Position numbers and translations under genes: made by a program. From a virus (Duplodnaviria; Caudoviricetes): a stretch of DNA of 64,000 bases. The notes beneath the pieces were generated by a model. That model was not told where the DNA came from and did no database searches. It saw only the letters and a program-made list of their open reading frames with translations. The stretch lies in IMG/VR virus record IMGVR_UViG_3300011116_001007; one strand, given 5' to 3'. This document shows, piece after piece, positions 1-64,000 of this stretch (position 1 is its first letter; the number at the start of each line of letters is the position of its first letter).

Positions 1-226
1 GAGTAAACTGTTGTTGTTCCTGATCGTGCCAGTGATCTTCAAAGCCAAGAAACACAGTGTCAATGCCCCGACGACGCCAAAATGCTGACATCTCTGCGCC
101 ACGTGGATCTGATTCTGTATAAGTTAAATATGCAATGGTCCAAGCATGTTCAGGATGGTTGTGAATATAACTGTAGGCAAATATCACACAGTCGTCTGGA
201 TGAGCAACCAAGCAAAGTGCTTTCAT
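1..226 (-). CDS. PIG-L/LmbE-family deacetylase-like protein (partial, runs off window start)
   Basis: Own translation: MKALCLVAHPDDCVIFAYSY...; HPDD motif; ATGA overlap with the upstream ORF stop at 223. Confidence 0.65.
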   Translation of the reverse strand, partial: MKALCLVAHPDDCVIFAYSYIHNHPEHAWTIAYLTYTESDPRGAEMSAFWRRRGIDTVFLGFEDHWHDQEQQQFT

Positions 227-1071
227 AAAGTAATACCTCGCTGGCTAAGGAATGACTGATATTGTTGTTGTTGATCAGGCAACAGCCTGGACCAGGCATT
301 GCGATGTATGCTTACTGTCGAACTGTGTGACATTTCAATAAATTTTCTATCAAATGCTGCAACTTCGCTGTGACATAGATTGCACGGTTGCAGGCCAACT
401 TGATCAGTGTTGTACAACACATCCATCATGTGCTTGGATTCCAAGTATCCTGAATACAAGATGAATTCAGTCACTGAGCCTTGTTGTTGAAACCATGCAG
501 GGAATGACTGATTGGTACGGTGTTCTATATCAACAATCATGGCGCGAGTCATTTGTGTATTGAACAGAAATGGCACGCCGCCGGGACCTAATTGTGTTGT
601 CACATCAACTTCAAACAACTTGCTTACTTTGATTCTACTGGATTCAAACACTGGGTATATTTCTAACTTACCAGTACGTGGACGGCCTTGACTGTCCATG
701 ACATCAGTCAATTTTAATGATTTTACAAACAGTGTTTTGGCATCCAGTGCCATGCACCAGGTGTTGTAACTTGTGGCAGCGCCCAATATTTTGAGCACTT
801 GTTGGCTGACCCAGCCATTGTCAACCAACTCAGCAGAGAATGCTCTGCATGGCAACACAGTCACACAATGTTGGAGACTGCCCCACCAGGCAGTATCAAT
901 CTGACTGGCCACTGTGTCTGAGTCATTGACTATGACATAGATATTCTTTATTCCTATGTCTTGGCAGTAGAGATCAATGCTGTGTGCCTGGGCTTGCAGA
1001 ACTGACAGTTCTGGCTCAAATACCACTGTAACAATATCAATCATGATTGGGTCATAAAAAACGGCATACAT
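223..1071 (-). CDS. Putative glycosyltransferase-like protein (DUF6492-like)
   Basis: GWVSQQVLKI and ALDAKTLF (DxD-like) motifs; TEFILY. Confidence 0.55.
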   Translation of the reverse strand: MYAVFYDPIMIDIVTVVFEPELSVLQAQAHSIDLYCQDIGIKNIYVIVNDSDTVASQIDTAWWGSLQHCVTVLPCRAFSAELVDNGWVSQQVLKILGAATSYNTWCMALDAKTLFVKSLKLTDVMDSQGRPRTGKLEIYPVFESSRIKVSKLFEVDVTTQLGPGGVPFLFNTQMTRAMIVDIEHRTNQSFPAWFQQQGSVTEFILYSGYLESKHMMDVLYNTDQVGLQPCNLCHSEVAAFDRKFIEMSHSSTVSIHRNAWSRLLPDQQQQYQSFLSQRGITL

Positions 1072-1099
1072 TATGTATGCCGCGTGGATTGAGTGGTTT

Positions 1100-3085
1100 T
1101 TATTTTTTGCGGATGCCAGCTAAATTTTGCATGCGATTGATATCTTCGTTAAAATGCTGTGATTGCATTTTGGCCAGTTCGGCTGCAGGGACATTCTTTT
1201 GAAATGTTGTTGTGGGTGTACCATTCACATCCTGCTTGTGCATGTAATCTCCGGTGCCGGTCGCAGGATTTGTCGCTATAGTAACATCGCTGTAGTTACG
1301 GTTGGCCTGACCGTTTTTGGCTGCGGTGGTATCACGTGAGATTGTGCTTATGTTTGTGTTTAGATCTGGGCGAGTAGGCGGCGTTGCCTGTTTGTAAGAA
1401 TTGGTTGGTGCATGGTATTGCATCGTGGAGCCATCCTGCATGGGCATGGTTGCACTGCCCCATTTGAATCCGTCATCCATGGTGTCACCCGTGTCAGTTT
1501 CTTTTACTGAAGTTTTCCTTGGCTGACTGGCAGGTGTTCCGGCATTATATCCACCTTGACGATATCGATTCGCAATACCTGACAAGGTATCTCCTTTGTC
1601 AACCACAGCAAAAGTACCATTGGGCAGTTTGATTTGCTGCCCAGGATAGATACGATCAGGATTGGCTATTTTATTTGCTTGAGCTATGTCTTGCCACAAT
1701 GGTGCTGTTGTTTTTGATGCGGTTGTACCACCGGCCGCCGGTGCATTTTGTTTTGCTGCCCATGCTCTAGCACGATCTATTGTGGCTTGATCAATGCGAC
1801 CTTTACTTCCACCAGTGATTTCGCCATTATCACCGGCACCGTTGCCCATGGTCATGCTCATACGCACTGGCTGTGTTTTACCAGTGGATGATACTGCGTT
1901 GCCTGCTGGCACTGAGTTAGCTGCTGGTTCAGACTGGCGGTACGCTGGATTTATTACATATTGCCACGTAGTGCCGGCAGGCAGTCTGTTAGGATTGCTT
2001 GGGTCAGCTGCTGCACCAGATGCACCATCTCCAGCTTTTTTGCTATACTCGCCATTGACTTGCCCTGCTGGCAATATCACACTTGGCGGTGGGTATTCTG
2101 TGTTACTATTACTGCCGCCTGTGTTGGGTACTGAAAATTCTTCGCCATTGGCACCCTTATAAACGGTTGGCGCCGCAAATGGGTCTGGTAGATTGTTCAT
2201 CTTTGTTTGCCAACGGTTGATGTGGTTTCTTACGGCTGCTTCTTCTTCACTGTCCAGCGGTTTTATTTCCTGACCAGGCTTGAGGTTTTTGCCAAAGCGG
2301 TCCCAATTTTTCATGATATCCGGGCCATCATCGGTGTTGTTGGACATCGACCCAGCAACATCAGCAGGAGAAGGATAAGCATCGGCGGTTTCCATGGGCT
2401 GCATCATGTTATCATAATTGGCATTGGGGTTGGCTGTTGCTGGGCGTGTGTCTAGTCTAGGAGTTTCTTTGCCAGTTCCTGTCGCTGGCCTGCTGTCTAA
2501 GTAATTGGGTTTTTGTGTCAACGGTGTTGTGTGCATTTGGGGCGTTTCATTGCCTGTTCCTGTTGCCACTGGATGATTGATATAATCAGTTTCTGCTCGA
2601 CCTACCAGCTTTGTGAGTGCGTTGAGATTTTTTGTAAGTTCAGGATTTTGAAATGCTTTCATGCCTTTGTTAAAAGTTCCAGACACATCCACATCGCCTT
2701 TGGGATTCAAAGCCATTGAATTTTTAACTGCGGCCGGATCAGGAGCAGCCATGCCGCGTTCAGCAGCAGTTGAATACATGTTCTTGACATAATCTGTAGT
2801 GGGCATTGATCCTAGACTGCCAGGTGGCAACTCATTGGCGTCTTCCGCTAAATTCTGCTGACCATACATGTCAAGAATTTGATCAACGTAAAAACTATAA
2901 AAGCCGCGGCGGCCGTTGTATTCTCTGTCTCCCAACACTCGCTTTAGTGCCAGCACAGCGTCACTCACTGTTGGACCTTGCATCACTCGTAATGCGTCAG
3001 TGACAAGTGAGTCAACTCTTTGCGAGTTTTCTGTCACATTGCGTGCAGATCTTTTGGGGTTGGTAAAAAAATCGTTGATGATCAT
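1100..3085 (-). CDS. LysM-domain virion-associated protein
   Basis: LWQDIAQANKIANPDRIYPGQQIKLP and VDKGDTLSGIANRY LysM motifs; low-complexity linkers; C-terminal EDINRMQNLAGI; TAAATA 7 nt upstream. Confidence 0.75.
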   Translation of the reverse strand: MIINDFFTNPKRSARNVTENSQRVDSLVTDALRVMQGPTVSDAVLALKRVLGDREYNGRRGFYSFYVDQILDMYGQQNLAEDANELPPGSLGSMPTTDYVKNMYSTAAERGMAAPDPAAVKNSMALNPKGDVDVSGTFNKGMKAFQNPELTKNLNALTKLVGRAETDYINHPVATGTGNETPQMHTTPLTQKPNYLDSRPATGTGKETPRLDTRPATANPNANYDNMMQPMETADAYPSPADVAGSMSNNTDDGPDIMKNWDRFGKNLKPGQEIKPLDSEEEAAVRNHINRWQTKMNNLPDPFAAPTVYKGANGEEFSVPNTGGSNSNTEYPPPSVILPAGQVNGEYSKKAGDGASGAAADPSNPNRLPAGTTWQYVINPAYRQSEPAANSVPAGNAVSSTGKTQPVRMSMTMGNGAGDNGEITGGSKGRIDQATIDRARAWAAKQNAPAAGGTTASKTTAPLWQDIAQANKIANPDRIYPGQQIKLPNGTFAVVDKGDTLSGIANRYRQGGYNAGTPASQPRKTSVKETDTGDTMDDGFKWGSATMPMQDGSTMQYHAPTNSYKQATPPTRPDLNTNISTISRDTTAAKNGQANRNYSDVTIATNPATGTGDYMHKQDVNGTPTTTFQKNVPAAELAKMQSQHFNEDINRMQNLAGIRKK

Positions 3086-3092
3086 GATGTTT

Positions 3093-3098
3093 TATTTA
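3093..3098 (-). promoter_or_regulatory. TAAATA late-promoter motif (representative; also 4174, 5669, 6874, 11309, 12266, 13068, 14051, 20133, 21044, 24837, 28875, 28930, 33651, 43475, 48470 on minus; 24815, 28985, 29806, 43519, 63751 on plus)
   Basis: Recurring hexamer directly upstream of gene starts; resembles the T4 late consensus TATAAATA. Confidence 0.75.
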
Positions 3099-3100
3099 CC

Positions 3101-3124
3101 AAAAAAAAGAGCCTTGCGGCTCTT
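3101..3124 (-). terminator. Intrinsic terminator
   Basis: AAGAGCC-GCAA-GGCTCTT followed by a T run on the minus strand. Confidence 0.8.
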
Positions 3125-3193
3125 AGTGCTGGTTACGAGTTCCAGCAGCCTCTCAATCTTGAGGTCGGTTTAAATGGGGTTTTACCCAGACAA

Positions 3194-4126
3194 TCACTTG
3201 CCCAATAGGCCGTTAACCTTGATTTCAACAGCATCTAGACGAGCTTCAATGGCATCCAGTTCTGGGTCAGCAGATGTGGCAATTGCTTCTTCGACTTGTT
3301 GAACCACTTCGGCAGCAACTTGTTCAACACCTGTTGCAGCAGCAATAATATCAATAACTGCGTCAACCACTTGCTGTACCACTTCTGGTGCTGGCGCAGC
3401 AGCTGGTGGATAGAAAGTGTATACTTTGCCCGAAGCTGGAATAACAGCGGTACCACCTGCATCAGCCACACTAATGTGATAGATTCCATCGTGACTGTCA
3501 CCACTGGTAACAATGCCAGAAGTCACGTCTGCTTCTGGAGCAAACCAGGTGTAACCACTAGTGATCAACAGCGTATCTTCCCACTGTGCAGCACTCATGT
3601 TGCCTTGATACAACCATACTCGCTCATTGCCTGGCGCACAGATATTTTGATTTGCTACAACATGTCCTACGGACACAGGCAGCGGTGCGTCAGCAACTGC
3701 GGCTATGATAGCTTCAGTGATGGCCACTGGGTCAATAACAACTTCTGGCTGTGCGGTAACAACTGCGGCAACTGCGGCAGCAATAATGTCAGCAACTTCT
3801 GGGTGATCCACTGGATCTGCTTCCACGTGTGCTGCAACAACATCAGTCACAATGTCGGCTGCTGCTGGCACTTCTGCGCTGGGCGATAGTGCAACCACTT
3901 GTTCAACTGTGACAGGGGCAGCATCGGCTGGTGCTGCAACAATAGCTTCAATGTGGCTTTGAGTCTTTTCAGCAATCATTTGGTTGACCTGGGATTCAAC
4001 AGCAGTCAATCTCATGTCAAGTTGGTCAATGGTAGCAGGTGCTACTGTGTCAATTGTGGTGCCGGTCAGTGTGGCCAATTTGGCTTCAACTGCTTGCAGG
4101 CGTAAGGCTAGGTCTTCAAATCTCAT
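3194..4126 (-). CDS. Acidic Ala/Val/Pro-rich protein with terminal coiled coils
   Basis: Start re-assigned to MRFEDL (AAGGAG SD upstream); LQAVEAKL and IEARLDAVE heptads. Confidence 0.7.
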   Translation of the reverse strand: MRFEDLALRLQAVEAKLATLTGTTIDTVAPATIDQLDMRLTAVESQVNQMIAEKTQSHIEAIVAAPADAAPVTVEQVVALSPSAEVPAAADIVTDVVAAHVEADPVDHPEVADIIAAAVAAVVTAQPEVVIDPVAITEAIIAAVADAPLPVSVGHVVANQNICAPGNERVWLYQGNMSAAQWEDTLLITSGYTWFAPEADVTSGIVTSGDSHDGIYHISVADAGGTAVIPASGKVYTFYPPAAAPAPEVVQQVVDAVIDIIAAATGVEQVAAEVVQQVEEAIATSADPELDAIEARLDAVEIKVNGLLGK

Positions 4127-4202
4127 GGGTTGCTCCTTTGGGTTATTGGGTTTGTGCCACCATGGCACACAAGTATTTAAAGACATTACCGTTACACTAA
4201 TA

Positions 4203-4913
4203 TTACGTCCAATATTTGCTATTATCTAAACTGTCCCAGTATGTTTTATTATTGCGATTGATAAAATTCTTAACCAAGTATCGGGCCATGCCCATGTAGC
4301 CCATTTTTTTAAACCTGCGTGAATCTTGGCCAAGATGATGTCGGACAATTCTAAACTTTCTTGGACTGTACTTTCTAGACAAAAAGTAGTCTTCGCTTGT
4401 GGTCAGCTGTTCGGGAAATCCGCCATATTCTTCAAATCGATCCCTACGTGTGAGCATAAAAGCACCAACGGCAAATGGTGAGAAATATTTCAATGTGTGA
4501 TTTATAGTGTTAAAAATAGTAAACCCAAACTTTGCTCTTATGTCATTGTCATAGCACTTGATGTTCAATCCAACAAGATCAAGGTTCATTGATTCAATTT
4601 TATTGACAGCATCATGGATCACATCGTATTTAAAAAAACGAACATCAGCGTCAATGAATAAGATGTAGGGAGTAGTAACTAATCTTGCCCCATTGTTCTT
4701 GGCCACTGAAACAGGTCCTCCCTCAATGATCTCAACATTCAATTCCCAACTGTTATCACGTATAACTTGTCTGGTGTTATCCGTAGAACAATCAGCAATA
4801 ATGACTCTAGTATCACCTATGTTTTGTGAGCGTAATGAATCTAACAAATGATGAATATAATTTTCTTCATTCTTGCAAGGCACAACTATGGTAATTTTAT
4901 CACTTAATTTCAT
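4203..4913 (-). CDS. Glycosyltransferase family 2
   Basis: ITIVVPCKNEE, IIADCST, ILFIDADV, SEDYFLS motifs; start MKLSDK after AAGGAC. Confidence 0.9.
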   Translation of the reverse strand: MKLSDKITIVVPCKNEENYIHHLLDSLRSQNIGDTRVIIADCSTDNTRQVIRDNSWELNVEIIEGGPVSVAKNNGARLVTTPYILFIDADVRFFKYDVIHDAVNKIESMNLDLVGLNIKCYDNDIRAKFGFTIFNTINHTLKYFSPFAVGAFMLTRRDRFEEYGGFPEQLTTSEDYFLSRKYSPRKFRIVRHHLGQDSRRFKKMGYMGMARYLVKNFINRNNKTYWDSLDNSKYWT

Positions 4914-5664
4914 TGTCCTTCTCCCGGGTCCATGTGATGATTTCCCAACGACCGTCGTGATGTTCAACCAGTGCTGTGCATGATTCCACCCAGTCGCCGT
5001 CGTTCATGTATCGAACACCATCTATATCTTTGATCTCGGCATGGTGTATGTGGCCGCAGATAACCCCATCATATCCGCGTTTCTTACAGTAAGCGGCAAG
5101 ATTCTTTTCAAAGTGGAATATAAAATCTACTGCTTTCTTTACTCTTGCTTTGAGATATTGACTAAGACTAAAGTACCCAAAACCCATGCGATGGCGTAGC
5201 CAATTGAATTTGCTATTAACTGATAAAATGACATCATATGCTTTGTCTCCTAAAAAACTTATCCAAGGTGCCAATCTAGTTATACCGTCAAACAAGTCTC
5301 CGTGTACCACAAGATAATGTCGACCGTCTGCACCTATATGTTCCGTTTGATTGTGTATCTCAACCAGGCCAAAACTGAACCCATATGGAATCATGGGTCT
5401 TAAAAATTCGTCGTGATTACCTGCAATATAAACAACACGAGTGCCGCGTTTAGCATGACCGAGAACACGACGGACCACATTAGTGTGGCTTTGTTTCCAG
5501 CGCCATTTGTTTTGTTGGATTCTCCAGGCATCAATTATATCTCCCACAAGGTATAAAGTGTCACAGGTGTTGTGTTTGAGGAAATTGTTGAGTCGGTCTG
5601 CTTGACAATCCCTTGTGCCAAGATGCACATCGGAGATAAAGATACTGCGATATGTTTTCTCCAT
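4900..5664 (-). CDS. LpxH-like metallophosphoesterase (UDP-2,3-diacylglucosamine hydrolase family)
   Basis: ISDVHLG, LVGDIID, IAGNHDE, VHGDLFD, CGHIHHA, NDGDWVESCTAL motifs. Confidence 0.85.
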   Translation of the reverse strand: MEKTYRSIFISDVHLGTRDCQADRLNNFLKHNTCDTLYLVGDIIDAWRIQQNKWRWKQSHTNVVRRVLGHAKRGTRVVYIAGNHDEFLRPMIPYGFSFGLVEIHNQTEHIGADGRHYLVVHGDLFDGITRLAPWISFLGDKAYDVILSVNSKFNWLRHRMGFGYFSLSQYLKARVKKAVDFIFHFEKNLAAYCKKRGYDGVICGHIHHAEIKDIDGVRYMNDGDWVESCTALVEHHDGRWEIITWTREKDNEIK

Positions 5665-5705
5665 GCTGTATTTACAAAGATGATTGTTACAACAGCATTA
5701 CAGTA

Positions 5706-6365
5706 TCAATACACAGGTTGTTTGACCAGTTGATTCACAAAGCTCAGCAGCAATTGATGATGGCGCCGTTCATGCCAGTGCGGTTTCATCCAACTCCAGC
5801 CGTTGTACCAGAACTTTTCACTTTCGGGGTGACAGCCTATCAGGCCTATGCGGCCCTGCATGATGGCCATGGCATCGCCATTGGCGTATGTGGCAACAGT
5901 TTTGAATCGTTTTGGATTGCCTACCAACGCACACCCGTCATAAAAAAACATCTTTTCTTCGCGGCCGCGCCAGGTCACATCAAGTCCTTTGGCATGCGGC
6001 CGTCGAGTGTCTGTGCCGGGACGCCGGATGTATTGTGCGGCATCCACACCGTCAAGTATATCAAAGTAATGACTGCCGGCCCAGTAAGCACCCATGCAGA
6101 TGCCCAGATAGTAACCGCCTTTTTGCACGAAGTCTATCACTCGATCGCCATTGTTGCGGAACAAGCGATAGAAGCTGTCTGAGTCTCCTATGCCGCCAGG
6201 AAACGCCACGATGTCCACGTCATCAAAGAAACAATCTTCCAAGACATTTTTTCCAAACATCTTGAAGTTATACTGTGGTGACAACGCCTGCATCATACCA
6301 TTGACACTTTGCACTGAACATTTGGGATCGGCTACAAAAAGTGCTATGGTTTTGCGGACTGTCAT
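5706..6365 (-). CDS. BPL_N / class I glutamine amidotransferase-like protein
   Basis: FPGGIGDSD, YLGICMGAY (nucleophile Cys) and GCHPE (His-x-Glu). Confidence 0.75.
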   Translation of the reverse strand: MTVRKTIALFVADPKCSVQSVNGMMQALSPQYNFKMFGKNVLEDCFFDDVDIVAFPGGIGDSDSFYRLFRNNGDRVIDFVQKGGYYLGICMGAYWAGSHYFDILDGVDAAQYIRRPGTDTRRPHAKGLDVTWRGREEKMFFYDGCALVGNPKRFKTVATYANGDAMAIMQGRIGLIGCHPESEKFWYNGWSWMKPHWHERRHHQLLLSFVNQLVKQPVY

Positions 6366-6868
6366 GATAGGTCAATGATAGGAATTGGGCCGTCAAATGG
6401 CCTACTGTTTACCACAGTTTTGAGTTTGAACAACATGTTCTGGCTGCTGATACGTCGCATGCCCAAGCCCAGTTGTGTTTCGGGATCATAAGCCCATACT
6501 TGTGTGTTGGGTTCTACCTGTGCCAGCTGATCAGCAATGCCGTTTAATTTCTTTAGACTTTGATCTATGGCATGTGGATTGATACCACGTGTGCGTGTGC
6601 GATCCACAGCATGATCGTCTATTGCCACAGTCAGCTGAGGAAAGTGTAGATTGCCAATTATGGTTTCGTTGGTCTTTTTGCGCTTGCCACTTTTCATGTT
6701 GGCCATCCAGTGGGCTAGTTGTGCTGCCCTGCCCGAGTGATTTTTAGCAAATTTGCGTAAGTTGCTCACACTGGATTTAGTGGGCACATGATGGCGTTTT
6801 GAATCACCTTTGTCTTCAGGATGTCGACCATCAGCAAAGTTTTCGGTAATAAATTCTCTTGCTCGCAT
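6362..6868 (-). CDS. Hypothetical virion (head) protein
   Basis: Start re-assigned to MRAREFITENFADG, 5 nt after TAAATA. Confidence 0.65.
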   Translation of the reverse strand: MRAREFITENFADGRHPEDKGDSKRHHVPTKSSVSNLRKFAKNHSGRAAQLAHWMANMKSGKRKKTNETIIGNLHFPQLTVAIDDHAVDRTRTRGINPHAIDQSLKKLNGIADQLAQVEPNTQVWAYDPETQLGLGMRRISSQNMLFKLKTVVNSRPFDGPIPIIDLS

Positions 6869-6911
6869 ATGGGTATTTAGCGTGTGGTCAATCAGCCGAA
6901 TTAGAGCTATT

Positions 6912-9900
6912 TTACTGGGCTTGACGCACACTGTAGTCAGCAGGGTTGAGTGTTATGCCAGTGTCGTTGCTGGTTTGTTGTACCCATTGACGACCTTCTG
7001 CCCAGGCCGCAGCTTGTGTGGCAGCATCCAACGGGAACATGCTCACTCCATCACTACGTCGATACACTTCCCACTGGGGCGCGGCTGCTGGCTGCGATGT
7101 ATACTGTGCAACATCTGGCTCAATGTCTTGCACTCCAGGAATTGGAGTAGGTGTCCGACGGTTAGCAGCATGTTCTGCATCAGCGGCCATGCTGGCTGCT
7201 GCTATTGCATTATAGCGTTGACGAGCTAGATCCAAGGTGCTGCCTGGGATGGGTGCTCGACGAACACCAAACGCTGCTGTGGCCTGCTGCGAATTTAATG
7301 TATGCGGACCCATGCTTCTATATTGATTCAAGAATTCTAAAGCTGCTGCATCATTGGCCGCTTGGAATGTTTCTAAGGGGCTGCTGTCCTCTCGGTCGTA
7401 AATCTCGTAAGTGACTGTGTCTGCATCAGCGGGTACTTCAGCAGGCACAGGAACCACTTCAAACGGTCCGCGAGCAGCCATATTAAGTGGCGGTAGCCAA
7501 TGGGCTTGCACCCATGCTAGTGCTGCTGCGTTGGCATCTGCTTGCACATTTCTATTCCAGAAAGTATGCACAACATCTCCGTCGTCGGCAACAATGTTCC
7601 ATTGCACACTACCGGCTTCGGGTGCTGATGCAGGTGCTGCAAACTGCGTGGTATCCACAATCATGTAATCAGCAGCATTTGCATTTTCTCGAGCAGCCCA
7701 GGCCGACATCACAGAACGAAGTTGGGCTTGGCTATAGCCGTCCCCTAGGGTAAATCTAAACAAGTAGTCTGGTGCAGGTCCTGATGTTCCGCTGCCGTAG
7801 CTGTAGACTCGAGGATCATCACGTCGCACTATGGCCAGTTGACCGTTGGGGTCATTGGGTCTGCCACGGCCTTGGGGATGTGATGCTGTGGTACTGGCTC
7901 CTGCTGCGGGCTCATCCAGTCTGGTCACAGTCAGTGCATCATCATGAAATCTCCAGTTGGGCTGCTGTTTTATGGCCTGCTTCTTGGCATCTACAGGGTC
8001 AGCGGCAATCACTTCTACCACGCCGCCACCCAATTCAGGCTTCAATGACACTCTCCATCGATGACCATTCACAATGTCCTCACCAGACTTCTTGGCCTTG
8101 CGGTCGGCTTGTGCTTGCCGCACAAAACTCTTTAGCGCAGCAGCAGGTAGTTCGCCTGCGGCATACTTGGCAAATACAGCCAGGGGATCTTTTTCATCTT
8201 TGGGTGCCAATATCTTGTATAGTTTTTTCAGATACTCTTGTCTATACGCTTCAGGATCTAATGCAGCACTCATGGCCACTGTGAATCTCATGAGAGTGTT
8301 TTCAATCTTGTCAAAGTTGTCGTCCAACCAGTCTCCGCCGGGGCTACGAAACTCAATGTGCCCATCCTTGGTGTTGATACTGGTGTATTTTTCTGTTGAG
8401 CCCGAGTGTATGGCTTTACTAGCCAAAGCACCCATGTGCCCTTTCATCTTGTCCAACAAATATTTTGCTTCATAAGGCCGTTGACGCACATGATCACGCA
8501 CTTTGCCCATGGCACTCTTGGCGTAGGAGTTACCTGCCCGCCCAAACTGCTCTAACACATATTCGTCGCCCATCAGCAGGGCCAGCTTTACAAAATCCAG
8601 TCGATTCTGGCTGTAATTGGGCACTGAGATATTGATGTGTAGCCCAGTAGAATCATTGGTGTAGCAGCCCATGCGATTGGCCCAGGCTTTGACCTTGTTC
8701 AAGTCACTCATGATGTCATCTATAGGCAATGGTGGGCTCACAAACTCCAGGCCTGAATCTTGTGGGTCATCCGGTTCCAAACTGCCATCGGGTTCTACCA
8801 CATAGAAGTTTTTGCCCGGCGCAGGACGCTCCACACTGCTGGAATGATACCCTGAAGATGCCTTTACAGGACGACCCACCGCCCGACTGAAATCGTCTGC
8901 TATATCTTCAACGCTGGTGCCACCAGCAAGACTGCTGGTATAGTGTGGCCAATGTATAATTCCATTATAACGATGATAGATATCACTCATGTGGCCCAGG
9001 CCAGAGTCACCCAACCATTCTTCAAAATTGTCATTTTCGTAGAACTCATCGCGGGACTGTTCCAATGCATCATCATAGAAAGGTTGTAGTTGTTCAGTAA
9101 CAATCATGTCCGCAGCCAGTTGATATTCTTTTTTACCAAGCTCGTCCTCTGATTCTAGATCCAACAACTCTCTGATGCTATCTTCGTCAACATTTTCTCG
9201 GATGTAATCGTAGATGAATGTTTTAGCATCTGAATCCCAGCGAGTATCAAACTGTTCCACTTGCCAGTCGCCGTAATCATCCAGCATGCGATCAACCAAC
9301 TCCTGGGCATTTCTGCGACCGTTGTAGTCACCATCATAGAAAAAATCTTGAATATCTCTAGGGCTGCTGGCACGTTCATCAGAATCAAAGTCGGGTTCTA
9401 GTTCATCATCTTCGGATGAAGTGTTGGGCACAATCATTTCAAATTCCATACCAGCCAGGGCACCTGTCTTGGCTGCTTCTCGACGCAGATTCTTGCCACC
9501 CATGTTGATTTCAAACAGATCCTGATCTTCAAACAATCTCAATTCTTGTCGCAGGCTTGCTACCAATTTATTTTCAGCCACATTGTAGGTAGGGTCAGTT
9601 TTTTGACGCTTCATGCCTTTGGGCTGGTTAGGATCAACAGGATCAATGTCAGTGGTTGATAACCCTAATTTTTCTAACTTATTGATGTACTTGTGTTCAG
9701 TATCTTCGTCACCAAAGCTCACAATAGTGCTGGGTGGCCCTTTGCCAAATTCGCTGGGATCAGCACGATCCAGATTGGCAATGTGCTTGCCCAACTTGTA
9801 CCAGTCATACACGTCACTCACATCTACTCGTACTGTGCCTTTGGGCATGGTGGGTTTGAATTCAGGCCCCAATGGCTCATTGAGGTCACGATACTTGCCC

Positions 9901-11300
9901 TGACCCTGCGACGGTTGCGGCATAGAACTTTCACGTAGATTCACAGACTTGATCAACAACTTGGGCTCTCCGTTGGGCCCTGTTTGCAATGCCATCTTGT
10001 TGGCTTCTCGGCCTGTTTGTCCCGGACGCACATCCACACTCAAGGCCATGGCATACTGTGGCATGGCCGCTTCCTTTTTGTTCTTGGGAATGTATCCTGA
10101 CGCACCTTCGCCCAGGGATTCTGCGGCAAAGTATTCAGGATGTGACGCAGCAAAATCTCGCATGATGATGCCAGCTCTGGCATTGGCATCATTTTCGTAT
10201 TCACTGCCAGTTTCTCCAGCATCCAGTGGCAGGCCACCTTGCGTCTGATGTTGATCACAATGCACCAGTTCATGTGCTATGGTGCGGAACACATCCAGGA
10301 TATGGCGATTGGGCAAGCTCACATTGAGAGTGTTTGATTCTGGCTCATAACGTCCAAAGCTGTGATTGCCTTCACTCCATTCAGGATCTGTGTGTATGAC
10401 TATTTTGGGAGCAGGATCAATGCCCAGTTCCGTGACCACATGCTGGATAAAATCATTCACTGCCTGATTGTCCTCGTCGCCTTTTTCACTCAAGAACATT
10501 CGGGTACTGGCACTGACCCCATCTGGAGTTATTGTGACATCTTCTGCGATGCGATGGCCAAACCCATAGGTCACACGACCTTTTTCTCTGTTCTTTTCCA
10601 CTAGACTCATGGCATGATCTTGTGCTGCCACGTGAGCATCTTTCAGCAGTCGGATGCAGCCTTGATCGCGCAGCACTTTGAACGTGATGTTTTCGCAACC
10701 AAATTCCCCATGCTGTTCCAGCCCAATTTGGCGCATGGCTTTGATCTTGTTCCACAGGGTGGACATCATATCAGCATTGCCAGACTCAACAGCAGCGTGT
10801 ATTCTAGCGTCTAGATCAGCTGCTTTGTCACGCACACATGAGTCATCAATCTGTGCTCGTCGGCGGCGCGGCACTTGTATCCATTTGCCATCCTTGACTG
10901 AATAAATGCCCTGACTCACATGCGGCTGGCCTGCAGGTTGCACATACAATTCCACATCAGCACCGCCAATGGTCAAATTGTGTTCGTCGTTGTATTGGTA
11001 TTTTTTAGCGTTGAACAGTTCCTGATACACAGGATCATCAGGCATGTCCACTATCAAATGTAGATCAATGTCGCTGTGGTCAGTATAGTTGTATGCTGCA
11101 TTTGACCCCGACAGTGTGATGTCTTGCACTCGGAGATTGTCCACTCCCAAGAATTCACGGAAGTCTTCTGCAATTGCCAGCAGTTTGTCACGAACATCTG
11201 GCAGCAGATGTTCATTTGAACCCCACAACCGACGGTTAAGTCGATTATGGTATTTTACAGTGTCGCTCAGGCGGAATTGATCTAGTTCATTGAAGTTCAT
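6912..11300 (-). CDS. Multidomain protein: pol-beta-type nucleotidyltransferase + HExxH metallopeptidase-like domain + COOH-NH2 ligase (amidoligase) + C-terminal repeats
   Basis: LSGSNAAYNYTDHSDIDLH; RTIAHELVH; GMEFEM, VEPDGSL, GLEFVSPPL, STGLHINIS, KYTSIN, IEFRSPGG. Confidence 0.8.
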   Translation of the reverse strand: MNFNELDQFRLSDTVKYHNRLNRRLWGSNEHLLPDVRDKLLAIAEDFREFLGVDNLRVQDITLSGSNAAYNYTDHSDIDLHLIVDMPDDPVYQELFNAKKYQYNDEHNLTIGGADVELYVQPAGQPHVSQGIYSVKDGKWIQVPRRRRAQIDDSCVRDKAADLDARIHAAVESGNADMMSTLWNKIKAMRQIGLEQHGEFGCENITFKVLRDQGCIRLLKDAHVAAQDHAMSLVEKNREKGRVTYGFGHRIAEDVTITPDGVSASTRMFLSEKGDEDNQAVNDFIQHVVTELGIDPAPKIVIHTDPEWSEGNHSFGRYEPESNTLNVSLPNRHILDVFRTIAHELVHCDQHQTQGGLPLDAGETGSEYENDANARAGIIMRDFAASHPEYFAAESLGEGASGYIPKNKKEAAMPQYAMALSVDVRPGQTGREANKMALQTGPNGEPKLLIKSVNLRESSMPQPSQGQGKYRDLNEPLGPEFKPTMPKGTVRVDVSDVYDWYKLGKHIANLDRADPSEFGKGPPSTIVSFGDEDTEHKYINKLEKLGLSTTDIDPVDPNQPKGMKRQKTDPTYNVAENKLVASLRQELRLFEDQDLFEINMGGKNLRREAAKTGALAGMEFEMIVPNTSSEDDELEPDFDSDERASSPRDIQDFFYDGDYNGRRNAQELVDRMLDDYGDWQVEQFDTRWDSDAKTFIYDYIRENVDEDSIRELLDLESEDELGKKEYQLAADMIVTEQLQPFYDDALEQSRDEFYENDNFEEWLGDSGLGHMSDIYHRYNGIIHWPHYTSSLAGGTSVEDIADDFSRAVGRPVKASSGYHSSSVERPAPGKNFYVVEPDGSLEPDDPQDSGLEFVSPPLPIDDIMSDLNKVKAWANRMGCYTNDSTGLHINISVPNYSQNRLDFVKLALLMGDEYVLEQFGRAGNSYAKSAMGKVRDHVRQRPYEAKYLLDKMKGHMGALASKAIHSGSTEKYTSINTKDGHIEFRSPGGDWLDDNFDKIENTLMRFTVAMSAALDPEAYRQEYLKKLYKILAPKDEKDPLAVFAKYAAGELPAAALKSFVRQAQADRKAKKSGEDIVNGHRWRVSLKPELGGGVVEVIAADPVDAKKQAIKQQPNWRFHDDALTVTRLDEPAAGASTTASHPQGRGRPNDPNGQLAIVRRDDPRVYSYGSGTSGPAPDYLFRFTLGDGYSQAQLRSVMSAWAARENANAADYMIVDTTQFAAPASAPEAGSVQWNIVADDGDVVHTFWNRNVQADANAAALAWVQAHWLPPLNMAARGPFEVVPVPAEVPADADTVTYEIYDREDSSPLETFQAANDAAALEFLNQYRSMGPHTLNSQQATAAFGVRRAPIPGSTLDLARQRYNAIAAASMAADAEHAANRRTPTPIPGVQDIEPDVAQYTSQPAAAPQWEVYRRSDGVSMFPLDAATQAAAWAEGRQWVQQTSNDTGITLNPADYSVRQAQ

Positions 11301-11324
11301 ACGAACTATATTTACCGCAAACCT

Positions 11325-12239
11325 TTAGGCTTGAGTTTCTGCTGCTTCTTCAACTACAGCTTCCACAGGCTCGCTAGACGCCATGATTTCAGCCACGGGT
11401 TCTGCTGCCATCAGCTCAGGAGTGACTGCATGTGCCAGCGACGGTGCAGGTTCCGCAGCAGGTGCTGGTTGAATAGCTTTGAGATCCTGATACAACTTGT
11501 CCTGTGTGGTAAAATCAAATGTGTATGTGCCTGTGTGCTTGAGCAACACACGATTGTCTACAAAGATCTGACCGCCTAGATCGCGCCAGTTTTCACAGAA
11601 TGTCCAGTCTTCGGAGTAGTAGCGACCTTCGCGAACTGCTGTGTCAAAGTAGGTTTTCATGTAAGGATCCAGTTCAGCAGGCATGCCAATGTCGTTGGCA
11701 AAGTTACGTACCGCAGGATGTGCATTCAGCTTGTCAAACACATCGCGCTTGATCAGCATGAATCCTGTGCCAGTTTTGCTAACTTCGGTAAGATGACCCA
11801 CTGGTTCCATTCCAGGAATACCGTTGACACACCATTTCACAGGCAGGCTTTTCATTGGGTACAAACCGCCAATCACATCTTTCTGGCTGTCTAGCAACAC
11901 CAACAGGTGCCAAGGTTCCCAGCCAATGTCGGCGTCAATAAACATCAAGTGGGTGGATTCTTTTGTGTGCAAGAACTTGGCAGTGAGTGTGTTTCTGGCT
12001 CTGCTGATCAAGCTCTCATTGGTCATGGTTTCCACAGTCCATTCAAGACCCAATTGTCTTGCGGTGTTGGCCCATTTGATATAACTCATGAATGTGCTTT
12101 CGGTCAACTGACCGCCATAGCAAGGCATCATGATGTGTACTCTTGTGGTACGCAGATAATCTATGTTGACTTGAACAGTTTGTTGTGCAGTTGCAGCGGG
12201 ATCGCTAGGTGGGGTTGTGGTGGGTTGGGCGTCAGCCAT
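11325..12239 (-). CDS. Phage glycosyltransferase-like (GT-A fold) protein
   Basis: MMPCYGG, NESLISRARN, HLMFIDADIGW, GTGFMLIKR, YYSEDWTFC; start likely MADAQ after GGAG. Confidence 0.75.
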   Translation of the reverse strand: MADAQPTTTPPSDPAATAQQTVQVNIDYLRTTRVHIMMPCYGGQLTESTFMSYIKWANTARQLGLEWTVETMTNESLISRARNTLTAKFLHTKESTHLMFIDADIGWEPWHLLVLLDSQKDVIGGLYPMKSLPVKWCVNGIPGMEPVGHLTEVSKTGTGFMLIKRDVFDKLNAHPAVRNFANDIGMPAELDPYMKTYFDTAVREGRYYSEDWTFCENWRDLGGQIFVDNRVLLKHTGTYTFDFTTQDKLYQDLKAIQPAPAAEPAPSLAHAVTPELMAAEPVAEIMASSEPVEAVVEEAAETQA

Positions 12240-12308
12240 TGGGTTCTCCATTAAAAGTATGCTGTTATTTACAGAGTATAACAGGTCAGCAGATTTTTTG
12301 CAACCAGT

Positions 12309-13061
12309 TTAGACAGATGTCTTTTCCTGAACGTAGTCTTCGTTGACAGGTTGATTTTCACGGGCTTGGTAACTGGCCGTCATGCCGCCTACAAAATTCT
12401 GTGCGGCAGTTTCGGCTATGGTTCCCATTGCGGTGTTCAGCATCCCGGCTACATTTTTAGCCAAGGCCGGGTTGGTCTGTGTAGCAGGATACAAACTCAT
12501 AACCAGAGCTACCTTACGTTTTTCGTTCAATTGCGGCCACGCTGTGCGTATTTCAGTGGCAGATTGCATGCCTGGCCCAAATTCCTCAGTGGGCAAGTAG
12601 GCCATGTAAGCATGTTGGGTCATGGGCTGTATGTTGTCCTCGTTGCCAGCAAGATATTGCAGATAATCACTCACTGGCTGGCCTTTGTTTGGGCCACGTT
12701 TGGCCCTGGGCAATTGTCCTGTGGCAGGATCCAGTGCAGCAGGCAATGGCGGTTGATTCTGATCCTTGTCGCTTCTGACAAAAATCAACACAGTATCATT
12801 GGGATTTTTAATCCTTCTGGCAATTGCCGGTTCCATAGCATTGAATTGTCTAGACACTTCGACAAAATCTCTAGGTGGCACTCCAGATACTTGTGCTAAT
12901 TTTTGTTTTATTTTGAATGGAAACGGTCTTGAACTGGTGTCGTTGGTAGCTGCCACAACCACATCGGCACCAGGGAATGTTGCCTTTGCGGCTTGATAAA
13001 GTGATAAGTGCCCTGGGTGAAAAGGGTGGAAGCCGCCAGAAATTAGTACTAACTGTTTCAT
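12309..13061 (-). CDS. Cytidylyltransferase-like (HIGH-motif) protein
   Basis: ISGGFHPFHPGHLSLY and SATEIRTAW motifs. Confidence 0.75.
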   Translation of the reverse strand: MKQLVLISGGFHPFHPGHLSLYQAAKATFPGADVVVAATNDTSSRPFPFKIKQKLAQVSGVPPRDFVEVSRQFNAMEPAIARRIKNPNDTVLIFVRSDKDQNQPPLPAALDPATGQLPRAKRGPNKGQPVSDYLQYLAGNEDNIQPMTQHAYMAYLPTEEFGPGMQSATEIRTAWPQLNEKRKVALVMSLYPATQTNPALAKNVAGMLNTAMGTIAETAAQNFVGGMTASYQARENQPVNEDYVQEKTSV

Positions 13062-13075
13062 AGCTAGTATTTAGT

Positions 13076-13513
13076 TTACGTATGCTCCAGCAGCCACAGG
13101 TAACTGGGAGTGGTAAATTCAAGTACTACCGAACCATTGCAGCCCATGTTTCCAAAAAATTTATCCAAAAACTGGGGTTGGGTGCCATTGAAGTCATGTT
13201 GGTACGTTGCAAGTGTATGAACTATGTTGTCAATGTTTATGCCGCCTAGTGCAATGCCACGTATGTTCAACATGGCATCTTTTGTAATATTTCCATCATC
13301 ATCCAGTTGTGTATGTTTTTCAGTTTTTCCGGTCAGCACAATCTTTAATCGATGTGATTTCTCTTCATCATCGTCAATTTCGTGTCGAAATTGATAAGTC
13401 TCAGCCACATGGCTGTGTTGATGTATACAAAGATCATCAACCCATACTTGGATTCCTAATTTGGCAGCAGTATCAGTTGAGCTGATTTCAAATTCAATGG
13501 GTAAAAGGTTCAT
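13076..13513 (-). CDS. Hypothetical protein
   Basis: 145-aa ORF packed between neighbours. Confidence 0.6.
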   Translation of the reverse strand: MNLLPIEFEISSTDTAAKLGIQVWVDDLCIHQHSHVAETYQFRHEIDDDEEKSHRLKIVLTGKTEKHTQLDDDGNITKDAMLNIRGIALGGINIDNIVHTLATYQHDFNGTQPQFLDKFFGNMGCNGSVVLEFTTPSYLWLLEHT

Positions 13514-13516
13514 GTG

Positions 13517-13879
13517 TTAATAAGTGATTGTGATGTTGTTGATAGTGCCGCCGCTGAACCCCACCACACGTATACGCATCCAGGTGAAATTTCCAGTCAC
13601 AGTTGCTGGATAGTAGTCGGTCAGCGGAACTGAAGATCCATCGCCGTACACCAGCGTTTCAAACCAAGCAGCTGATTCGGGATCTGTGTCCAAAGTAGCA
13701 TCCAGGTGCATGACACCTTCAAATGCGTCCACGCTGAACTGTATGGTTTGTACACTGCCGCGCCCGCGATAGTAATTGGCAGCTTGTACTGCATCTCCTG
13801 CCCAATCTTGACTGGACCCATCATAGTTGCCCGATGGTGTACCGTAAGTTGTGGCTGGTAAGAGTACCGCGGTGGCCAT
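13517..13879 (-). CDS. Putative beta-sandwich virion structural protein
   Basis: 120-aa beta-rich ORF ending GNFTWMRIRV...ITITY. Confidence 0.55.
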   Translation of the reverse strand: MATAVLLPATTYGTPSGNYDGSSQDWAGDAVQAANYYRGRGSVQTIQFSVDAFEGVMHLDATLDTDPESAAWFETLVYGDGSSVPLTDYYPATVTGNFTWMRIRVVGFSGGTINNITITY

Positions 13880-14043
13880 TATGCTCGTTCCGCTTCCACT
13901 ACCACGCCTGCGCCAGCCAGTTCTTCAGCCACTTGCTGTAGCGCAGTGATAATGTCGTCGCTGGCAATGGGTTCTGCTGCGGCGTCTTCTCGGATCAATT
14001 TTGATAGTTTGATCACAACTATTTCTTCGTGTATTTTTGCCAT
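13879..14043 (-). CDS. Small hypothetical protein (54 aa, not in ORF track)
   Basis: MAKIHEEIVVIKLSKLIR...VEAERA; TAAATA 7 nt upstream; TAATG overlap with next gene. Confidence 0.7.
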   Translation of the reverse strand: MAKIHEEIVVIKLSKLIREDAAAEPIASDDIITALQQVAEELAGAGVVVEAERA

Positions 14044-14049
14044 GGTGTA

Positions 14050-14691
14050 TTATTTAGCCTGTATTGGCACAGTCTTGCGAACAATTCCCGGCAGAACGAG
14101 ATTCAACATCAGCGCATCATTGATGTCATGATGATCGATAAAATTCCAGTCATTGGTGTAAAAATGCTTGTAATGAAACATCCGCCCGTCATCGCCAATC
14201 AATCGAGACTGCAAGCCCGGCGTGATCCTAAAATAGTCCGGGCGGTTGGCAAAAAATTGTATAAATCTATCGCGCTCAATGTCGTTGAAATATTTGCCTC
14301 TGAGATAAGTTCTGTATTGATGTTGTGTTTTTTCAAGCACAACCACATCCTTTGCTCGATCAACCACACATTGATTGTACTTGGCTGTTCTTGTTATGTA
14401 GGACAAGGCCGCCAAGTCTTTTAACAGTGTTAAATTATTGGTGTAAACATATACCCAACTGCCGTAGATGATAGATTTATGTGCATCTTTGTCGGCTGCC
14501 AACAGCATGGCCACTTCGCCCACATCAGAATACTCGGGCATACGCTCCACAAAGTCTTTTATATCTTTTGTATTGGAATATTTGAATAATCTACGCCATC
14601 TGCCAACTTCTTCCAATCTAAAATCTATGGCATACTCGTACTGATCATAGTACAAACTGCCTCGGGACACGTATTTGAAGTCAATCATCAA
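14050..14691 (-). CDS. Hypothetical protein
   Basis: 213-aa ORF coupled to clpA by overlap. Confidence 0.65.
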   Translation of the reverse strand: MMIDFKYVSRGSLYYDQYEYAIDFRLEEVGRWRRLFKYSNTKDIKDFVERMPEYSDVGEVAMLLAADKDAHKSIIYGSWVYVYTNNLTLLKDLAALSYITRTAKYNQCVVDRAKDVVVLEKTQHQYRTYLRGKYFNDIERDRFIQFFANRPDYFRITPGLQSRLIGDDGRMFHYKHFYTNDWNFIDHHDINDALMLNLVLPGIVRKTVPIQAK

Positions 14692-16949
14692 GTGCCTGCT
14701 GCTGGGAATCTAATGATGCCATCTACATCTACCACAGGAATCACATGTGCTTGAGTTTCAAAATGCACTTGATCATCCACTAGTGTTGCAGTGATATCAC
14801 AATCGGTCAGTCGATCAAACAGGATCCGCTTGCTCAATGGCACACGGATCAACTGATCAATCTTGCGGCTTAGGGGTCTTGCACCCATTTTGTTATCATA
14901 GCCTTTTTCAGCCAGGTAATCAATCACGGGCTCTGTCAACACCAAGCGTATGCGTTTGCTTTCCAAACTGGTCTTGAGCTCATCCACAAATTTAAGCACA
15001 ATCTTTTTAATGGCCAAAGTATCCAGTTTCACAAACTTACACACTTGATCAATACGATTACGCATTTCGGGCTTGAAGAACTCTTTCATGGCACGGTCTT
15101 CTTCTCCGGTCTTTTCTTGTGAGCCAAAGCCGATGGCATTGCTTTCGCTGTCCCTGGAACCCAGATTTGAAGTCATGATAATGATGCAGTTCTTCACATT
15201 GGCCTTTTTGCCATTGCTGCTGGTCAACACACCTTCGTCCAGCATCTGCAGCAAGATGTTGCTGACATCTGGATGTGCCTTTTCAATTTCGTCAAACAAG
15301 ATCACAGAAAAGGGATTCTTGCTGATGTCGGCGATCAACTTGCCGCCGCCTATGTTGCCGTCCTCAAATCCCACATAGCCTGGAGGTGCACCAATCAAGC
15401 CTGACACACTGTGACGTTCTTGATACTCACTCATGTCGTATTTCAACAATGGCATGTCCAGGTGCTGGCTCAACAGTCTGGCCAATTCAGTTTTGCCTGT
15501 GCCAGTGGGCCCCGTAAACAAGAAACTGGCCATGGGCCGTCGTTCGTTGCCAATACCTGAGAAGTTGATGTACACACGATCCAACACAGCATCCACCGCA
15601 GCGTCTTGCCCGTAGAGATGTTGTTTGATATTGCTTTCAAGATCCACAATCTTGGCTGATCGCTCATTCTGCAATCGATCTGTGGGCACACCTGTCACAC
15701 GGGCCACTTGTGCTTCAATCAATTCTTTAGTGATGGTCGCGGTGCCTGCATCTCGAACACGTTCTCGGGCACAGGCTGCATCCAACAGATCAATACACTT
15801 GTCAGGATTCTTTCGATCGTGAATGTATCGATTGCCCAGTTCCACAGCAGTGGTCATTGCCGCTGTGTCGATCATGACATTGTGGAATGCTTCCAGTCTG
15901 GGTGAGAGCCCGATCAGGATCTTTTCAGTGGTCGCAGTGTCCGGTTCGTCAATCGACAACCTGTAGAAACGGCGCATGAGAGCACGATCCTTTTCGAAGC
16001 TCTCGTAAAATTCTTCCCAGGTGGTACTGGCCACAACCTTGAGTGTGCCACGTGTGATGGCTGGTTTCAGCATGTTGGCAAAGTCTAGACTGCTTCCCGA
16101 ACTGCCTGCACCTGCACCTTTCATGGTGTGTGCTTCGTCCACAAACAAGATGCAGTTCTTTTTGGCTTCCAAGGCTGCCAGTACCACCTTGAGTTTTTCT
16201 TCAAACTCGCCGCGGTATTTGCTTCCGGCCAGCAAACTACCAATTTCCAAACTCCATACTTCGTAGCCTTTGAGGAACTCAGGCACACGCCCTGCATTGA
16301 TTTCCTGTGCTAGTCCTTCCACAATGCAGGTCTTGCCCACACCAGGATCGCCTACCATGAGCACGTTGGCTTTGAAACGACGTGCCAGCACAGCAATCAT
16401 TTCTTCCAGTTCAGTTGCACGACCAATCAGCGGTTCCAATTGATTGGCAGCGGCCTGTGCAGTGAGACTGGTACAGTATTCGGTCAGTACTTCGTCTGCT
16501 TGATTGGATGTCATTTTGCTGTCTACCTGTGTGTGATTTTTCTGATAGAATTCCACAAACTCAGACTTCTTCATCCCGTACTTGAGCAAAAAGTAGTGTG
16601 CATGGCTGTTGGTTTCGGCCATGATGCTGAGATACACATCCAACAGGTTCATGGCTCTGCGGCCAGTGAACATGACCTGCACGTTGGCTCGATTGAACAC
16701 ACGTTCCAGGCTTTGTGTTTTTTTGGGCTGTACATCACCTGTCTTGACCAGGTTCATCAGACTGTTCAAGTATGCATCCAGCTCTTGATCCAGCATGTCT
16801 ATTTCCACGCCAAACTGTTCAACCAGTCTACGGAAGTGTCCTTGGCGCAGCATGGCCAATAACAAGTGTTCGGTCATCACATATTCGTGACTTTTTTCTT
16901 TAGCTATTTTTACAGCGTTGTCAACAATGCTTTCGATTTCGTGTGCCAT
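14688..16949 (-). CDS. clpA: ATP-dependent Clp protease ATP-binding subunit ClpA
   Basis: Clp N domain; two AAA modules GDPGVGKT and GPTGTGKT; KYRGEFEE, DEIEKAHPDV, GARPL. Confidence 0.95.
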   Translation of the reverse strand: MAHEIESIVDNAVKIAKEKSHEYVMTEHLLLAMLRQGHFRRLVEQFGVEIDMLDQELDAYLNSLMNLVKTGDVQPKKTQSLERVFNRANVQVMFTGRRAMNLLDVYLSIMAETNSHAHYFLLKYGMKKSEFVEFYQKNHTQVDSKMTSNQADEVLTEYCTSLTAQAAANQLEPLIGRATELEEMIAVLARRFKANVLMVGDPGVGKTCIVEGLAQEINAGRVPEFLKGYEVWSLEIGSLLAGSKYRGEFEEKLKVVLAALEAKKNCILFVDEAHTMKGAGAGSSGSSLDFANMLKPAITRGTLKVVASTTWEEFYESFEKDRALMRRFYRLSIDEPDTATTEKILIGLSPRLEAFHNVMIDTAAMTTAVELGNRYIHDRKNPDKCIDLLDAACARERVRDAGTATITKELIEAQVARVTGVPTDRLQNERSAKIVDLESNIKQHLYGQDAAVDAVLDRVYINFSGIGNERRPMASFLFTGPTGTGKTELARLLSQHLDMPLLKYDMSEYQERHSVSGLIGAPPGYVGFEDGNIGGGKLIADISKNPFSVILFDEIEKAHPDVSNILLQMLDEGVLTSSNGKKANVKNCIIIMTSNLGSRDSESNAIGFGSQEKTGEEDRAMKEFFKPEMRNRIDQVCKFVKLDTLAIKKIVLKFVDELKTSLESKRIRLVLTEPVIDYLAEKGYDNKMGARPLSRKIDQLIRVPLSKRILFDRLTDCDITATLVDDQVHFETQAHVIPVVDVDGIIRFPAAGT

Positions 16950-17021
16950 TAATGGTCCTTGTGTGGATAACAGTTTGTATTATACTACTTAACTTGAATT
17001 GACGCAATCATTCTGGTAGTA

Positions 17022-17807
17022 TTATTGGTGTTGTTGGATGGCATCTAACAATGCATCGGGAATGGCATCAGGAATTCGAGCCTGCATGCGTACCAAAATG
17101 TCGCCAGGCGGTCCATCTTTGCTGACCAAGCCCTGACCTTTCAATCGCATGATCGAACCTGGTTGTGTGCGCGGTGGCACAGTCATGCTCAGTGTACTGC
17201 CAGTGGGTGTGTGTATTTCAACATCTGAGCCCAGGATCAGTTTCCAAATGTCCACTTTGCGTTCGCAATGCAGGTTGAATCCATCTCTATGCCAAACTGG
17301 ATCAGGATTGATTCTAAACTGCACAATCAGATCCATACCGCCAGGTGCTATGCCACCGTATTGCACATTGTCGCCGTCTTGAATGGATCGAGGAATGTCA
17401 ATCTGCACAGTGGTAGTGCCCACAGCAGTGCTCACGCTCACAGTTTTTGCACCACCGCGTATGGCATCGGCTAGCGATATCCACAAGTTCATGGTGACCT
17501 GACGGCGCTGTTGCTGTTGTTGGGCATGCATCTGCTGGCCAAACATTTGGCTGAATATGTTGTTGAGATCAAACGGATTGCCCGGAAATCCACCACCAAA
17601 ATGCTGTGTGTGTTGCTGCGGATTGTTGTAGGCTGCTCGCTTTTGATCGTCGCTGAGTGTTTCGTAAGCAGCTTGGATTTGTTGGAATTTGGCAGTGTCA
17701 CCACCTTTGTCAGGATGATGCTGACTGGCCAACCGACGATAGGCCTTTTTTATGTCATCAGCAGATGCTGTGCGCGGTACACCCAGGGTGTCATAATAAT
17801 CACTCAT
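17022..17807 (-). CDS. dnaJ: DnaJ/CbpA-type co-chaperone (no zinc finger)
   Basis: DYYDTLGV...HHPDKGG J domain with HPD; DnaJ C-terminal domain. Confidence 0.9.
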
Positions 17808-17855
17808 AGTATGTAATTATACACACTCTTGAACAGTTGAGCAATTAATGTTGAC

Positions 17856-18050
17856 TCATTTCTTTTCAGGAACTGGGGTGCCTTCGAGTTTCTTGTGCTT
17901 CTTTATGGTTCGGCAGTTTTGTCTGACCTTGCCTGTTTTGTCTTTGACTGGCACACCTGCTTTGTCTTTGACATCCACGCACACCTGCGTGGTTTCGGCG
18001 TGAACCAGACCGAATATAGTGAGTGCAATTAGTACAAATGGTTTTTTCAT
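17856..18050 (-). CDS. Small exported/basic protein
   Basis: Signal-peptide-like N-terminus, two Cys, Lys-rich. Confidence 0.55.
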   Translation of the reverse strand: MKKPFVLIALTIFGLVHAETTQVCVDVKDKAGVPVKDKTGKVRQNCRTIKKHKKLEGTPVPEKK

Positions 18051-18059
18051 ATATTGTCC

Positions 18060-18644
18060 TTAAATTTCTGGGAAGTCAGGTTGTGGGGGTGCTTTTTTTC
18101 CTCCCCATCCTGTGGTAACCGTTCCTGCTCCAAAGCCTGGATTGCCACCAAAGCCTGTTGGTGCTGGTGAATTAAAGCCACTGGCGTTGCCGAAGCCTCC
18201 TGTTGCTGGTGTTGTTGTGTTGCCATATGCATTTCCTCCAAATCCTCCTCCAACTAAGTTGGGTTGGTTACTCACATTAACTGTATTTTGTGCGCCTGGC
18301 GGTACGTATGTGGTACCTGCATTGGCCGGCAGTTGTATGCCACCATTGTTGGCTCCGCCTAGTTTTTCCTGTGTGCGGCCATATGCAGCAATGCCCAACA
18401 CAGCACCCATGGCAATATGGAACAGTCCTGCACCTTGCAGTGTGAGTGGTTGCCATTGGCTATTGATTGCGCCGTGACTGAGACTTTGCAACAGACTCCA
18501 TAGTACAGGAAACAGCATGAAATCACATGTGCAAACAGCCATGTACATCCAACCCATCATTGGGCGCCATTTTGAATTCATCCAATCTTCTTTTTTCTTT
18601 TCGCTCTCACTTGCGACCGGTTCTTGCCAATTTTGATCAGCCAT
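18060..18644 (-). CDS. Holin-like membrane protein (3TM holin family-like) with Gly-rich tail
   Basis: KWRPMMGWMY...LFHIAMGAVLGIAAYGRTQEK; position in lysis cluster. Confidence 0.6.
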   Translation of the reverse strand: MADQNWQEPVASESEKKKEDWMNSKWRPMMGWMYMAVCTCDFMLFPVLWSLLQSLSHGAINSQWQPLTLQGAGLFHIAMGAVLGIAAYGRTQEKLGGANNGGIQLPANAGTTYVPPGAQNTVNVSNQPNLVGGGFGGNAYGNTTTPATGGFGNASGFNSPAPTGFGGNPGFGAGTVTTGWGGKKAPPQPDFPEI

Positions 18645-18646
18645 GA

Positions 18647-18775
18647 TTATTCTCCTTTTTGTTTTTTGGCAAATGCCGCTTGTATTTTTTCTTGAACAAT
18701 TTTAGCCCAAAATGGTTGTGGAAAATTCCACCCTACGAATGCCCCCAGTGCGATCCAGATCAGTGTGTCTAACAT
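18647..18775 (-). CDS. Small single-pass membrane protein (42 aa, not in ORF track)
   Basis: MLDTLIWIALGAFVGWNFPQPFWAK...; fills the gap between endolysin and holin-like gene. Confidence 0.65.
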   Translation of the reverse strand: MLDTLIWIALGAFVGWNFPQPFWAKIVQEKIQAAFAKKQKGE

Positions 18776-18776
18776 A

Positions 18777-19397
18777 TCAAACTCCCATCACATGTAATGC
18801 ATGTTCATAATGGCTGATACGGTCTTCCAGGCCAATGTAGCCACCGTTGATGGCCCGAGTCAGCCCTTTGATGTCTCCTGAATCAGCATAACGATTCAAG
18901 TTGTTGGTTTCCCAAAACCAGCAGGCGCTTTGTGCTGCACCTTCAAATGTGCTCAAGTAATCGCTGGCTTCTTCTACATCAATACCCAAACTGCCGGCAA
19001 AGAATGTGTAGTTGTCACGCCCTGTGAGTTGTATCAGTCCGCGGCCACAAAAACGATAACCATCACCTGACGCTTCGTCGCCGTTGCCCATTCTGCTGGC
19101 ATATACTCTGTTGGCAATCTTTTCTGGACGATTGGCATATTGCTGGGCCAATTCCATTGTGGGGAAATACTTGCCAAATGTTTTCATCAGGCTGGCAGCC
19201 CGGTAGTTGAGATTTTCCTTGATGAACACAAAACTGCCCGACTCGTGAGCGCACTGTGCAACGAATGCTGCCACTCGTGCAGGTGTGTTGATTTCATAAT
19301 CAGGCAACAATTGATCAATGGCTTCGTACCAGTGGTCAATGTGCGGATTACGAACCATTTGTTTTAGTTGATTCAATTGCAGTATTGAATTGCTCAT
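18777..19397 (-). CDS. Glycoside hydrolase family 19 endolysin
   Basis: FVAQCAHESG, ENLNY, ANRVYASRMGNG, RGLIQLTGRDNY, AINGGYIGL; start MSNSIL via ATGA overlap. Confidence 0.9.
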   Translation of the reverse strand: MSNSILQLNQLKQMVRNPHIDHWYEAIDQLLPDYEINTPARVAAFVAQCAHESGSFVFIKENLNYRAASLMKTFGKYFPTMELAQQYANRPEKIANRVYASRMGNGDEASGDGYRFCGRGLIQLTGRDNYTFFAGSLGIDVEEASDYLSTFEGAAQSACWFWETNNLNRYADSGDIKGLTRAINGGYIGLEDRISHYEHALHVMGV

Positions 19398-19657
19398 TTT
19401 ACTTCCTCCCATATTTGTTTTTGTCGTGTGTACCATTCTTGCCAGGCTTCTGTTTGTGCTGCACATTCATGGTATGTGGTGTAATTTTGTGTCACAGTTC
19501 GGGTGAAATCCACAATCGTGACCCGGTCACCTGTGATGGTTTTTAATTCAGGACACTTGACCATTAATACATCAGGTGCTGCGGGAAATGCTGTTGTGAC
19601 AGGTACTGTGGTACAGGCTGACAGAAACAATACAAATACAAAGATTAGATATTTCAT
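19394..19657 (-). CDS. o-spanin-like lipoprotein
   Basis: Lipobox FLSAC; Pro-rich N-terminal part; follows i-spanin-like gene. Confidence 0.75.
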   Translation of the reverse strand: MKYLIFVFVLFLSACTTVPVTTAFPAAPDVLMVKCPELKTITGDRVTIVDFTRTVTQNYTTYHECAAQTEAWQEWYTRQKQIWEEVK

Positions 19658-20127
19658 TTCTTTTCTCCCACGGGCCGATTGGCCGCTGCGGCATTGTGTG
19701 TGTTCACAATGACTTCGGGAATGGGACAGTTTTCTACAAACCGGATCACTTCTTGATTTTTAACAACTTCGCGGTCCAGGTACTGCACAATGTCATTGCC
19801 GCGTTCTTTAATTACCTTGGTCTTGGTAACTATTTTGGTCACAATTTCAGTGTTGACTTGGGCACTTTGTTTTTCAGCCTCGGCCAATTTGAGTTCTAGT
19901 TCAGCCACTCGCTCGCGCCATTCTGATTCCACAGCATAACCGCCGCGCCAGTATACCCCGATCACCAGCAGAGCGATGCCCAGGACCTGTGCAGGCAACC
20001 GATATTGGTTCAGTAGCGGTACGGTTTGTATAAAAAAAGCAGCCACGGTGAGCAAGAAGCCTGCTGCTAGTAAACTGTTACAGATCCATAAGATCAAAGT
20101 GTCGGGCAATAAATGTAATATCCACAT
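19654..20127 (-). CDS. i-spanin-like membrane protein
   Basis: N-terminal TM helices, coiled coil, C-terminal Cys; upstream of lipoprotein and endolysin. Confidence 0.7.
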   Translation of the reverse strand: MWILHLLPDTLILWICNSLLAAGFLLTVAAFFIQTVPLLNQYRLPAQVLGIALLVIGVYWRGGYAVESEWRERVAELELKLAEAEKQSAQVNTEIVTKIVTKTKVIKERGNDIVQYLDREVVKNQEVIRFVENCPIPEVIVNTHNAAAANRPVGEKK

Positions 20128-20151
20128 GTAGATATTTATCTACTAGTATTA

Positions 20152-21009
20152 TTATTCTAACCCCATGCTTTTGCGTATGTTTGTGGCACTGATACTGTGT
20201 GTTTTTTCGTCAAATGTTTCTTGCTCAATGCGGTAACCTACATCACGTCCGTAAGTGATATTTACAATGTTGGGCACAACTTGTATTTCGTATTGCCCTT
20301 GATACACAGGGTCTAGATCTCTGCGTATATTATTCTTCACTTGATCAATTGCAAAAGGATTGGACCCTTGCCAGCCTTGACAATCTCTCACCTGGATTAC
20401 AACCTGCCCAGTTTTGGCTATGGCACGGTCAAACAAGGCACGATGTCCTGCATGCCATGGTTGCCAGCGACCCAGCATCTGCACAGTTTCTTTTTGCCAA
20501 TCAAACACAGGGCGTCGGCGATTGTCCAGGATGTGTTGCCCAACAAACTCAGCCCACTTGTCGGCGTTTTGCTCTGTGATACGGAAGTCGTATACTTCAG
20601 GTGGCACAAACGCTTGGTTGGTATCTTCAAAGCGTCCACGATCAATTGTGTCCATCCAAATGGTCCAGTCTGCCTTGAAGTTGTTGCGTTGTTCTGTTAA
20701 TGGTGCCACAAAGTCGCAGATCACATAGTCGCCTGAACATTTTAATGCAAATTCAGCCATGCGTAAACTTTGACGGATACGGCCTTCCCGACTGAAATCC
20801 CAGTCGTTGTAACGTTTGCGTATCTCGTCGGCATTGAACCAATCCACTTGAGAATGATATGCTGTGGGCACGGATTCCATGTTCACGGTTCTATACATGG
20901 GCATGGTCTTTATGCTGCTGTTATCTTCCAGGTATTTTTTTAGTGCTGTGGCCAGATAAGTTTTGCCTGAGCCGGGCAGGCCCATGATCAAGATTTTTTG
21001 TGGACTCAT
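20152..21009 (-). CDS. Adenylylsulfate-kinase-like P-loop kinase fused to a cytidylyltransferase-like domain
   Basis: GLPGSGKT, NADEIR, GRIRQSLRM, DFVAP; then LGRWQPWHAGH and ISATNIRK. Confidence 0.8.
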   Translation of the reverse strand: MSPQKILIMGLPGSGKTYLATALKKYLEDNSSIKTMPMYRTVNMESVPTAYHSQVDWFNADEIRKRYNDWDFSREGRIRQSLRMAEFALKCSGDYVICDFVAPLTEQRNNFKADWTIWMDTIDRGRFEDTNQAFVPPEVYDFRITEQNADKWAEFVGQHILDNRRRPVFDWQKETVQMLGRWQPWHAGHRALFDRAIAKTGQVVIQVRDCQGWQGSNPFAIDQVKNNIRRDLDPVYQGQYEIQVVPNIVNITYGRDVGYRIEQETFDEKTHSISATNIRKSMGLE

Positions 21010-21058
21010 GTTATTTCTATTTGTTTGAAGTGTGGTGTGCTATTATTTACCGAGCATG

Positions 21059-21979
21059 TTATACTAACTGTGTAATTTTGCTCACAAAATAACCAGCAGT
21101 TTTAACACCATAATGACTCATGTCACGACCCCAATCCATAGTCGCAAATGCCGGCACAAATTTAGCACCTATTTGCACTAGATGTTTTTCAATTACCGGT
21201 ATTTGATCCCCGGGAGCAAACTCAGGAACAAAACTGTGTATCACAGTGATATTGTGTTGCTGTGCCAGTTGTTCAACGCAATTAATACAGTCAATTGTAT
21301 TTTGTGTGTCATCTTGTGTTGTGGCGTTTTCTGAATAATGAAGAAACCGTTCCTCGTCGTACATACCATTGGTGCAATCAAAGTTAAATCTTTCTTTCTC
21401 AGCATCATAATGTATTTCTTTTATTTCTTTTTGCACATGCAGGGGCAGGGTGTGAAAATCCTCAAATTTTACGTCACTTGGCCAGGTTGCATCTTTGATA
21501 TTCTTGTAGAATTTTTTCCAATCAGAATTAATTAAATCGATTAAAATGGAATCTGGTTTTTCTCGACGGTGCGTGTAACTCCAGTGTATTACAATAGTAG
21601 GAGGGGTAATTTCAGTCAACAGATTTTGAATTTTTCTAGTGATCCATTCATTGCTTTGCCCGGCCATACTTACGTTGATACAACGTTGATCTAGTGCTTG
21701 TTCTAGTAGATAAACCCAGTTGTGTGATATTGGGTTACCAATGCCCACAGTCTGACTGTCGCCAAAGCACCAAACGCACTGCTGCAATTGTTCAACAGTG
21801 TCAGGCCATTCGTGATCTCTGAATCCTCTGCTGTTGTGATGGTAGGTAATTGGGTACAAGAACGCATTGTAATGATCAATGTCATGGCACTTTGTTGGCG
21901 AATCAATTTGAAGTTCTGTTGATCGTGCATTGCGTAAACTCCACCAGAGAAAATTAGGTAATATCTTTGCCATGGCCAT
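21059..21979 (-). CDS. SGNH-hydrolase-like protein
   Basis: FGDSQTVG, NVSMAGQSN, DMSHYG. Confidence 0.6.
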   Translation of the reverse strand: MAMAKILPNFLWWSLRNARSTELQIDSPTKCHDIDHYNAFLYPITYHHNSRGFRDHEWPDTVEQLQQCVWCFGDSQTVGIGNPISHNWVYLLEQALDQRCINVSMAGQSNEWITRKIQNLLTEITPPTIVIHWSYTHRREKPDSILIDLINSDWKKFYKNIKDATWPSDVKFEDFHTLPLHVQKEIKEIHYDAEKERFNFDCTNGMYDEERFLHYSENATTQDDTQNTIDCINCVEQLAQQHNITVIHSFVPEFAPGDQIPVIEKHLVQIGAKFVPAFATMDWGRDMSHYGVKTAGYFVSKITQLV

Positions 21980-22571
21980 TTCTTTGAATCTTTTCCACAA
22001 TCAAATCGTAAATTATCTTGTTGCCACGGTCAGTATAGTGATTCATAAAGCCGTTGTGTTTTTTAAATACCCATTCAAAGTTCATCATATTATCAAATTG
22101 ATGTAAATTGTCCCAGGGAGAGTGTACAACATGCAAAATTTTTCCCGTCGCAGTGGTCAATAAATTTTGTATTTTTTCACAGGTCATTGAATGCACAAAT
22201 TTTGCATATTCTAAATCAAAATAGTTTTCATAATAATCAACTATAGAACTCAATGATTTATCATTTTTTGCGTGTGCCAGGATGTCTGTGTAAATTAAAT
22301 CACTATTTTTATGCAGTACATCGTTGTGATGCACAGGATGAGTTCGAACATATATACGATTGGGGCTGGTATGTGATACCAAGATTGTATTAAATTTGTT
22401 TATGTCAACAGATAGCAACTGCTGATATATTTTGTATTCGCCGCAGCCGGGCTGTGCAAGATTAGTTACATCAAAACATTCGGCCAATTTATTAGGCCAA
22501 CCCCACCCAGGATATTTAACTGTCCAATCTGCGGCAAAACTATCGCCGCAGATCAAAAGTTTGTCAGACAT
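21954..22571 (-). CDS. SGNH-hydrolase-like protein
   Basis: ICGDSFA, NLAQPGCG, MNHYTDRGN. Confidence 0.6.
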   Translation of the reverse strand: MSDKLLICGDSFAADWTVKYPGWGWPNKLAECFDVTNLAQPGCGEYKIYQQLLSVDINKFNTILVSHTSPNRIYVRTHPVHHNDVLHKNSDLIYTDILAHAKNDKSLSSIVDYYENYFDLEYAKFVHSMTCEKIQNLLTTATGKILHVVHSPWDNLHQFDNMMNFEWVFKKHNGFMNHYTDRGNKIIYDLIVEKIQRNGHGKDIT

Positions 22572-22574
22572 AAC

Positions 22575-23234
22575 TTAGATTCTTCCCAATTTAATTTGCT
22601 GTAGGAATTGTTCAGTTTGAGCAGTGCGAATTCCAGTGATTTGCAGTGTGGCTCTGGGCACATGACCAGCATTGGCTGTGGCATGTGGCACATTGATCCA
22701 GTCAAATGTGGTCACACTTCCGGCTGACCAGCCAGACCACATGTAGTTGCCGTAACTCCAAAAATGACCCTGCTGCCAGTCTGTGAGTTGTACAAAATAA
22801 CGCACCACTTGACTGGGATCAGCAGGCATCCATTTTTCCAATTTGTCCAGGTGTAAATTCCACACTTGCCCGGGGTGCTGTACATGTATACGGGCCATGA
22901 CCGAGTCCAATGCAAATTGATTTGCAATTTGCTGAAACACCGGAGCAAGCTCATAGTTCAAATTGCTCACAACATAATCTTTGCTCATGCCGTATGATTC
23001 TAAATCGTATTCTTCACGGTCGTGTTCTTCGCTGCTGCGAACCTTGGCATCATTGGGCTGGCCTCTTGTGCGCCATGTCACAGGTCGACTGGTTTCTATT
23101 GCTGTGGCCAGTTCTTGATCCCAGTTGGGTGTTATGTGTCCCAGGCGTTCAACTCTGTCCCATTTGGGATTCCAGCGTTCTGTGTCAAAATGATATTGAC
23201 TGCGTTGTTTTGTCAATTCCCAATTTGAGTTCAT
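22575..23234 (-). CDS. Cupin / 2OG-Fe(II) oxygenase-like protein
   Basis: PGQVWNLHLD (HxD) and distal VPHATANAG...R. Confidence 0.6.
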   Translation of the reverse strand: MNSNWELTKQRSQYHFDTERWNPKWDRVERLGHITPNWDQELATAIETSRPVTWRTRGQPNDAKVRSSEEHDREEYDLESYGMSKDYVVSNLNYELAPVFQQIANQFALDSVMARIHVQHPGQVWNLHLDKLEKWMPADPSQVVRYFVQLTDWQQGHFWSYGNYMWSGWSAGSVTTFDWINVPHATANAGHVPRATLQITGIRTAQTEQFLQQIKLGRI

Positions 23235-23848
23235 ATCACTGTTACCCTTACGTCTGACATTGCGTAATTTTGTTTATATTCTGCTGGCGGCGGTTGTAGA
23301 TTTAGCATGTTGCACAGCATGATATTGTCCAATGGATTGCGCCCGGGATATTTCATTGCAGCATTGACTATGCCGCTATTCTGTTGTTTGATGATGGTGG
23401 CCATTGTTTTTAAATTTTTGTAGTGGCCGTGATACAGTGGATAAGTGATGTCAAAATGCCCGCACTTGACCCACCAGCCCAAACACGCATCGTCGGGTCG
23501 ATGTACCAGTACAACAGGACAATCAGGCCAACATGCCCGTAAAAAATCAATGTTGTTGGCAAATATATGACTTTTGATAATACGCACACCAGTACCAGTG
23601 AATGCACTGTTGAATATATCCTCCAGTGCATCTTTACTCAGTGCAAACAAGTCAGGAGGCAAATCAAACTCCATGCCAGGATCAAAGTATGCACCCAAGT
23701 GCATTAACTCCGTCTGCCCACTGGCATCGTGATGATAAGTCCTGGCATCACTGTAATCACTGTGATCCAGGCTGGGGCTGTAATAGATGTTCTTAACTAC
23801 GCTGCTCCATTTTGAGCCAGGAGCGCCGGCTACAAAGATATATTTCAT
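23231..23848 (-). CDS. P-loop/sulfotransferase-like protein
   Basis: FVAGAPGSKWS N-terminal loop; IIKSH; VLVHR. Confidence 0.45.
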   Translation of the reverse strand: MKYIFVAGAPGSKWSSVVKNIYYSPSLDHSDYSDARTYHHDASGQTELMHLGAYFDPGMEFDLPPDLFALSKDALEDIFNSAFTGTGVRIIKSHIFANNIDFLRACWPDCPVVLVHRPDDACLGWWVKCGHFDITYPLYHGHYKNLKTMATIIKQQNSGIVNAAMKYPGRNPLDNIMLCNMLNLQPPPAEYKQNYAMSDVRVTVI

Positions 23849-24804
23849 TCAGGTTTGAATCGTTGTGCTATGGGTTGCCATTCTTTGCGTAATTTAATCA
23901 TACTGTTATTTAATCCCTCAGCTGTGTGCTCTTTGGGATTTGTGAACATCATGTTTTCATCAAACTTTTGTTTGGCTTCTCGACTGTTGATGGCAGGTAT
24001 GAAGTTGGCGCGATACCAGTCTTGTATGTCTTTTGGCGTGCCTTTTGGCAGTATAAGATTCCAACAACCATAAATGTTTAGTCCCGGTGCGTAATCTTTC
24101 ATCAATGGTGTTTTTTCCAATCCGTGAATAGGTACTTCACTTGCTAGTCCAATCAACTTCAATTTGCCCGCCGGTACATAAGGATATCCCACTGCCACCG
24201 GAGTCACTCCAAACTCCACATGCCCGCCCATTACATCTAATAGTGCTTGTGCCGGACCTTTGTACATCACAGTTTCTACTCGATCTCCTGACACATTCAA
24301 TTTGCTGGTCAAGTATTCTACTGCTAGTTTGTGTCCGCCGCCACCAATGGCAAAATTGATAGGTCTTTGTTTGGATCGAATTTCATTTATCAATTCTTCA
24401 GGTGTGTTTACTCGGCTACTGGGATGAGCCCAGAACGCCAGCGGGCTTTTGGCAATGTTAGCAATTGGTTCAAATTCAAAAATATTGTATTTGATCAGCT
24501 GTGGATACCATATTTCGGCTGTGACCCATTGACTGTTACAAGCAGGCACCGACACAGTGTGCCCGTCATTGGCCACTGTGTTGAAATAATTAGTGGCGAG
24601 ATTACCGTCAGCACCTGGCCGATAGTCAGATACAAATTTTGCGCCGGTGTTGCGTTCCACGATATCTGCTGCAATTTTAAAACTTATTTCATTGCCCGCA
24701 CCCGGACCGTTTGGATATATCACAGTAATTTGTTTAGTGGGTTCCCAGGCCAATGCCATTGCTGGTAACAAAATCAAAACAGCCAGTATTTTTTTGATGT
24801 GCAT
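23845..24804 (-). CDS. Tripartite tricarboxylate transporter substrate-binding protein (TctC/Bug family)
   Basis: Signal peptide; PNGPGAG, RPGADG, YKGPAQALLDVMGGHV, LILPKGTP. Confidence 0.9.
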   Translation of the reverse strand: MHIKKILAVLILLPAMALAWEPTKQITVIYPNGPGAGNEISFKIAADIVERNTGAKFVSDYRPGADGNLATNYFNTVANDGHTVSVPACNSQWVTAEIWYPQLIKYNIFEFEPIANIAKSPLAFWAHPSSRVNTPEELINEIRSKQRPINFAIGGGGHKLAVEYLTSKLNVSGDRVETVMYKGPAQALLDVMGGHVEFGVTPVAVGYPYVPAGKLKLIGLASEVPIHGLEKTPLMKDYAPGLNIYGCWNLILPKGTPKDIQDWYRANFIPAINSREAKQKFDENMMFTNPKEHTAEGLNNSMIKLRKEWQPIAQRFKPE

Positions 24805-24855
24805 AACTTCTCCTTAAATATGTTTGAAATCAAAGTTATTTACCAAAAATTTTAT

Positions 24856-25590
24856 ATGAACACAAAAATTTTCTCCTTAATCACAAAAAATTTGCAGAGT
24901 GCGTTTATTTTGCCCAAGTATAGCAAAATTTCTATTACTGAACATACAGTGGTAGATCAGTTGCCCTGGACACCAGCACGCTACAGCAAGTTCAAAGATG
25001 CTGTGGAAGCTGAACTGGGCTTGAGTTGTGAATATCGCGGCACCTTGAAAGAAATTGTAGCAGACTTGTCAGAACGTTACACACACAGATTCTTTGCTGA
25101 AATTTGGCGGCCGCGCACAGGCGAATATGATCATTCAGGCTGGGCCTTGGTAGACGAAATCAATCAGTTAAATCCACAAAAGGTCCTGGACGTGGGCTGT
25201 GGATATCATCCGTTTAAGGGTCGCATACACAACATCGTCGGCATTGATCCGTACAACGATGCAGCTGATTATGAAGTGGATATCCTGGACTATCGAGTCA
25301 AACCCGAAAGTCACGACGTGATCATTGCACTGGGTTCGATCAACTTCAACTCCAAGGACGAAATTGAACAGCGGTTTGCACACTGCGTGAGTTTGTTAAA
25401 GCCCGGTGGTCGATTCTTTTTGCGGGCCAATCCTGGACTGCTGCACAAAACAGGTCCTTATGTGGATATATTTCCTTGGACATTCGAAATAGTAAATGAA
25501 TTTGCCGAAAAGTACAATCTAAGTCTAGATACCTTTAAGAAAGAACCCACCGAACTGGGGCGTCTTTATTTTGTGTATACCAAAAAGTAA
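24856..25590 (+). CDS. Class I SAM-dependent methyltransferase with N-terminal helical domain
   Basis: VLDVGCG, GIDPY, LLKPGG; start re-assigned to MNTKIF. Confidence 0.8.
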   Translation: MNTKIFSLITKNLQSAFILPKYSKISITEHTVVDQLPWTPARYSKFKDAVEAELGLSCEYRGTLKEIVADLSERYTHRFFAEIWRPRTGEYDHSGWALVDEINQLNPQKVLDVGCGYHPFKGRIHNIVGIDPYNDAADYEVDILDYRVKPESHDVIIALGSINFNSKDEIEQRFAHCVSLLKPGGRFFLRANPGLLHKTGPYVDIFPWTFEIVNEFAEKYNLSLDTFKKEPTELGRLYFVYTKK

Positions 25591-25592
25591 CG

Positions 25593-26228
25593 TTATCTGC
25601 CGGCCGCAGCCAACGCTGCACCGCGGTTGAAACTGTCAGACCAGCTGGCAGCATGAACGTTGCCGCGGGCCTTGGACCAACGATATCCGGCTCTGTGTCC
25701 CGAACAATCTTTGGTGCAAGGGCTTCCTAAGAAACTCAATTCATCCAGTTGCTGTGTGGGCTCCAAGAATGTGGCAGCAAACTGATGGCACAGTTCATGC
25801 AGTTTGCGATTTCTTGTGCATTCGGTGTGAAATCGCTTGTGGCCGACTCGTTGTGTGGGATCTTGATAGCCGCAGTACACTTTGTGTATGCCGTGTTCAT
25901 GCAAGAGATCGGTACAAGGAGCGCCGTCACGTTCGTCCATGTGTTCGCTGCAAGGACTCAGCGTGGTGATCACTATGCTGCCCCTGGGCACAGCGCCAAA
26001 CTGCTGAGTGTAAGCATTGATAGCAGCACGTTCAGCATGCACACGATGACCAGTGTCACTGGGATGATTGATGCTGGCTATGCATTGATTGTCAGGATCC
26101 AGCACCGCAGCAGCCACCATGCCCAGATCAGGATTCTGTTGTTGGCCGCGAATGACCATTTCGCATAACTGTGCAAGTATGCGATCTAGTTTGTCGTGGT
26201 CGTGTATTTGGAAATCTTCAGCTCTCAT
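25593..26228 (-). CDS. Zn-dependent deaminase (CDA/RibD-like) with C-terminal Cys module
   Basis: HAERAAI and TTLSPCS...PC; C-terminal GSPCTKDCSGHRAGY. Confidence 0.8.
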   Translation of the reverse strand: MRAEDFQIHDHDKLDRILAQLCEMVIRGQQQNPDLGMVAAAVLDPDNQCIASINHPSDTGHRVHAERAAINAYTQQFGAVPRGSIVITTLSPCSEHMDERDGAPCTDLLHEHGIHKVYCGYQDPTQRVGHKRFHTECTRNRKLHELCHQFAATFLEPTQQLDELSFLGSPCTKDCSGHRAGYRWSKARGNVHAASWSDSFNRGAALAAAGR

Positions 26229-26392
26229 TGCATTCGAAATGACATACTGATAGGGATCATTCTGGTGGATCTACGCACTTTGCGTTGTTGACGTTCAGAT
26301 GTTTGCGGCGTTTCAGGACCTGCTGGTGCATCAAGTCGGATGGGCGCACCGGGCAGTGGACGTATAGGGCGGCCATTGGCAGTGCGTTTCAT
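26225..26392 (-). CDS. Small basic hypothetical protein (55 aa, not in ORF track)
   Basis: MKRTANGRPIRPLPG...; ATGA overlaps at both ends. Confidence 0.5.
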   Translation of the reverse strand: MKRTANGRPIRPLPGAPIRLDAPAGPETPQTSERQQRKVRRSTRMIPISMSFRMQ

Positions 26393-27762
26393 CGTGGTTG
26401 CACCGCTGTGGGCATGTGACGATACTGACGTGGACCATTAGGTGCGGCTGCAGGCGGCGTTGTGACACCGGCCAGTCGACGCATGGCCGCAAGTGAATCT
26501 TCTGCTAATCCTGCTTGTCTCTCGTCTGTGGTGTCGCCGGTGACCTGATATGTTTTTCCATGTACTACAAATGTGTCTTGGTCGGCTTTGATAGCATTCA
26601 TTCTAGCATCAGTGAATACATTGGATTCCGCCATGCCCTGTTGTCCGTATGCAGGATCTTTGTATTTGTCCAGGGCTCGAGGTATATCACGGTTAACTAT
26701 TCGCGCGGCTTTTTTGTTATTGGTTGTGGCCAATCCAGCAGGGCCTTTTATTCTAGCGGGTTGTGCTCGAACGTAATTTCTTAATGTGTCTTTTGAAAGT
26801 TCGTCCAGTTGATCTTCATCCACTTGCTCTGCAGCTTTTCTGAATCCTTTGTTGGGAATCCATCCTGCAATGGGCTTGCACTTGCAACTATCACCAGGGC
26901 ACTTGCAGTTGATCATGCCACATTGGCGACAGCGGTTTTCTTCGCTTTCCTCTATGCTTTCGTTGGGCACACAGTTGCGAACTTGCCCACCATTTTTGCC
27001 TGTTTTGGTGCCTTCGGCATGCTTGCCTGGCCAGCAACGAGTGTAGCCATTGCTGTCTTTCTCGCCCTTTTTAATTTCGTTTAGACTGCCGTGTGTTTGA
27101 CACATGCCACAGTCTTCACACACCATTTCCATTTCAATTGATTCATTGTGCTTCTGTTTACCGGCACAGTGCGCCTTTTGGCTGAAACCTTTGGGGTGGC
27201 TGCAATTGATTGAATTCTTGTACTTTTGACTCCACTCCTCCGCCACACCTTTGACTGGTTTGATGTCAATGATGTCTAGATCATATTCGTTGGCCAATTT
27301 CCATGCTGCTTCAAAGTCAGGAGCGTCAATAGTCATCTTGCCACCTTCACCATGTGATCCACTATGAATCACCAGCCACTTTCGCATGCCTTCCGCCACA
27401 CTTTGTTTGTTGATATCTTTTTGACGCAGACTGTTTTTCATTGTGTCAATCTTCTTGCCTGCACCCACTTGGTCAGCATTGGCATCTTTAGCAGCCTGGT
27501 TGTAGGCACGTTTTCGTTTCTTGAGTTCTGCGTTCTCCGCCACACCTTGCTTGTTTAGATCTTTCAATTTAGCTAGTTTGGCATCATTATCAAACTGTTT
27601 TATGGTAGCAGCATTTATGCCTTTAAAACGTTTGTGACCGCGAGCAAAATTGCCCGCTGCGTCTGCTGCTGCGGCGTCGGCACCTGCGTCAGTTTTGTAT
27701 TTTGTTAATTTTTCGTTGGCTTTTAATAGCCGTTCTTTTTCATCAAATTCTCGTAGTCTCAT
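26389..27762 (-). CDS. Modular putative internal head protein
   Basis: MRLREF start; Cys-rich modules separated by VAE/LNE/LDE linkers; EDSLAAMRRLAG tail. Confidence 0.7.
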   Translation of the reverse strand: MRLREFDEKERLLKANEKLTKYKTDAGADAAAADAAGNFARGHKRFKGINAATIKQFDNDAKLAKLKDLNKQGVAENAELKKRKRAYNQAAKDANADQVGAGKKIDTMKNSLRQKDINKQSVAEGMRKWLVIHSGSHGEGGKMTIDAPDFEAAWKLANEYDLDIIDIKPVKGVAEEWSQKYKNSINCSHPKGFSQKAHCAGKQKHNESIEMEMVCEDCGMCQTHGSLNEIKKGEKDSNGYTRCWPGKHAEGTKTGKNGGQVRNCVPNESIEESEENRCRQCGMINCKCPGDSCKCKPIAGWIPNKGFRKAAEQVDEDQLDELSKDTLRNYVRAQPARIKGPAGLATTNNKKAARIVNRDIPRALDKYKDPAYGQQGMAESNVFTDARMNAIKADQDTFVVHGKTYQVTGDTTDERQAGLAEDSLAAMRRLAGVTTPPAAAPNGPRQYRHMPTAVQPR

Positions 27763-28289
27763 ATCAACCCCGCAATAGATTGTAATGCACGAACATCATC
27801 CTGCACTTCGTGTATGCGCTTGGGAGAAATCCCAGCAGCAATACGCCATTCGTTAAGGTCGCCATTGGTAGTGCGACGATATTCATTTGGCGTCATTGGC
27901 ACTGTTTTTGCAAAAGCTTCTTCTGACCAAGGCCAGTGACGATTTTTGTAGTGTACTGTCCAGTCTTCAGGATCAAATTCTGTTAAGGTGCTGAGATCGT
28001 CCAACAAGATCTGTATGTTCTGTGCTGCTGTGCTGCGTCTGCGTATTTCCACATACACCAAATAGCGTGACGGTTTGATTTCGCCGGGGCTGCGGTCAGC
28101 GTCAATCACAAAGTCGTAGCCCTTTTCAAACCAACCCATCAGGTCCTTGGCAGCTTGTAGATCACGCACAAAGAAGCTGAGCACAATGATGTCTTCATCG
28201 TCGCCCATTTTGCTGGAAAATTCGTCCACATGCATGGTGGGCTTCATGATGCCGTCTAGGTCTTTGTATTGCAGGCCTTCAGCCAGCAT
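27759..28289 (-). CDS. Hypothetical phage protein
   Basis: Likely start MLAEGLQYKD right after the previous stop; ends ALQSIAGLI. Confidence 0.65.
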   Translation of the reverse strand: MLAEGLQYKDLDGIMKPTMHVDEFSSKMGDDEDIIVLSFFVRDLQAAKDLMGWFEKGYDFVIDADRSPGEIKPSRYLVYVEIRRRSTAAQNIQILLDDLSTLTEFDPEDWTVHYKNRHWPWSEEAFAKTVPMTPNEYRRTTNGDLNEWRIAAGISPKRIHEVQDDVRALQSIAGLI

Positions 28290-28290
28290 T

Positions 28291-28869
28291 TTATTGTGGT
28301 TGTGGTTCATTGGAGTTGAGTTCATCTTGTGCTTTCTGACTTTCCTGGTCACTTTGTACAGCATCTTTGTCTAGATCCTCGTCATAAGCAGCATCCAGTT
28401 CGTCCAGATCAATGTCCTGATCTTCCATTTCAATTGAGCCAGTGCGTATGTCATTCATCAAGGCCTTGGGCATGGTGATTGACACCAGCCATACATCTTT
28501 GGTCATTAGTTTGGCTTTGTGTGTGCCTGGAATGTAATCTGAAGGATCAGTGATCTTCACCGGGATCTTTATTTCTTTGCGTTGATATTCCACTTTGCAA
28601 TCAAACGGCAGCAGCCGCCTGGCACCACGTGGATCAGGCATGAGTTTTTCGGGCCACATGAATGTGCATTCCACACGATATTTGCCAATTTCTGGACCAG
28701 CCACAAGTTCGCCGATTTCCCAGTTTTTGAATGCGTACAAATCCACTTCGTCCAGCACACGCTCAAAGTCCAACAGTGTGGTCAAACTGCCGTCGCTCAT
28801 GTAGATGTCGCGGATGTTGTCGGCCACTTGCCAGTAGTCGGTGTGGTCTTTGAAGAGTTCTTTGTCCAT
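28291..28869 (-). CDS. Hypothetical phage protein with acidic tail
   Basis: 192-aa ORF; TAAATA 5 nt upstream. Confidence 0.7.
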   Translation of the reverse strand: MDKELFKDHTDYWQVADNIRDIYMSDGSLTTLLDFERVLDEVDLYAFKNWEIGELVAGPEIGKYRVECTFMWPEKLMPDPRGARRLLPFDCKVEYQRKEIKIPVKITDPSDYIPGTHKAKLMTKDVWLVSITMPKALMNDIRTGSIEMEDQDIDLDELDAAYDEDLDKDAVQSDQESQKAQDELNSNEPQPQ

Positions 28870-29028
28870 GTGATTATTTATGTGATTAGGATCATAGCTT
28901 GTGATCTCTAGAAACAGTAGCCTGGTCTGTATTTAGTGCCCATATTTCCAATATCACTCAGCACATTTATTAAAATTTGCGGCCGTAAATAGGTTGGTCC
29001 GAGAGGACATTTACTAGGAGAATTTGAT

Positions 29029-29766
29029 TTGAGTAGAAACCGCGCCGTCAAAGCACAAAACAAACGTATGATTCAATCTGTAGAAAACACCATCAGTTTT
29101 AACCCAGTATCTAAGGCGACACCACGTCGCATAGACTTGATCCCTCGCACACGAAATCAAGAACGCTTGGTGTTGGCACTACAAGATAACGATCAACATA
29201 TTGTGGTCACTGCAGGACCTGCAGGCACAGGTAAAACATACTTGGCCATGCAGGCAGCAGTAAAAGCACTTAGAGAAGGAGCATGTGATCGATTGGTAAT
29301 GACTCGCCCAGCAGTGGGAGTAGAAGGGGAACAACACGGTTTCCTCCCCGGCAACCTAGTGGCCAAAATGGAACCATGGACCCGTCCTTTGTTAGACGTC
29401 ATGCGTGAATATTATCGCGCCCAGGACATCGTAGCCATGATAGAAGATCAGGTTGTGGAAATTGCGCCTCTGGCATTCATGCGCGGCCGCACCTTTAAAA
29501 ACTCGTGGATAATAGCAGACGAAATGCAAAATGCAACTCCTGCCCAGGTGAAGATGTTGATGACCCGCATTGGACAAAATTCCAAAATCGTCATAACCGG
29601 CGATGTAGAACAAGCTGATCGAGCAACTGGAGACAACGGTCTATTGGACCTGTGTGAACGATTGCAAAAACGACCAGTGGAGGGAATAGCTGTGTGTGCC
29701 TTAGAAGCTCGTGACGTTCAACGTCACAAGATCATAGGGTCGGTACTAAAATTATACACAAATTAG
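29029..29766 (+). CDS. phoH: PhoH-family ATPase
   Basis: GPAGTGKT, GFLPG, PLAFMRGRT, DEMQN, ITGDVEQAD; TTG start after AGGAG. Confidence 0.93.
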   Translation: MSRNRAVKAQNKRMIQSVENTISFNPVSKATPRRIDLIPRTRNQERLVLALQDNDQHIVVTAGPAGTGKTYLAMQAAVKALREGACDRLVMTRPAVGVEGEQHGFLPGNLVAKMEPWTRPLLDVMREYYRAQDIVAMIEDQVVEIAPLAFMRGRTFKNSWIIADEMQNATPAQVKMLMTRIGQNSKIVITGDVEQADRATGDNGLLDLCERLQKRPVEGIAVCALEARDVQRHKIIGSVLKLYTN

Positions 29767-29817
29767 TAGGCATCTTTAGATATTTTGCAATCAAAATGGG
29801 GCAAGTAAATAGTCATT

Positions 29818-30071
29818 ATGAATTTACTTGCTTCATTTCCTAGAATTGTTGTGGCCTCCTGGGGAAGATCTGGATCTGCCCTGTTGAGTGAAAAAATTGG
29901 GCTTGCACTAGATACACACCCAATGTTTCCAATTCAGAATTAATTAAAAACTACGATGAAGTAAAGAAAGCAATTGAAGTCTATCAACCGGCAATGCAAA
30001 TGGCCACGGAACCATTTAGAAAATTTCAAAACAGCGTTGATATTTCTGAATGCATCAAGCACCGCCAGTGA
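29818..30071 (+). pseudogene. Remnant of a sulfotransferase-like gene (internal deletion plus frameshift)
   Basis: Frame 1 MNLLASFPRIVVASWGRSGSALL... stops at 29943; another frame continues SELIKNYDEVKK... to 30071; own TAAATA at 29806. Confidence 0.4.
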
Positions 30072-30654
30072 CCAACTGGTAAAATTCTTGCCAGTTTTGT
30101 ACCACGGGTATGCGGGGATTGTGATAATTCTTGTTGTATCCGTGGTACATCAGTACTGAATTCAATCCAAACGTCAATCCAACTTCGGCATTTTCGGCCT
30201 TGTCCTCAAACCACCAACAGCCTGAGTTTTGATATTCTACCAAAGCTTCGTGTTTGTCTGCACCTGTGCCCAAGAACACAAAACGACTGAATGCTGTGTG
30301 GCCAAACAGATTTTGCATGTTGTATTCTCTAGCACGGCCGGCATAAACATCTTGGCTCAAACTGGTGATCAAGTGAAATGTATATCCATGTTGTTCATGC
30401 AATTGCTGTACATATTGTTGAGCATCACGCAATGGATCTAGGTAGCCAATGGCTGCGGATTCATTGAATTGCTTGATACAAGCACGGCCATGATTGAAAC
30501 TCACATCAAAACGTTCGTCTATTAGATATGCGTCAATATTTAATAATCGATGACCATTAACAATCATCCATTGGTCAAATCTTGCAGCCCAGTCCAACAG
30601 CACGCCGTCGGCGTCAACCAGGATCAAGTTGTGTTTGTTCAGGTTTGAATTCAA
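30055..30654 (-). CDS. HAD-family 5'-nucleotidase-like phosphatase
   Basis: LVDADGVL (DxD), ITSL, ADK, WFEDKAEN; start uncertain (TTG at 30654). Confidence 0.8.
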   Translation of the reverse strand: MNSNLNKHNLILVDADGVLLDWAARFDQWMIVNGHRLLNIDAYLIDERFDVSFNHGRACIKQFNESAAIGYLDPLRDAQQYVQQLHEQHGYTFHLITSLSQDVYAGRAREYNMQNLFGHTAFSRFVFLGTGADKHEALVEYQNSGCWWFEDKAENAEVGLTFGLNSVLMYHGYNKNYHNPRIPVVQNWQEFYQLVTGGA

Positions 30655-30655
30655 T

Positions 30656-31555
30656 TTATTCTCCACAATTGTATTGACAAGCTGACTGCTCAATCAAGTT
30701 ATTATAAAATCCAACCACTGCGGATTTTTCTAGTATCTTACTTAATGTAGTATCTTCAATGGCATACTGTTTTTTATTCTTACCAAATTGTGTTTTATAA
30801 TAAAATCGGTGATCCCCTACATAACAGCATGGCGTGTAATGGCCATCAGCTGAAACATAATGTGCATGCCCATTATGACATTTGGGGGTTAATTTGTTTA
30901 TTGTTTGAGACTGTTTCCAATTTTGTTGATTGTGCCATCTTATTCCAATTTGGTTCTCTGCAGGTTTCAGATGCATGGTGACTTCATCAAATCGATCGCT
31001 GTTGGAAATTTGGAATTGATCTATTCCCAAGTCTCGGCTTAGTTGTTTTGCCTGTTCTATATTGTGTTCGTTAAAGGAAAAAGGAATGTATTTCCATTTG
31101 GTTTGGCAAGATGCTGCTGCACAGATTTCAACAGCCGCCTGGATTGTTTCCCAATCACCATTTATCCTGTATTGTGTAAAATTTTCTGGAATACCATCTA
31201 TAGAGAATGTCACACAATCAGCTGCCGAAAGCTCATTCACCAGATTTTCCCACCAACTTTGTTTTCGGTGACTGCCATTTGTAGTGATTGATATGACTGC
31301 GCCGCGGGCTTTAAGATCCTGCACCATTCCTGCCAGGTCCTGGTGATAGATTGGATCACCATAATTACCACACATGTTTATTTCTACATTCTCTAAATCA
31401 AGATCTAGAAACTGCATTAACACTGATCTATCTAGACTGTGATTTTTCCAATGTTTCGGCCATTGATCGATAAATCTAGTTCTGGCACAACCGGGACATT
31501 TTAATGTGCATATATTGGTCGGCTCAAGATGGATACCTTTAACTTGCGGGATCAT
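30656..31555 (-). CDS. Radical SAM protein with C-terminal Cys-rich (SPASM/twitch-like) domain
   Basis: CTLKCPGC (CxxxCxxC), GNYGDP, ITTNG, FSIDG, YTPCC; start MIPQVK. Confidence 0.88.
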   Translation of the reverse strand: MIPQVKGIHLEPTNICTLKCPGCARTRFIDQWPKHWKNHSLDRSVLMQFLDLDLENVEINMCGNYGDPIYHQDLAGMVQDLKARGAVISITTNGSHRKQSWWENLVNELSAADCVTFSIDGIPENFTQYRINGDWETIQAAVEICAAASCQTKWKYIPFSFNEHNIEQAKQLSRDLGIDQFQISNSDRFDEVTMHLKPAENQIGIRWHNQQNWKQSQTINKLTPKCHNGHAHYVSADGHYTPCCYVGDHRFYYKTQFGKNKKQYAIEDTTLSKILEKSAVVGFYNNLIEQSACQYNCGE

Positions 31556-31841
31556 TCGCTGCTTTGAGAGAAGTCTCTTTGTAGTCAATCTCATAGCCAT
31601 TTTCTTTGAACAATCGCTCAATGGTACTTTTGTAATGCTGCAGATAATATTCAACAATCCGGTTGAAATCCTTTGGCACAGTGGTACCATTTAGATGTGC
31701 TTTTACCACTTGTAGTTTTTTGAAATCCAATATCACACTGGCTGTTTGAATGTCTCGAGCTCTAATACTGCTGGACACAGCCATGCTCTCGTCCATTTTG
31801 CCATCAGCTTTGGCGTAGTAAGTCAGTATTAGATATCTCAT
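31539..31841 (-). CDS. Hypothetical protein
   Basis: 100-aa ORF coupled to the clamp loader gene. Confidence 0.65.
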   Translation of the reverse strand: MRYLILTYYAKADGKMDESMAVSSSIRARDIQTASVILDFKKLQVVKAHLNGTTVPKDFNRIVEYYLQHYKSTIERLFKENGYEIDYKETSLKAANDPAS

Positions 31842-32761
31842 GCGATGTTACTTAATTCAATCAGTGTGGCCGATAAATTGATTTCGGCATCTGCCACAGC
31901 ATTGTGTTTGACCAGGCCGTCACGGATGATCACTATGGCTTGATCTTGCTTTTCGACAGTATTGCCCCACAATTCAAGATTGTCGTACATCCAACGAAAT
32001 ATTTCTTCAACATCCTCTGGGCTGGAACTTTGGCACAACAACGACCTTGCTTCGCGTATTTGCCCTTGCTTGAACATGTGTACACAGTCCAGTTTCCAAT
32101 CTCTTGCACTGCGATCGCCTGCGCCTGGCGCTGACAACGTGCCCGACTGTGAATTCATCTGCAGCAGATTCAGGCATTTACGCATGTCTGGGTAAGTGGC
32201 TTTGACATAACTGTCTAAGGTATCAATGTCAAATTCCACATTTTCTGTGACCAACACAGTGGCAACCCTGGCAGTGAATTCCACATGGTCTGTTTTGACA
32301 ATATGGAATCCTTGGCACCGACTGTGCAGCGGAGCAATGATCTTGTGTGGGAAATTGCAAGTCAACACAAAACGCACAGTCTGACTGTAATCTTCCATGA
32401 GATTACGCAATGCAGGTTGCACACTATTGGGATTCATGTAGTCTGCTTCGTCAATCAACACCACTTTGAATTTGCCAAATGGCATGGTCTGACAAAAGCT
32501 GATCAGTCGATCCACCCATTCAACTTTTCTAGCTTCTTTAGATCCATTGGCGTACATCACATCATATTCGTCAACACCTAATTCATTGATCAGCAGCTTG
32601 GCCAGAGTAGTTTTACCTGTGCCTGCTGACCCACTCAGCATGAGATGCGGAATGCTGCCATCTTGTATCCATTGTTTCACTTGATCGCGTTGTTGATCAT
32701 CCACAAACACATAGCCGTCCATGGTGTCGGGACGATACTGTTCTACCCAGAGTTGTTTCAT
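31838..32761 (-). CDS. Clamp loader subunit (T4 gp44 / RFC small-subunit type)
   Basis: WVEQYRP, GSAGTGKTT, IDEADY, ALRNLME, LHSRC, YPDMRK. Confidence 0.92.
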   Translation of the reverse strand: MKQLWVEQYRPDTMDGYVFVDDQQRDQVKQWIQDGSIPHLMLSGSAGTGKTTLAKLLINELGVDEYDVMYANGSKEARKVEWVDRLISFCQTMPFGKFKVVLIDEADYMNPNSVQPALRNLMEDYSQTVRFVLTCNFPHKIIAPLHSRCQGFHIVKTDHVEFTARVATVLVTENVEFDIDTLDSYVKATYPDMRKCLNLLQMNSQSGTLSAPGAGDRSARDWKLDCVHMFKQGQIREARSLLCQSSSPEDVEEIFRWMYDNLELWGNTVEKQDQAIVIIRDGLVKHNAVADAEINLSATLIELSNIA

Positions 32762-33021
32762 TGATTGTTACCTAGATTTTTTGAATTTAAAATTGACCAC
32801 ATTTGCGTTTGGTCGCGCTCCAACTGTTGCTGTTCCAACCATTCTTGCTCAGGAGCATAAGTTGGACACCGCTTCAACATGTCTTCTAGTGCAAATTGTA
32901 TACGATATAAATCTTGTTTGCAACCCCAAGTGGTAAAACCGTCCATGTTAGGATCCGAAGTGGCAAAATAAATTCTTTGTAGTTTGCCAATGATCTCATC
33001 AGCATTCCAATTCTTTATCAT
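32758..33021 (-). CDS. Hypothetical protein
   Basis: 87-aa ORF, overlap-coupled. Confidence 0.6.
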   Translation of the reverse strand: MIKNWNADEIIGKLQRIYFATSDPNMDGFTTWGCKQDLYRIQFALEDMLKRCPTYAPEQEWLEQQQLERDQTQMWSILNSKNLGNNQ

Positions 33022-33422
33022 CAGTTGTGTTGCATGTATGTGGGTTTGGCCTCTACATGTATAGCAGTAGAGAATGTGTCGTCGGCTGGCGCCTCGTCAG
33101 ACACCATCATGATGTCTTTGGGATCCACTCTTCGCAAAGTGACCTTGCCCGATTCATCTTCTATGTCAATGCCTCGGGTCCAGCGGCCGTGCTCTACGCA
33201 CACCCATTGACCTTCAACAACGTCTTTTTGTTCAGGGCCCACAGCATACACTCGACCCCACCGCGGACGAATTCCGGTGCTTTTGCCATTGTCGCTGGGA
33301 ATAATAATACCACCAGTACTGAGACGCACATCAAATACCATTTCGCTCACAATCACAGATTCTCCCAATGGGCGAAGTTGACTGCGTTTTATTTCATGTG
33401 GTGCGTATGCTGCTTTGATCAT
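33021..33422 (-). CDS. groES: Co-chaperonin GroES-like
   Basis: LRPLGESVIV, STGGIIIP, GRVYAVGP, VEGQWV. Confidence 0.85.
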   Translation of the reverse strand: MIKAAYAPHEIKRSQLRPLGESVIVSEMVFDVRLSTGGIIIPSDNGKSTGIRPRWGRVYAVGPEQKDVVEGQWVCVEHGRWTRGIDIEDESGKVTLRRVDPKDIMMVSDEAPADDTFSTAIHVEAKPTYMQHN

Positions 33423-33631
33423 TGATGTCCTCTGGTGTTTTGAACTTGCTTGTTGTATTGATTGTTGATTTGTTGATTTCGTGCTTGAATTATTTCATTG
33501 TCATCATTGACCAGATCTCCGCGAGCATTCACTTTCATATTGCCCACAGCACGAACCTTTTCATTTCGTTGACGCAATGCACCCATGTCTACTGCTTTGC
33601 CATTGGCGCTTTTGTATATATCTTTTGACAT
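33419..33631 (-). CDS. Hypothetical protein
   Basis: 70-aa ORF with GGAGGT SD and TAAATA upstream. Confidence 0.7.
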   Translation of the reverse strand: MSKDIYKSANGKAVDMGALRQRNEKVRAVGNMKVNARGDLVNDDNEIIQARNQQINNQYNKQVQNTRGHQ

Positions 33632-33653
33632 TGTGTACCTCCTAAAACAATAT

Positions 33654-34166
33654 TTAACGCAAAAATTCAGCGACGTCTAAATTATAATGCAAACTGTCAA
33701 TGCGATGCACTCCCAATTTGTACAACACATAACTGGCCACACTACTGCCTCGGCCCACACCCCAGATCACTTGATTCTGAGTCATTGTGTCCACTAGGTA
33801 TTTCAAGTAACGCAATAGGTCAAACAAGTTGCGTTCTTGATACAACAACAATTCTTGCCCACATCGTTGCAATTCATCGTTGTTGTTGCAGCAGCTCAAC
33901 ACCAACTCTGCAATATCCAACGTTTTGTATTCTGCAGGCATGTGCCAATTTTGCTGGCACTGTTGATCAAATTGTTCTGTGGATATAGATTCCACATCTT
34001 TATTATAGATTTCAAAAGCTGGGATATTTTGTAATATATCTGCCGCTGCTGACAAATTCACCGAATCGTCAACTGTGTATCCAGCAAACTGCTGATTGCC
34101 CTGCATCAGCTGATTCACAAGATCAGTTTGATCAAAAATCATTTGCCCGTGACAGTTAGTTTTCAT
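33654..34166 (-). CDS. dnaE: Stand-alone fragment of DNA polymerase III alpha (DnaE)
   Basis: WHMPAEY...CGQELLLY...WGVGRGSSVASYVLYKLGVHRID; only about 170 aa. Confidence 0.75.
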   Translation of the reverse strand: MKTNCHGQMIFDQTDLVNQLMQGNQQFAGYTVDDSVNLSAAADILQNIPAFEIYNKDVESISTEQFDQQCQQNWHMPAEYKTLDIAELVLSCCNNNDELQRCGQELLLYQERNLFDLLRYLKYLVDTMTQNQVIWGVGRGSSVASYVLYKLGVHRIDSLHYNLDVAEFLR

Positions 34167-34752
34167 TTTTGGTAAAGTTGGCGTACACCACGGTGTTGGC
34201 AACATCTTTGGATTCTGTATCTGGCCAGTCAAGTCCAAACTCTCTCCAATTTTTATGTTTGATTTTGACTATGTTGGTTTTGGTATCAGATGGCACATTT
34301 TTTGTGCGGATGGCCGTGGAATCGTTCCACCAACCCGTTTGATGAAATGGCCCAATGGGATCTTCTTCGTCATGCAGATAGCACACATTGTCACCAAGGC
34401 TTGAACTCAGTTCCAATTGTGTTATTTCCATACGCCCTTCCATGATAGCATTGAGTTTGTAGTATAACATCATACCAACAATCTGATCAACTGGTTCTTC
34501 AGGTAGTGTGGTAACATCAATACCCATTTGGTTCATTATTTCTTCATGGTCGGGCCAGCAAGAATTTATAAAAACTGTGCTGTTGAGTCCGTCTACGAAC
34601 GTTTTGACTCTTTCCAGGGCTATGTTGCTGTTGGCAGAGTCCAATGTACGTGTGAGTAGATTCATACCCACGTTATAAGAATTCATCTGTAATCGATCAT
34701 CAAAATACACACCTGCTAAAAAGGCAGTTTCATAGTAGAGTCGCACGTTCAT
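34156..34752 (-). CDS. Hypothetical phage protein
   Basis: 198-aa ORF, overlap-coupled. Confidence 0.65.
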   Translation of the reverse strand: MNVRLYYETAFLAGVYFDDRLQMNSYNVGMNLLTRTLDSANSNIALERVKTFVDGLNSTVFINSCWPDHEEIMNQMGIDVTTLPEEPVDQIVGMMLYYKLNAIMEGRMEITQLELSSSLGDNVCYLHDEEDPIGPFHQTGWWNDSTAIRTKNVPSDTKTNIVKIKHKNWREFGLDWPDTESKDVANTVVYANFTKNEN

Positions 34753-34985
34753 TTGATATCAATCTTGCTGTTAAAATTGCTGTCTTCAATTTGCTTACGA
34801 TAAGTTTCTTGAACTTTTTCTTGATACTTGGTTTGGTAACTTTCAACTGCCATCCTGATTTGGTTGCACAGATGCCCGTTGCCAGTTCGCATGGCAATGC
34901 TCAATTTGTTATTGAGGTCAGTGATCTTTTTGCTGAGATCTTCAACAGTCAGTGAGTCGAGATTACCAATTAAAGGATGTTCCAT
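34749..34985 (-). CDS. Small coiled-coil hypothetical protein
   Basis: 78-aa ORF downstream of a sigma70-like promoter. Confidence 0.65.
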   Translation of the reverse strand: MEHPLIGNLDSLTVEDLSKKITDLNNKLSIAMRTGNGHLCNQIRMAVESYQTKYQEKVQETYRKQIEDSNFNSKIDIK

Positions 34986-34991
34986 TGTGCA

Positions 34992-35020
34992 AGTTTACTA
35001 CAAAATGCACTTGAAGTCAA
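34992..35020 (-). promoter_or_regulatory. sigma70-like promoter
   Basis: TTGACT-17-TAAACT on the minus strand. Confidence 0.55.
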
Positions 35021-35029
35021 CCGTTAAGG

Positions 35030-36430
35030 TTAACTCCAGTTGCCCACAGATGCAACTGTATTAGTACCAATTGGAGTTAATTTTAAATAACTGTTGGCCA
35101 ATATGGTAGGAGCGCCACCGGGTGCTGCACTGTATTTTATTTGCGGAGTGAATGAGCCGGCTGTGTTGGTACGAACCACGCCTCTGATGGTCACTGTGAT
35201 ATTTTCTGTGGCTGTGGTAGAAGCTGCTGTGACCGCAGTTGCAGTGGCACCTGTGGCGTAGATTCGGCTTACGGTTCCTAATGCATTGCCGGTGGTTGAT
35301 GTGGTATCGGCTGTGTATGCAATGCTGGTCAATGTGCCGCCCAACGCAAATAGTGTACTTAATGTATGACTGGTAGTGCCGGCTGCTCTAGTGATATAGT
35401 ACACTGCTTCCAAAAAGTAACTGGTGCTGCCTGGCAAAGTGATTGTTCCGCTGGCTGGCGAATTAAACACTGATTGAGCAGTGCTCACGTCACTGCCAAC
35501 ATAGTCGGTGGTCAACACAATAAAATGCTCAGTGGGCATCACCCCACGTTGACTTGATTGTGCAGTTCCGTAGAACACTTGTCCATCATATTCTTGGGCA
35601 CCTGCAATGGCCGAAGTGAGGTTGACACCAGAAGTGTACACAATCGGCGCATTGGTCACTGTACCAGCCACGGGACGAATCAACCCTGTTACGTTGCCGC
35701 CTGTGACATTGCCTGTGGCGCTGACAATTCCGCCAGTTGATACGTTGCCGCCAGCAATGTTACCTGTGGCGCTGACAATTCCGCCAGTTGATACGTTGCC
35801 GCCAGCAATGTTACCTGTTGCAGTAAAAGAAACCACAGAGAATGATGTGAAATTGGTCAATGCACGATTCAAATCAAATATAGTAATAGTGGTGCCGGCG
35901 TCATAGGTGCCAAAAGCAAACTCATAATAGCCAGTACTACTGAAAGTAATTACTCCTGCAGAATATCCTTGAATACCGCCAGTGCCCAGCGTGACAGCAG
36001 CCGGCAATGTTACTGTGTGCGTTATATCAGTTATGTTTATTTGCACTTTCACATAGCCGTATTGTCCAGTGGGCGGAAAATTACTAAATGCTAACGTGAT
36101 GTTACCTGTGGTACTGACAGTTTGATAAGGCGCAGTAGTGTAATCAACAGTGACTGTTCCGCTGGTGGTAGTGAGTGCTGTTTTTACTTCACTGATATCT
36201 TGCAATTGAGCACCCACCAACAGCGCATCATTCATGTTGTTGTCCAAGGTGGTGCCAGTCAATGCAGCTTTGAGTATGACTTTGGATTGAAGGTCATTGA
36301 TTTCATTTTCTGCATATTGGAAATTGGTTTTGGTATTGGTAAAATTATCACGGAAGCCTTGACTGTTGTTGTCCTGTCCGGCCACCGGGTATGCTCCGTC
36401 GATGATATTTGGGTTGATGTTACTTGACAT
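35030..36430 (-). CDS. Virion structural (tail/baseplate fibre-like) protein
   Basis: YPVAGQDNNSQGFRDNF N-terminus; Thr/Gly-rich; GNIAGGN repeats. Confidence 0.65.
   Translation of the reverse strand: MSSNINPNIIDGAYPVAGQDNNSQGFRDNFTNTKTNFQYAENEINDLQSKVILKAALTGTTLDNNMNDALLVGAQLQDISEVKTALTTTSGTVTVDYTTAPYQTVSTTGNITLAFSNFPPTGQYGYVKVQINITDITHTVTLPAAVTLGTGGIQGYSAGVITFSSTGYYEFAFGTYDAGTTITIFDLNRALTNFTSFSVVSFTATGNIAGGNVSTGGIVSATGNIAGGNVSTGGIVSATGNVTGGNVTGLIRPVAGTVTNAPIVYTSGVNLTSAIAGAQEYDGQVFYGTAQSSQRGVMPTEHFIVLTTDYVGSDVSTAQSVFNSPASGTITLPGSTSYFLEAVYYITRAAGTTSHTLSTLFALGGTLTSIAYTADTTSTTGNALGTVSRIYATGATATAVTAASTTATENITVTIRGVVRTNTAGSFTPQIKYSAAPGGAPTILANSYLKLTPIGTNTVASVGNWS
35712..35813. repeat. Exact 51-bp tandem duplication
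   Basis: cctgtggcgctgacaattccgccagttgatacgttgccgccagcaatgtta x2 (17-aa repeat). Confidence 0.9.
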
Positions 36431-36447
36431 TCTAGATCCTTGTGCAA

Positions 36448-37347
36448 TTACGCAAACGTGCAGCCATTGTTACCAATGCAAAACCATTTGGAATTGGTAT
36501 ATTGTAATGTGCAGCCACAACCAAGTGTGGCAAATGTGATGGTTCCTGTGCCACTGGCTTTCCAGCCAGCATTGGCCACTGTGATGACCATGTTGCCTGA
36601 CGCAATGGCCACTGCGCTGAATACTTTGATTTGCCCTGTTGTACCTGCTGCCAATGTGGCTGTTTCGGCAGCGGCTGTGGTAAAATAACTGGTAGTTTTT
36701 GTCAAACTGGCAGCAGCACTAGCTGCAAGATCTTCACTGCCAGTCAAGAACAGTGGATTGATAAATCTGTTGCGTGGTCTAGTGAGTTCGCTGAGATAAA
36801 TGGTTGTGCCACCATCATCTGTGTGGAATTGAAATTCATATGTGCCGGTTTCTGCAAATGTGATCACATTGCTAGCAATGCCCTGTATGCCCAGCACAGA
36901 TGCGGCGCTGGCGCCAGTGCCTACTGCACTTGGCAGTGTCAAAGTGTGTGCAGTGCTGGCCACGGTCACACGCACTATGAGCCAACCTTGCTGTGCTGCT
37001 GCTGGAAAGTTGTTGAATGCCAACGTAACCGACCCTGATGTGGTCAATGTCTGATAATGCCCATTGGCATAATCGATTGTGACTGTGCCACTTGTGGTAC
37101 CAATAGCATAGCGTGTGGCAGAGAAATCTCGCATCTGACCATCTATCAACAATGCTCCGGCAAAATTATTGGTAACTCCGGCACCAGTGGTCACTGTGTT
37201 GGATTGTAATGCAGTAATTTCGGACGCAGCATACTCAAAATTAGTTTTGATATTGGTAAAATTATCGCGCATGCCTTTGGTGCTGTTGTCTTGTCCAGCT
37301 ACCGGATACGATCCATTGATGAGGTTTGGGTTGATGCTACTTGTCAT
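36448..37347 (-). CDS. Virion structural protein, paralog of 35030-36430
   Basis: YPVAGQDNSTKGMRDNFTNIKTNF N-terminus nearly identical to the neighbour. Confidence 0.65.
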   Translation of the reverse strand: MTSSINPNLINGSYPVAGQDNSTKGMRDNFTNIKTNFEYAASEITALQSNTVTTGAGVTNNFAGALLIDGQMRDFSATRYAIGTTSGTVTIDYANGHYQTLTTSGSVTLAFNNFPAAAQQGWLIVRVTVASTAHTLTLPSAVGTGASAASVLGIQGIASNVITFAETGTYEFQFHTDDGGTTIYLSELTRPRNRFINPLFLTGSEDLAASAAASLTKTTSYFTTAAAETATLAAGTTGQIKVFSAVAIASGNMVITVANAGWKASGTGTITFATLGCGCTLQYTNSKWFCIGNNGCTFA

Positions 37348-37359
37348 ATTGTTTGCAGG

Positions 37360-40300
37360 TTAAACCAAGATATTAGCCTTGGGAAATACCAGATATTTAT
37401 CATAGGTATCTGTTGGATCATACATATCCACGGGTTCAATCCAGGCCACGCTGCCTTCGTCAAATATAGTTTGTGTGCTAGAACTTTCCGTCACTGTGGT
37501 CCATGTCACACGAGTCAGTCCCGGCGGAGGACTACCAGCAAAGTACAATTGAGTGCCATGATATTGCACTCCTTGGTCAACAGTCACATATTGATTTTGC
37601 CCAGTTTGTTGACTTAGAGTCAATGTCACTATGCCTTCAGAACTCACAGATACCAGCCAAATTCCCATGCGTTGATTATTAAACCCAGCAGTCATTGATC
37701 CACTGGCATTTGACAATGCATACGCAGTTCCTGGATTGGCCGGATCTTCTAACGTAAAATGTGTAAGATCGTCTACAGTTAAAATATTGAATGCAGTAAT
37801 TATTCCAGTTAAGGCATCGGTAGTGCCTGACACCAAGCCTGACAGATCATCGCCGGTAAACCATATTGCGTCTCCAGCAGTCATGCCAACTGTGCTAACA
37901 CAAGTCACACGATCAGTTGCTGCCACAGTGGCTGTACATGATACTGTGCTGCCGCCGGCCACTGTGGTTGAGGCATCGTATCCTGTGCCCGGAGTTTCTG
38001 GAGCATATGGTCCGCTGCTGTAGGTGGCAGTATAATATTGCCAGGCATCATCTGTGGTAGCATAATCATCAAATGCTTCTTGTTTGGCAAAAATCAATGT
38101 GGCACCATCAATAAGTGCAGCGTTAATTAGCCCGTCGATGCCACCTAAATTATTGATATAATCAATTGATCTGGCATTGACATCGGTAAATGCCAGGCGA
38201 GTGGCGTAAGTGACCGGTCCCAACGCTTGAAGATCTATACTGGCGTAACGATCGAATGTGGTCAAGCTGGGCTTTGGCGTCCAATCTTGTGTGGCGGTAT
38301 CCCAGTTTTTACTCAAGGTAGAATCAAGTACGTATCGATCTACTTTGAAATCTACTTGATTCAGTTGCACTCCAAATTGTGTTTGTATGTAATAGGCAAT
38401 TTGTTTAGAACGATTGGGCTGTGTATAGCATATTACCCAAGCTGGCGTAAATCCCAACACTCGACCATTGGCTTGTTTGCTGGTCATCCATAATGGCAAT
38501 TTATTGGAAATTTGTCCTACCACATCAATCACTTGATCTCGCATGTTTTGCAAACTGTTGGGGTAGACCACATTGATTTGACTGCTGCCATCTGCAGGAT
38601 CTGTAATTGCATAAGGCAACGCCACAATCTTGCTTACACTTTGTCCGGCTGCATTGGTAAGATCGTCAATTATGCGTGAATAGACCACTTCGTATATTAC
38701 GTTGCCAAGTTCATCAGTTGCCTGTGCAGTTGCAATTTCGCCCAGTACTAAATTTTTCCAATAGTGATTTTCGTACAAGCTGCCGACATAGGTATCCAAA
38801 GAGTCTGGCGCCAGGCCAAATGCATGTTGATAAATCACTCGACGGCTCTTGCCAAAATTTGGATCATCGGGCCTGTAAATGTAATCAGGAACAAAAATAG
38901 TGTCGTTGCTTAGTAAACTGTCTATCAATACTCGGTCATTCAACGGTGGCATGGCCTGCACACTGAGATTTTGATAAGGTTTGTTGTATACTCTATTTAC
39001 TGTGACTGTGAATGTTTTGAACACACTGACCACATCCACTGCTCCAGTCAACCGCATGACCGGAGTTAACACAGCACCAGATCCACCGTAACCAGCTGTT
39101 ATTGTCAACGTAGCTGGTTCGGTGTATCCAGCCCCGAAATCATCTATTGCTACCGCAGTAATCACGCCACCATCCAGTGTCACAACACCAGCCACAGCCG
39201 GTTGTGCCGTAGCACCAATTGGTGAGTTAAATTGCAATACAGGTGGGTTTACATTGCTGTATCCAGATCCGCCGTCGGCCACTGTGACCCCCACCACGTC
39301 ATATGTGGGTTGACCTGTGTCCACAGCATAGGCATTGACAGTAAAGGTAAATTTGGTATCAAACACAGTTTCGCCAATGGAGGTGTTTAGTAAAGATGCC
39401 TGATTTTTATCAAATGTAGTATTTCCTAAATCTATAGCAAATGTATTAAAAGTGGTTCTGCCTACTATGTCTCCAGAGGGAAGTAGTTCAAGTCCTTGCG
39501 GTAACAAATTATAGGCTCCACTTTTCAACCTGTAAGATAATTCTCTACCACCGCGATTGACCGCTTCAATTTTGAGTATACTGGTAGATCCATTTTCAAT
39601 CACGCCCAAATCAGCAGGTGTATTCCAGGTAACTTCAGTATCAACTTCGCCCACTACTGTGATGGTAAACGGATATGGATCACTGGGCACCACCAGGCTG
39701 GCAGTCATTGAGCCCGATGCTGTTGTCAAAATCACAGGGTTGCCATCAGGTATGTAAACTGGTAGCTCTCCTGGATAGTTGGGATTGAGCATCATGTTTG
39801 CGGTCACTGTAAATTCAGTGATAAATTCATTGACGCTGACCACTGTGTTTACAAAATACATTGTGGTTGAAGAAGAACTCACGCCACCAAATACCGTACC
39901 TGAAAATACAATAGCTGTGCCTGGACCTAGTTGTGTAGGGCTTGTACAAGTTATCACATTGGTACCTGCTGTGGTAGCAGTACAAGTGATGGCCGTTCCT
40001 ATTGTGTCAGTTTGCCGAGCATAGATATTAAAACTGTATGTTACTTCTGTAACACCTTGATTGGGAATATAACCATAGTACCATCCAGATGTTGGATCCA
40101 ATCCCAGTCCAGGTGCAAATCCTGATCCTTGATTTACAGCTATGGTATAAGTTAAATCACTAGTGTCATAATCATTGGCCCTGAATTGATGAGCATAATA
40201 GTTGTCACTTCGAACCTTGCCAAGATCGCTAGGTAACGTATTGATCAAGAAAGGTCGGCGATATGGCGTTTCATCACTGGTAATACTGGTAGTATCAGCT

Positions 40301-41265
40301 GTAAATATAGTGTCATCGCCAGTGAGACTGGCTCGATCATACACATACATGTAAAAAGTACGTTGGCTCTGGCTCTTGCCGTCAGACACCTGCAATGTAA
40401 ATTCAAAATTTTTGTTGATAGCACTGAATATAAAATCGTATGGCACAGTGAAATCTGGTGTGAGATCATATCCTGGCGGTTTATCAACATTGACACTGGG
40501 TGCAATATAGCCTGACAATAGCCCCAAGGGCGAGATAGAAAGTCCACCGGGCAATTCACCCGATACCAACGTGACTATGTTGGTATCGCCAGGGTCAGTC
40601 CCTAAAATTTCAAACTGAAACTCCACACGATCGCTGTCATAAAATGTACCAATGGATCCAGGTGGTGTAATAAAATCAGGTACATTGTTGCCAGTGACTA
40701 CCAATTCAAATGTTCGATCTTTTATACGATCAGTTGAACCGTTGGCAAGTTTGGTATATGCTCGAATGGCAAATTTGCTGACCACATCTCTGTTGACCTG
40801 AAATGGCACACCTTGCAAACTGGCCACAGCCTGTGGTACTCCAACAATCAACCCATTGTCTGCACATTGAATACCCAACGGCAAATTTCCGGCTATGAGA
40901 GCAAAATAAACATGTTGCCTAAACACCGGAGTCATGACTCCTGTTGCTGTGGTCAATTGTAATGGAACATTGCTAAATTCTGTTGTGGTAATTCTAAATT
41001 TTGTGCTGCTGATCACATCCAACACAAAATATCTTACATAAGGATCTAAACCGCCGAATACTGCACCTTCAAACATCACATTGATATCTTGATACAGTCC
41101 TTCGGTACTGTTGCAAGTTATGGTATTGGTCACTGCATCTGTGGCAGTGCATGTGACGTTCAATGGCAATGCATCAGTGGCTGCAACCAAAGTAGACTGA
41201 TAAAATACTCCTTCGGGAATAACTCCCAAAAGACCTGCTTCAGAAATCCAAACTGGTTGTGCCAT
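37360..41265 (-). CDS. Baseplate wedge-like protein with Ig-like repeats
   Basis: W.T.AG.LG motifs; repeated LPxGL (Ig/He_PIG-like) units; WKNLVLG; DKYLVFPK C-terminus. Confidence 0.65.
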   Translation of the reverse strand: MAQPVWISEAGLLGVIPEGVFYQSTLVAATDALPLNVTCTATDAVTNTITCNSTEGLYQDINVMFEGAVFGGLDPYVRYFVLDVISSTKFRITTTEFSNVPLQLTTATGVMTPVFRQHVYFALIAGNLPLGIQCADNGLIVGVPQAVASLQGVPFQVNRDVVSKFAIRAYTKLANGSTDRIKDRTFELVVTGNNVPDFITPPGSIGTFYDSDRVEFQFEILGTDPGDTNIVTLVSGELPGGLSISPLGLLSGYIAPSVNVDKPPGYDLTPDFTVPYDFIFSAINKNFEFTLQVSDGKSQSQRTFYMYVYDRASLTGDDTIFTADTTSITSDETPYRRPFLINTLPSDLGKVRSDNYYAHQFRANDYDTSDLTYTIAVNQGSGFAPGLGLDPTSGWYYGYIPNQGVTEVTYSFNIYARQTDTIGTAITCTATTAGTNVITCTSPTQLGPGTAIVFSGTVFGGVSSSSTTMYFVNTVVSVNEFITEFTVTANMMLNPNYPGELPVYIPDGNPVILTTASGSMTASLVVPSDPYPFTITVVGEVDTEVTWNTPADLGVIENGSTSILKIEAVNRGGRELSYRLKSGAYNLLPQGLELLPSGDIVGRTTFNTFAIDLGNTTFDKNQASLLNTSIGETVFDTKFTFTVNAYAVDTGQPTYDVVGVTVADGGSGYSNVNPPVLQFNSPIGATAQPAVAGVVTLDGGVITAVAIDDFGAGYTEPATLTITAGYGGSGAVLTPVMRLTGAVDVVSVFKTFTVTVNRVYNKPYQNLSVQAMPPLNDRVLIDSLLSNDTIFVPDYIYRPDDPNFGKSRRVIYQHAFGLAPDSLDTYVGSLYENHYWKNLVLGEIATAQATDELGNVIYEVVYSRIIDDLTNAAGQSVSKIVALPYAITDPADGSSQINVVYPNSLQNMRDQVIDVVGQISNKLPLWMTSKQANGRVLGFTPAWVICYTQPNRSKQIAYYIQTQFGVQLNQVDFKVDRYVLDSTLSKNWDTATQDWTPKPSLTTFDRYASIDLQALGPVTYATRLAFTDVNARSIDYINNLGGIDGLINAALIDGATLIFAKQEAFDDYATTDDAWQYYTATYSSGPYAPETPGTGYDASTTVAGGSTVSCTATVAATDRVTCVSTVGMTAGDAIWFTGDDLSGLVSGTTDALTGIITAFNILTVDDLTHFTLEDPANPGTAYALSNASGSMTAGFNNQRMGIWLVSVSSEGIVTLTLSQQTGQNQYVTVDQGVQYHGTQLYFAGSPPPGLTRVTWTTVTESSSTQTIFDEGSVAWIEPVDMYDPTDTYDKYLVFPKANILV

Positions 41266-41269
41266 AATA

Positions 41270-43453
41270 TTAAACAGTTACCCAGGCAACGCCATTGTAA
41301 AATCTTAGTACACCCAGTGCAGTACTGTAATATAAACTACCCGATTCTGCACTGATTGGATCAGATGAGAAAAACGGTATCACCAGTTGAGTTGACACTG
41401 TGGCATTTAGTGCGGTTATACTATTACTGGCTTGAATGTTATTGCTGATTACATTACCTGTTATACTAACTGTAGTACCTGTCAATGAAGTTGCATTTAC
41501 ATTGACTCCGCCCAACACATTGCCACCTGTGATGTTGCCGGTAACACTCAATGTCCCCAATGTACCAACTGCGGTAATATTGGTCTGTGATGCTGTGGTT
41601 AGTGCTCCTGAAATTCCAGCAACAATAAGATTACCACCTGTGATGTTGCCAGCGGCTGAGATTAATCCACCTGTCAAGATGTTGCCACCTGTTACGTTAG
41701 CACTTACACTCACAGTGGTACCTGTGTGAGTGGTAGCATTGACATTGGCTCCACCTAATACATTGCCACCTGTGATGTTGCCTGTCACACTCACAGTGGT
41801 ACCTGTGTGAGTGGTAGCGTTGACATTGGCTCCGCCCAGCACATTGCCACCAGTGATGTTGCCAGTTACTGACACAGTGGTACCTGTGTGAGTGGTAGCG
41901 TTGACATTGGCTCCGCCTAATACATTGCCACCTGTGATGTTGCCTGTGGTGCTGTAACTGGTTGCAGTACTTGTACCGCTGGAAATGATATTACCAGTTA
42001 TGCTGAGATTACCACCACCTGTGATGTTGCCCCCGGCGCTGATGGTGGTTGAAACTGATAATGCACCACCTGTGACTAAATTACCGCCAGTGATGTTGGC
42101 CACAGCCGAAATTACGCCTGGTGTGATCAAGTTGCCACCTGTAGTATTACCACTGGCTGATAAAATTGCAGCTTGTACCAGTCCAGTGTTAATAACATTG
42201 CCACTGGTTACATTACCGATAGTGATATTGCCGCCAGTGATGTTGCCGGCAGCAGATATCACGCCGGCAGTGAGTACGTTGCCGCCAGTAACATTGGCAG
42301 TGACTGTCAAACTGCTCAATGTACCTACTGAGGTAATATTGGGTTGTGCTGCCGTAACAATTGTTCCAGTTAAATTGCCGCCAGCAATGTTGCCCGTGGC
42401 GCTGATCAATCCAGCAGTGAGTAAATTGCCGCCGGTGATGTTGCCTGTGGCACTGAGTCTTGCACCTGTTACCAATGTTGTGGCATTGACATTGTTGCCA
42501 GCAACATTGCCGCCTGTGAGATTGGCAGTGACATTGGCACCCGAAACATCACCAGTAAGAACAGCACTTGCGCCAGATATCACTCCTAGCGTTATTAAAT
42601 TGCCACCTTGAATATTTCCAGTAGCCGACACAGCAATGGTGGCATTGACATTGTTGGCAGTGACATTTCCTGTTCCGCCTAACGCATTGCTTACTGCAAG
42701 AGAATTTAGTGTCCCCACACTGGTCAAACTGCTGGTAGTCACATTTGAACTCAAAGTAGCGCCAGTTAATAAAGCAGCAGAGGTGGTAGCACTCACTCCA
42801 GTTAATGCGCTGCCATTCCCTACAAAATACGCTGCTGTGACATTGGCAGCACTGGTAATATTACCGGTGGCTGAAACTTGTCCAGCTGTTTGCAAATTAC
42901 CGCCAGATGCATTGCCAGTGGCAATCAATGCGCTGGTTGCAATTAAATTACCTCCAGTGACATTGCCTGTTGATGTGATTTGCCCGGCTGTTCGCAAATT
43001 ACCGCCTTGCACATTGGCGGTCACAGTCAAACTGCCCAGAGTACCCACTGTGGTCAAACTGCTGGTAGTCACATTCGAACTCAATGTACTGCCTGTGATC
43101 AAACTGGCTGCTGGACTGGATACAACTCCAGTTAATGCGCTGCCATCGCCTATGAATTTTCCGCTGGTTACAACATTCCCAACTGCACTGATAATACTGC
43201 TGCCGGTGAATAATCCAGTTAATGTGGCGCCGGTTCCAGACACCACAAACACATTGGCAACTCCTCTGCTGCTGATGTTTACAGTACTGTTGGTAATTAC
43301 TTGTACGTTTGAATTGCCGTTTTGAATACCAGTTACGCCGCCAATACCGTACAACTCAGTAAAATTACTGTTGCAGATATCAAAAGCGTCACGCAAAGGG
43401 GTACCGGTGCCGTCATTGGCGGTATTACCAGTGTCAATGTATTGCTGAGTCAT
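41270..43453 (-). CDS. Tail fibre-like beta-helix protein
   Basis: IDTGNTANDGTGTPLRDAF..CN.NF.ELY baseplate-attachment-type N-terminus; many GNITGGNL repeats. Confidence 0.75.
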   Translation of the reverse strand: MTQQYIDTGNTANDGTGTPLRDAFDICNSNFTELYGIGGVTGIQNGNSNVQVITNSTVNISSRGVANVFVVSGTGATLTGLFTGSSIISAVGNVVTSGKFIGDGSALTGVVSSPAASLITGSTLSSNVTTSSLTTVGTLGSLTVTANVQGGNLRTAGQITSTGNVTGGNLIATSALIATGNASGGNLQTAGQVSATGNITSAANVTAAYFVGNGSALTGVSATTSAALLTGATLSSNVTTSSLTSVGTLNSLAVSNALGGTGNVTANNVNATIAVSATGNIQGGNLITLGVISGASAVLTGDVSGANVTANLTGGNVAGNNVNATTLVTGARLSATGNITGGNLLTAGLISATGNIAGGNLTGTIVTAAQPNITSVGTLSSLTVTANVTGGNVLTAGVISAAGNITGGNITIGNVTSGNVINTGLVQAAILSASGNTTGGNLITPGVISAVANITGGNLVTGGALSVSTTISAGGNITGGGNLSITGNIISSGTSTATSYSTTGNITGGNVLGGANVNATTHTGTTVSVTGNITGGNVLGGANVNATTHTGTTVSVTGNITGGNVLGGANVNATTHTGTTVSVSANVTGGNILTGGLISAAGNITGGNLIVAGISGALTTASQTNITAVGTLGTLSVTGNITGGNVLGGVNVNATSLTGTTVSITGNVISNNIQASNSITALNATVSTQLVIPFFSSDPISAESGSLYYSTALGVLRFYNGVAWVTV
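41711..41947. repeat. 81-bp tandem repeat x3 in the fibre gene
   Basis: Units start at 41711, 41792, 41873 (GNITGGNVLGGANVNATTHTGTTVSVT). Confidence 0.85.
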
Positions 43454-43543
43454 AGATAGAGTGTCCTAGTGTAGTATTTACCAAAAAATTTTGCTTGCCC
43501 GTACAAGTGTCTACATGCTAAATACATAAAATTGGAGTATTAA

Positions 43544-46126
43544 ATGAGTTATATCATCAATAACAGCCGTGGCGACCAAATAGCATTCATACCCGACGGA
43601 ACAGTAAACACCACCGCTACAGATCTTGCCTTGGTAGGGCGGGCTGTTATAGAATATGGTGTTTATGAAAACGAAAATTATGTGTATTTGCTGGAAAATT
43701 TCTGCAATATCGTTCCGCCTACTCAGCCTATAACTGGTCAGCTATGGTACAACAATTCTGAAGATATACTATCAGTTTATAACAGTGCCAATGTGTTTGT
43801 TGATCTTGCCAGCATTGCGTATGTAGAAGCACAAAAAATCAGCCCTGTATTCACAGGCACGCCCACTGCACCCACTGCTGGCACAGGAACAGCAACCACT
43901 CAATTGGCTACCACGGCATTTGTGACCAACAGTCCAGCTTTTGCCGGCACGCCCACTGCACCCACTGCTGGCACAGGAACAGCGACCACTCAATTGGCTA
44001 CCACGGCATTTGTGACCAACAGTCCCATGTTTGCTGGCACGCCCACAGCGCCCACAGCAGCATCAGGAACCAATTCTACACAAATTGCTACCACAGCATT
44101 TGTGACCAATGGCCCAGCTTTTGCTGTATCGCCCACAGGCCCAACATTGACCAGTTTGACAGATGATGATCGAATGGCCACCACAGCATTTGTACAGGCA
44201 CAAAAGATCAGTCCAGTATTCACTGGAGTACCGGCAGCACCCACTGCCACATCGTCTACCAGTACCACTCAATTGGCCACCACAGCATTTGTACAGGCAC
44301 AAAAGATCAGTCCAGTATTCACTGGAGTACCGGCAGCACCCACACCTGATATCACTGTCAGTAATACGCAGATAGCTACCACACAGTTTGTTACCAACTG
44401 GACCAACGCCATGCCCACCATGAGCCAGCAAAATGCCAGTGCAGTTGCCATCACCGGTGGCACCATAACTGGTATCACACCATTAGCAGTTGAATACGGC
44501 GGCACCGGTGGATCAACTCAAGGCGCTGCTTTTGCAGGGTTGGGCCTGGGCACTATCTCTACACAAGACGCCAATAATGTGGCTATTTCGGGCGGAGTAA
44601 TTTACAATATTTCAGATCTGGCCGTAGTTGATGGAGGAACTGGAGCCAGTGATGCAGCTGGTGCTCGAACAAATCTCGGACTGGGCAGCATCGCCACACA
44701 GAGTGCTGGTGATGTTTCTATCACCGGTGGCATAATTTCTGCCACTGCGCCCACAGCAGCAGCAGGAACAGCAACCACTCAATTGGCTACCACAGCATTT
44801 GTGACCAATAGTCCAGCTTTTGCTGGCATACCCACTGCGCCCACAGCAGCAGCAGGAACAGCAACCACTCAATTGGCTACCACAGCATTTGTGACCAATG
44901 GCCCAGCTTTTGCTGTATCGCCCACAGGTCCAACACCTGGGTACACAGCCGCTGATAATAAAATGGCCACCACTGAGTTTGTGCAGGCACAAAAGGTCAG
45001 TCCGGTATTTACTGGAACACCACAGTCGCCTACTGCTGCATCTAATGATAGCAGTACACAAATAGCCACCACTGAGTTTGTGCAGGCACAAAAGGTCAGT
45101 CCAGTATTTACTGGAACACCAGCGGCACCCACACCTGACATCACTGTCAGTAATACGCAGATAGCTACCACAAGATTTGTTACTAACTGGACCAATGCCC
45201 TGCCCACAATGAGCCAGCAGAATGCCAATGCAGTTGCCATCACTGGTGGTACCATAACTGGTATCACACCATTATCAGTTGAATATGGCGGCACTGGCGG
45301 GTCGTCGCAAGCCGGGGGTCGCACAGGATTGGGCCTGGGCACCATCTCTACACAAAATTCTACTGCTGTAAATATTTCAGGTGGGTCAATCTACAACATC
45401 TCAGACCTGGCTGTGGCCGATGGAGGAACTGGAGCCAGTGATGCAGCTGGTGCTCGAACAAATCTTGGCCTGGGCACTATTGCCACACAAAATGCCAGCG
45501 CAGTTGCCATCACTGGTGGCAGTATCAGCGGGATAACTGCATTGCCAGTGTTGTCTGGAGGAACCGGAGCCAGCAATGCAGCCAGTGCTCGAACAAATCT
45601 CGGACTGGGCACTATTGCCACACAAAATGCCAATGCAGTTGCCATCACCGGCGGCATCATCAGTGGGATAACTCCATTGCCGGTGTTGTCTGGAGGAACT
45701 GGCTCCAATATCGCATCTGTGGCCAGATTAAATTTGGGCATGGGCAGCATAGCCACGCAAGATTCTAGCGCAGTATCAATCAGTGGCGGGTCAATGACCA
45801 ACATCAATATGACCAATTCGACGGTGCAAGCTAATTTAATAACATCCAATATAGTGATCACTGGCGGAACCATCACAGGTATTACTCCATTGGCTGTAAC
45901 AGCCGGGGGTACTGGTTCTGGTGATTATGCCAATGCTTTGGTAAATCTCAATGCTGTGGGAATTACTACTCGGGTTATTGCCGGTACTGGACTCAGTGGC
46001 GGAGGTGCGTTGAGTACCAACGTAACGTTGACCATAGCAAGCAGTTCTAATGGGTACGGTAATCGAACTATTAGTAGTGCAATACCCACAGGCGGCAGCG
46101 ATGGTGATATCTGGTATCAAGTATAA
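43544..46126 (+). CDS. Tail fibre protein
   Basis: Repeated PTAPTA...TQLATTAFV and GGTGA...ARTNLGLG fibre shaft motifs; GGSDGDIWYQV C-terminus. Confidence 0.85.
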   Translation: MSYIINNSRGDQIAFIPDGTVNTTATDLALVGRAVIEYGVYENENYVYLLENFCNIVPPTQPITGQLWYNNSEDILSVYNSANVFVDLASIAYVEAQKISPVFTGTPTAPTAGTGTATTQLATTAFVTNSPAFAGTPTAPTAGTGTATTQLATTAFVTNSPMFAGTPTAPTAASGTNSTQIATTAFVTNGPAFAVSPTGPTLTSLTDDDRMATTAFVQAQKISPVFTGVPAAPTATSSTSTTQLATTAFVQAQKISPVFTGVPAAPTPDITVSNTQIATTQFVTNWTNAMPTMSQQNASAVAITGGTITGITPLAVEYGGTGGSTQGAAFAGLGLGTISTQDANNVAISGGVIYNISDLAVVDGGTGASDAAGARTNLGLGSIATQSAGDVSITGGIISATAPTAAAGTATTQLATTAFVTNSPAFAGIPTAPTAAAGTATTQLATTAFVTNGPAFAVSPTGPTPGYTAADNKMATTEFVQAQKVSPVFTGTPQSPTAASNDSSTQIATTEFVQAQKVSPVFTGTPAAPTPDITVSNTQIATTRFVTNWTNALPTMSQQNANAVAITGGTITGITPLSVEYGGTGGSSQAGGRTGLGLGTISTQNSTAVNISGGSIYNISDLAVADGGTGASDAAGARTNLGLGTIATQNASAVAITGGSISGITALPVLSGGTGASNAASARTNLGLGTIATQNANAVAITGGIISGITPLPVLSGGTGSNIASVARLNLGMGSIATQDSSAVSISGGSMTNINMTNSTVQANLITSNIVITGGTITGITPLAVTAGGTGSGDYANALVNLNAVGITTRVIAGTGLSGGGALSTNVTLTIASSSNGYGNRTISSAIPTGGSDGDIWYQV
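43856..44125. repeat. 90-bp tandem repeat x3 in the fibre gene
   Basis: ggcacgcccac unit starts at 43856, 43946, 44036. Confidence 0.85.
44336..45469. repeat. About 345-bp internal duplication in the fibre gene
   Basis: 44336-44680 matches 45125-45469 at a constant 789-bp offset. Confidence 0.8.
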
Positions 46127-46138
46127 TACAAATCTATA

Positions 46139-47605
46139 ATGCCAATAATATCTAGACCGGTAGGGTATACAAATTCATTACAAACACTCACGGTATATCC
46201 GTTGATTCCTGACGCTCAACTTACTGCACATCTCTGGGGCGGTGGTGGTGGTGGCGGCGGGAACGATTCTGGCCCCGGAGGCGCAGGAGGTGGTGGCGGG
46301 TTTTCGATTGCCACAATTGCTTGCAACACTGCTGATGTTATTACACTGGCAGTGGGCAGCGGCGGTGGTGGCGGGCTCAGCGGCGGCGGAGTAAGTGGAG
46401 GATCAGGAGGATCTAGCTATGTTGGGTATAGCGTATTCAACACAAGACAATTGGCTGGAACAAATGGATTGATTGCAGTGAGTTTACCTTACGCCTGGAG
46501 CAATTTCATGAACGCCTATGCTGTATGGAATGCCAATGGTGCTTACACGCTTGATGTCTCTACCACTATTTCTGTGCCATTCACTGGTGTATTTGTTTTG
46601 CAGACAGCATTTGATGACGATGGCACAGTATACATAGATGGGATTGCTGTGGCATCTTCCAGCGGAAGTTATAACGGTTCAAGAATTAACAATATTACAA
46701 TAACCAGCGGTTCTCATACTTTACGTATTGTAGGTTATAACTCCGGTGGAGGACCCGCTGGAGTGGCTGTATCGATCAACAGTGGGGCTAGTTTTTCAGG
46801 TGCTCCGGGCGGCAATTCAGGATCACGAGGTGCTAGCGGTAGTGGTGGTGGTGGCGGCGGGGCAACTGTTTTATTACAAAATGGGCTATTGCAGGGCGTG
46901 GCTGCCGGCGGCGGTGGCGGCGGCGGGGCAGGTAATCCTAGCCCAGGTGGCAGCAGTCCCGGACCCAACGGCCAAACTACCACAGGGTTCAATGGTGAAT
47001 CAGGAGCAGGTCATCCAGGTGACGGCGGCGCTGGCGGAGGTGGTGGCGGAGGATACAATGGCAGCACTGGCGGAGGTGGCAATGGTGGAGCATATGGCGG
47101 GTGGCCGGGTGCTAGCGATACTGGTGGACAAGCAGGAAACCCTGGCGCCAGCTGGAGTTTTGCCTATCCAAATGGATTTAATCCCAGTGGTCGAACACCC
47201 GGCGGACAGTCAGGAATCTCAGTACCAGCTGGAGTTGGACAAGGTGGGCGATCAAACGGCGAACGTGGGGGCAATGGATATGCAGTGATATACATGAATG
47301 TTCCTGGGGTGTTTGTAAATCAAGCTGGTACCTATTATGCTACCAAGGAAGTTTATGTGAATGATCAAGGCACTTGGAAAATCACAAATGCAATTTATAT
47401 CAAACAAAATGGGGCCTGGACCCAGGTGTCCGGCCAACAAACTACTAATTTTGAAACTATCAGCGGAGATTGGGGTATGGTTCCGCGGTCCAGTCCATAC
47501 GTTTACTCTCCACCACCGCAACCAAGTGGAGGTGGTGGACCAGGCAGGGGAGAAGGCAGCAGCGGCGTCGCTGGTGGCGGCTTTGGCGGTGGTGGCGGCG
47601 ACTAA
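46139..47605 (+). CDS. Glycine-rich tail-associated protein with an inserted PA14-like domain
   Basis: LWGGGGGGG and AAGGGGGGGAG glycine-rich motifs; [13 protein letters not shown] insert. Confidence 0.7.
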
Positions 47606-47922
47606 ACTGAAAAACTACTGCCGCAGCCGCAGGTGCTGACTGCATTGGGATTTTTTATCACAAAGCTGGCACCCATGGCATCTTCTTTGTAATCAATGTC
47701 TGATTCTTGTAGATATTGCATGCTCATGGCATCTACTACCACTCGCACTTCTTCGTAGTTGAAATCAAAATCATCTTCGTTTTGAATTTCATCAAACGTG
47801 AATCCATAACTGAATCCTGAACAACCGCCGCCTTGCACAAACACACGCAGCATGAGCGCAGGGTTGGCTTCTTCTGCGATCAGCTCACGCAGTTTGCTCA
47901 CAGCAGCAGGTTTGAGATTCAT
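47602..47922 (-). CDS. erpA: A-type Fe-S carrier ErpA/IscA
   Basis: [20 protein letters not shown]...[14 protein letters not shown]; TAATG coupling to the SOD gene. Confidence 0.9.
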
Positions 47923-48464
47923 TATAGTCTTTCGTTGCACACATCCCAATCAATGATCTTCCAGATATTGTTGAGATATGCTTCTTTGTCGCTTTGATAA
48001 TCCAGGGCCCAGGCATGTTCCCACCAGTCTACTAGCACACAGATGTCGGTGCGTACGGCATGATTGGCGATGGTCTTGATTGCTCCGCTGGTGCTGAGAT
48101 ACACCCATCCAGAGCCTTGTATTTTCATAGCAGTTTCTTTGAATGCTATTTTGAAATCTTCGTAGGTTTTAAAATGTTCTTCTATGAGTGCGAGTACTGC
48201 ACCACGTGGTCGATTGGCACCTTTGGGAGCCCTAAGCTGAGGGAAAAACTTATTGTGTAAAAAACTGCCAGCACGATTAAAATCTGCATTGCCTTCTCCT
48301 GCATTGTATCGCTTGGCATAGCCCTTGGCGAGATGTTCAAAATGGTAATCAATTGTGGCAGCACTCATCACCGGTGCCAGGTCCTTGGGACCATAAGGTA
48401 GTGGAGTAGTTTCTAGTTTGGCCGGTCTGGTGCTGGCTTCCAGTAAGTCTATGTGTTCACGCAT
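47922..48464 (-). CDS. Compact Fe/Mn superoxide dismutase
   Basis: LPY..LAP.MS..TIDYH, FLHNKFF, GSGWVYL, DWWEHAW (four metal ligands present). Confidence 0.85.
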
Positions 48465-48472
48465 ACAGGTAT

Positions 48473-48691
48473 TTATTTTCTTCTAACAATACGCCCTCTA
48501 GTGAGATCGTATGGTGTGAATTCCACTTCTACCCGATCTCCCAGCAGCACTTTGATATTGTTGGTACGCATTCGCCCACTGAGATGTCCCAGCACTGTAT
48601 GCTCAACATTGTCTATTTTGACGCGGAACATCGCAGCAGGTAAAATGTCTTCAACTGTTCCCTCCATTTTGAGAGTTTCTTCTTTGGCCAT
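48473..48691 (-). CDS. infA: Translation initiation factor IF-1
   Basis: MAKEE.LKMEGTV...[38 protein letters not shown]. Confidence 0.95.
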
Positions 48692-48697
48692 ATGCAA

Positions 48698-49147
48698 TTA
48701 CTTAGTGAAGTTGATCTCTGTTGTGATCTTCTTCAATCGATCATAGCGGAAACTGCGCCAGGCAGCCTGATCTAAATCGTAAACTCGCTGGGTCACAGGA
48801 TCAGGTTCTTTGCGCGGTTTTTTATTTTCGGCCAGTGTGTCTAGTCCATCTGGGTTAGCAGTAGAGGATTTGAAAATTGTGCCTACAGGTGCTGGCGGAA
48901 TTCTGCTGCTGTCCAGAGTGCATCGCATGTCACGTGTGGTGCCATCTGATTTCACAAACTGCACAGTGACTTCGCTGGTGGTCAACAGGCCCTTGACCCA
49001 AGCCCTTATTTCCGCTTGGCCTGCGGTGTCAGCTTCTTGATACTGCGTTCCAGGTGCATTTTTCAGCAAGCGAAACACTTCTGCTTTTTCCCAATCCATC
49101 AAATCCATAAGTTCTCCTCTAAAAGTTAATAAACGTTTTTTAATCAT
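48698..49147 (-). CDS. Sm-like/SH3 beta-barrel (WYL-2-like) protein
   Basis: VQFVKSDGTTRDMRCTL...VYDLDQAAWRSFRYD; start MIKKRL coupled to the array. Confidence 0.65.
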   Translation of the reverse strand: MIKKRLLTFRGELMDLMDWEKAEVFRLLKNAPGTQYQEADTAGQAEIRAWVKGLLTTSEVTVQFVKSDGTTRDMRCTLDSSRIPPAPVGTIFKSSTANPDGLDTLAENKKPRKEPDPVTQRVYDLDQAAWRSFRYDRLKKITTEINFTK

Positions 49148-49500
49148 GTCCATCTCAATGCTGCTATTGTAGCATACTTGGCATACTTTTGACTAATCTT
49201 TATGGTTAGACGATTGTCAGTAGCATCACGATCAGCCATGCCCCAATCCCAATCCCATTTTTGACGACCGACATGTTCTTCTAACCATGGGCGATAGTGA
49301 TCGTTTGGGTCACTGCTATCGACAGATGTTTTACTACCGTCTGGCATCCAATCTATATCTACCCACCCCCTGGGCCATGCTACATTGATTACAACTCCGG
49401 GCATAAATCGCCACCAGAGATGTTCTTTGATATTCAATCCGCAGGGCATCCAATAGTTTTGTCTAAAGAAGAAAAGACCTTTAATCTCACTCTTGCTCAT
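49144..49500 (-). CDS. LRW-family array member 9
   Basis: MSKSEIK...WLEEHVG...ATIAALRWT. Confidence 0.75.
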   Translation of the reverse strand: MSKSEIKGLFFFRQNYWMPCGLNIKEHLWWRFMPGVVINVAWPRGWVDIDWMPDGSKTSVDSSDPNDHYRPWLEEHVGRQKWDWDWGMADRDATDNRLTIKISQKYAKYATIAALRWT

Positions 49501-49742
49501 GTCCACCTCAATATAAACCATGTTGCCAACTTAGGATCTTTAACTGTGATAGTGGGCACATATTTTGGTCCCAAGTCACGAGGGTCAAACGCTTCGTGTG
49601 GCTGTGGATAAACACGCTCACGCTTGTAGAACCAGGCATAATCGTAATTGTCAACAAGGCCAGTCATATTGCCTTTGCCCACATGTTTGTTTAACCATTC
49701 GGTACACCCTTCGGGCACACCTTGACGAAATTCTACTCTCAT
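49497..49742 (-). CDS. LRW-family array member 8
   Basis: MRVEF...WLNKHVG...KDPKLATWFILRWT. Confidence 0.75.
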   Translation of the reverse strand: MRVEFRQGVPEGCTEWLNKHVGKGNMTGLVDNYDYAWFYKRERVYPQPHEAFDPRDLGPKYVPTITVKDPKLATWFILRWT

Positions 49743-49990
49743 GTCCACCTCAATAAAAAGAATGTAGCATCACTACCTTCTTTGAAAGCAATCTTGCTGT
49801 CCCAACAATGACATTCAATTTTAGTTTCTTTTAACCAATCTTTCACATTACTAGACACACTAGGAATGTACCATGGATCTGGTATTTTAACAATAGTCCA
49901 ACCCATAGCATTGTATAGTATTTCGGTATCAATACTATCAGCTAAATCTTTAGTTAGTTTATTAAGATATTTGTGTTCTATATCCATCAT
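49739..49990 (-). CDS. LRW-family array member 7
   Basis: MMDIEH...FKEGSDATFFLLRWT. Confidence 0.75.
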   Translation of the reverse strand: MMDIEHKYLNKLTKDLADSIDTEILYNAMGWTIVKIPDPWYIPSVSSNVKDWLKETKIECHCWDSKIAFKEGSDATFFLLRWT

Positions 49991-50202
49991 AGCCACCTCA
50001 ACAAGAACCATGCAGCATGTTTTTCATCGCGGAACTCGACCACACCTTCGCCAAGATACCTCCACCCATCCTCAGACTGGCCACCGAATTGTTCAAAGCA
50101 CCAATCTATACAGGGACTCCATCCTTTATAATTTGAAGCGATTTTGGGATCATTGGGTACCGGCACACTGACTATATGCCATTCTGGCTGCGGGTATTTC
50201 AT
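49987..50202 (-). CDS. LRW-family array member 6
   Basis: MKYPQ...WCFEQFG...FRDEKHAAWFLLRWL. Confidence 0.75.
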   Translation of the reverse strand: MKYPQPEWHIVSVPVPNDPKIASNYKGWSPCIDWCFEQFGGQSEDGWRYLGEGVVEFRDEKHAAWFLLRWL

Positions 50203-50399
50203 GACCACCTCAACAGAAACCAATCGTGGTTCTTTCTAACTTGAAACACATAGCCTGTGCTGCCTGAACTCAATAGAAAAGGATTGCAATCATTTTTATA
50301 CATCCAACTAGTAATTTCGTGCCAATCTTCTGTTTTCATACAACGGTAAACTGGATGATTGTTCCAACCTGGATATGATGTTTTCTCTACTTTTGTCAT
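50199..50399 (-). CDS. LRW-family array member 5
   Basis: MTKVEK...HDWFLLRWS. Confidence 0.75.
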   Translation of the reverse strand: MTKVEKTSYPGWNNHPVYRCMKTEDWHEITSWMYKNDCNPFLLSSGSTGYVFQVRKNHDWFLLRWS

Positions 50400-50638
50400 G
50401 ACCATCTCAATGTAAAATGTGTGGCATCTTTTGCGTCCGAGAAATAGAATGTACTACCGGCCCACTCATTTTTTTGCAAACAACAATCACGCCTAGTATG
50501 TTCACTAACCCACCTAACCATTTCCGCAACTTGATCACACCAATCAGTCCAATCCATTCCCGGGCGTACTGTAAGATGTACCTTGTGATAATTCTTGTCA
50601 ATATCACGTTTTTCTTTTCTACGCTGTTTGCTATTCAT
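50396..50638 (-). CDS. LRW-family array member 4
   Basis: MNSKQRR...FSDAKDATHFTLRWS. Confidence 0.75.
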   Translation of the reverse strand: MNSKQRRKEKRDIDKNYHKVHLTVRPGMDWTDWCDQVAEMVRWVSEHTRRDCCLQKNEWAGSTFYFSDAKDATHFTLRWS

Positions 50639-50829
50639 GCGCCCCACTTCAGCAAGAACAACATCAGGTGCTTTTGCTTTTTAAAGTAAAAATAGCCGTT
50701 GGCTCTTTGGTGTTCACCAAATTTAAAAGTCTTAGTACACCAGCGATCTGCCTCAAGCCACTTATTGCCTTGGACAATTTTGTAGGGCATCTTGACTCGT
50801 TTGATACCGTAGTCAACAATCAGGGTCAT
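50635..50829 (-). CDS. LRW-family array member 3
   Basis: MTLIVDY...WCTKTF...FKKQKHLMLFLLKWGA. Confidence 0.75.
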   Translation of the reverse strand: MTLIVDYGIKRVKMPYKIVQGNKWLEADRWCTKTFKFGEHQRANGYFYFKKQKHLMLFLLKWGA

Positions 50830-51056
50830 GACCACCTCAACAAAAACAATGTAACATACTTTTCTTTATACAAGTATAACCAGCCACCGAGATAATCCCA
50901 ATGACGGTCATGCGTATGTGTAATAAATCCATTGGGTCCAAAAGTATCCCAGCACCATTCATGCACTTGTTTTATATTACTGCCCGGAGTAGTAAGGCTA
51001 AAATGCACATCCCATCTATCTAACTCGGGACGATGTATAATCTTGGGCAAAGTCAT
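50826..51056 (-). CDS. LRW-family array member 2
   Basis: MTLPKI...WCWDTFG...TLFLLRWS. Confidence 0.75.
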   Translation of the reverse strand: MTLPKIIHRPELDRWDVHFSLTTPGSNIKQVHEWCWDTFGPNGFITHTHDRHWDYLGGWLYLYKEKYVTLFLLRWS

Positions 51057-51349
51057 GACCACTTCAACAAAAACAAAGTGCGGTCCCGTTCATCACGGAA
51101 CCAATACTTGTAATTACTGCCAACCCAACGAGCGTGTTCTACTGACCAATCAGACTCTCCCATTGTATCTATTACCCACTGGTCCATGCCCCACCACTCT
51201 GCCTCAGTGTAGTTTGATGGTCGAATCCAATAGGGCCATTTAGGTTGATTTTCAGCATAGCCAGTTTCAAGGCGTTTCACGTTGATTTCATCTATCCATT
51301 GTGTTGCCATTTTGGTTATCTGTTGTGGAGTCAATATAGCGTTACTCAT
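51053..51349 (-). CDS. LRW-family array member 1
   Basis: MSNAIL...WVIDTMG...FRDERDRTLFLLKWS. Confidence 0.75.
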   Translation of the reverse strand: MSNAILTPQQITKMATQWIDEINVKRLETGYAENQPKWPYWIRPSNYTEAEWWGMDQWVIDTMGESDWSVEHARWVGSNYKYWFRDERDRTLFLLKWS

Positions 51350-51738
51350 CGCCGCATCTTGGATATGTCAATTGCTTCTTCGTCGCTGAACACAGGCACA
51401 GCATTGCTCTTGTGCATGGTAGCAATGCCTTTGACCTTGGTGCCTGTATACACTTTGGCAGGTGCCAACGCTGCCACACCACCGCCGGTGCCAAGACTGG
51501 GAATGTGAGCAGTACCTGCACGATCTGTGGCACCAGTCAAATTGTAAACCAAGGGTTCTGCTGCTAGAGCACGACGACGCTTCTTTTCTTCTGCAGCCAC
51601 ACCTTGACGTTTCAGCAGTTGTTTCCAGTCAGCTTCGAGTTCACGAGCCTTGCGAGCTTCAGCAGCATTACGGTATTTGAATTTACCCTTCTTCTTGCCA
51701 TTGAGGCTCAGCGCAGGGCCGCACATGTGCATGGTCAT
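51346..51738 (-). CDS. Basic hypothetical protein (T4-like phage type)
   Basis: C-terminal VYTGTKVKGIATMHKSNAVPVF. Confidence 0.7.
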   Translation of the reverse strand: MTMHMCGPALSLNGKKKGKFKYRNAAEARKARELEADWKQLLKRQGVAAEEKKRRRALAAEPLVYNLTGATDRAGTAHIPSLGTGGGVAALAPAKVYTGTKVKGIATMHKSNAVPVFSDEEAIDISKMRR

Positions 51739-51764
51739 AAAGATCTCCTGGTAGTCATGTGCTT

Positions 51765-51793
51765 ATTATAGCACAGCTCAAATTACCGGTCAA
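51765..51793 (-). promoter_or_regulatory. sigma70-type early promoter driving the array operon
   Basis: TTGACC-17-TATAAT. Confidence 0.85.
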
Positions 51794-51796
51794 CCG

Positions 51797-52099
51797 TTAT
51801 TTGAACAGGATCAGCGCCATCAAAACGGCTTGCACAATAAATCCCGAGCCCACAGTGATGATATTCAACATGTCTTTGAGCACCACCGCTCGCATGAACA
51901 ACAAGACCAGTCCAGCCCACAAGAACAATATCACGTCCAAACTAGGTGTTCGATCACTGAGTCCTGTCATCAGAGCCAGCAAAGTGGGCACAGTAGCAGC
52001 ATGTAACACTATGGCTGATAACCATCCTAAAGTTTCTGCACTCAATCTGGGCAAGTGTTCACCCAACCAGTCAATAATAGAACGAGATGCAAATATCAT
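51797..52099 (-). CDS. Small multi-pass membrane protein
   Basis: Three hydrophobic segments; ATGA overlap with the hydrolase gene. Confidence 0.7.
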   Translation of the reverse strand: MIFASRSIIDWLGEHLPRLSAETLGWLSAIVLHAATVPTLLALMTGLSDRTPSLDVILFLWAGLVLLFMRAVVLKDMLNIITVGSGFIVQAVLMALILFK

Positions 52100-52668
52100 G
52101 TTTTTTCTCCGTAAAAGATATGATGTCCAATTTTCTCTAATTTGGGTTTGTTCCAACCCGGATTCACGTAGTCAGCGTGATAGTACAGTGCGTTTTTCAG
52201 TCCCGGCAAGCGGAATCCTTCCAACAACACTTTTTTGGCCACTTCCTCACTTTCCCTCCACAGGGGTCGGTGTATGGCTTTGCCAGGATGTCCTGATTCA
52301 CAGAACCAGCTGAATTGGCACACTACTTTTTCGTAGAATACGTTTTTCTGATATACCACTGCACATACAGAATTGGCAAAACGTCCAGAGTCCACACGGT
52401 TCAGAGTGACCTGCGCCACACCCACCTTGCCTTCAAACGGTTCGTTGGCAGCTTCCCAATAGATGTTTCTTGTGAGGCATTCCAGTTCTCGGGTGCGTTG
52501 TGCTGCACTGATATAAGTTGCGGATAGACCATCTGGTTGTTCACGCAGGGCATTGAGTCGATTATTGGTCACCACGTACACCACATAGACCACTGCAATC
52601 AGTCCTAGGACTTTGAGTAGATATGAACTGTAGCGTTGTGCCAAAAGGGATATTTGATTTGCTTTCAT
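52096..52668 (-). CDS. Cell wall hydrolase, SleB/Hydrolase_2 family, N-terminal TM anchor
   Basis: CLTRNIYWEA..EP..GKVGVAQVTLNRV, CQFSW, ALYYHADYVNPGW, IGHHIFY. Confidence 0.9.
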   Translation of the reverse strand: MKANQISLLAQRYSSYLLKVLGLIAVVYVVYVVTNNRLNALREQPDGLSATYISAAQRTRELECLTRNIYWEAANEPFEGKVGVAQVTLNRVDSGRFANSVCAVVYQKNVFYEKVVCQFSWFCESGHPGKAIHRPLWRESEEVAKKVLLEGFRLPGLKNALYYHADYVNPGWNKPKLEKIGHHIFYGEKT

Positions 52669-52748
52669 GGTAGTGTTACTTAATGAAATGGGCAAAATCA
52701 CCCGAAAGATCGGGCCAAAACAGTATGGTTTCGGCCGATCCACTGTGT

Positions 52749-52777
52749 ATTATAACACAGACTGGTCGAATTTGCAA
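52749..52777 (-). promoter_or_regulatory. sigma70-like promoter
   Basis: TTGCAA-17-TATAAT. Confidence 0.65.
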
Positions 52778-53529
52778 ACCGGTATTGGCAACATCTTGTG
52801 CAAATTTGTTGCGCGAATCTCACGGTAGCGACGAAGATTTTTTTTCTCTTGAGGAGTGATATGGGGGAGAAAAAAACCGGTGTCTTGAAGCATGGCCTGT
52901 TCCAGTTCAGGATAGGTCATGCCCAGTTGATCCTCATCGGTGCGACCATCCTCCCACAATCCATCTGTGGGCGGTGCATCGATGATTGACTGCAACAGTC
53001 CCAGTTCACGACCCATGGCCCACACCTCTGTTTTCATGCAGTCGCCAATGGGGCTGATGTCCACACCACCATCGCCGTATTTGGTAAAGAAGCCCACACC
53101 AAAGTCTTCCACTCGATTGCCTGTGCCCACCACAATACCCCGCTGGCTTTGTGCAATCTGATACAGGGTCATCATGCGTAGTCTAGCACGACTGTTGGCA
53201 TAGGCCAGTTCATTGTACACACCGTCCTCTGTGGCTTTTTCAAACTGTTTGAAGGCCGGGGTGAGATCAATTGTTTTGTGTAGCACGTTGTTGGGGAATC
53301 GTTCCGCCAGCCAGGCGCCGTGAGCAACACTGAGACTATGAGTTTTTTTACTTTGGCGTATGGGCATGCTGACTGCATGTACATCCAGTCCAGTCATTGC
53401 ACACAAGGTACTGACCACAGCAGAATCAATGCCACCTGATACTCCCACTACCAACGTGTTAATTTTGGCACTCCGGGCATAACTTTTGATCCACTTCACA
53501 ATAGTGGTAACACGTTGTTTAGGTGTCAT
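52750..53529 (-). CDS. nadE: NH3-dependent NAD+ synthetase
   Basis: VGVSGGIDSAV, ANSRARLRM, GTGNRVE, FFTKYGDGGVD, APPTDGLW, DEDQLG. Confidence 0.93.
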   Translation of the reverse strand: MTPKQRVTTIVKWIKSYARSAKINTLVVGVSGGIDSAVVSTLCAMTGLDVHAVSMPIRQSKKTHSLSVAHGAWLAERFPNNVLHKTIDLTPAFKQFEKATEDGVYNELAYANSRARLRMMTLYQIAQSQRGIVVGTGNRVEDFGVGFFTKYGDGGVDISPIGDCMKTEVWAMGRELGLLQSIIDAPPTDGLWEDGRTDEDQLGMTYPELEQAMLQDTGFFLPHITPQEKKNLRRYREIRATNLHKMLPIPVCKFDQSVL

Positions 53530-54092
53530 ACTTTTACTTTTGGCATTTTTTTCAATGTTTCCCACATCAGGGCTTTCTCTTTGCATTTCTTCTCCAGTTT
53601 CTTATATCGTTCGCCCAGTCGGCGTAGGTCATCCCAATCTTTTTCTAACTCGGCGTTGGGCGTGAGTATGTTCAATCGCTCTTCTACCCGTTCCATCCAC
53701 TCAGTCATGCTCTTGCCATTGATCTTGATGTCTGCATCTTTACCTTCTACAGAAATTATAGTACTGGGTTTGTTACCGTAAACGCCGCCAATTGTGTATG
53801 TGCCGCCGCTGCCAGCTACACCAATGGTGTTAATAGTATTGTTACTATAATAAGCACCAGCGCCTGAGCCGCCTGCTAGAGAAACTACTGGATTTGTATC
53901 CCATACTGCACCAGTTGCTGAGCTGGTTCCACCGCTAATGGTAACATTAGCATCGCCCCAATCGATTGAGCTTATTTGCACAGGATTGTCCACAGCCTGT
54001 TTGGCCAAATCACGCATTTTTTCCAGCTGGATGTTTAGCTTTTCAGATAGCTCTTCCGTCGAAGGGTCTTTTAATGAAACAGCCACGGTCAT
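53526..54092 (-). CDS. Hypothetical protein
   Basis: Gly/Ser-rich middle; coiled-coil C-terminus. Confidence 0.65.
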   Translation of the reverse strand: MTVAVSLKDPSTEELSEKLNIQLEKMRDLAKQAVDNPVQISSIDWGDANVTISGGTSSATGAVWDTNPVVSLAGGSGAGAYYSNNTINTIGVAGSGGTYTIGGVYGNKPSTIISVEGKDADIKINGKSMTEWMERVEERLNILTPNAELEKDWDDLRRLGERYKKLEKKCKEKALMWETLKKMPKVKV

Positions 54093-54093
54093 A

Positions 54094-54282
54094 TTACACC
54101 TTGACAGCTAGGGCTTCTTTTTCTGCGGTGATTTCTTTGCGGCGTTCTTTGATGCCTTTGCTCATTTCTTGCAGGGCTTTTCTTGCTCTGGCAGCAGCAG
54201 CCTTGACACCTTTGCCTGTGAATTTTTCGTTTTCGGCAATGTAAGATTCGTAAGCAGCGACGATTTGTTCATGATTGGTCAT
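54094..54282 (-). CDS. Histone H1-like (Hc1-family-like) small basic protein
   Basis: ENEKFTGKGVKAAAARARKALQEMSK..KERRKEI. Confidence 0.7.
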   Translation of the reverse strand: MTNHEQIVAAYESYIAENEKFTGKGVKAAAARARKALQEMSKGIKERRKEITAEKEALAVKV

Positions 54283-54520
54283 TTGGGTTCTCCTTGATTA
54301 TGACGATGGCTATGTTATCAGCAGCAGCCCGTTCCAGTTCGGCACTGTAGCTGTGTACATTAAATTCGATAACACGACTGCGGCGGTCGCCAATCCAATC
54401 TTCCAACAATTGGTCTTGTATCATTGGATGATCAGTTTGTGTGGCACCAGCAGCCGACAAAGCCTCATGCCAAGTATATTGTTTGATCTCTTTACCTGGT
54501 GCAATGAAGTTTATTATCAT
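54269..54520 (-). CDS. Hypothetical protein
   Basis: Start re-assigned to MIINF, 6 nt below a perfect sigma70 -10 box. Confidence 0.6.
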   Translation of the reverse strand: MIINFIAPGKEIKQYTWHEALSAAGATQTDHPMIQDQLLEDWIGDRRSRVIEFNVHSYSAELERAAADNIAIVIIKENPNDQS

Positions 54521-54526
54521 ACAGTA

Positions 54527-54555
54527 ATTATACTGGCCTGCTGCCGGGTTGTCAA
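54527..54555 (-). promoter_or_regulatory. Consensus sigma70 promoter
   Basis: TTGACA-17-TATAAT. Confidence 0.85.
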
Positions 54556-54583
54556 TAAAATCACCTGGATTTGGCACTCTTGC

Positions 54584-54832
54584 TCAGTCGAGATATATGT
54601 GTCGACGAAGCCAAGTATCCCATATGGTCAAGTTTGATATGTCATGACTCCATGTGAGCTTGAACTGTTCAAACGCACGTTGTTCATGCAACATCATTCT
54701 ATTGCCTGTGGCATGTGCGTGATCAATTTTGTTATCACGTATCCAAGAACGAAATACTGATTCTGCTTGTTTTTGATTGTGCAAAATTATAATGTACAGT
54801 GGTTCGACTGCGCGATAACTGGCTATGGACAT
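54584..54832 (-). CDS. Hypothetical protein
   Basis: 82-aa ORF in gene order. Confidence 0.6.
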   Translation of the reverse strand: MSIASYRAVEPLYIIILHNQKQAESVFRSWIRDNKIDHAHATGNRMMLHEQRAFEQFKLTWSHDISNLTIWDTWLRRHIYLD

Positions 54833-55096
54833 TTAGTGGAAAGTGGTTCCCGGTGGGGGCGGAGTGGGCTCGATGTTATTTACTTGACTGAATATTACAG
54901 GAAATCTTTCATCCAATTCAATAAAGGAATCATCGTATTCAGCAGCCGTTTCATTTTCTACTCCCAGCAACCGCATGATGGCACCTGTGTGTATTTTTCT
55001 AATGCCAATGTCGTACAGCACTGCCATCAGGTTGATCATGGTCTCGTGGATTTTGTCTTTGTATTGTTCGGGGTCTTGCATACAATTAATTATCAT
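54833..55096 (-). CDS. Hypothetical protein
   Basis: 87-aa ORF in gene order. Confidence 0.6.
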   Translation of the reverse strand: MIINCMQDPEQYKDKIHETMINLMAVLYDIGIRKIHTGAIMRLLGVENETAAEYDDSFIELDERFPVIFSQVNNIEPTPPPPGTTFH

Positions 55097-55104
55097 TCAA
55101 AACG

Positions 55105-55128
55105 AAAAAGCGGCCATTAAGGCCGCTT
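55105..55128 (-). terminator. Intrinsic terminator
   Basis: AAGCGGCC-TTAAT-GGCCGCTT followed by Ts on the minus strand. Confidence 0.8.
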
Positions 55129-55150
55129 GCTGACTGACGCAAAGTTGCGT

Positions 55151-55519
55151 TTAGGCTGCAGGAGAGCTCACTGCATCTAAAATCTGCTTGGCAGTCACGC
55201 CTTTGGCAGAGCTCTTGGCTTTGACGCCGGCGCTGGCCTGCACTTTGACTTCGCCTTTCTTGGCGATCTTGCTTTTCTCTGCCAGCTTGTTAGCCACAGC
55301 AAAGCCGGCCTCACCATCAGTGATGCCCAAGGTCTGCAGGTGTTGCAGAGCTTCCAGCTTGGTCATTGCACGGGGCAATTCAACCAAGTTGATATTGGTA
55401 CATCCTGCCTTGTTTAGGATCTTGACGCGAGCCACTAGGTCGTTAGCGAAACGAGCCTTGGCGGTGCCATCAGCGTTGGTTGCGGTACCTGCTACGGTAA
55501 AAGTTTTTTCATTTGACAT
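55151..55519 (-). CDS. Basic hypothetical protein
   Basis: FTVAGT...ARFANDLVARVKILNKAG; own promoter and terminator. Confidence 0.7.
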   Translation of the reverse strand: MSNEKTFTVAGTATNADGTAKARFANDLVARVKILNKAGCTNINLVELPRAMTKLEALQHLQTLGITDGEAGFAVANKLAEKSKIAKKGEVKVQASAGVKAKSSAKGVTAKQILDAVSSPAA

Positions 55520-55578
55520 AAGTTGCCTTTCTAGTTGCCTGTTGTTAAAAAATCATGCTGTGTTTGCAGCATATCTAA

Positions 55579-55607
55579 AGTATAACACAAGGTGGAATAG
55601 AGGTCAA
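55579..55607 (-). promoter_or_regulatory. sigma70-type promoter
   Basis: TTGACC-17-TATACT. Confidence 0.8.
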
Positions 55608-55630
55608 CCACTTTGTGCTATTTAGATCTT

Positions 55631-55759
55631 TTATTTGCTCAATTCCTGAGCATTTGATTTGATGGATTCCACTCCATGATCAGCCATTCGGGCCAGGCCC
55701 GTAAAACCAACCGAAGCCACCACCAATCCCAATACGAATCCCACGATGAATTTGGTCAT
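55631..55759 (-). CDS. Small membrane protein (42 aa, not in ORF track)
   Basis: MTKFIVGFVLGLVVASVGFTGLARMAD...; AAGGA SD. Confidence 0.65.
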   Translation of the reverse strand: MTKFIVGFVLGLVVASVGFTGLARMADHGVESIKSNAQELSK

Positions 55760-55768
55760 ATCAATTCC

Positions 55769-56122
55769 TTATGTTTTTACCAAGGTAGGCATCTTGCCAT
55801 CTTTCAGCGTTTTTGCCATTTGCTGATTACGCTCATCCTGTTCTTTGCGTTCACGCTTTTTGTCAAGGTTCCGATCAATGGTCATACGGTCGTATTCTCG
55901 TGCCCATAATACACCTTGCATAAACCTGTCGGCATGTTCTAATGAACCAACAAACAATTGTGCATCACGGCTGTAGATAGGCAATGCATCAGGATCCTTA
56001 GGCACTAATGCAACATTTTCTCCCCACCGATCGTCGTGCCTATATGCTGTGAATTTCATTCCTAGAAGATCAGCACGTTCTTCTAACTTGCGAATTGTTT
56101 GAATTGTATTCCAGCCACTCAT
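55769..56122 (-). CDS. Hypothetical protein
   Basis: 117-aa ORF in gene order. Confidence 0.65.
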   Translation of the reverse strand: MSGWNTIQTIRKLEERADLLGMKFTAYRHDDRWGENVALVPKDPDALPIYSRDAQLFVGSLEHADRFMQGVLWAREYDRMTIDRNLDKKRERKEQDERNQQMAKTLKDGKMPTLVKT

Positions 56123-56277
56123 TTGTCATGCACCATTTGATTAGTACCCACCCAGAAAAATACCAGGCCCACAATGCTCACAATTATGGAAGTAAAAAGT
56201 CCTGCATCAGTTGGGCTGGAGTCAATTCCGCCTGCACCAATCAACAACAAAACTAATCCCAGTGTTGCATTCATCAT
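56119..56277 (-). CDS. Small two-TM membrane protein
   Basis: Start re-assigned to MMNATLG. Confidence 0.55.
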   Translation of the reverse strand: MMNATLGLVLLLIGAGGIDSSPTDAGLFTSIIVSIVGLVFFWVGTNQMVHDK

Positions 56278-56278
56278 A

Positions 56279-56428
56279 TTATCCTTCAATTCCTTCAAGG
56301 CTGTGTTGTTCCAACCAACCATAAACCACTTCAATGGGGCACTCCAGCATGACCGAAATGCTTCGTGGACTGTAGCCCTCGATGTACAGTTGCTCAATGT
56401 CGTAGGTTAGATCTTTTATCTTGCTCAT
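56279..56428 (-). CDS. Small HTH-like protein (49 aa, not in ORF track)
   Basis: MSKIKDLTYDIEQLYIEGYSPRSISVMLECPIEVVYGWLE; ATGA overlap. Confidence 0.65.
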   Translation of the reverse strand: MSKIKDLTYDIEQLYIEGYSPRSISVMLECPIEVVYGWLEQHSLEGIEG

Positions 56429-56886
56429 GCTGTTTCCTTTTGTGCTGCCAATGCTTCTGACAGTTCAACCAATCGGCTACCCTTATCGGGACAACCACAA
56501 TACCAAACACCGTCTCGCATGATGTAGTAATACTCAGCGCCGCAGTTGTATACCTGTGCTAGGAACTGATCAAACGTGTGAGCCACTTGGAACTCTTGAT
56601 CCTTCTCGCCGCGATCGCGCATGTAAAACGTGCAGTAACCTTGATCCTGAGCGTGTTCGTACAGGGCCTTGTCTTCGGCACTGGTGTGCGGGCTGAACGG
56701 ATGTGCTTCACCAATTACTCGGCCCAACGAACTAAGATTGCCCATGGCCACAAGATGGTTGGCCTTGGCACTGTCATAATGCTCTTGCAAGATAGCGCCG
56801 TTGTGTGCTAGATATCCGTCCCAATGACAGTAAACTGATTTGCACTTTTCACCATGCATAACGCCAATTCGACTACGTGTACCCAT
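56425..56886 (-). CDS. Hypothetical early phage protein
   Basis: MGTRSRIG...SVYCHWDGY...GAEYYY. Confidence 0.75.
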   Translation of the reverse strand: MGTRSRIGVMHGEKCKSVYCHWDGYLAHNGAILQEHYDSAKANHLVAMGNLSSLGRVIGEAHPFSPHTSAEDKALYEHAQDQGYCTFYMRDRGEKDQEFQVAHTFDQFLAQVYNCGAEYYYIMRDGVWYCGCPDKGSRLVELSEALAAQKETA

Positions 56887-56916
56887 TTTTTACTCCAGTT
56901 AGTTGGTGATGTTTGT

Positions 56917-56945
56917 ATTATAGCAGTTCGGACAATACCGGTCAA
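56917..56945 (-). promoter_or_regulatory. sigma70-type early promoter
   Basis: TTGACC-17-TATAAT. Confidence 0.85.
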
Positions 56946-57181
56946 CCTAAAACTACCACACGGCGAGTACCTTCAAAGTCGCCTTCATCTTCGTACATGT
57001 CATTCTCGTCCAAGAGCTTGTCTACACGATGATATTCACTGTACTTGACCACACCTTCGAACACTTCGGATGCCGCAGGAGCGACCCGGGTGCGCCAGTG
57101 ATCACCATAGTTGTAACTGAAATGCACTTCGGCATTAGGGTCCAGATCCATCAATTGTTCGATCAGTTGGAAAACTTGCAT
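56942..57181 (-). CDS. Hypothetical early protein
   Basis: 79-aa ORF, GGAG SD. Confidence 0.65.
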   Translation of the reverse strand: MQVFQLIEQLMDLDPNAEVHFSYNYGDHWRTRVAPAASEVFEGVVKYSEYHRVDKLLDENDMYEDEGDFEGTRRVVVLG

Positions 57182-57183
57182 GA

Positions 57184-57462
57184 TTATTCTCCGTCCTTCA
57201 TAACATATTCAAACAGGATCCACTTGGCACGATTCAGACATTGACGGGCATCTTCGGCTCGCATGCTATCAACTTCGCCGTATTCGGTACTGATCATTTC
57301 CTGGGCATCGCTCATGAGGCTTGCAGCCATCATAGCAGGGCCACTGAAACGGAAAGTGATGCTAGATTCCACTGCTTCACGCATGCCTGCTTCGGTCACG
57401 CCGTACATGCGGACTTGACGCTTTTCTTGCTCGGTTAGTGCTTGGTAAGTTGCTGTGGACAT
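57184..57462 (-). CDS. Hypothetical early protein
   Basis: MSTATYQ after AAGGAG; alternative in-frame start at 57486. Confidence 0.65.
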   Translation of the reverse strand: MSTATYQALTEQEKRQVRMYGVTEAGMREAVESSITFRFSGPAMMAASLMSDAQEMISTEYGEVDSMRAEDARQCLNRAKWILFEYVMKDGE

Positions 57463-57492
57463 TTGGGACTCCTTTTTGCTGAACATGTGTAT

Positions 57493-57521
57493 ATTATAGC
57501 CGATCTAGCGATTCTGGTCAA
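57493..57521 (-). promoter_or_regulatory. sigma70-type early promoter
   Basis: TTGACC-17-TATAAT. Confidence 0.85.
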
Positions 57522-57551
57522 CCGTTTTTGTCCCAAAAACCCAGGATTTTG

Positions 57552-57592
57552 TGTGGGTTTTTCGCAACAATTTCTGTTGTTTTTATGCAACA
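57552..57592. promoter_or_regulatory. Two 18-bp quasi-palindromic operator-like sites
   Basis: tgtgggtttttcgcaaca (57552-57569) and tgttgtttttatgcaaca (57575-57592). Confidence 0.55.
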
Positions 57593-57612
57593 AAATCCGG
57601 GCTGATTTTTCA

Positions 57613-57774
57613 CTATTTTTTGGGCATCTGCACACACACCACCTTGATGCTGCTCAAGTTCTGTGTTCTGAGTTCTTGAGCTGCTTTGTTACAGGCCGCT
57701 TCTTGTTCAAACTGCCCCACATAGCTCACATTGCTGGCGTACATGCCGCCGATGATTGCAATGGCCCAAATCAT
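57613..57774 (-). CDS. Small exported protein (53 aa, not in ORF track)
   Basis: MIWAIAIIGGMYAS...EAACNKAAQEL...VVCVQMPKK; ATGA overlap. Confidence 0.65.
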   Translation of the reverse strand: MIWAIAIIGGMYASNVSYVGQFEQEAACNKAAQELRTQNLSSIKVVCVQMPKK

Positions 57775-57992
57775 ATTTTCTTAAACCTTTCCATAAAGGC
57801 AGTGTTGATGATGTCCATCTCCGCCTGACTCACGTAGAAGTCAGTGGCGGGATCGTAGTAGGCGCCTTCTTTGACATCGTAGTACAGCACACGACCTGAG
57901 AAGTTGAACGGCCCTTCTAGGCCTTTGCGTGGGCCATATTTGACACGCATTTGGTCTGTTTCCGAACGATCAGCCACTACAGTATAACCCAT
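57771..57992 (-). CDS. Hypothetical early protein
   Basis: KYGPRKGLEGPFNFSGRVLYYDVKEGAYYDP. Confidence 0.7.
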   Translation of the reverse strand: MGYTVVADRSETDQMRVKYGPRKGLEGPFNFSGRVLYYDVKEGAYYDPATDFYVSQAEMDIINTAFMERFKKI

Positions 57993-58018
57993 CTGGTGCT
58001 CCTTGTTGCGATAAATGT

Positions 58019-58047
58019 ATTATAGCAGAACGGTGATTTCTGGTCAA
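58019..58047 (-). promoter_or_regulatory. sigma70-type early promoter
   Basis: TTGACC-17-TATAAT. Confidence 0.85.
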
Positions 58048-58060
58048 CCGTCGACAACGA

Positions 58061-58264
58061 TCAATACCCTGATGCCAAATTAATGGCCTGCCAAATAGCA
58101 CCGGGTCGCCCGTGCCAATGTTCAGTTGCAACCAGTTTTTTTCGATTTGCTTCAAACCGAAATATTTGCCACTTGTTACGTTTGGTGGTGTGTTTGTGTA
58201 CTTTGTACACACCGTTGGGTCCGGTGACGGTGCTGGTAGCACCGCGTTGTGTCACTGTAGTCAT
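58061..58264 (-). CDS. Hypothetical early protein
   Basis: 67-aa ORF with GGAG SD. Confidence 0.6.
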   Translation of the reverse strand: MTTVTQRGATSTVTGPNGVYKVHKHTTKRNKWQIFRFEANRKKLVATEHWHGRPGAIWQAINLASGY

Positions 58265-58265
58265 A

Positions 58266-58544
58266 TCACATGCTCCAATAAGTTTCGCTGGAAGGCGAGC
58301 AGAAGTAAGGTGTGTTCACGTCCTCTTGGAACTCCACACCGCTCATCAGGTTCTTGCGAGTCACCATGTGGGGTTTGTAGAACCGTGTATCAATGATATT
58401 CAGTTCACCAGCACTCCAACCCGATTTGCGGCAAAGACGAGTGCGAGTGGCGCGGGCAGCACCAAAAGTCTTGTAACTACGAGTGCGGTTAGGACCATCA
58501 GACACAATAAGACCAGTGCCTTTGGCGATAATGTAGTAGCTCAT
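58266..58544 (-). CDS. Hypothetical early protein
   Basis: MSYYIIA after AAGGA; ends TPYFCSPSSETYWSM. Confidence 0.7.
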   Translation of the reverse strand: MSYYIIAKGTGLIVSDGPNRTRSYKTFGAARATRTRLCRKSGWSAGELNIIDTRFYKPHMVTRKNLMSGVEFQEDVNTPYFCSPSSETYWSM

Positions 58545-58574
58545 TTTGGCTTCCTTTTTGCTGAACATGTGTGT

Positions 58575-58603
58575 ATTATAGCAGTTTGGGCAATAGCGGT
58601 CAA
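58575..58603 (-). promoter_or_regulatory. sigma70-type early promoter
   Basis: TTGACC-17-TATAAT. Confidence 0.85.
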
Positions 58604-58612
58604 CCAGAAAAT

Positions 58613-58687
58613 TGTGGGTTTTTTGCGACATTTTTCAGCAAAAAAACCCTACTTTTGGTAGGGTTTTTGTGTGGTTTTTCTGCAACA
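58613..58687. promoter_or_regulatory. Two 18-bp operator-like sites flanking a terminator hairpin
   Basis: tgtgggttttttgcgaca (58613-58630) and tgtggtttttctgcaaca (58670-58687). Confidence 0.55.
58642..58668. terminator. Bidirectional intrinsic terminator
   Basis: aaaaaccctac-ttttg-gtagggttttt. Confidence 0.8.
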
Positions 58688-58688
58688 A

Positions 58689-58907
58689 TTAAGCTAGAAT
58701 ATCACCAAATTCCTGATTGGTATAATAATCTATCAATTTGCGCTGGATCATAGTTAATAAATCCCCGGCATTATCATCCACTATGAATCTCACCGGGCAA
58801 TGTCCCCAACTTCGGCGTGCTTGAAACTCAGCAAACCACTGTCGATGTGATTCCAAAGTTGGATCAAATACCACCCAAGGGCGACCAATAAACGACAGTT
58901 TGCTCAT
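58689..58907 (-). CDS. Hypothetical protein
   Basis: Start MSKLSFIGRP via ATGA overlap. Confidence 0.65.
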   Translation of the reverse strand: MSKLSFIGRPWVVFDPTLESHRQWFAEFQARRSWGHCPVRFIVDDNAGDLLTMIQRKLIDYYTNQEFGDILA

Positions 58908-59269
58908 TTGATTTCCTCTGCAGCAGTTATACCAATGAAAGTATTTTCCACTTCCCAGTTGACCCAATTGCAGATTGAATCAAAATCCACAGTTTCGTCA
59001 ATCCATTCGTATCTGAATCCATTGGTGCCGGTTACAATTTGATTGGCAAAGTCGCCTTTGACACGAGATTCAAGTTCACGAATTAGCCGTTCAGGGCCGG
59101 TCCACAGCCTTGCAAATTTGACCACATGTCCAACATGGCCTTCATAACCTTGTGTTCGGCCCACCGGATTGCTGGTAATACCAAAACAGGTACGAGCGAT
59201 TATGTTGTCTGCATCATCCACAAAGCGATGACACCACAGATAGAAATAATATGTTTTAGATTCAGTCAT
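58904..59269 (-). CDS. GIY-YIG/T5orf172-like protein
   Basis: YYFYLW...TCFGITSNPVGRTQGY...E...EW pattern. Confidence 0.5.
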   Translation of the reverse strand: MTESKTYYFYLWCHRFVDDADNIIARTCFGITSNPVGRTQGYEGHVGHVVKFARLWTGPERLIRELESRVKGDFANQIVTGTNGFRYEWIDETVDFDSICNWVNWEVENTFIGITAAEEIK

Positions 59270-59270
59270 T

Positions 59271-60458
59271 TTAGAACCCCGCATATTTCTTCATGTCTGG
59301 CACTTGAGGCAAAGCCAATTTGCCACCAAACTTGTTGGGATTGTAGTAATCCATCACCAGCATGGGAGTCAAGCAATTGTCTGTCCAGCCGCCAGGCGCG
59401 TCGTTGGCATCTTGCCAGGCCTCCAGCCGTTGCTTGCAATCTTTGTGAAAGGCCTTGGGCGAACCGTAGAGACTTTGAAACTGTTTGTACAGATCCTGAC
59501 TGATTGCACTCTTGGCATTGCCCAGCGATACTGGATTTTTAGCAGTTCGAGCCGCATGGGCCAATCGTCCAAATGCCAGAATAAAACCACCATCTACACC
59601 TTTTTCGTTGGGGTAGTATTCATCGTGCCAGGCCAGTGCCCATGCCAAATCTGCTTTGGTCACATTGAACAATTTCATATCAGTACCGTGTCCGGCAATC
59701 TGATTGAGACCGTGAATGTAAGTGACCATACCCGGGCTGGCCAATTGCCCTCGTGCGTCACTGGCTTTGGCTGGAAACATTTGGTTATCTTCCAGGATGC
59801 ACTGAATTGCTTCACTTTGAACGTCTTCGTCAAAGTTTGAATTGTACAAGCGGACACCGTTTACACGACTGCGATGCAAGTGATATGCATCAATACCTTT
59901 GCGTCCACCACCGTTGATTTGGCGGAATCCATAACTGGCCACTGCTTCACCTTGTAGTTGGGTGCCCGGAACAACCATGTCTTCGTCAAAGGCTTTGACT
60001 TGCACCAAGAAGTCGTCTTCGATAAGACCCGCTTTGTACAAGTGGTACAGCACACAAGAAGTTTGTTGCCCCTCCCACACTGAGTATCGACCAGTTTTTA
60101 GTTTTGTACACATCACAGGCATGTAAATGCGAGGATCAAATTTGTCAATGATCTTGGCCTGGTGCTCAGCATCTTCATCGCGTTGAATTTCTATGTTGAT
60201 ATCCAACAAAGAGATGGGAACCAAGATTAAAAATCCAAAATGCTCTTGCTTGTATTTTTGACCCCCGAGCCGTTGTGCAAGATTGGTTAGGCTTTGTTGT
60301 ACATGTGAATTGACATGTGCTCGATTGCCACGTACCGAAACTGGCTCGTAGATGGTGGTGGCACCTTGTGGTGTTAGACTGACATTTTGTTGTCGAATCA
60401 TGGGTGCATAGGGATTGGCACCGCGAGTGATCGTGCGAGTTGATACAATAGTTGACAT
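59271..60458 (-). CDS. ParB/Srx-like (DGQHR-related) N-terminal domain protein
   Basis: IQRDED..HQAKII..FD...GRYSVWEGQQT pattern. Confidence 0.5.
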   Translation of the reverse strand: MSTIVSTRTITRGANPYAPMIRQQNVSLTPQGATTIYEPVSVRGNRAHVNSHVQQSLTNLAQRLGGQKYKQEHFGFLILVPISLLDINIEIQRDEDAEHQAKIIDKFDPRIYMPVMCTKLKTGRYSVWEGQQTSCVLYHLYKAGLIEDDFLVQVKAFDEDMVVPGTQLQGEAVASYGFRQINGGGRKGIDAYHLHRSRVNGVRLYNSNFDEDVQSEAIQCILEDNQMFPAKASDARGQLASPGMVTYIHGLNQIAGHGTDMKLFNVTKADLAWALAWHDEYYPNEKGVDGGFILAFGRLAHAARTAKNPVSLGNAKSAISQDLYKQFQSLYGSPKAFHKDCKQRLEAWQDANDAPGGWTDNCLTPMLVMDYYNPNKFGGKLALPQVPDMKKYAGF

Positions 60459-60512
60459 GAATTTTCCTTTAAAAGTTGATAGAATGTCTCATAACTTAAA
60501 CAAGACAAACGT

Positions 60513-60541
60513 AGTATAGCACAACTAGTGCAGGAGGTCAA
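60513..60541 (-). promoter_or_regulatory. sigma70-type promoter
   Basis: TTGACC-17-TATACT. Confidence 0.8.
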
Positions 60542-60557
60542 CTGATTTTGGACAAAG

Positions 60558-60791
60558 TCACAATGAAAATTTCTGCAACACTCGTCCGCTTTCTTCAAAG
60601 CCAGTTTCGTGCAGTGAAATTTCCATCAGTTCGTGCAACAACACCTGTTTCAGGGCATGCACTTCGTAGCGTTCTTTTGCAGTGAGTTCTTCAAACCAAG
60701 ATTCAAATTCTTCCTGGCTTTGTAACTGCCACATGGTGTCCAACAATCGGCATTGACGCACGGTAAGGTCGGTGATGCTTATGTTATTCAT
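60558..60791 (-). CDS. Hypothetical protein
   Basis: MNNISIT...LLDTMW. Confidence 0.6.
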   Translation of the reverse strand: MNNISITDLTVRQCRLLDTMWQLQSQEEFESWFEELTAKERYEVHALKQVLLHELMEISLHETGFEESGRVLQKFSL

Positions 60792-60793
60792 GG

Positions 60794-60991
60794 TCAACTC
60801 CATTTCAATTGATAAAACGTTGCTAGTGCAGGATCTCGAAAATGAAATATCACAGTTCGATGACGGTTAATGTCATCGGGCGGCACGTATGTCCATGTGA
60901 AATCATATCCCTGAATCAGTCCCGACTGCTCCAGTTGAGTCTTGAGCTCTAGACCCTGCTGTGGACTCATGTTGAAAGTGATTGAATGCAT
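60794..60991 (-). CDS. Orphan LRW-family member
   Basis: ...FHFRDPALATFYQLKWS stop. Confidence 0.7.
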   Translation of the reverse strand: MHSITFNMSPQQGLELKTQLEQSGLIQGYDFTWTYVPPDDINRHRTVIFHFRDPALATFYQLKWS

Positions 60992-61227
60992 CAGGGTCGG
61001 GTGATGTATTCTTTGCGTATCAATCGATCACAGAACACCCAGTCTCGAGAGTAGTACAGTCTCAAATCTGTAATGTTGTATTGATTACAGAAACTCTGCC
61101 CGTAACGTATGTTTTGCAATGCGTCCCAGGTGTATTGTTTTTGCCAATTTTCATAGTCCTTTAGTTGTATCGTTACAATTTCTGACTGCGGTTCTTTCAT
61201 CAAGTCTTCAACCATACGTGCAAACAT
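60991..61227 (-). CDS. Hypothetical protein
   Basis: IRYGQSFCN motif; GGAAGG SD. Confidence 0.65.
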   Translation of the reverse strand: MFARMVEDLMKEPQSEIVTIQLKDYENWQKQYTWDALQNIRYGQSFCNQYNITDLRLYYSRDWVFCDRLIRKEYITRP

Positions 61228-61250
61228 CGGTACCTTCCAGAGTTAAAAAA

Positions 61251-62129
61251 TCAAATCTCAATTGTTTTCAGCTGCCAGTTTTGGGCACGAGCTTCGTGGC
61301 CAACATAACCACGTGGGTTACATACCACTCGACAGGTACCAATTGTGTAGTCAAAAACGTCATGCATGTGGCCATGTGTCCACAATACAATTTCAGGATG
61401 GTCCAACATAAATTCAGACAGGTCTGAACCAAATGCACCATTCATCACAAATTGTCCTTGATACTGAGGTGCAATGCTGAGAGGGCTAGGAGCATGATGC
61501 CCTACCACAACAAATCGGCTGCCAGGATTTTTTGCAATCTCGTCACGTACAAATGCCAACATGGTGTTGTGGTCTTCAACTGAATCTTCAGGAGTGAATT
61601 TGCTGGCTCGGGTTTTAAACGTCACTGTGTCTTTGCTGGCATCATAAGGCCAGTCTCCACTGGGCACACGACTTTTGTACGATACCATTCGGTGACTATT
61701 TTCGATGGTGCGGTAATCATTCATGTAGTTACGAATGACCAGCAGGGTCTGCGGGTCATTGCGATTCATGTCAGTCCACAATGTGCCACACAAAAAAGTC
61801 ACGCCATTGATGGTCATGCTTTGCTTTTCCAACACATGCAGATTGGTCAGGTATGATAACTTTTCTTTCAAGCGAGGCACAGTCAATGCGTAGTCGCCCC
61901 GATAGTGCTCGTGATTGCCTGCAATGTATATCACCTGGTCGAATTGTTCTGCACAATGTTCGAAGAAGCTGTGATATCTTTGGCTCTGAGCATGTGGGAT
62001 GCCACGATCCATCAATTCGCAAGCCACACAGATATCGCCGCCCAGGATCAGTACATCAGCATGATCGGTGTTGTTGATTTCAAGTGGTCCAAACTCCAAG
62101 TGGACGTCAGATGCTAATGCGATTTTCAT
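61251..62129 (-). CDS. Calcineurin-like metallophosphoesterase
   Basis: ASDVHLE, LGGDI, AGNHEHY, GHHAPS, WTHGHMH, CNPRGY. Confidence 0.9.
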   Translation of the reverse strand: MKIALASDVHLEFGPLEINNTDHADVLILGGDICVACELMDRGIPHAQSQRYHSFFEHCAEQFDQVIYIAGNHEHYRGDYALTVPRLKEKLSYLTNLHVLEKQSMTINGVTFLCGTLWTDMNRNDPQTLLVIRNYMNDYRTIENSHRMVSYKSRVPSGDWPYDASKDTVTFKTRASKFTPEDSVEDHNTMLAFVRDEIAKNPGSRFVVVGHHAPSPLSIAPQYQGQFVMNGAFGSDLSEFMLDHPEIVLWTHGHMHDVFDYTIGTCRVVCNPRGYVGHEARAQNWQLKTIEI

Positions 62130-62487
62130 TTATTTCTTGGTCAAATTGTTTCTTCAACACAGCCAGTGCAGCAGGATCACCGCGGGCTATAGCTGCGTTT
62201 TTATCGGGATAGCGTTGATTAAAGTTCTTTATAATTTCAACTAGATTTTGCCCGGTACACACAAAGTCTTTTGTAAAGTGATTGTAACATAGAAATTGAT
62301 TGTCAACTGATTCAACCTCTAAAATAATCAGTGTTTCGTTTTCCAACTTCTCCAAAGTTTTCAATGCTTCCGGCGGCAGGCCTTCTAGTTCTTGTAACGC
62401 ACGCCAGGTCTGCCAGGCCTGATAAAAATGTATCAGTGCGGCACCAACCAAAATGCCAAGCACAACAGGAATTAAAAATTCAGTCAT
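62107..62487 (-). CDS. Membrane-anchored hypothetical protein
   Basis: N-terminal TM helix. Confidence 0.65.
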   Translation of the reverse strand: MTEFLIPVVLGILVGAALIHFYQAWQTWRALQELEGLPPEALKTLEKLENETLIILEVESVDNQFLCYNHFTKDFVCTGQNLVEIIKNFNQRYPDKNAAIARGDPAALAVLKKQFDQEINENRISI

Positions 62488-62494
62488 ATTGTAA

Positions 62495-62815
62495 TTATAC
62501 CTGCCGCATGGATTCCAAAGTGATCATCTTGCCCAGTTCGCGTTCAAAGTCCAGGTCGTCTGGAATCACATAGTGCCGGTATTGGGTATCATCTTTGCGA
62601 CGGTCGTAGTGTCGGAATGTGATGATCTTGCCACCAATAGCTGGCATCACAGTGATGTTCAGTCCCGAGTGGCCGTCGATGGTGTCACTGTTGACACGAA
62701 CCGTGCCGCGAGTTGATTGGATCAGTGCATTTGATTCTTTCAGATTGAGTTGTATACTGGCGTTGTCCCAATCTTCGCGCACCCACCGGGCGATCATACG
62801 TTTAAACCATTTCAT
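62495..62815 (-). CDS. Hypothetical protein
   Basis: Start MKWFKRM via ATGA overlap. Confidence 0.65.
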   Translation of the reverse strand: MKWFKRMIARWVREDWDNASIQLNLKESNALIQSTRGTVRVNSDTIDGHSGLNITVMPAIGGKIITFRHYDRRKDDTQYRHYVIPDDLDFERELGKMITLESMRQV

Positions 62816-63264
62816 ACTGCTTTCCTTTGTTTCAAATATTGTTCCCATTGGATCCACTGGTTCTTGACCAGGAATCCCCAATCACGCTGTTTGCGTCCGG
62901 GCATGAACAAGGTCCAACAGGTGATGTTGGGATCCAGTTCGATCCTGTGATAGGTATTGGCCTGAGCAGTGCGAAAACTGCCTGCGCCGCACCAACGTGC
63001 GACTTCTCCAATTTTGCGTCCTTCAGCATCGAATGTGGGGCGCCATTCCCAATAACCACCTTTCAATATCAGTGTGGCAAAGGGCCATGGATGATCATGC
63101 ACATCGTCTGGATCACTCTTGAGGAACTTGTGTACAAACACATTGAACGGAAAACGTTCGCGGTCTTTGAGAAACACATAGTAACGTTCCAAATAAGGTT
63201 CATTGTCCAGCCTGTCATGAATAACGCGATAACGTCCTAGTCGGGTAAAAAGTTGCTTGATCAT
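62812..63264 (-). CDS. Cupin-fold protein
   Basis: PYLERYY...HKFLKSDPDDVHDHPWPF...GGYWE...YHRIEL...WTLF. Confidence 0.7.
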   Translation of the reverse strand: MIKQLFTRLGRYRVIHDRLDNEPYLERYYVFLKDRERFPFNVFVHKFLKSDPDDVHDHPWPFATLILKGGYWEWRPTFDAEGRKIGEVARWCGAGSFRTAQANTYHRIELDPNITCWTLFMPGRKQRDWGFLVKNQWIQWEQYLKQRKAV

Positions 63265-63286
63265 GCATTGAGTCCTTTACACAGCT

Positions 63287-63315
63287 ATTATAGCAGATTG
63301 TGATTTACTGGTCAA
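63287..63315 (-). promoter_or_regulatory. sigma70-type early promoter
   Basis: TTGACC-17-TATAAT. Confidence 0.85.
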
Positions 63316-63316
63316 C

Positions 63317-63344
63317 AAAAAACCCTGCACCAGGCAGGGTTTTT
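63317..63344. terminator. Bidirectional intrinsic terminator
   Basis: aaaaaaccctgc-acca-ggcagggttttt. Confidence 0.8.
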
Positions 63345-63366
63345 GCATGTTGGTTATCCGAACGGA

Positions 63367-63633
63367 TTAGACCAAACCAAGGGCCATGGCCTTGTAGCCA
63401 GCTGCCACAATCTTGCGGCTAGGTTTGCCAATCACATACTCGGTGACTTTGGTGTTGTTGCCAGCCACACGGCTGTTGGCATACACAGCATAACCAGCAG
63501 CACGGATGCGGCTGGCTTCGGCGGAAAGATTCTTCACACCAAAACGCTTTTCAGCAGCAGCAGGGGTCAACTTCTCGCCGTTGTACAAAGCACTGAATAC
63601 CTTGAATGTTTTTGTTTCTGGATTAAAACGCAT
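63367..63633 (-). CDS. Small winged-helix-like DNA-binding protein
   Basis: LTPAAAEKRFGVKNLSAEASRIRAAGYAVY...wing. Confidence 0.6.
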   Translation of the reverse strand: MRFNPETKTFKVFSALYNGEKLTPAAAEKRFGVKNLSAEASRIRAAGYAVYANSRVAGNNTKVTEYVIGKPSRKIVAAGYKAMALGLV

Positions 63634-63681
63634 ATAATTTACCTTTCATTAGTGAATAGCTGTTGCGTACAGCATTTGACT

Positions 63682-63710
63682 ATTGTATAACAATCTTGTG
63701 ACAGTTGCAA
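63682..63710 (-). promoter_or_regulatory. sigma70-like promoter
   Basis: TTGCAA-17-TACAAT. Confidence 0.55.
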
Positions 63711-63784
63711 CAGTTTCTGGCAAAAATATATTGTAGTTTGCTCAATCTGATAAATATCTGTGCATAATAATAACGGCGTACATT

Positions 63785-64000
63785 ATGTTACACACCATCA
63801 CCACCATAACCGACGAGCTCGAACTCTTGATCAAGGATGACCCAGTGCGTCCTGAGATACCCATACAAGATCGAATCAACAGCAACAGCAGAATTTATCT
63901 GCTGAAAACCGGCGACAGTACATCAGCTGTGACCTGTGTTAAGTTTCTCACCAACGTGCCTGCTGCTGTGGAAGACATGGCCGACCTGGTCGAGAGTGCC
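63785..64000 (+). CDS. Hypothetical protein (partial, runs off window end)
   Basis: MLHTITTITDELELLIKDDPVRPEIP...; open to the end; TAAATA at 63751. Confidence 0.65.
   Translation, partial: MLHTITTITDELELLIKDDPVRPEIPIQDRINSNSRIYLLKTGDSTSAVTCVKFLTNVPAAVEDMADLVESA

Follow-up and report, generated by a model that had tools for sequence, protein, structure and literature searches.

Late genes of a T4-related jumbo phage probably encode internal head cargo that is loaded by short peptide tags and processed by a protease. The genes lie on a 64,000-nucleotide stretch of viral DNA (hereafter, the window), which is part of a phage of ~340 to 360 kb in the Atu_ph07/PA5oct group; relatives have 43 to 56 of 90 open reading frames (ORFs) in common with the window (median identity, 57 to 63%). 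Head targeting and processing after Glu are supported by N-terminal leaders, by module boundaries, and by the gp21 protease and virion data of relatives, and the leader system is a variant of T4 capsid targeting. A literature search covering few subscription journals found no description of these leaders, joints, or LAG peptide. Genes for ClpA and DnaJ are also present in the window.

The six N-termini highlighted in the initial annotation were all located, each on the minus strand. A TAAATA motif was found 5 to 8 nt upstream of the ATG at 6868, 48464, 3085, and 11300 and was not found before 27762 or 26228, whose genes are ATGA-coupled in a run headed by a TAAATA gene (28291..28869). Late promoters had been claimed for five genes; four have their own, whereas 27762, like the deaminase gene at 26228, is late by operon only. 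Late expression of the cargo genes, as predicted from sequence, is supported by these promoters and the operon head. A sigma-70 scan of the operon gave chance-level results.

All of the following genes are on the minus strand. The 168-aa late protein (6362..6868; TAAATA, 6874 to 6879) has the best T4-like leader (6842 to 6868, ending I-T-E), followed by a basic NFADG module, T-N-E, and a second module of 100 aa, for which no Pfam match was found and DUF4258 was a lead at 0.79 only, below the reliable range. The 1,462-aa late polyprotein (6912..11300; TAAATA, 11309 to 11314; PF12224 above cut-off; phrog_36119) comprises a leader, a Pol-beta-like nucleotidyltransferase (aa ~6 to 233; weak NTP_transf_2 match), an HExxH zincin-like module (aa ~273 to 395; HExxH at aa 343; sub-threshold Pfam matches only, Tox-MPTase3 E value 0.13), two small modules, an amidoligase (aa ~600 to 1040), and C-terminal repeats without Glu joints. 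A cytidylyltransferase-like late protein (12309..13061) has no leader, although its homolog in L034 carries one, and holds a small C-terminal module between I-A-E and V-N-E joints; it is a probable further cargo protein, and cytidylyltransferases were detected in cyanophage virions (PMC10665884). The 661-aa late protein (1100..3085; TAAATA, 3093 to 3098) has a leader, a shuffled ~65-aa module (aa 17 to 81) between V-T-E and L-A-E joints, a low-complexity middle, LysM (aa 464 to 488), an F-N-E joint, and a C-terminal LAG peptide (1112..1141) 3 residues from its end; a pattern search of IMG/VR found no relative.

The late operon is headed by a conserved virion protein (28291..28869; phrog_12928; TAAATA, 28875 to 28880), followed by a second (27759..28364; phrog_13138), which is a homolog of Atu_ph07 gp305 and has a lineage-specific xAG tail (27765 to 27794) with another xAG copy ~20 aa before it. 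Next is a leader-bearing string of 457 aa (26389..27762), in which ~nine small basic or Cys-rich modules, none a recognized enzyme, are separated by V-A-E, L-N-E, L-D-E, and M-A-E joints and end in LAG (26464 to 26493) and a short conserved terminal peptide common to relatives. A 55-aa ORF (26225..26392), with ATGA overlaps with both neighbors, is a probable coupled small gene, and the ATGA-coupled 211-aa Zn-dependent deaminase (25593..26228; HxE and PCxxC; PF00383 above cut-off) consists of a short leader, the enzyme domain, an L-D-E joint, and a 50-aa module. Elsewhere in the window, a single-domain Fe/Mn superoxide dismutase (SOD; 47922..48464; TAAATA, 48470 to 48475) has a phage-specific N-terminal extension with a leader (48438 to 48464) ending L-L-E; PF02777 is above and PF00081 just below cut-off, and its four metal ligands (H, H, D, and H) align with a solved Fe-SOD.

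Leaders, joints, and LAG peptides were cross-checked against published virion proteomes of cultured relatives, a comparison that is new. ORFs with the strict form of the leader were virion-detected in 8 of 10 cases in Atu_ph07, versus 129 of 812 others (P = 2e-5; PMC6102473 Table S5); a broader pattern gave 24 of 26 but was drawn post hoc from the same table and is not counted as a test. On the gel, which gives mass differences and not mapped cut sites, the jointed proteins gp53, gp63, gp482, and gp483 ran well under predicted mass, and gp305 (27 kDa) reached top abundance in slice 12 (~15 kDa), yet gp54, with two hydrophobic-x-Glu sites, ran at full size. The amidoligase homolog gp196 was in the virion (14 peptides), likewise at full size. 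In PA5oct, the SOD homolog gp223 and the LAG proteins gp281, gp249, and gp278 were flagged by ESI-MS/MS, as were only 3 of 6 strict-leader genes. S-CREM2 ORF156, a homolog of the nucleotidyltransferase, is a virion protein (PMC10665884). Likely co-purifying enzymes (e.g., RNR and UvsX) also occur in these proteomes. RsoM2USA has ~40 leader-bearing genes, but its proteomics was limited to ten gel bands and is thus uninformative. The cargo proteins are very probably packaged. The proposal of packaged, processed polyproteins gains from leader and joint enrichment and from homologs of three of the five enzymes it named in relatives' virions, but the cargo is not polyprotein throughout: SOD is single-domain, and gp196 ran at full size. 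The nucleotidyltransferase and amidoligase share one 1,462-aa protein.

A PF03420 gp21-family protease with intact-looking H/S/D motifs was found in relatives G002 to G004; the search that had been suggested for its gene came up empty in G005 (rated 99% complete), which also had no head-module match, and in the G001 fragment. The gp23 of relatives has xxE within its propeptide. Given the virion data from relatives, the leader would anchor the precursor in the prohead core during its assembly, with the scaffold-like LAG peptide as a plausible second docking handle. The gp21-family protease would then cut after Glu, removing leader and tail and freeing the modules, as T4 and the Atu_ph07 gel shifts suggest, and most joints are likely to be cut; since the modules of one precursor are freed in this way, a single tag would load several proteins. 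If T4 IPI and Alt are a guide, some products (nucleotidyltransferase, amidoligase, deaminase, and SOD) could leave the head together with the phage DNA and serve host takeover, anti-defense, or oxidative protection early in infection, to which we give slightly less than an even chance. More tentatively, T4-related jumbo phages might possess a general modular system of capsid delivery with two independent tags, a T4-like leader and a transplanted scaffold end, in which shuffled enzyme modules (SOD, deaminase, nucleotidyltransferase, and amidoligase among them) are loaded as polyproteins, which the head protease would separate before they enter the host as an effector cocktail.

Small basic modules may remain in the head as core or DNA-packing filler. 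That the packaged and cut proteins are mainly such filler, with enzymes working inside the particle (such as SOD shielding DNA from oxidants) or riding as passengers and not as host effectors, is rather unlikely. It would suit the 457-aa protein, whose modules include no recognized enzyme, the gp68-position core gene, which bears the same leader class, and T4 IPII and IPIII, whose role is unresolved (PMC9026906); on the other hand, the deaminase, nucleotidyltransferase, amidoligase, and SOD keep their catalytic motifs, and module content changes fast between close relatives, as expected of conflict effectors.

The gp22 scaffold ends in LAG[LI] in 66 of 66 relatives, which makes the LAG tail, as judged by sequence, a probable copy of the scaffold end; Atu_ph07 and PA5oct scaffolds end likewise. 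This match was missing from the initial annotation, which had reported three shared terminal motifs. All three exist, but the 457-aa copy lies 24 residues from the end and is the only one significant alone: with a scaffold-only matrix it scores 14.6, above the shuffle 95th percentile of 13.0, and the two other window tails (8.7, that of the LysM protein, and 7.7) are within the shuffle range. Non-scaffold matches favor C-termini (8 of 11; P = 2e-5) and leader proteins (6 of 11; P = 4e-6). A scaffold-mimicking handle has, in our view, an even chance. In staphylococcal phage 80alpha and SaPI1, the conserved C-terminal peptide of the scaffold is reused by a non-scaffold protein, CpmB; this is a different phage group, and there the reused peptide redirects capsid size, versus the cargo loading proposed here. 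It is improbable that LAG is instead an ssrA-like degradation or unfolding tag for a phage ClpA-type chaperone, or chance. The tail resembles the ssrA end, the window has ClpA and DnaJ genes, and two of three tails score within the shuffle range; against this, LAG is invariant at scaffold ends, mostly comes after an xxE joint, and stands at the N-termini of virion-detected Atu_ph07 gp111 and gp257 and PA5oct gp281.

The enrichment of the leader motif, a check proposed earlier, was far above chance. Among all 2,034 genes of the window and five relatives, 72 begin with the class M[RK]xx[ED][FILV], versus 10.6 expected from internal positions and 16 in column-shuffled N-termini (maximum, 29); the strict form was observed 49 times, versus 3.1 expected. 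There are two leader kinds overall, that of SOD being a different, helical type. A clear L/I-x-E end is present in the 6868 gene and SOD, a possible Glu site lies at residues 3 to 5 in the 27762 and 11300 genes, and the 3085 gene has V-T-E at residues 17 to 19; in the window deaminase, the leader is without a clean Glu site and overlaps the first residues of the deaminase domain itself. The leader class is found on 16 of 20 deaminase homologs. Deaminase and SOD homologs retain a variable leader ending hydrophobic-x-Glu, and cellular SODs are without such a leader.

The Glu linkers claimed between domains were borne out at module boundaries and not in bulk. Hydrophobic-x-Glu occurs at 42 of 69 and 43 of 73 shuffled-module boundaries, versus a null of 15 and 17 (~60% versus 22%), with a control of 7 to 9%, the same as its own null; the NFADG module, behind the leader I-T-E here, is at the C-terminus of polyproteins in relatives, behind five different internal x-x-E joints. 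Bulk [LIV]xE was not enriched (observed/expected, 1.09 in leader proteins versus 1.07 in others), so bulk density was rejected as evidence, and the repeats of the 1,462-aa protein have no such joints. Quite improbable, in our view, is a reading in which neither leaders nor joints signal processing: MR/MK starts would reflect ATGA coupling or leaderless late mRNA, and the xxE joints would be recombination-prone acidic linkers in ordinary cytoplasmic fusions. Flat bulk density would fit, as would an ATGA start in 60 of 72 leader genes (versus 48% of other genes), which makes MR/MK partly a nucleotide effect, and an own TAAATA in only 16 of 72. However, column shuffling gave far fewer matches, leader positions 5 and 6 vary synonymously, which points to protein-level selection, and the Atu_ph07 virion is strongly enriched in leader genes, whose jointed members run short.

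Head cargo so tagged resembles T4 IPI to IPIII and Alt, whose N-terminal tag of ~10 residues includes a hydrophobic residue and closes with [LI]-x-E, Alt being cut at both ends (PMC9026906). The 6868 leader fits this pattern shifted by one residue; late genes are shared, as is, in relatives, a gp21-family protease. T4 cargo is single-domain, whereas here several unrelated modules are linked through internal joints of the cut type and two leader classes occur; the scaffold-like LAG peptide carried by some proteins here is undescribed for T4 cargo. In the jumbo phages phiKZ and SPN3US, a gp21 homolog (gp175/gp245) cleaves head proteins behind x-x-Glu, but those cuts strip long N-terminal propeptides at A-x-E (PMC10052503), and shuffled polyprotein strings or a short shared leader are unreported.

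As a sequence rule, leader, scaffold-like tail, and xxE joints would predict head cargo among hundreds of hypothetical proteins, give the start and end of mature products in abundant freshwater jumbo phages, and point to unrecognized early effectors and anti-defense proteins. An old T4 question, the binding partner of capsid-targeting tags, becomes testable; the same tags are present in Atu_ph07 and PA5oct, both culturable, which opens spectra already recorded to a renewed search. The tags could also serve protein delivery in large capsids.

The 1,462-aa protein alone resembles polyvalent proteins, large multi-enzyme late proteins with HExxH zincin-like and nucleotidyltransferase modules that are proposed to be injected with DNA (PMC5512222; PMC7824862). 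A classic polyvalent-protein reading, in which its own HExxH metallopeptidase and not the head protease would release it (autoprocessing by such domains is proposed in PMC5512222), is very improbable, because the same joints, which fit the prohead protease, occur in peptidase-free proteins (457-aa, 168-aa, and deaminase).

Nearly every gene in the window, which is phage DNA, lies on the minus strand; a conserved gene (28291-28869) has matches in PA5oct, XaC1, Atu_ph07 and 121Q-like jumbo phages, and IMG/VR relatives (up to 330-364 kb) have 43-56 of the 90 window ORFs in common (median identity, 57-63%). The six N-terminal starts (6868, 27762, 48464, 3085, 11300, and 26228) and three LAG motifs from which the initial annotation had proposed a virion enzyme-cargo system were all found in place. 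Its late-promoter assignment held for four starts (TAAATA 5-8 nt upstream); none precedes 27762 or 26228, which are ATGA-coupled and lie further down a run headed by a TAAATA gene at 28869. Five enzymes packaged as polyproteins was an overstatement: the superoxide dismutase (SOD) is a single domain, and nucleotidyltransferase and amidoligase are one protein. TAAATA in window late genes lies mostly just 4-8 nt upstream of ATG, without a ribosome-binding site (RBS), which suggests near-leaderless late mRNAs.

Comparison with the virion proteomes of cultured phages is what this analysis adds; these preparations (Atu_ph07, PA5oct, and S-CREM2) also hold probable contaminants, with cut sites unmapped in all. 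A strict form of the leader (a short, putatively capsid-targeting N-terminal peptide), set beforehand on freshwater phages, was applied to Atu_ph07 ORFs, to which the virion proteins of Table S5 (PMC6102473) had been matched by mass. Strict-leader ORFs were virion proteins in 8/10 cases versus 129/812 others (p=2e-5), a set that includes spurious calls, the true virion base rate being nearer 20%. One of the two undetected is unannotated and hence undetectable in that proteome; a 139-aa strict-leader ORF absent from the RefSeq annotation lies at 22449-22868 (+) (L232). Leader proteins gp53 (87 kDa predicted, ~22-kDa slice), gp63, gp482, and gp483 ran far below predicted mass. In a post hoc comparison using a simple pattern, internal joints (hydrophobic-x-Glu sites between modules) occurred in three of four low-running leader proteins and were absent from 11/12 full-size ones, gp54 being the exception. 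The amidoligase homolog gp196 was detected at full size. The LAG-start proteins gp111 and gp257 were also detected; the scaffold was not among the virion proteins of Table S5, as expected if it is digested. In PA5oct, ESI-MS/MS flagged the SOD homolog gp223 (36% identity), LAG-type gp281, gp249, and gp278, and 3/6 strict-leader genes against a 20% base. Virions of cyanophage S-CREM2 contain ORF156, a nucleotidyltransferase homolog that has an I-S-E leader of its own at its start.

The observed leader/joint/tail pattern is real. We think it likely that the leader, sometimes with a scaffold-like tail, docks precursors into the prohead core, where a gp21 (prohead protease) homolog would then cut after Glu; one tag would thereby load several chained modules. 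That the enzymes are ejected and act early, by analogy with T4 IPI and Alt alone, we rate slightly below even; the cargo may instead be core filler or work inside the particle.

Across the window and five relatives, the leader pattern, M[RKNIL]-hydrophobic-x-[ED]-[FILV], matched 72 of 2,034 genes, versus 10.6 expected from internal positions or 16 from shuffled columns (maximum, 29). In its strict form it matched 49 versus 3.1. Because 60 of the 72 start with ATGA, MR/MK is partly nucleotide driven, which favors an unlikely rival reading of leader starts as products of coupling and joints as non-signal linkers, but positions 5-6 show synonymous variation. Deaminase homologs carry a leader in 16/20 cases, often longer and ending L-L-E, and have the deaminase as an internal module in the remaining four; the window deaminase has a collapsed form without a clean Glu site. 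The SOD leader belongs to a second class, which is helical; among 66 homologs it is variable in length and sequence, with a hydrophobic-hydrophobic-Glu end kept before the conserved start, and solved cellular SODs are without it. The likely start (4126; RBS; TAAATA, 4174-4179) of an Ala/Val-rich 310-aa late gene (3194-4126, -) also matches, though a coiled coil may have produced a false positive here. Leader-tagged genes were most expanded in RsoM2USA (MG752970.1, 171-215 kb; L259-L261), with ~40 unannotated ~200-aa genes, nearly all with M[KR]LxE[IV] starts.

The annotated list of Glu-ended linkers proves nothing alone, because [LIV]xE is equally dense in leader proteins (1.09 of expectation) and elsewhere (1.07), without enrichment; joint position carries the signal. 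At module boundaries (internal starts or stops of homology between leader proteins, sites counted within a few residues), hydrophobic-x-Glu occurred in 42/69 and 43/73 cases, against nulls of 15 and 17 (maxima, 25 and 27), counts not fully independent because relatives have modules in common; control proteins matched their own null. The NFADG module is the clearest case: in the 168-aa protein (start, 6868) it comes directly after the I-T-E of the leader, and in relatives after five different x-x-E joints at polyprotein ends. The end of a leader and a joint can thus replace one another.

In each of the 66 relatives examined (62 of them by strict regex), as well as in Atu_ph07 and PA5oct, the scaffold at the gp22 position has hydrophobic-[KR]-[RK]-L-A-G-[LI] as its C-terminal end. 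Of 11 non-scaffold matches across six gene sets, 8 lie ≤30 residues from the C-terminus (p=2e-5), and 6 are in leader proteins (p=4e-6). A Clp-type tag is an unlikely alternative reading of LAG. Shared LAG ends were borne out as motifs, one sitting 24 residues short of the C-terminus. A scaffold-only matrix favored the 457-aa protein tail (start, 27762) alone over shuffles; the other two window tails were weak, and the tail of gene 27759-28364 is a lineage-specific xAG variant. An xxE site precedes each window tail, which therefore could be cut off like the T4 Alt C-terminus.

T4 gp21 cleaves after L/I-x-E (PMC9026906) and SPN3US gp245 after A-x-E (PMC10052503). The prohead protease gene sought was located in relatives G002-G004, where a PF03420 gene with the H/S/D motifs lies between those for portal and gp23. 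Self-processing by the HExxH module is the least likely rival. G005 (L064 contig; 342,865 bp, rated 99% complete) had no gp22/gp23 match and no significant gp21 match, and is probably misassembled or incomplete.

The putative cargo system would work like T4 capsid targeting and appears to be a variant of it; within searchable papers, we found no description of cargo chained at head-protease joints or of a scaffold-derived tag. Likeness to polyvalent proteins (PMC5512222) is confined to the 1,462-aa protein (start, 11300), whose C-terminal ~390 aa (6912-8100, -) hold ~4 diverged ~50-aa repeats without Glu joints. At 4203-5664 (-), an LpxH/PlcP-like metallophosphoesterase overlaps a family-2 glycosyltransferase, and PhoH lies at 29068-29766. 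Host-like chaperone and translation genes (14688-17807, 33021-33422, and 47602-48691, -) include ClpA, DnaJ, and Cpn10 (Pfam check) and IscA-like and IF-1-like genes (called from sequence appearance). At 49144-51349 (-), ~9 small paralogous genes lie in tandem, each ending F-x-L-[RK]-W.

Follow-up and report, generated by a model that had tools for sequence, protein, structure and literature searches.

How small accessory genes can be gained, lost, and reordered while those that remain stay expressed is a question raised by a chain of nine mini-genes in an uncultured freshwater giant phage (~308 kb). The chain lies on the minus strand and runs from 51349 to 49144 of the window, the term used here for the whole 64,000-nucleotide stretch of DNA that was analyzed (Table 1). 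The initial annotation described nine paralogous ORFs of 64–118 aa whose conserved ends double as the ribosome-binding site and start of the following gene, and proposed that units could be exchanged at these junctions behind a single promoter. All nine ORFs are present, share the C-terminus F-x-L-(R/K)-W-x, and are matched within the window by a family profile at E-values of 1e-9 to 1e-17, which supports their paralogy. Their lengths are counted from the overlapping ATGs; where AGA or AGG precedes TGG, a further candidate start (ATG or GTG) arises in frame two codons before the ATGA, at which translation may begin instead. The ATGA overlap noted at all nine unit ends was found, and the chain is longer than this, since the 130-aa gene that precedes W1 overlaps it in the same way and W9 so overlaps the WYL_2 gene. 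Ten overlaps thus run consecutively (130-aa gene/W1, eight between units, and W9/WYL_2). Because each stop codon overlaps the next ATG, coupled translation from one unit to the next is most likely.

Table 1. Coordinates of the array, its junctions, and neighboring features in the window.
Feature	Coordinates	Strand	Description
Candidate sigma-70-like promoter	51765..51793	-	TTGACC, 17 nt, TATAAT, TG-extended; 11/12 consensus match
First operon gene	51346..51738	-	130-aa basic protein, outside the family; stop overlaps W1 ATG (ATGA)
W1	51053..51349	-	98 aa; C-terminal LLKWS; orthologs in 47 IMG/VR loci
W2	50826..51056	-	76 aa; C-terminal LLRWS; ortholog in 0/47 related loci
W3	50635..50829	-	64 aa; C-terminal LLKWGA; junction longer by one codon
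W4	50396..50638	-	80 aa; C-terminal TLRWS
W5	50199..50399	-	66 aa; C-terminal LLRWS; ortholog in 0/47 related loci
W6	49987..50202	-	71 aa; C-terminal LLRWL; closest array unit to the family consensus, E 2.5e-17
W7	49739..49990	-	83 aa; C-terminal LLRWT
W8	49497..49742	-	81 aa; C-terminal ILRWT
W9	49144..49500	-	118 aa; C-terminal ALRWT; last unit, stop overlaps WYL_2 ATG
Nine junction repeats	49144..51067	-	15-nt core YTG ARR TGG NNA TGA, similarity extending ~22–32 nt; sites 51053, 50826, 50635, 50396, 50199, 49987, 49739, 49497, 49144
WYL_2 / Sm-like SH3 gene	48698..49147	-	PF10902, E 9.6e-10; phrog_1086; outside the family
IF-1 gene (translation initiation factor)	48473..48697	-	PF01176, E 8e-22; directly 3' of the WYL_2 gene
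Solo tenth family member	60794..60991	-	65 aa; C-terminal YQLKWS; profile E 1e-4 to 7e-6

The array appears to sit in an operon behind a host-type promoter. The candidate promoter upstream of the 130-aa gene, recognized by consensus match, is the top-scoring site between 47000 and 53000, and scans inside the array for promoters and for terminators yielded only chance-level sites; the single promoter proposed at 51765 is consistent with this picture. The product of the first gene is 98% identical in amino acid sequence in the closest relative and had no match in a Pfam scan, while the gene shares a 106-nt match with Delftia phage PhiW-14 among 50,697 GenBank phage records. At the other end, the WYL_2 gene begins at the last array junction, and the IF-1 gene behind it is part of a flank whose synteny is conserved in relatives.

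The units belong to a real, large, and unnamed family, here given the working name LRW-tail family. Metagenomes hold 3,468 clusters of it at the 50% identity level, with 753 close matches, and in 150 remote matches the profile stops at the last residues of the protein. At the C-terminus, each array unit, like the solo copy, has a strand-turn-helix motif, F-x-F-x-x-E-x-D-x-x-x-F-x-L-(R/K)-W, with zero to two residues between it and the stop codon. A central helix, W-C-x-E-x-F-G followed by R-W, is seen in the consensus (A4) and in most of the nine units, and is weak in W7 and W5. Searches of the nine units against Pfam, PHROGs, NCBIfam, and PADLOC, and of 39 diverse family members against Pfam, gave scattered sub-threshold matches and no recurring family. 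The family profile found nothing below E 0.06 among PDB sequences, and blastn and tblastn searches of the same GenBank phage records returned no family match.

The proteins are predicted to be small and single-domain, with a core of a three-stranded sheet and two helices. AlphaFold2 models of W1 (pLDDT 89.9; helix-strand-strand-helix-strand-strand-helix) and W6 (pLDDT 86.5; strand-helix-strand-strand-helix core) are confident, yet they depict only a generic small alpha/beta sandwich. Fold searches with both models (Foldseek PDB, BFVD, AFDB clusters, VIA-align wide, and ESM Atlas) provided no functional lead; the matches were unnamed viral relatives and generic ferredoxin-like, DCoH, ACT, and designed-protein entries (Z ≤5.9), and a search of ESM Atlas by features returned unnamed viral clusters only. 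Such generic matches do not show the modeled fold to be new. Small size and absent annotation are all that would speak for the ORFs being chance frames over a DNA repeat rather than genes. The dN/dS values of the units lie below 1 (0.18–0.74, with W4 at 0.74 against the closest relative), hydrophobic core positions are conserved across thousands of homologs, two models are confident, and the opposite strand carries no long competing ORFs; this reading is effectively refuted and its probability negligible. The flanking genes have dN/dS values of 0.04–0.09, so the unit proteins evolve faster than their neighbors, and most of their variation falls in the N-terminus and a single loop. Such a pattern would fit diversified binding proteins of early infection; the anti-defense or host-interaction role suggested in the initial annotation is a guess.

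The junction strings quoted in the initial annotation were all recovered. The pattern YTGARRTGGNNATGA occurs eight times in the window, each time at an array junction, against 0.04 expected by shuffling (0 of 100 shuffles reached eight), and the ninth junction (50635) is one codon longer, CTG AAG TGG GGC GCA TGA. The repeats form direct-repeat families D1 and D2, and a local search for inverted repeats at the junctions found none. Units that are less than 40% identical in protein retain 20–28 nt of near-identical DNA at these sites. In relatives, 204 of 263 family members have the ATGA overlap, and every member with such a stop/start overlap has NNA as its final codon; fusions and tail duplications at the junction occur among family members. 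The solo member ends in AAA TGG AGT TGA, in which the W-S codons spell GGAG, and is separated from the next ATG by a 2-nt gap without overlap. A Chi-like reading of GGTGG was dropped, as it does not match E. coli Chi. Conservation and the models show that the last helix ends in F-x-L-(R/K)-W, followed by one free residue, and that the last 15–25 nt of every unit encode the buried end of this helix. The same letters carry the stop/start overlap and a purine-rich complement to the 3' end of 16S rRNA, which may serve in translation initiation.

It could be argued that the junction is incidental, a product of peptide constraint and ancestry in which the Shine-Dalgarno (SD)-like string simply results from encoding Leu-Arg-Trp and the junction has no role in initiation or recombination. 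Codon choice bears directly on this view. The junction Arg codon is AGG or AGA in 7/7 cases in the window array, as had been claimed, vs. 22% AGR and 4.6% AGG for Arg elsewhere in the window. Counted by orthogroup, the junction codons are AGG in 21, AGA in 12, and CGN in 7, against a background of 32% AGR in which AGA is ~4 times commoner than AGG. Toggling between Lys and Arg favors AGR somewhat (41% in K/R-mixed columns vs. 24% in Arg-only columns), as an incidental origin would have it, but accounts for only part of the excess, since AGR at the junction (~80%) is twice the K/R-mixed level and AGG exceeds AGA.

The SD criterion applied was complementarity to the 16S rRNA 3' end 4–9 nt before the start. 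GAGGTGG stands at 5/9 junctions, the number originally given, 5 nt before the ATG (counted from GAGG). Calculated with a generic anti-SD, which may differ from that of the host, duplex energies are −7 to −14 kcal/mol at 8/9 unit-end junctions and −4.1 kcal/mol at that between W9 and WYL_2; fewer than 1% of random 20-mers reach the values of the five GAGGTGG junctions (−10 to −14 kcal/mol). When the same peptides are recoded synonymously, pairing is much weaker (−4.3 kcal/mol vs. −8.3 kcal/mol observed, 29 orthogroups), although the p-value of this comparison is overstated because orthogroups are non-independent through shared ancestry and junction exchange. The junction codons favor anti-SD pairing more than the peptide alone would dictate, contrary to an incidental origin. 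In keeping with such an origin, however, the motif persists, with the same R/K codon spectrum, where no gene is coupled downstream (AGG share 0.29 in coupled vs. 0.27 in uncoupled members, the latter numbering only 11), and W1 orthologs carry CGT at their ATGA junction. Other genes of the phage, ATGA-coupled ones included, are mostly without an SD, with a mean of −3.4 kcal/mol that equals that of random 20-mers, so the SD-like string may be dispensable for initiation. Given the equal bias of uncoupled members and the coupled genes without an SD, it is plausible but unproven that the string is kept by selection for downstream initiation. The proposal that the junction is maintained as an SD site is thus supported only in part: the codon bias speaks for it, and the CGT variants, the uncoupled members, and the phage's other ATGA-coupled genes speak against it.

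Comparison with relatives addresses the recombinational side of the question. The related set consists of 47 IMG/VR loci fetched with W1 as bait; W1 is therefore present in every locus by construction. Relatives keep the same flanks, with NadE, a SleB-like hydrolase, and the 130-aa gene on one side of the array and WYL_2, IF-1, SOD, and IscA on the other, and differ in the unit sets between them. W1 has 14 different right-hand neighbors, 73 distinct adjacent pairs were counted among 188 adjacencies, and one downstream unit follows any of five others, each joined to it inside a shared string of ~23 nt. Far from sharing content and order, the closest relative (L001, ~90% DNA identity) has three units vs. 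nine and lacks W2 and W5–W9, its copy of W3 being 94% identical in amino acid sequence. The alignment blocks between the two overlap by 22–24 nt exactly at junctions, with both breakpoints inside the repeat. Distinct indel contexts numbered 59; in these, all three ends fall ≤30 nt from a family stop, the shared letters mostly number 21–28 nt, and each insert spans a multiple of the unit length, whereas indels elsewhere in those loci share 3–5 nt only. Further variants include a tandem duplicate of W7 in one relative (L014) and riverine contigs in which a W1-type tail is joined straight to W4 (joint 50639 to 51089, sides 40 and 52); contigs were mapped at 88% likeness, and most joints, having sides of 21–27 nt that barely span the repeat itself, may reflect mapping ambiguity. 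The same architecture is found in an unrelated phage context (L048). Relic fragments are present as well, indicating that imprecise events also happen. The gain, loss, and reordering of units with breakpoints in the junction repeat that the initial annotation anticipated are therefore seen across related loci.

Breakpoints at gene ends would also be favored by selection against broken genes, and on the view of an incidental junction only whole-gene indels are seen because selection purges the rest. Against that view stand the 20–28 nt of near-identical DNA kept by dissimilar units and the indel blocks that overlap by exactly this stretch, and we consider an incidental junction unlikely. The account we judge probable is that of a tandem paralog array expressed as a coupled chain, in which the junction is at once the end of the fold, a translational restart, and a site of short-homology crossover. 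Between units that otherwise differ, DNA identity extends furthest at the junction, so recombination lands there, and comparison of relatives shows that whole genes are removed, added, and reordered scarlessly.

Ordinary short-homology recombination, requiring no dedicated enzyme, is the mechanism we infer; homology of 20–28 nt is enough for general phage recombination. This tells against a dedicated cassette system, in which the junction would be a portable wiring module used by a specific phage recombination function to capture any gene, integron-like but without attC or integrase. Several observations lean toward such a system: an unrelated gene, WYL_2, uses a junction; in one relative (L011) four genes of the MNERI/GVEE mini-protein family lie between two LRW units; the same junction DNA recurs in a distant phage context; and the fusions and tail duplications point to frequent junction events. 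Yet the genes flanking the array include no recombinase, the junctions show neither a recognition structure nor inverted repeats, and the inserted genes of L011 are joined by junctions of their own family, not by LRW junctions on both sides. A dedicated system is accordingly improbable. The term 'integrase-free cassette array' is fair as a description of the pattern; recombination between tandem paralogs suffices to produce it.

Modular shuffling of phage accessory genes is of a kind already known. As described by Arbiol et al. (2010; PMC2839356), PeSL (promoter-early stem-loop) cassettes of T4-type hyperplastic regions consist of short repeats flanking small non-essential ORFs, and recombination between them leads to whole-gene insertion, deletion, or replacement between close relatives. 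The array resembles these cassettes, so described, in that the repeat doubles as a source of expression signals. In that account, PeSL is an intergenic promoter and terminator that makes each ORF its own transcription unit, whereas the array has no intergenic DNA; its repeat is the coding end of a family with a stop/start overlap, the wiring is translational, and the shuffled genes are paralogs. A PeSL-type sigma-70-like promoter and terminator stem-loop between units are absent from the array, there being no intergenic space and the scans standing at chance. Like integrons, the array holds promoterless units in one orientation behind a single putative upstream promoter, with content and order varying between relatives. 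There is no room for attC because units overlap by 4 nt, and IntI is not among the genes flanking the array, which carry other domains. Array units are mutually homologous and exchanged by homology, in contrast to the site-specific exchange of integrons. In lambdoid phages, mosaic joints at gene boundaries with short conserved sequences have reportedly been noted by Juhala, Hendrix and co-workers and by Clark et al.; those joints link non-homologous genes at scattered sites, whereas the array is a regular tandem chain with the same junction at every unit. A further parallel is provided by tandem multigene families that evolve through unequal crossing-over, such as the paralogous immunity-gene arrays beside polymorphic toxin loci, which, as portrayed by Zhang, Iyer, and Aravind (PMC3113570; PMC3482391), are likewise tandem sets of small, diverged paralogs that turn over by birth and death, presumably in step with varied targets. 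As presented there, immunity arrays belong to bacteria, mostly lack translational chaining, and come with known partner toxins, and they bear no sequence relation to the units.

A more ambitious interpretation takes the junction to be a portable coding linker kept by selection, which would complete a fold, end and restart translation, and mark the crossover point, allowing integrase-free exchange of thousands of counter-defense or host-takeover mini-proteins among a large group of uncultured freshwater and cyanophage-like phages, with unrelated genes pluggable into the chain; we regard this as possible but doubtful. The analysis defines a very large family absent from Pfam, PHROGs, and GenBank phage records. 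Its uninformative fold and elevated dN/dS, as expected in a phage-host arms race, make its members ready candidates for functional screens. The mixed SD evidence bears on how internal genes are initiated in phages largely without SD sites. The array offers a concrete, sequence-level case of accessory genes being shuffled while staying expressed, one in which the crossover falls inside coding sequence and coincides with a translational restart, and which thereby differs from the intergenic promoter-terminator cassettes of T4-type phages.

The nine mini-genes (units W1–W9, in gene order) form an array of tandem paralogs with no gaps between them and a stop/start overlap at every joint. Counted from the overlapping ATGs, the ORFs measure 98, 76, 64, 80, 66, 71, 83, 81, and 118 aa, and all nine end in (F/A)-x-L-(R/K)-W plus one residue (two residues in unit 3). 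The TGA of each unit overlaps the ATG of its successor; unit 1 is overlapped likewise by the preceding 130-aa gene, and unit 9 overlaps an unrelated WYL_2 gene (PF10902). The overlapping nine-gene chain proposed in the initial annotation was found on the minus strand, ORFs and joints alike, but with ten ATGA overlaps in succession, from the 130-aa gene through WYL_2, it is longer than was stated there. The junction, the shared DNA that closes each unit and contains the stop and the next ATG, is the longest DNA identity between units. The pattern YTGARRTGGNNATGA occurs eight times in the window, always at array junctions, against 0.04 expected, while the ninth junction carries one extra codon and falls outside it; a repeat search recovered the same junction family, with similarity reaching about 32–45 nt. 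The promoter postulated upstream is present as a consensus match (table), and promoter-like and terminator-like matches inside the array occur only at chance level.

Coordinates of features in the window and in related loci (L048, L011)
Feature	Coordinates	Strand	Remark
Promoter	51793-51765	-	TTGACC-17-TATAAT with TG extension; consensus match
Nine-unit array	51349-49144	-	
C-terminal third of the 130-aa first gene	51346-51451	-	matches Delftia phage PhiW-14 hypothetical gene 114, 74.5% over 106 nt; the region's sole DNA match in GenBank phages
Solo tenth family member	60794-60991	-	65 aa, ends YQLKWS; same family profile
Host-like gene set	47602-48697, 52750-53586, 14688-16949		
Gene starts with TATAAT just ahead of ATG	17807, 54520, 57486, 62487	-	e.g., genes 17022-17807 and 62107-62487
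Gene starts with TAAATA upstream	11300, 12251, 5664, 6868, 13061, 20127, 43544, 48464		
Chain in L048	3032-6779		13 small genes, most chained by 4-nt overlaps; 8 match the family
MNERI...GVEE-family mini-genes in L011	7153-8243		four genes of another family, between units W9 and W8

The source is an uncultured freshwater jumbo phage; a protein from the window was located on a 308,552-bp contig, and the runs containing the stretch are freshwater viral, riverine, and lake metagenomes. The array is surrounded by genes for NAD synthase, a SleB-type cell-wall hydrolase, IF-1, Fe-SOD, an IscA-like Fe-S protein, and a ClpB-like double AAA+ ATPase, which, the hydrolase aside, make up an unusual host-like gene set.

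Gain, loss, and reordering of units at the junction, the main prediction made for this locus, was borne out in relatives that share its flanks. The comparison covered 47 IMG/VR loci with an ortholog of unit 1, in which members were labelled by iterated profile and then clustered; since unit 1 served as bait, its constant presence is uninformative. Clustering sorted the 266 units of these loci into 54 orthogroups. Their 188 adjacencies comprise 73 distinct pairs, and to the right of unit 1 there are 14 different neighbours. Six loci retain the flanks of the window (p188, NadE, the hydrolase, and the 119-aa and 130-aa genes on one side; WYL_2, IF-1, SOD, and IscA on the other) around differing unit sets, such as W1-W3-W4, W1-x20-W3-W9-W7, W1-x19-W9-W7-W8, and W1-x22-(one more)-W3-W6-x10, where x denotes family units other than W1–W9. 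Order varies too, W9 lying ahead of W7 in two loci and W6 ahead of W4 in another; W7 is tandemly doubled in one locus, and W2 and W5 are present in the window only. Within a second phage lineage, the unit x4 follows W1, W4, W7, W8, or x13, and the joint upstream of it always lies within a common string of about 23 nt.

Relatives differ by whole units, with breakpoints inside the junction. L001, the closest relative, shows this most clearly. The proteins of its flanks are 96–100% identical to those of the window (DNA about 90%), and its array is W1-W3-W4. The alignment falls into three blocks whose overlaps, of 24 and 22 nt, coincide exactly with the junction repeats, the crossovers lying by inspection within GTGGTCATGAC and ATTGAGATGG-CATGA. 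An all-against-all indel scan of the loci yielded 59 distinct contexts in which all three ends lie ≤30 nt from a family stop, mostly with 21–28 nt in common and with insert sizes grouped at multiples of the unit length (one, two, three, or more); about 20 further contexts had only one end beyond this cut-off (32–37 nt) or at a unit without the LRW tail. Indels elsewhere in the same loci have just 3–5 nt in common. Contigs of two riverine runs carry a W1-type tail joined directly to where W4 begins, with 40 and 52 nt on the two sides of the joint, and since they are 88% alike, this joint comes from relatives and not from this strain. Imprecise events occur as well, as is seen from relics in the form of C-terminal stubs, a piece of W4 from its N-terminal part, a protein in which two units are fused, and a tail present twice. 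Natural fusions among metagenomic proteins (P0121, P0122, P0190) comprise two complete units within a single protein of 141 aa, a C-terminal tail in duplicate, and a full unit fused with a C-terminal stub, all of which slips at the junction could explain.

The initial annotation further held that the junction doubles as a ribosome-binding site, and here only the codon bias toward Shine-Dalgarno (SD) pairing stood. Arginine is encoded by AGR in 7/7 window junctions, against 22% elsewhere, and by orthogroup the junction codon is AGG in 21, AGA in 12, and CGN in 7; in the remainder of the same genes AGR makes up 32%, with AGA about four times commoner than AGG. Columns mixing K and R show 41% AGR, so K/R toggling accounts for only part of the AGR excess and for none of the third-position G excess. 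GAGGUGGUC could base-pair with the 3' end of a generic 16S at nine positions, one of them G-U. Against that same 3' end, window junctions reach −7 to −14 kcal/mol, except at unit 9 to WYL_2 (−4.1) and ahead of unit 1 (−1.7), where the upstream gene is not of the family; means are −3.4 for the other 64 genes and −3.9 for random 20-mers. In 29 orthogroups, the junction as observed had a mean of −8.3 kcal/mol, and the same peptides recoded synonymously one of −4.3 kcal/mol (Wilcoxon p 2e-6, the orthogroups not being independent). Where the overlap is absent (solo copy, L011), serine is AGT rather than TCA, and TGG AGT writes GGAG at a favourable spacing (in the solo copy, 7 nt ahead of the following ATG). 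Wherever the overlap is used, and only there, the last codon is NNA (TCA, TTA, GAA, GGA, GTA, ACA, and others), indicating that the last residue is set by the overlap and not by the protein. Upkeep for initiation is opposed, however, by unit 1 orthologs in four loci that use CGT at the ATGA overlap, by an AGG share of 0.27 in 11 uncoupled tails versus 0.29 in 112 coupled ones, and by little or no SD in most genes of the phage, other ATGA-coupled genes included. On balance, the junction carries a nucleotide-level bias toward an SD-like string, which may be kept by initiation, by homogenisation through junction exchange, or by selection for homology.

An SD-like motif precedes only about 23% of genes. 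In four genes a TATAAT hexamer ends just 6–8 nt ahead of the ATG, which suggests leaderless or near-leaderless mRNAs, and a TAAATA motif resembling a T4-type late promoter lies 5–20 nt upstream of many starts, that of the SOD gene included.

As had been supposed, the units are true paralogs, members of a large unnamed family (here LRW): although only 16–37% identical pairwise, all nine match one family profile at E 1e-9 to 1e-17. The solo tenth member is distant from the array and does not overlap its neighbour. A word-indexed search returned 753 metagenomic relatives, none named, and an exhaustive profile search of 1.84 billion representatives, accepting E up to 0.001, gave 3,468 clusters; nearly every match listed has the profile ending at the protein's last residues. 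The family had no match in Pfam, PHROGs, NCBIfam, PADLOC, PDB sequences, or 50,697 GenBank phage records. Confident AlphaFold2 models of W1 (pLDDT 89.9; helix, two strands, helix, two strands, helix) and W6 (pLDDT 86.5; strand, helix, two strands, helix) predict a small two-layer alpha/beta sandwich as the common core, whose last helix terminates in L-R/K-W. Fold searches retrieved only unnamed viral relatives and generic entries (Z at most 5.9), and structure gives no functional lead.

Under the proposed mechanism, one early transcript would start at the promoter at 51765, translation would pass from unit to unit by termination-reinitiation, and shuffling would be caused by general short-homology recombination. 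In a single-pair comparison of short genes with L001, dN/dS was 0.38 for W1, 0.74 for W4, and 0.18 for W3; five flanking genes gave 0.04–0.09, and WYL_2 downstream gave 0.20. Together with an N-terminus and one loop that hold most of the variation, and core aromatic residues that are fixed, these raised values fit diversified binding proteins; a putative role in anti-defence or host takeover is possible, though less likely than not.

The LRW family may also occur in cyanophage-like genomes, as suggested by a remote member in the L048 chain, which adjoins HSP20, ClpS, heme oxygenase, and bilin reductase in a different phage context and has TTGAGGTGGTCATGA-type junctions as in the window. No attC site was found at the array, which on this count does not qualify as an integron cassette array. 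The closest described system is the PeSL cassettes of T4-type phages, in which recombination between repeated promoter-plus-terminator elements shuffles small ORFs (PMC2839356). The array differs in that its repeat is translational and part of the coding sequence, no intergenic DNA separates the units, and these units are paralogs of one another. It is best placed among variants of the modular shuffling known from hyperplastic regions of phages, with a new protein family as its carrier.
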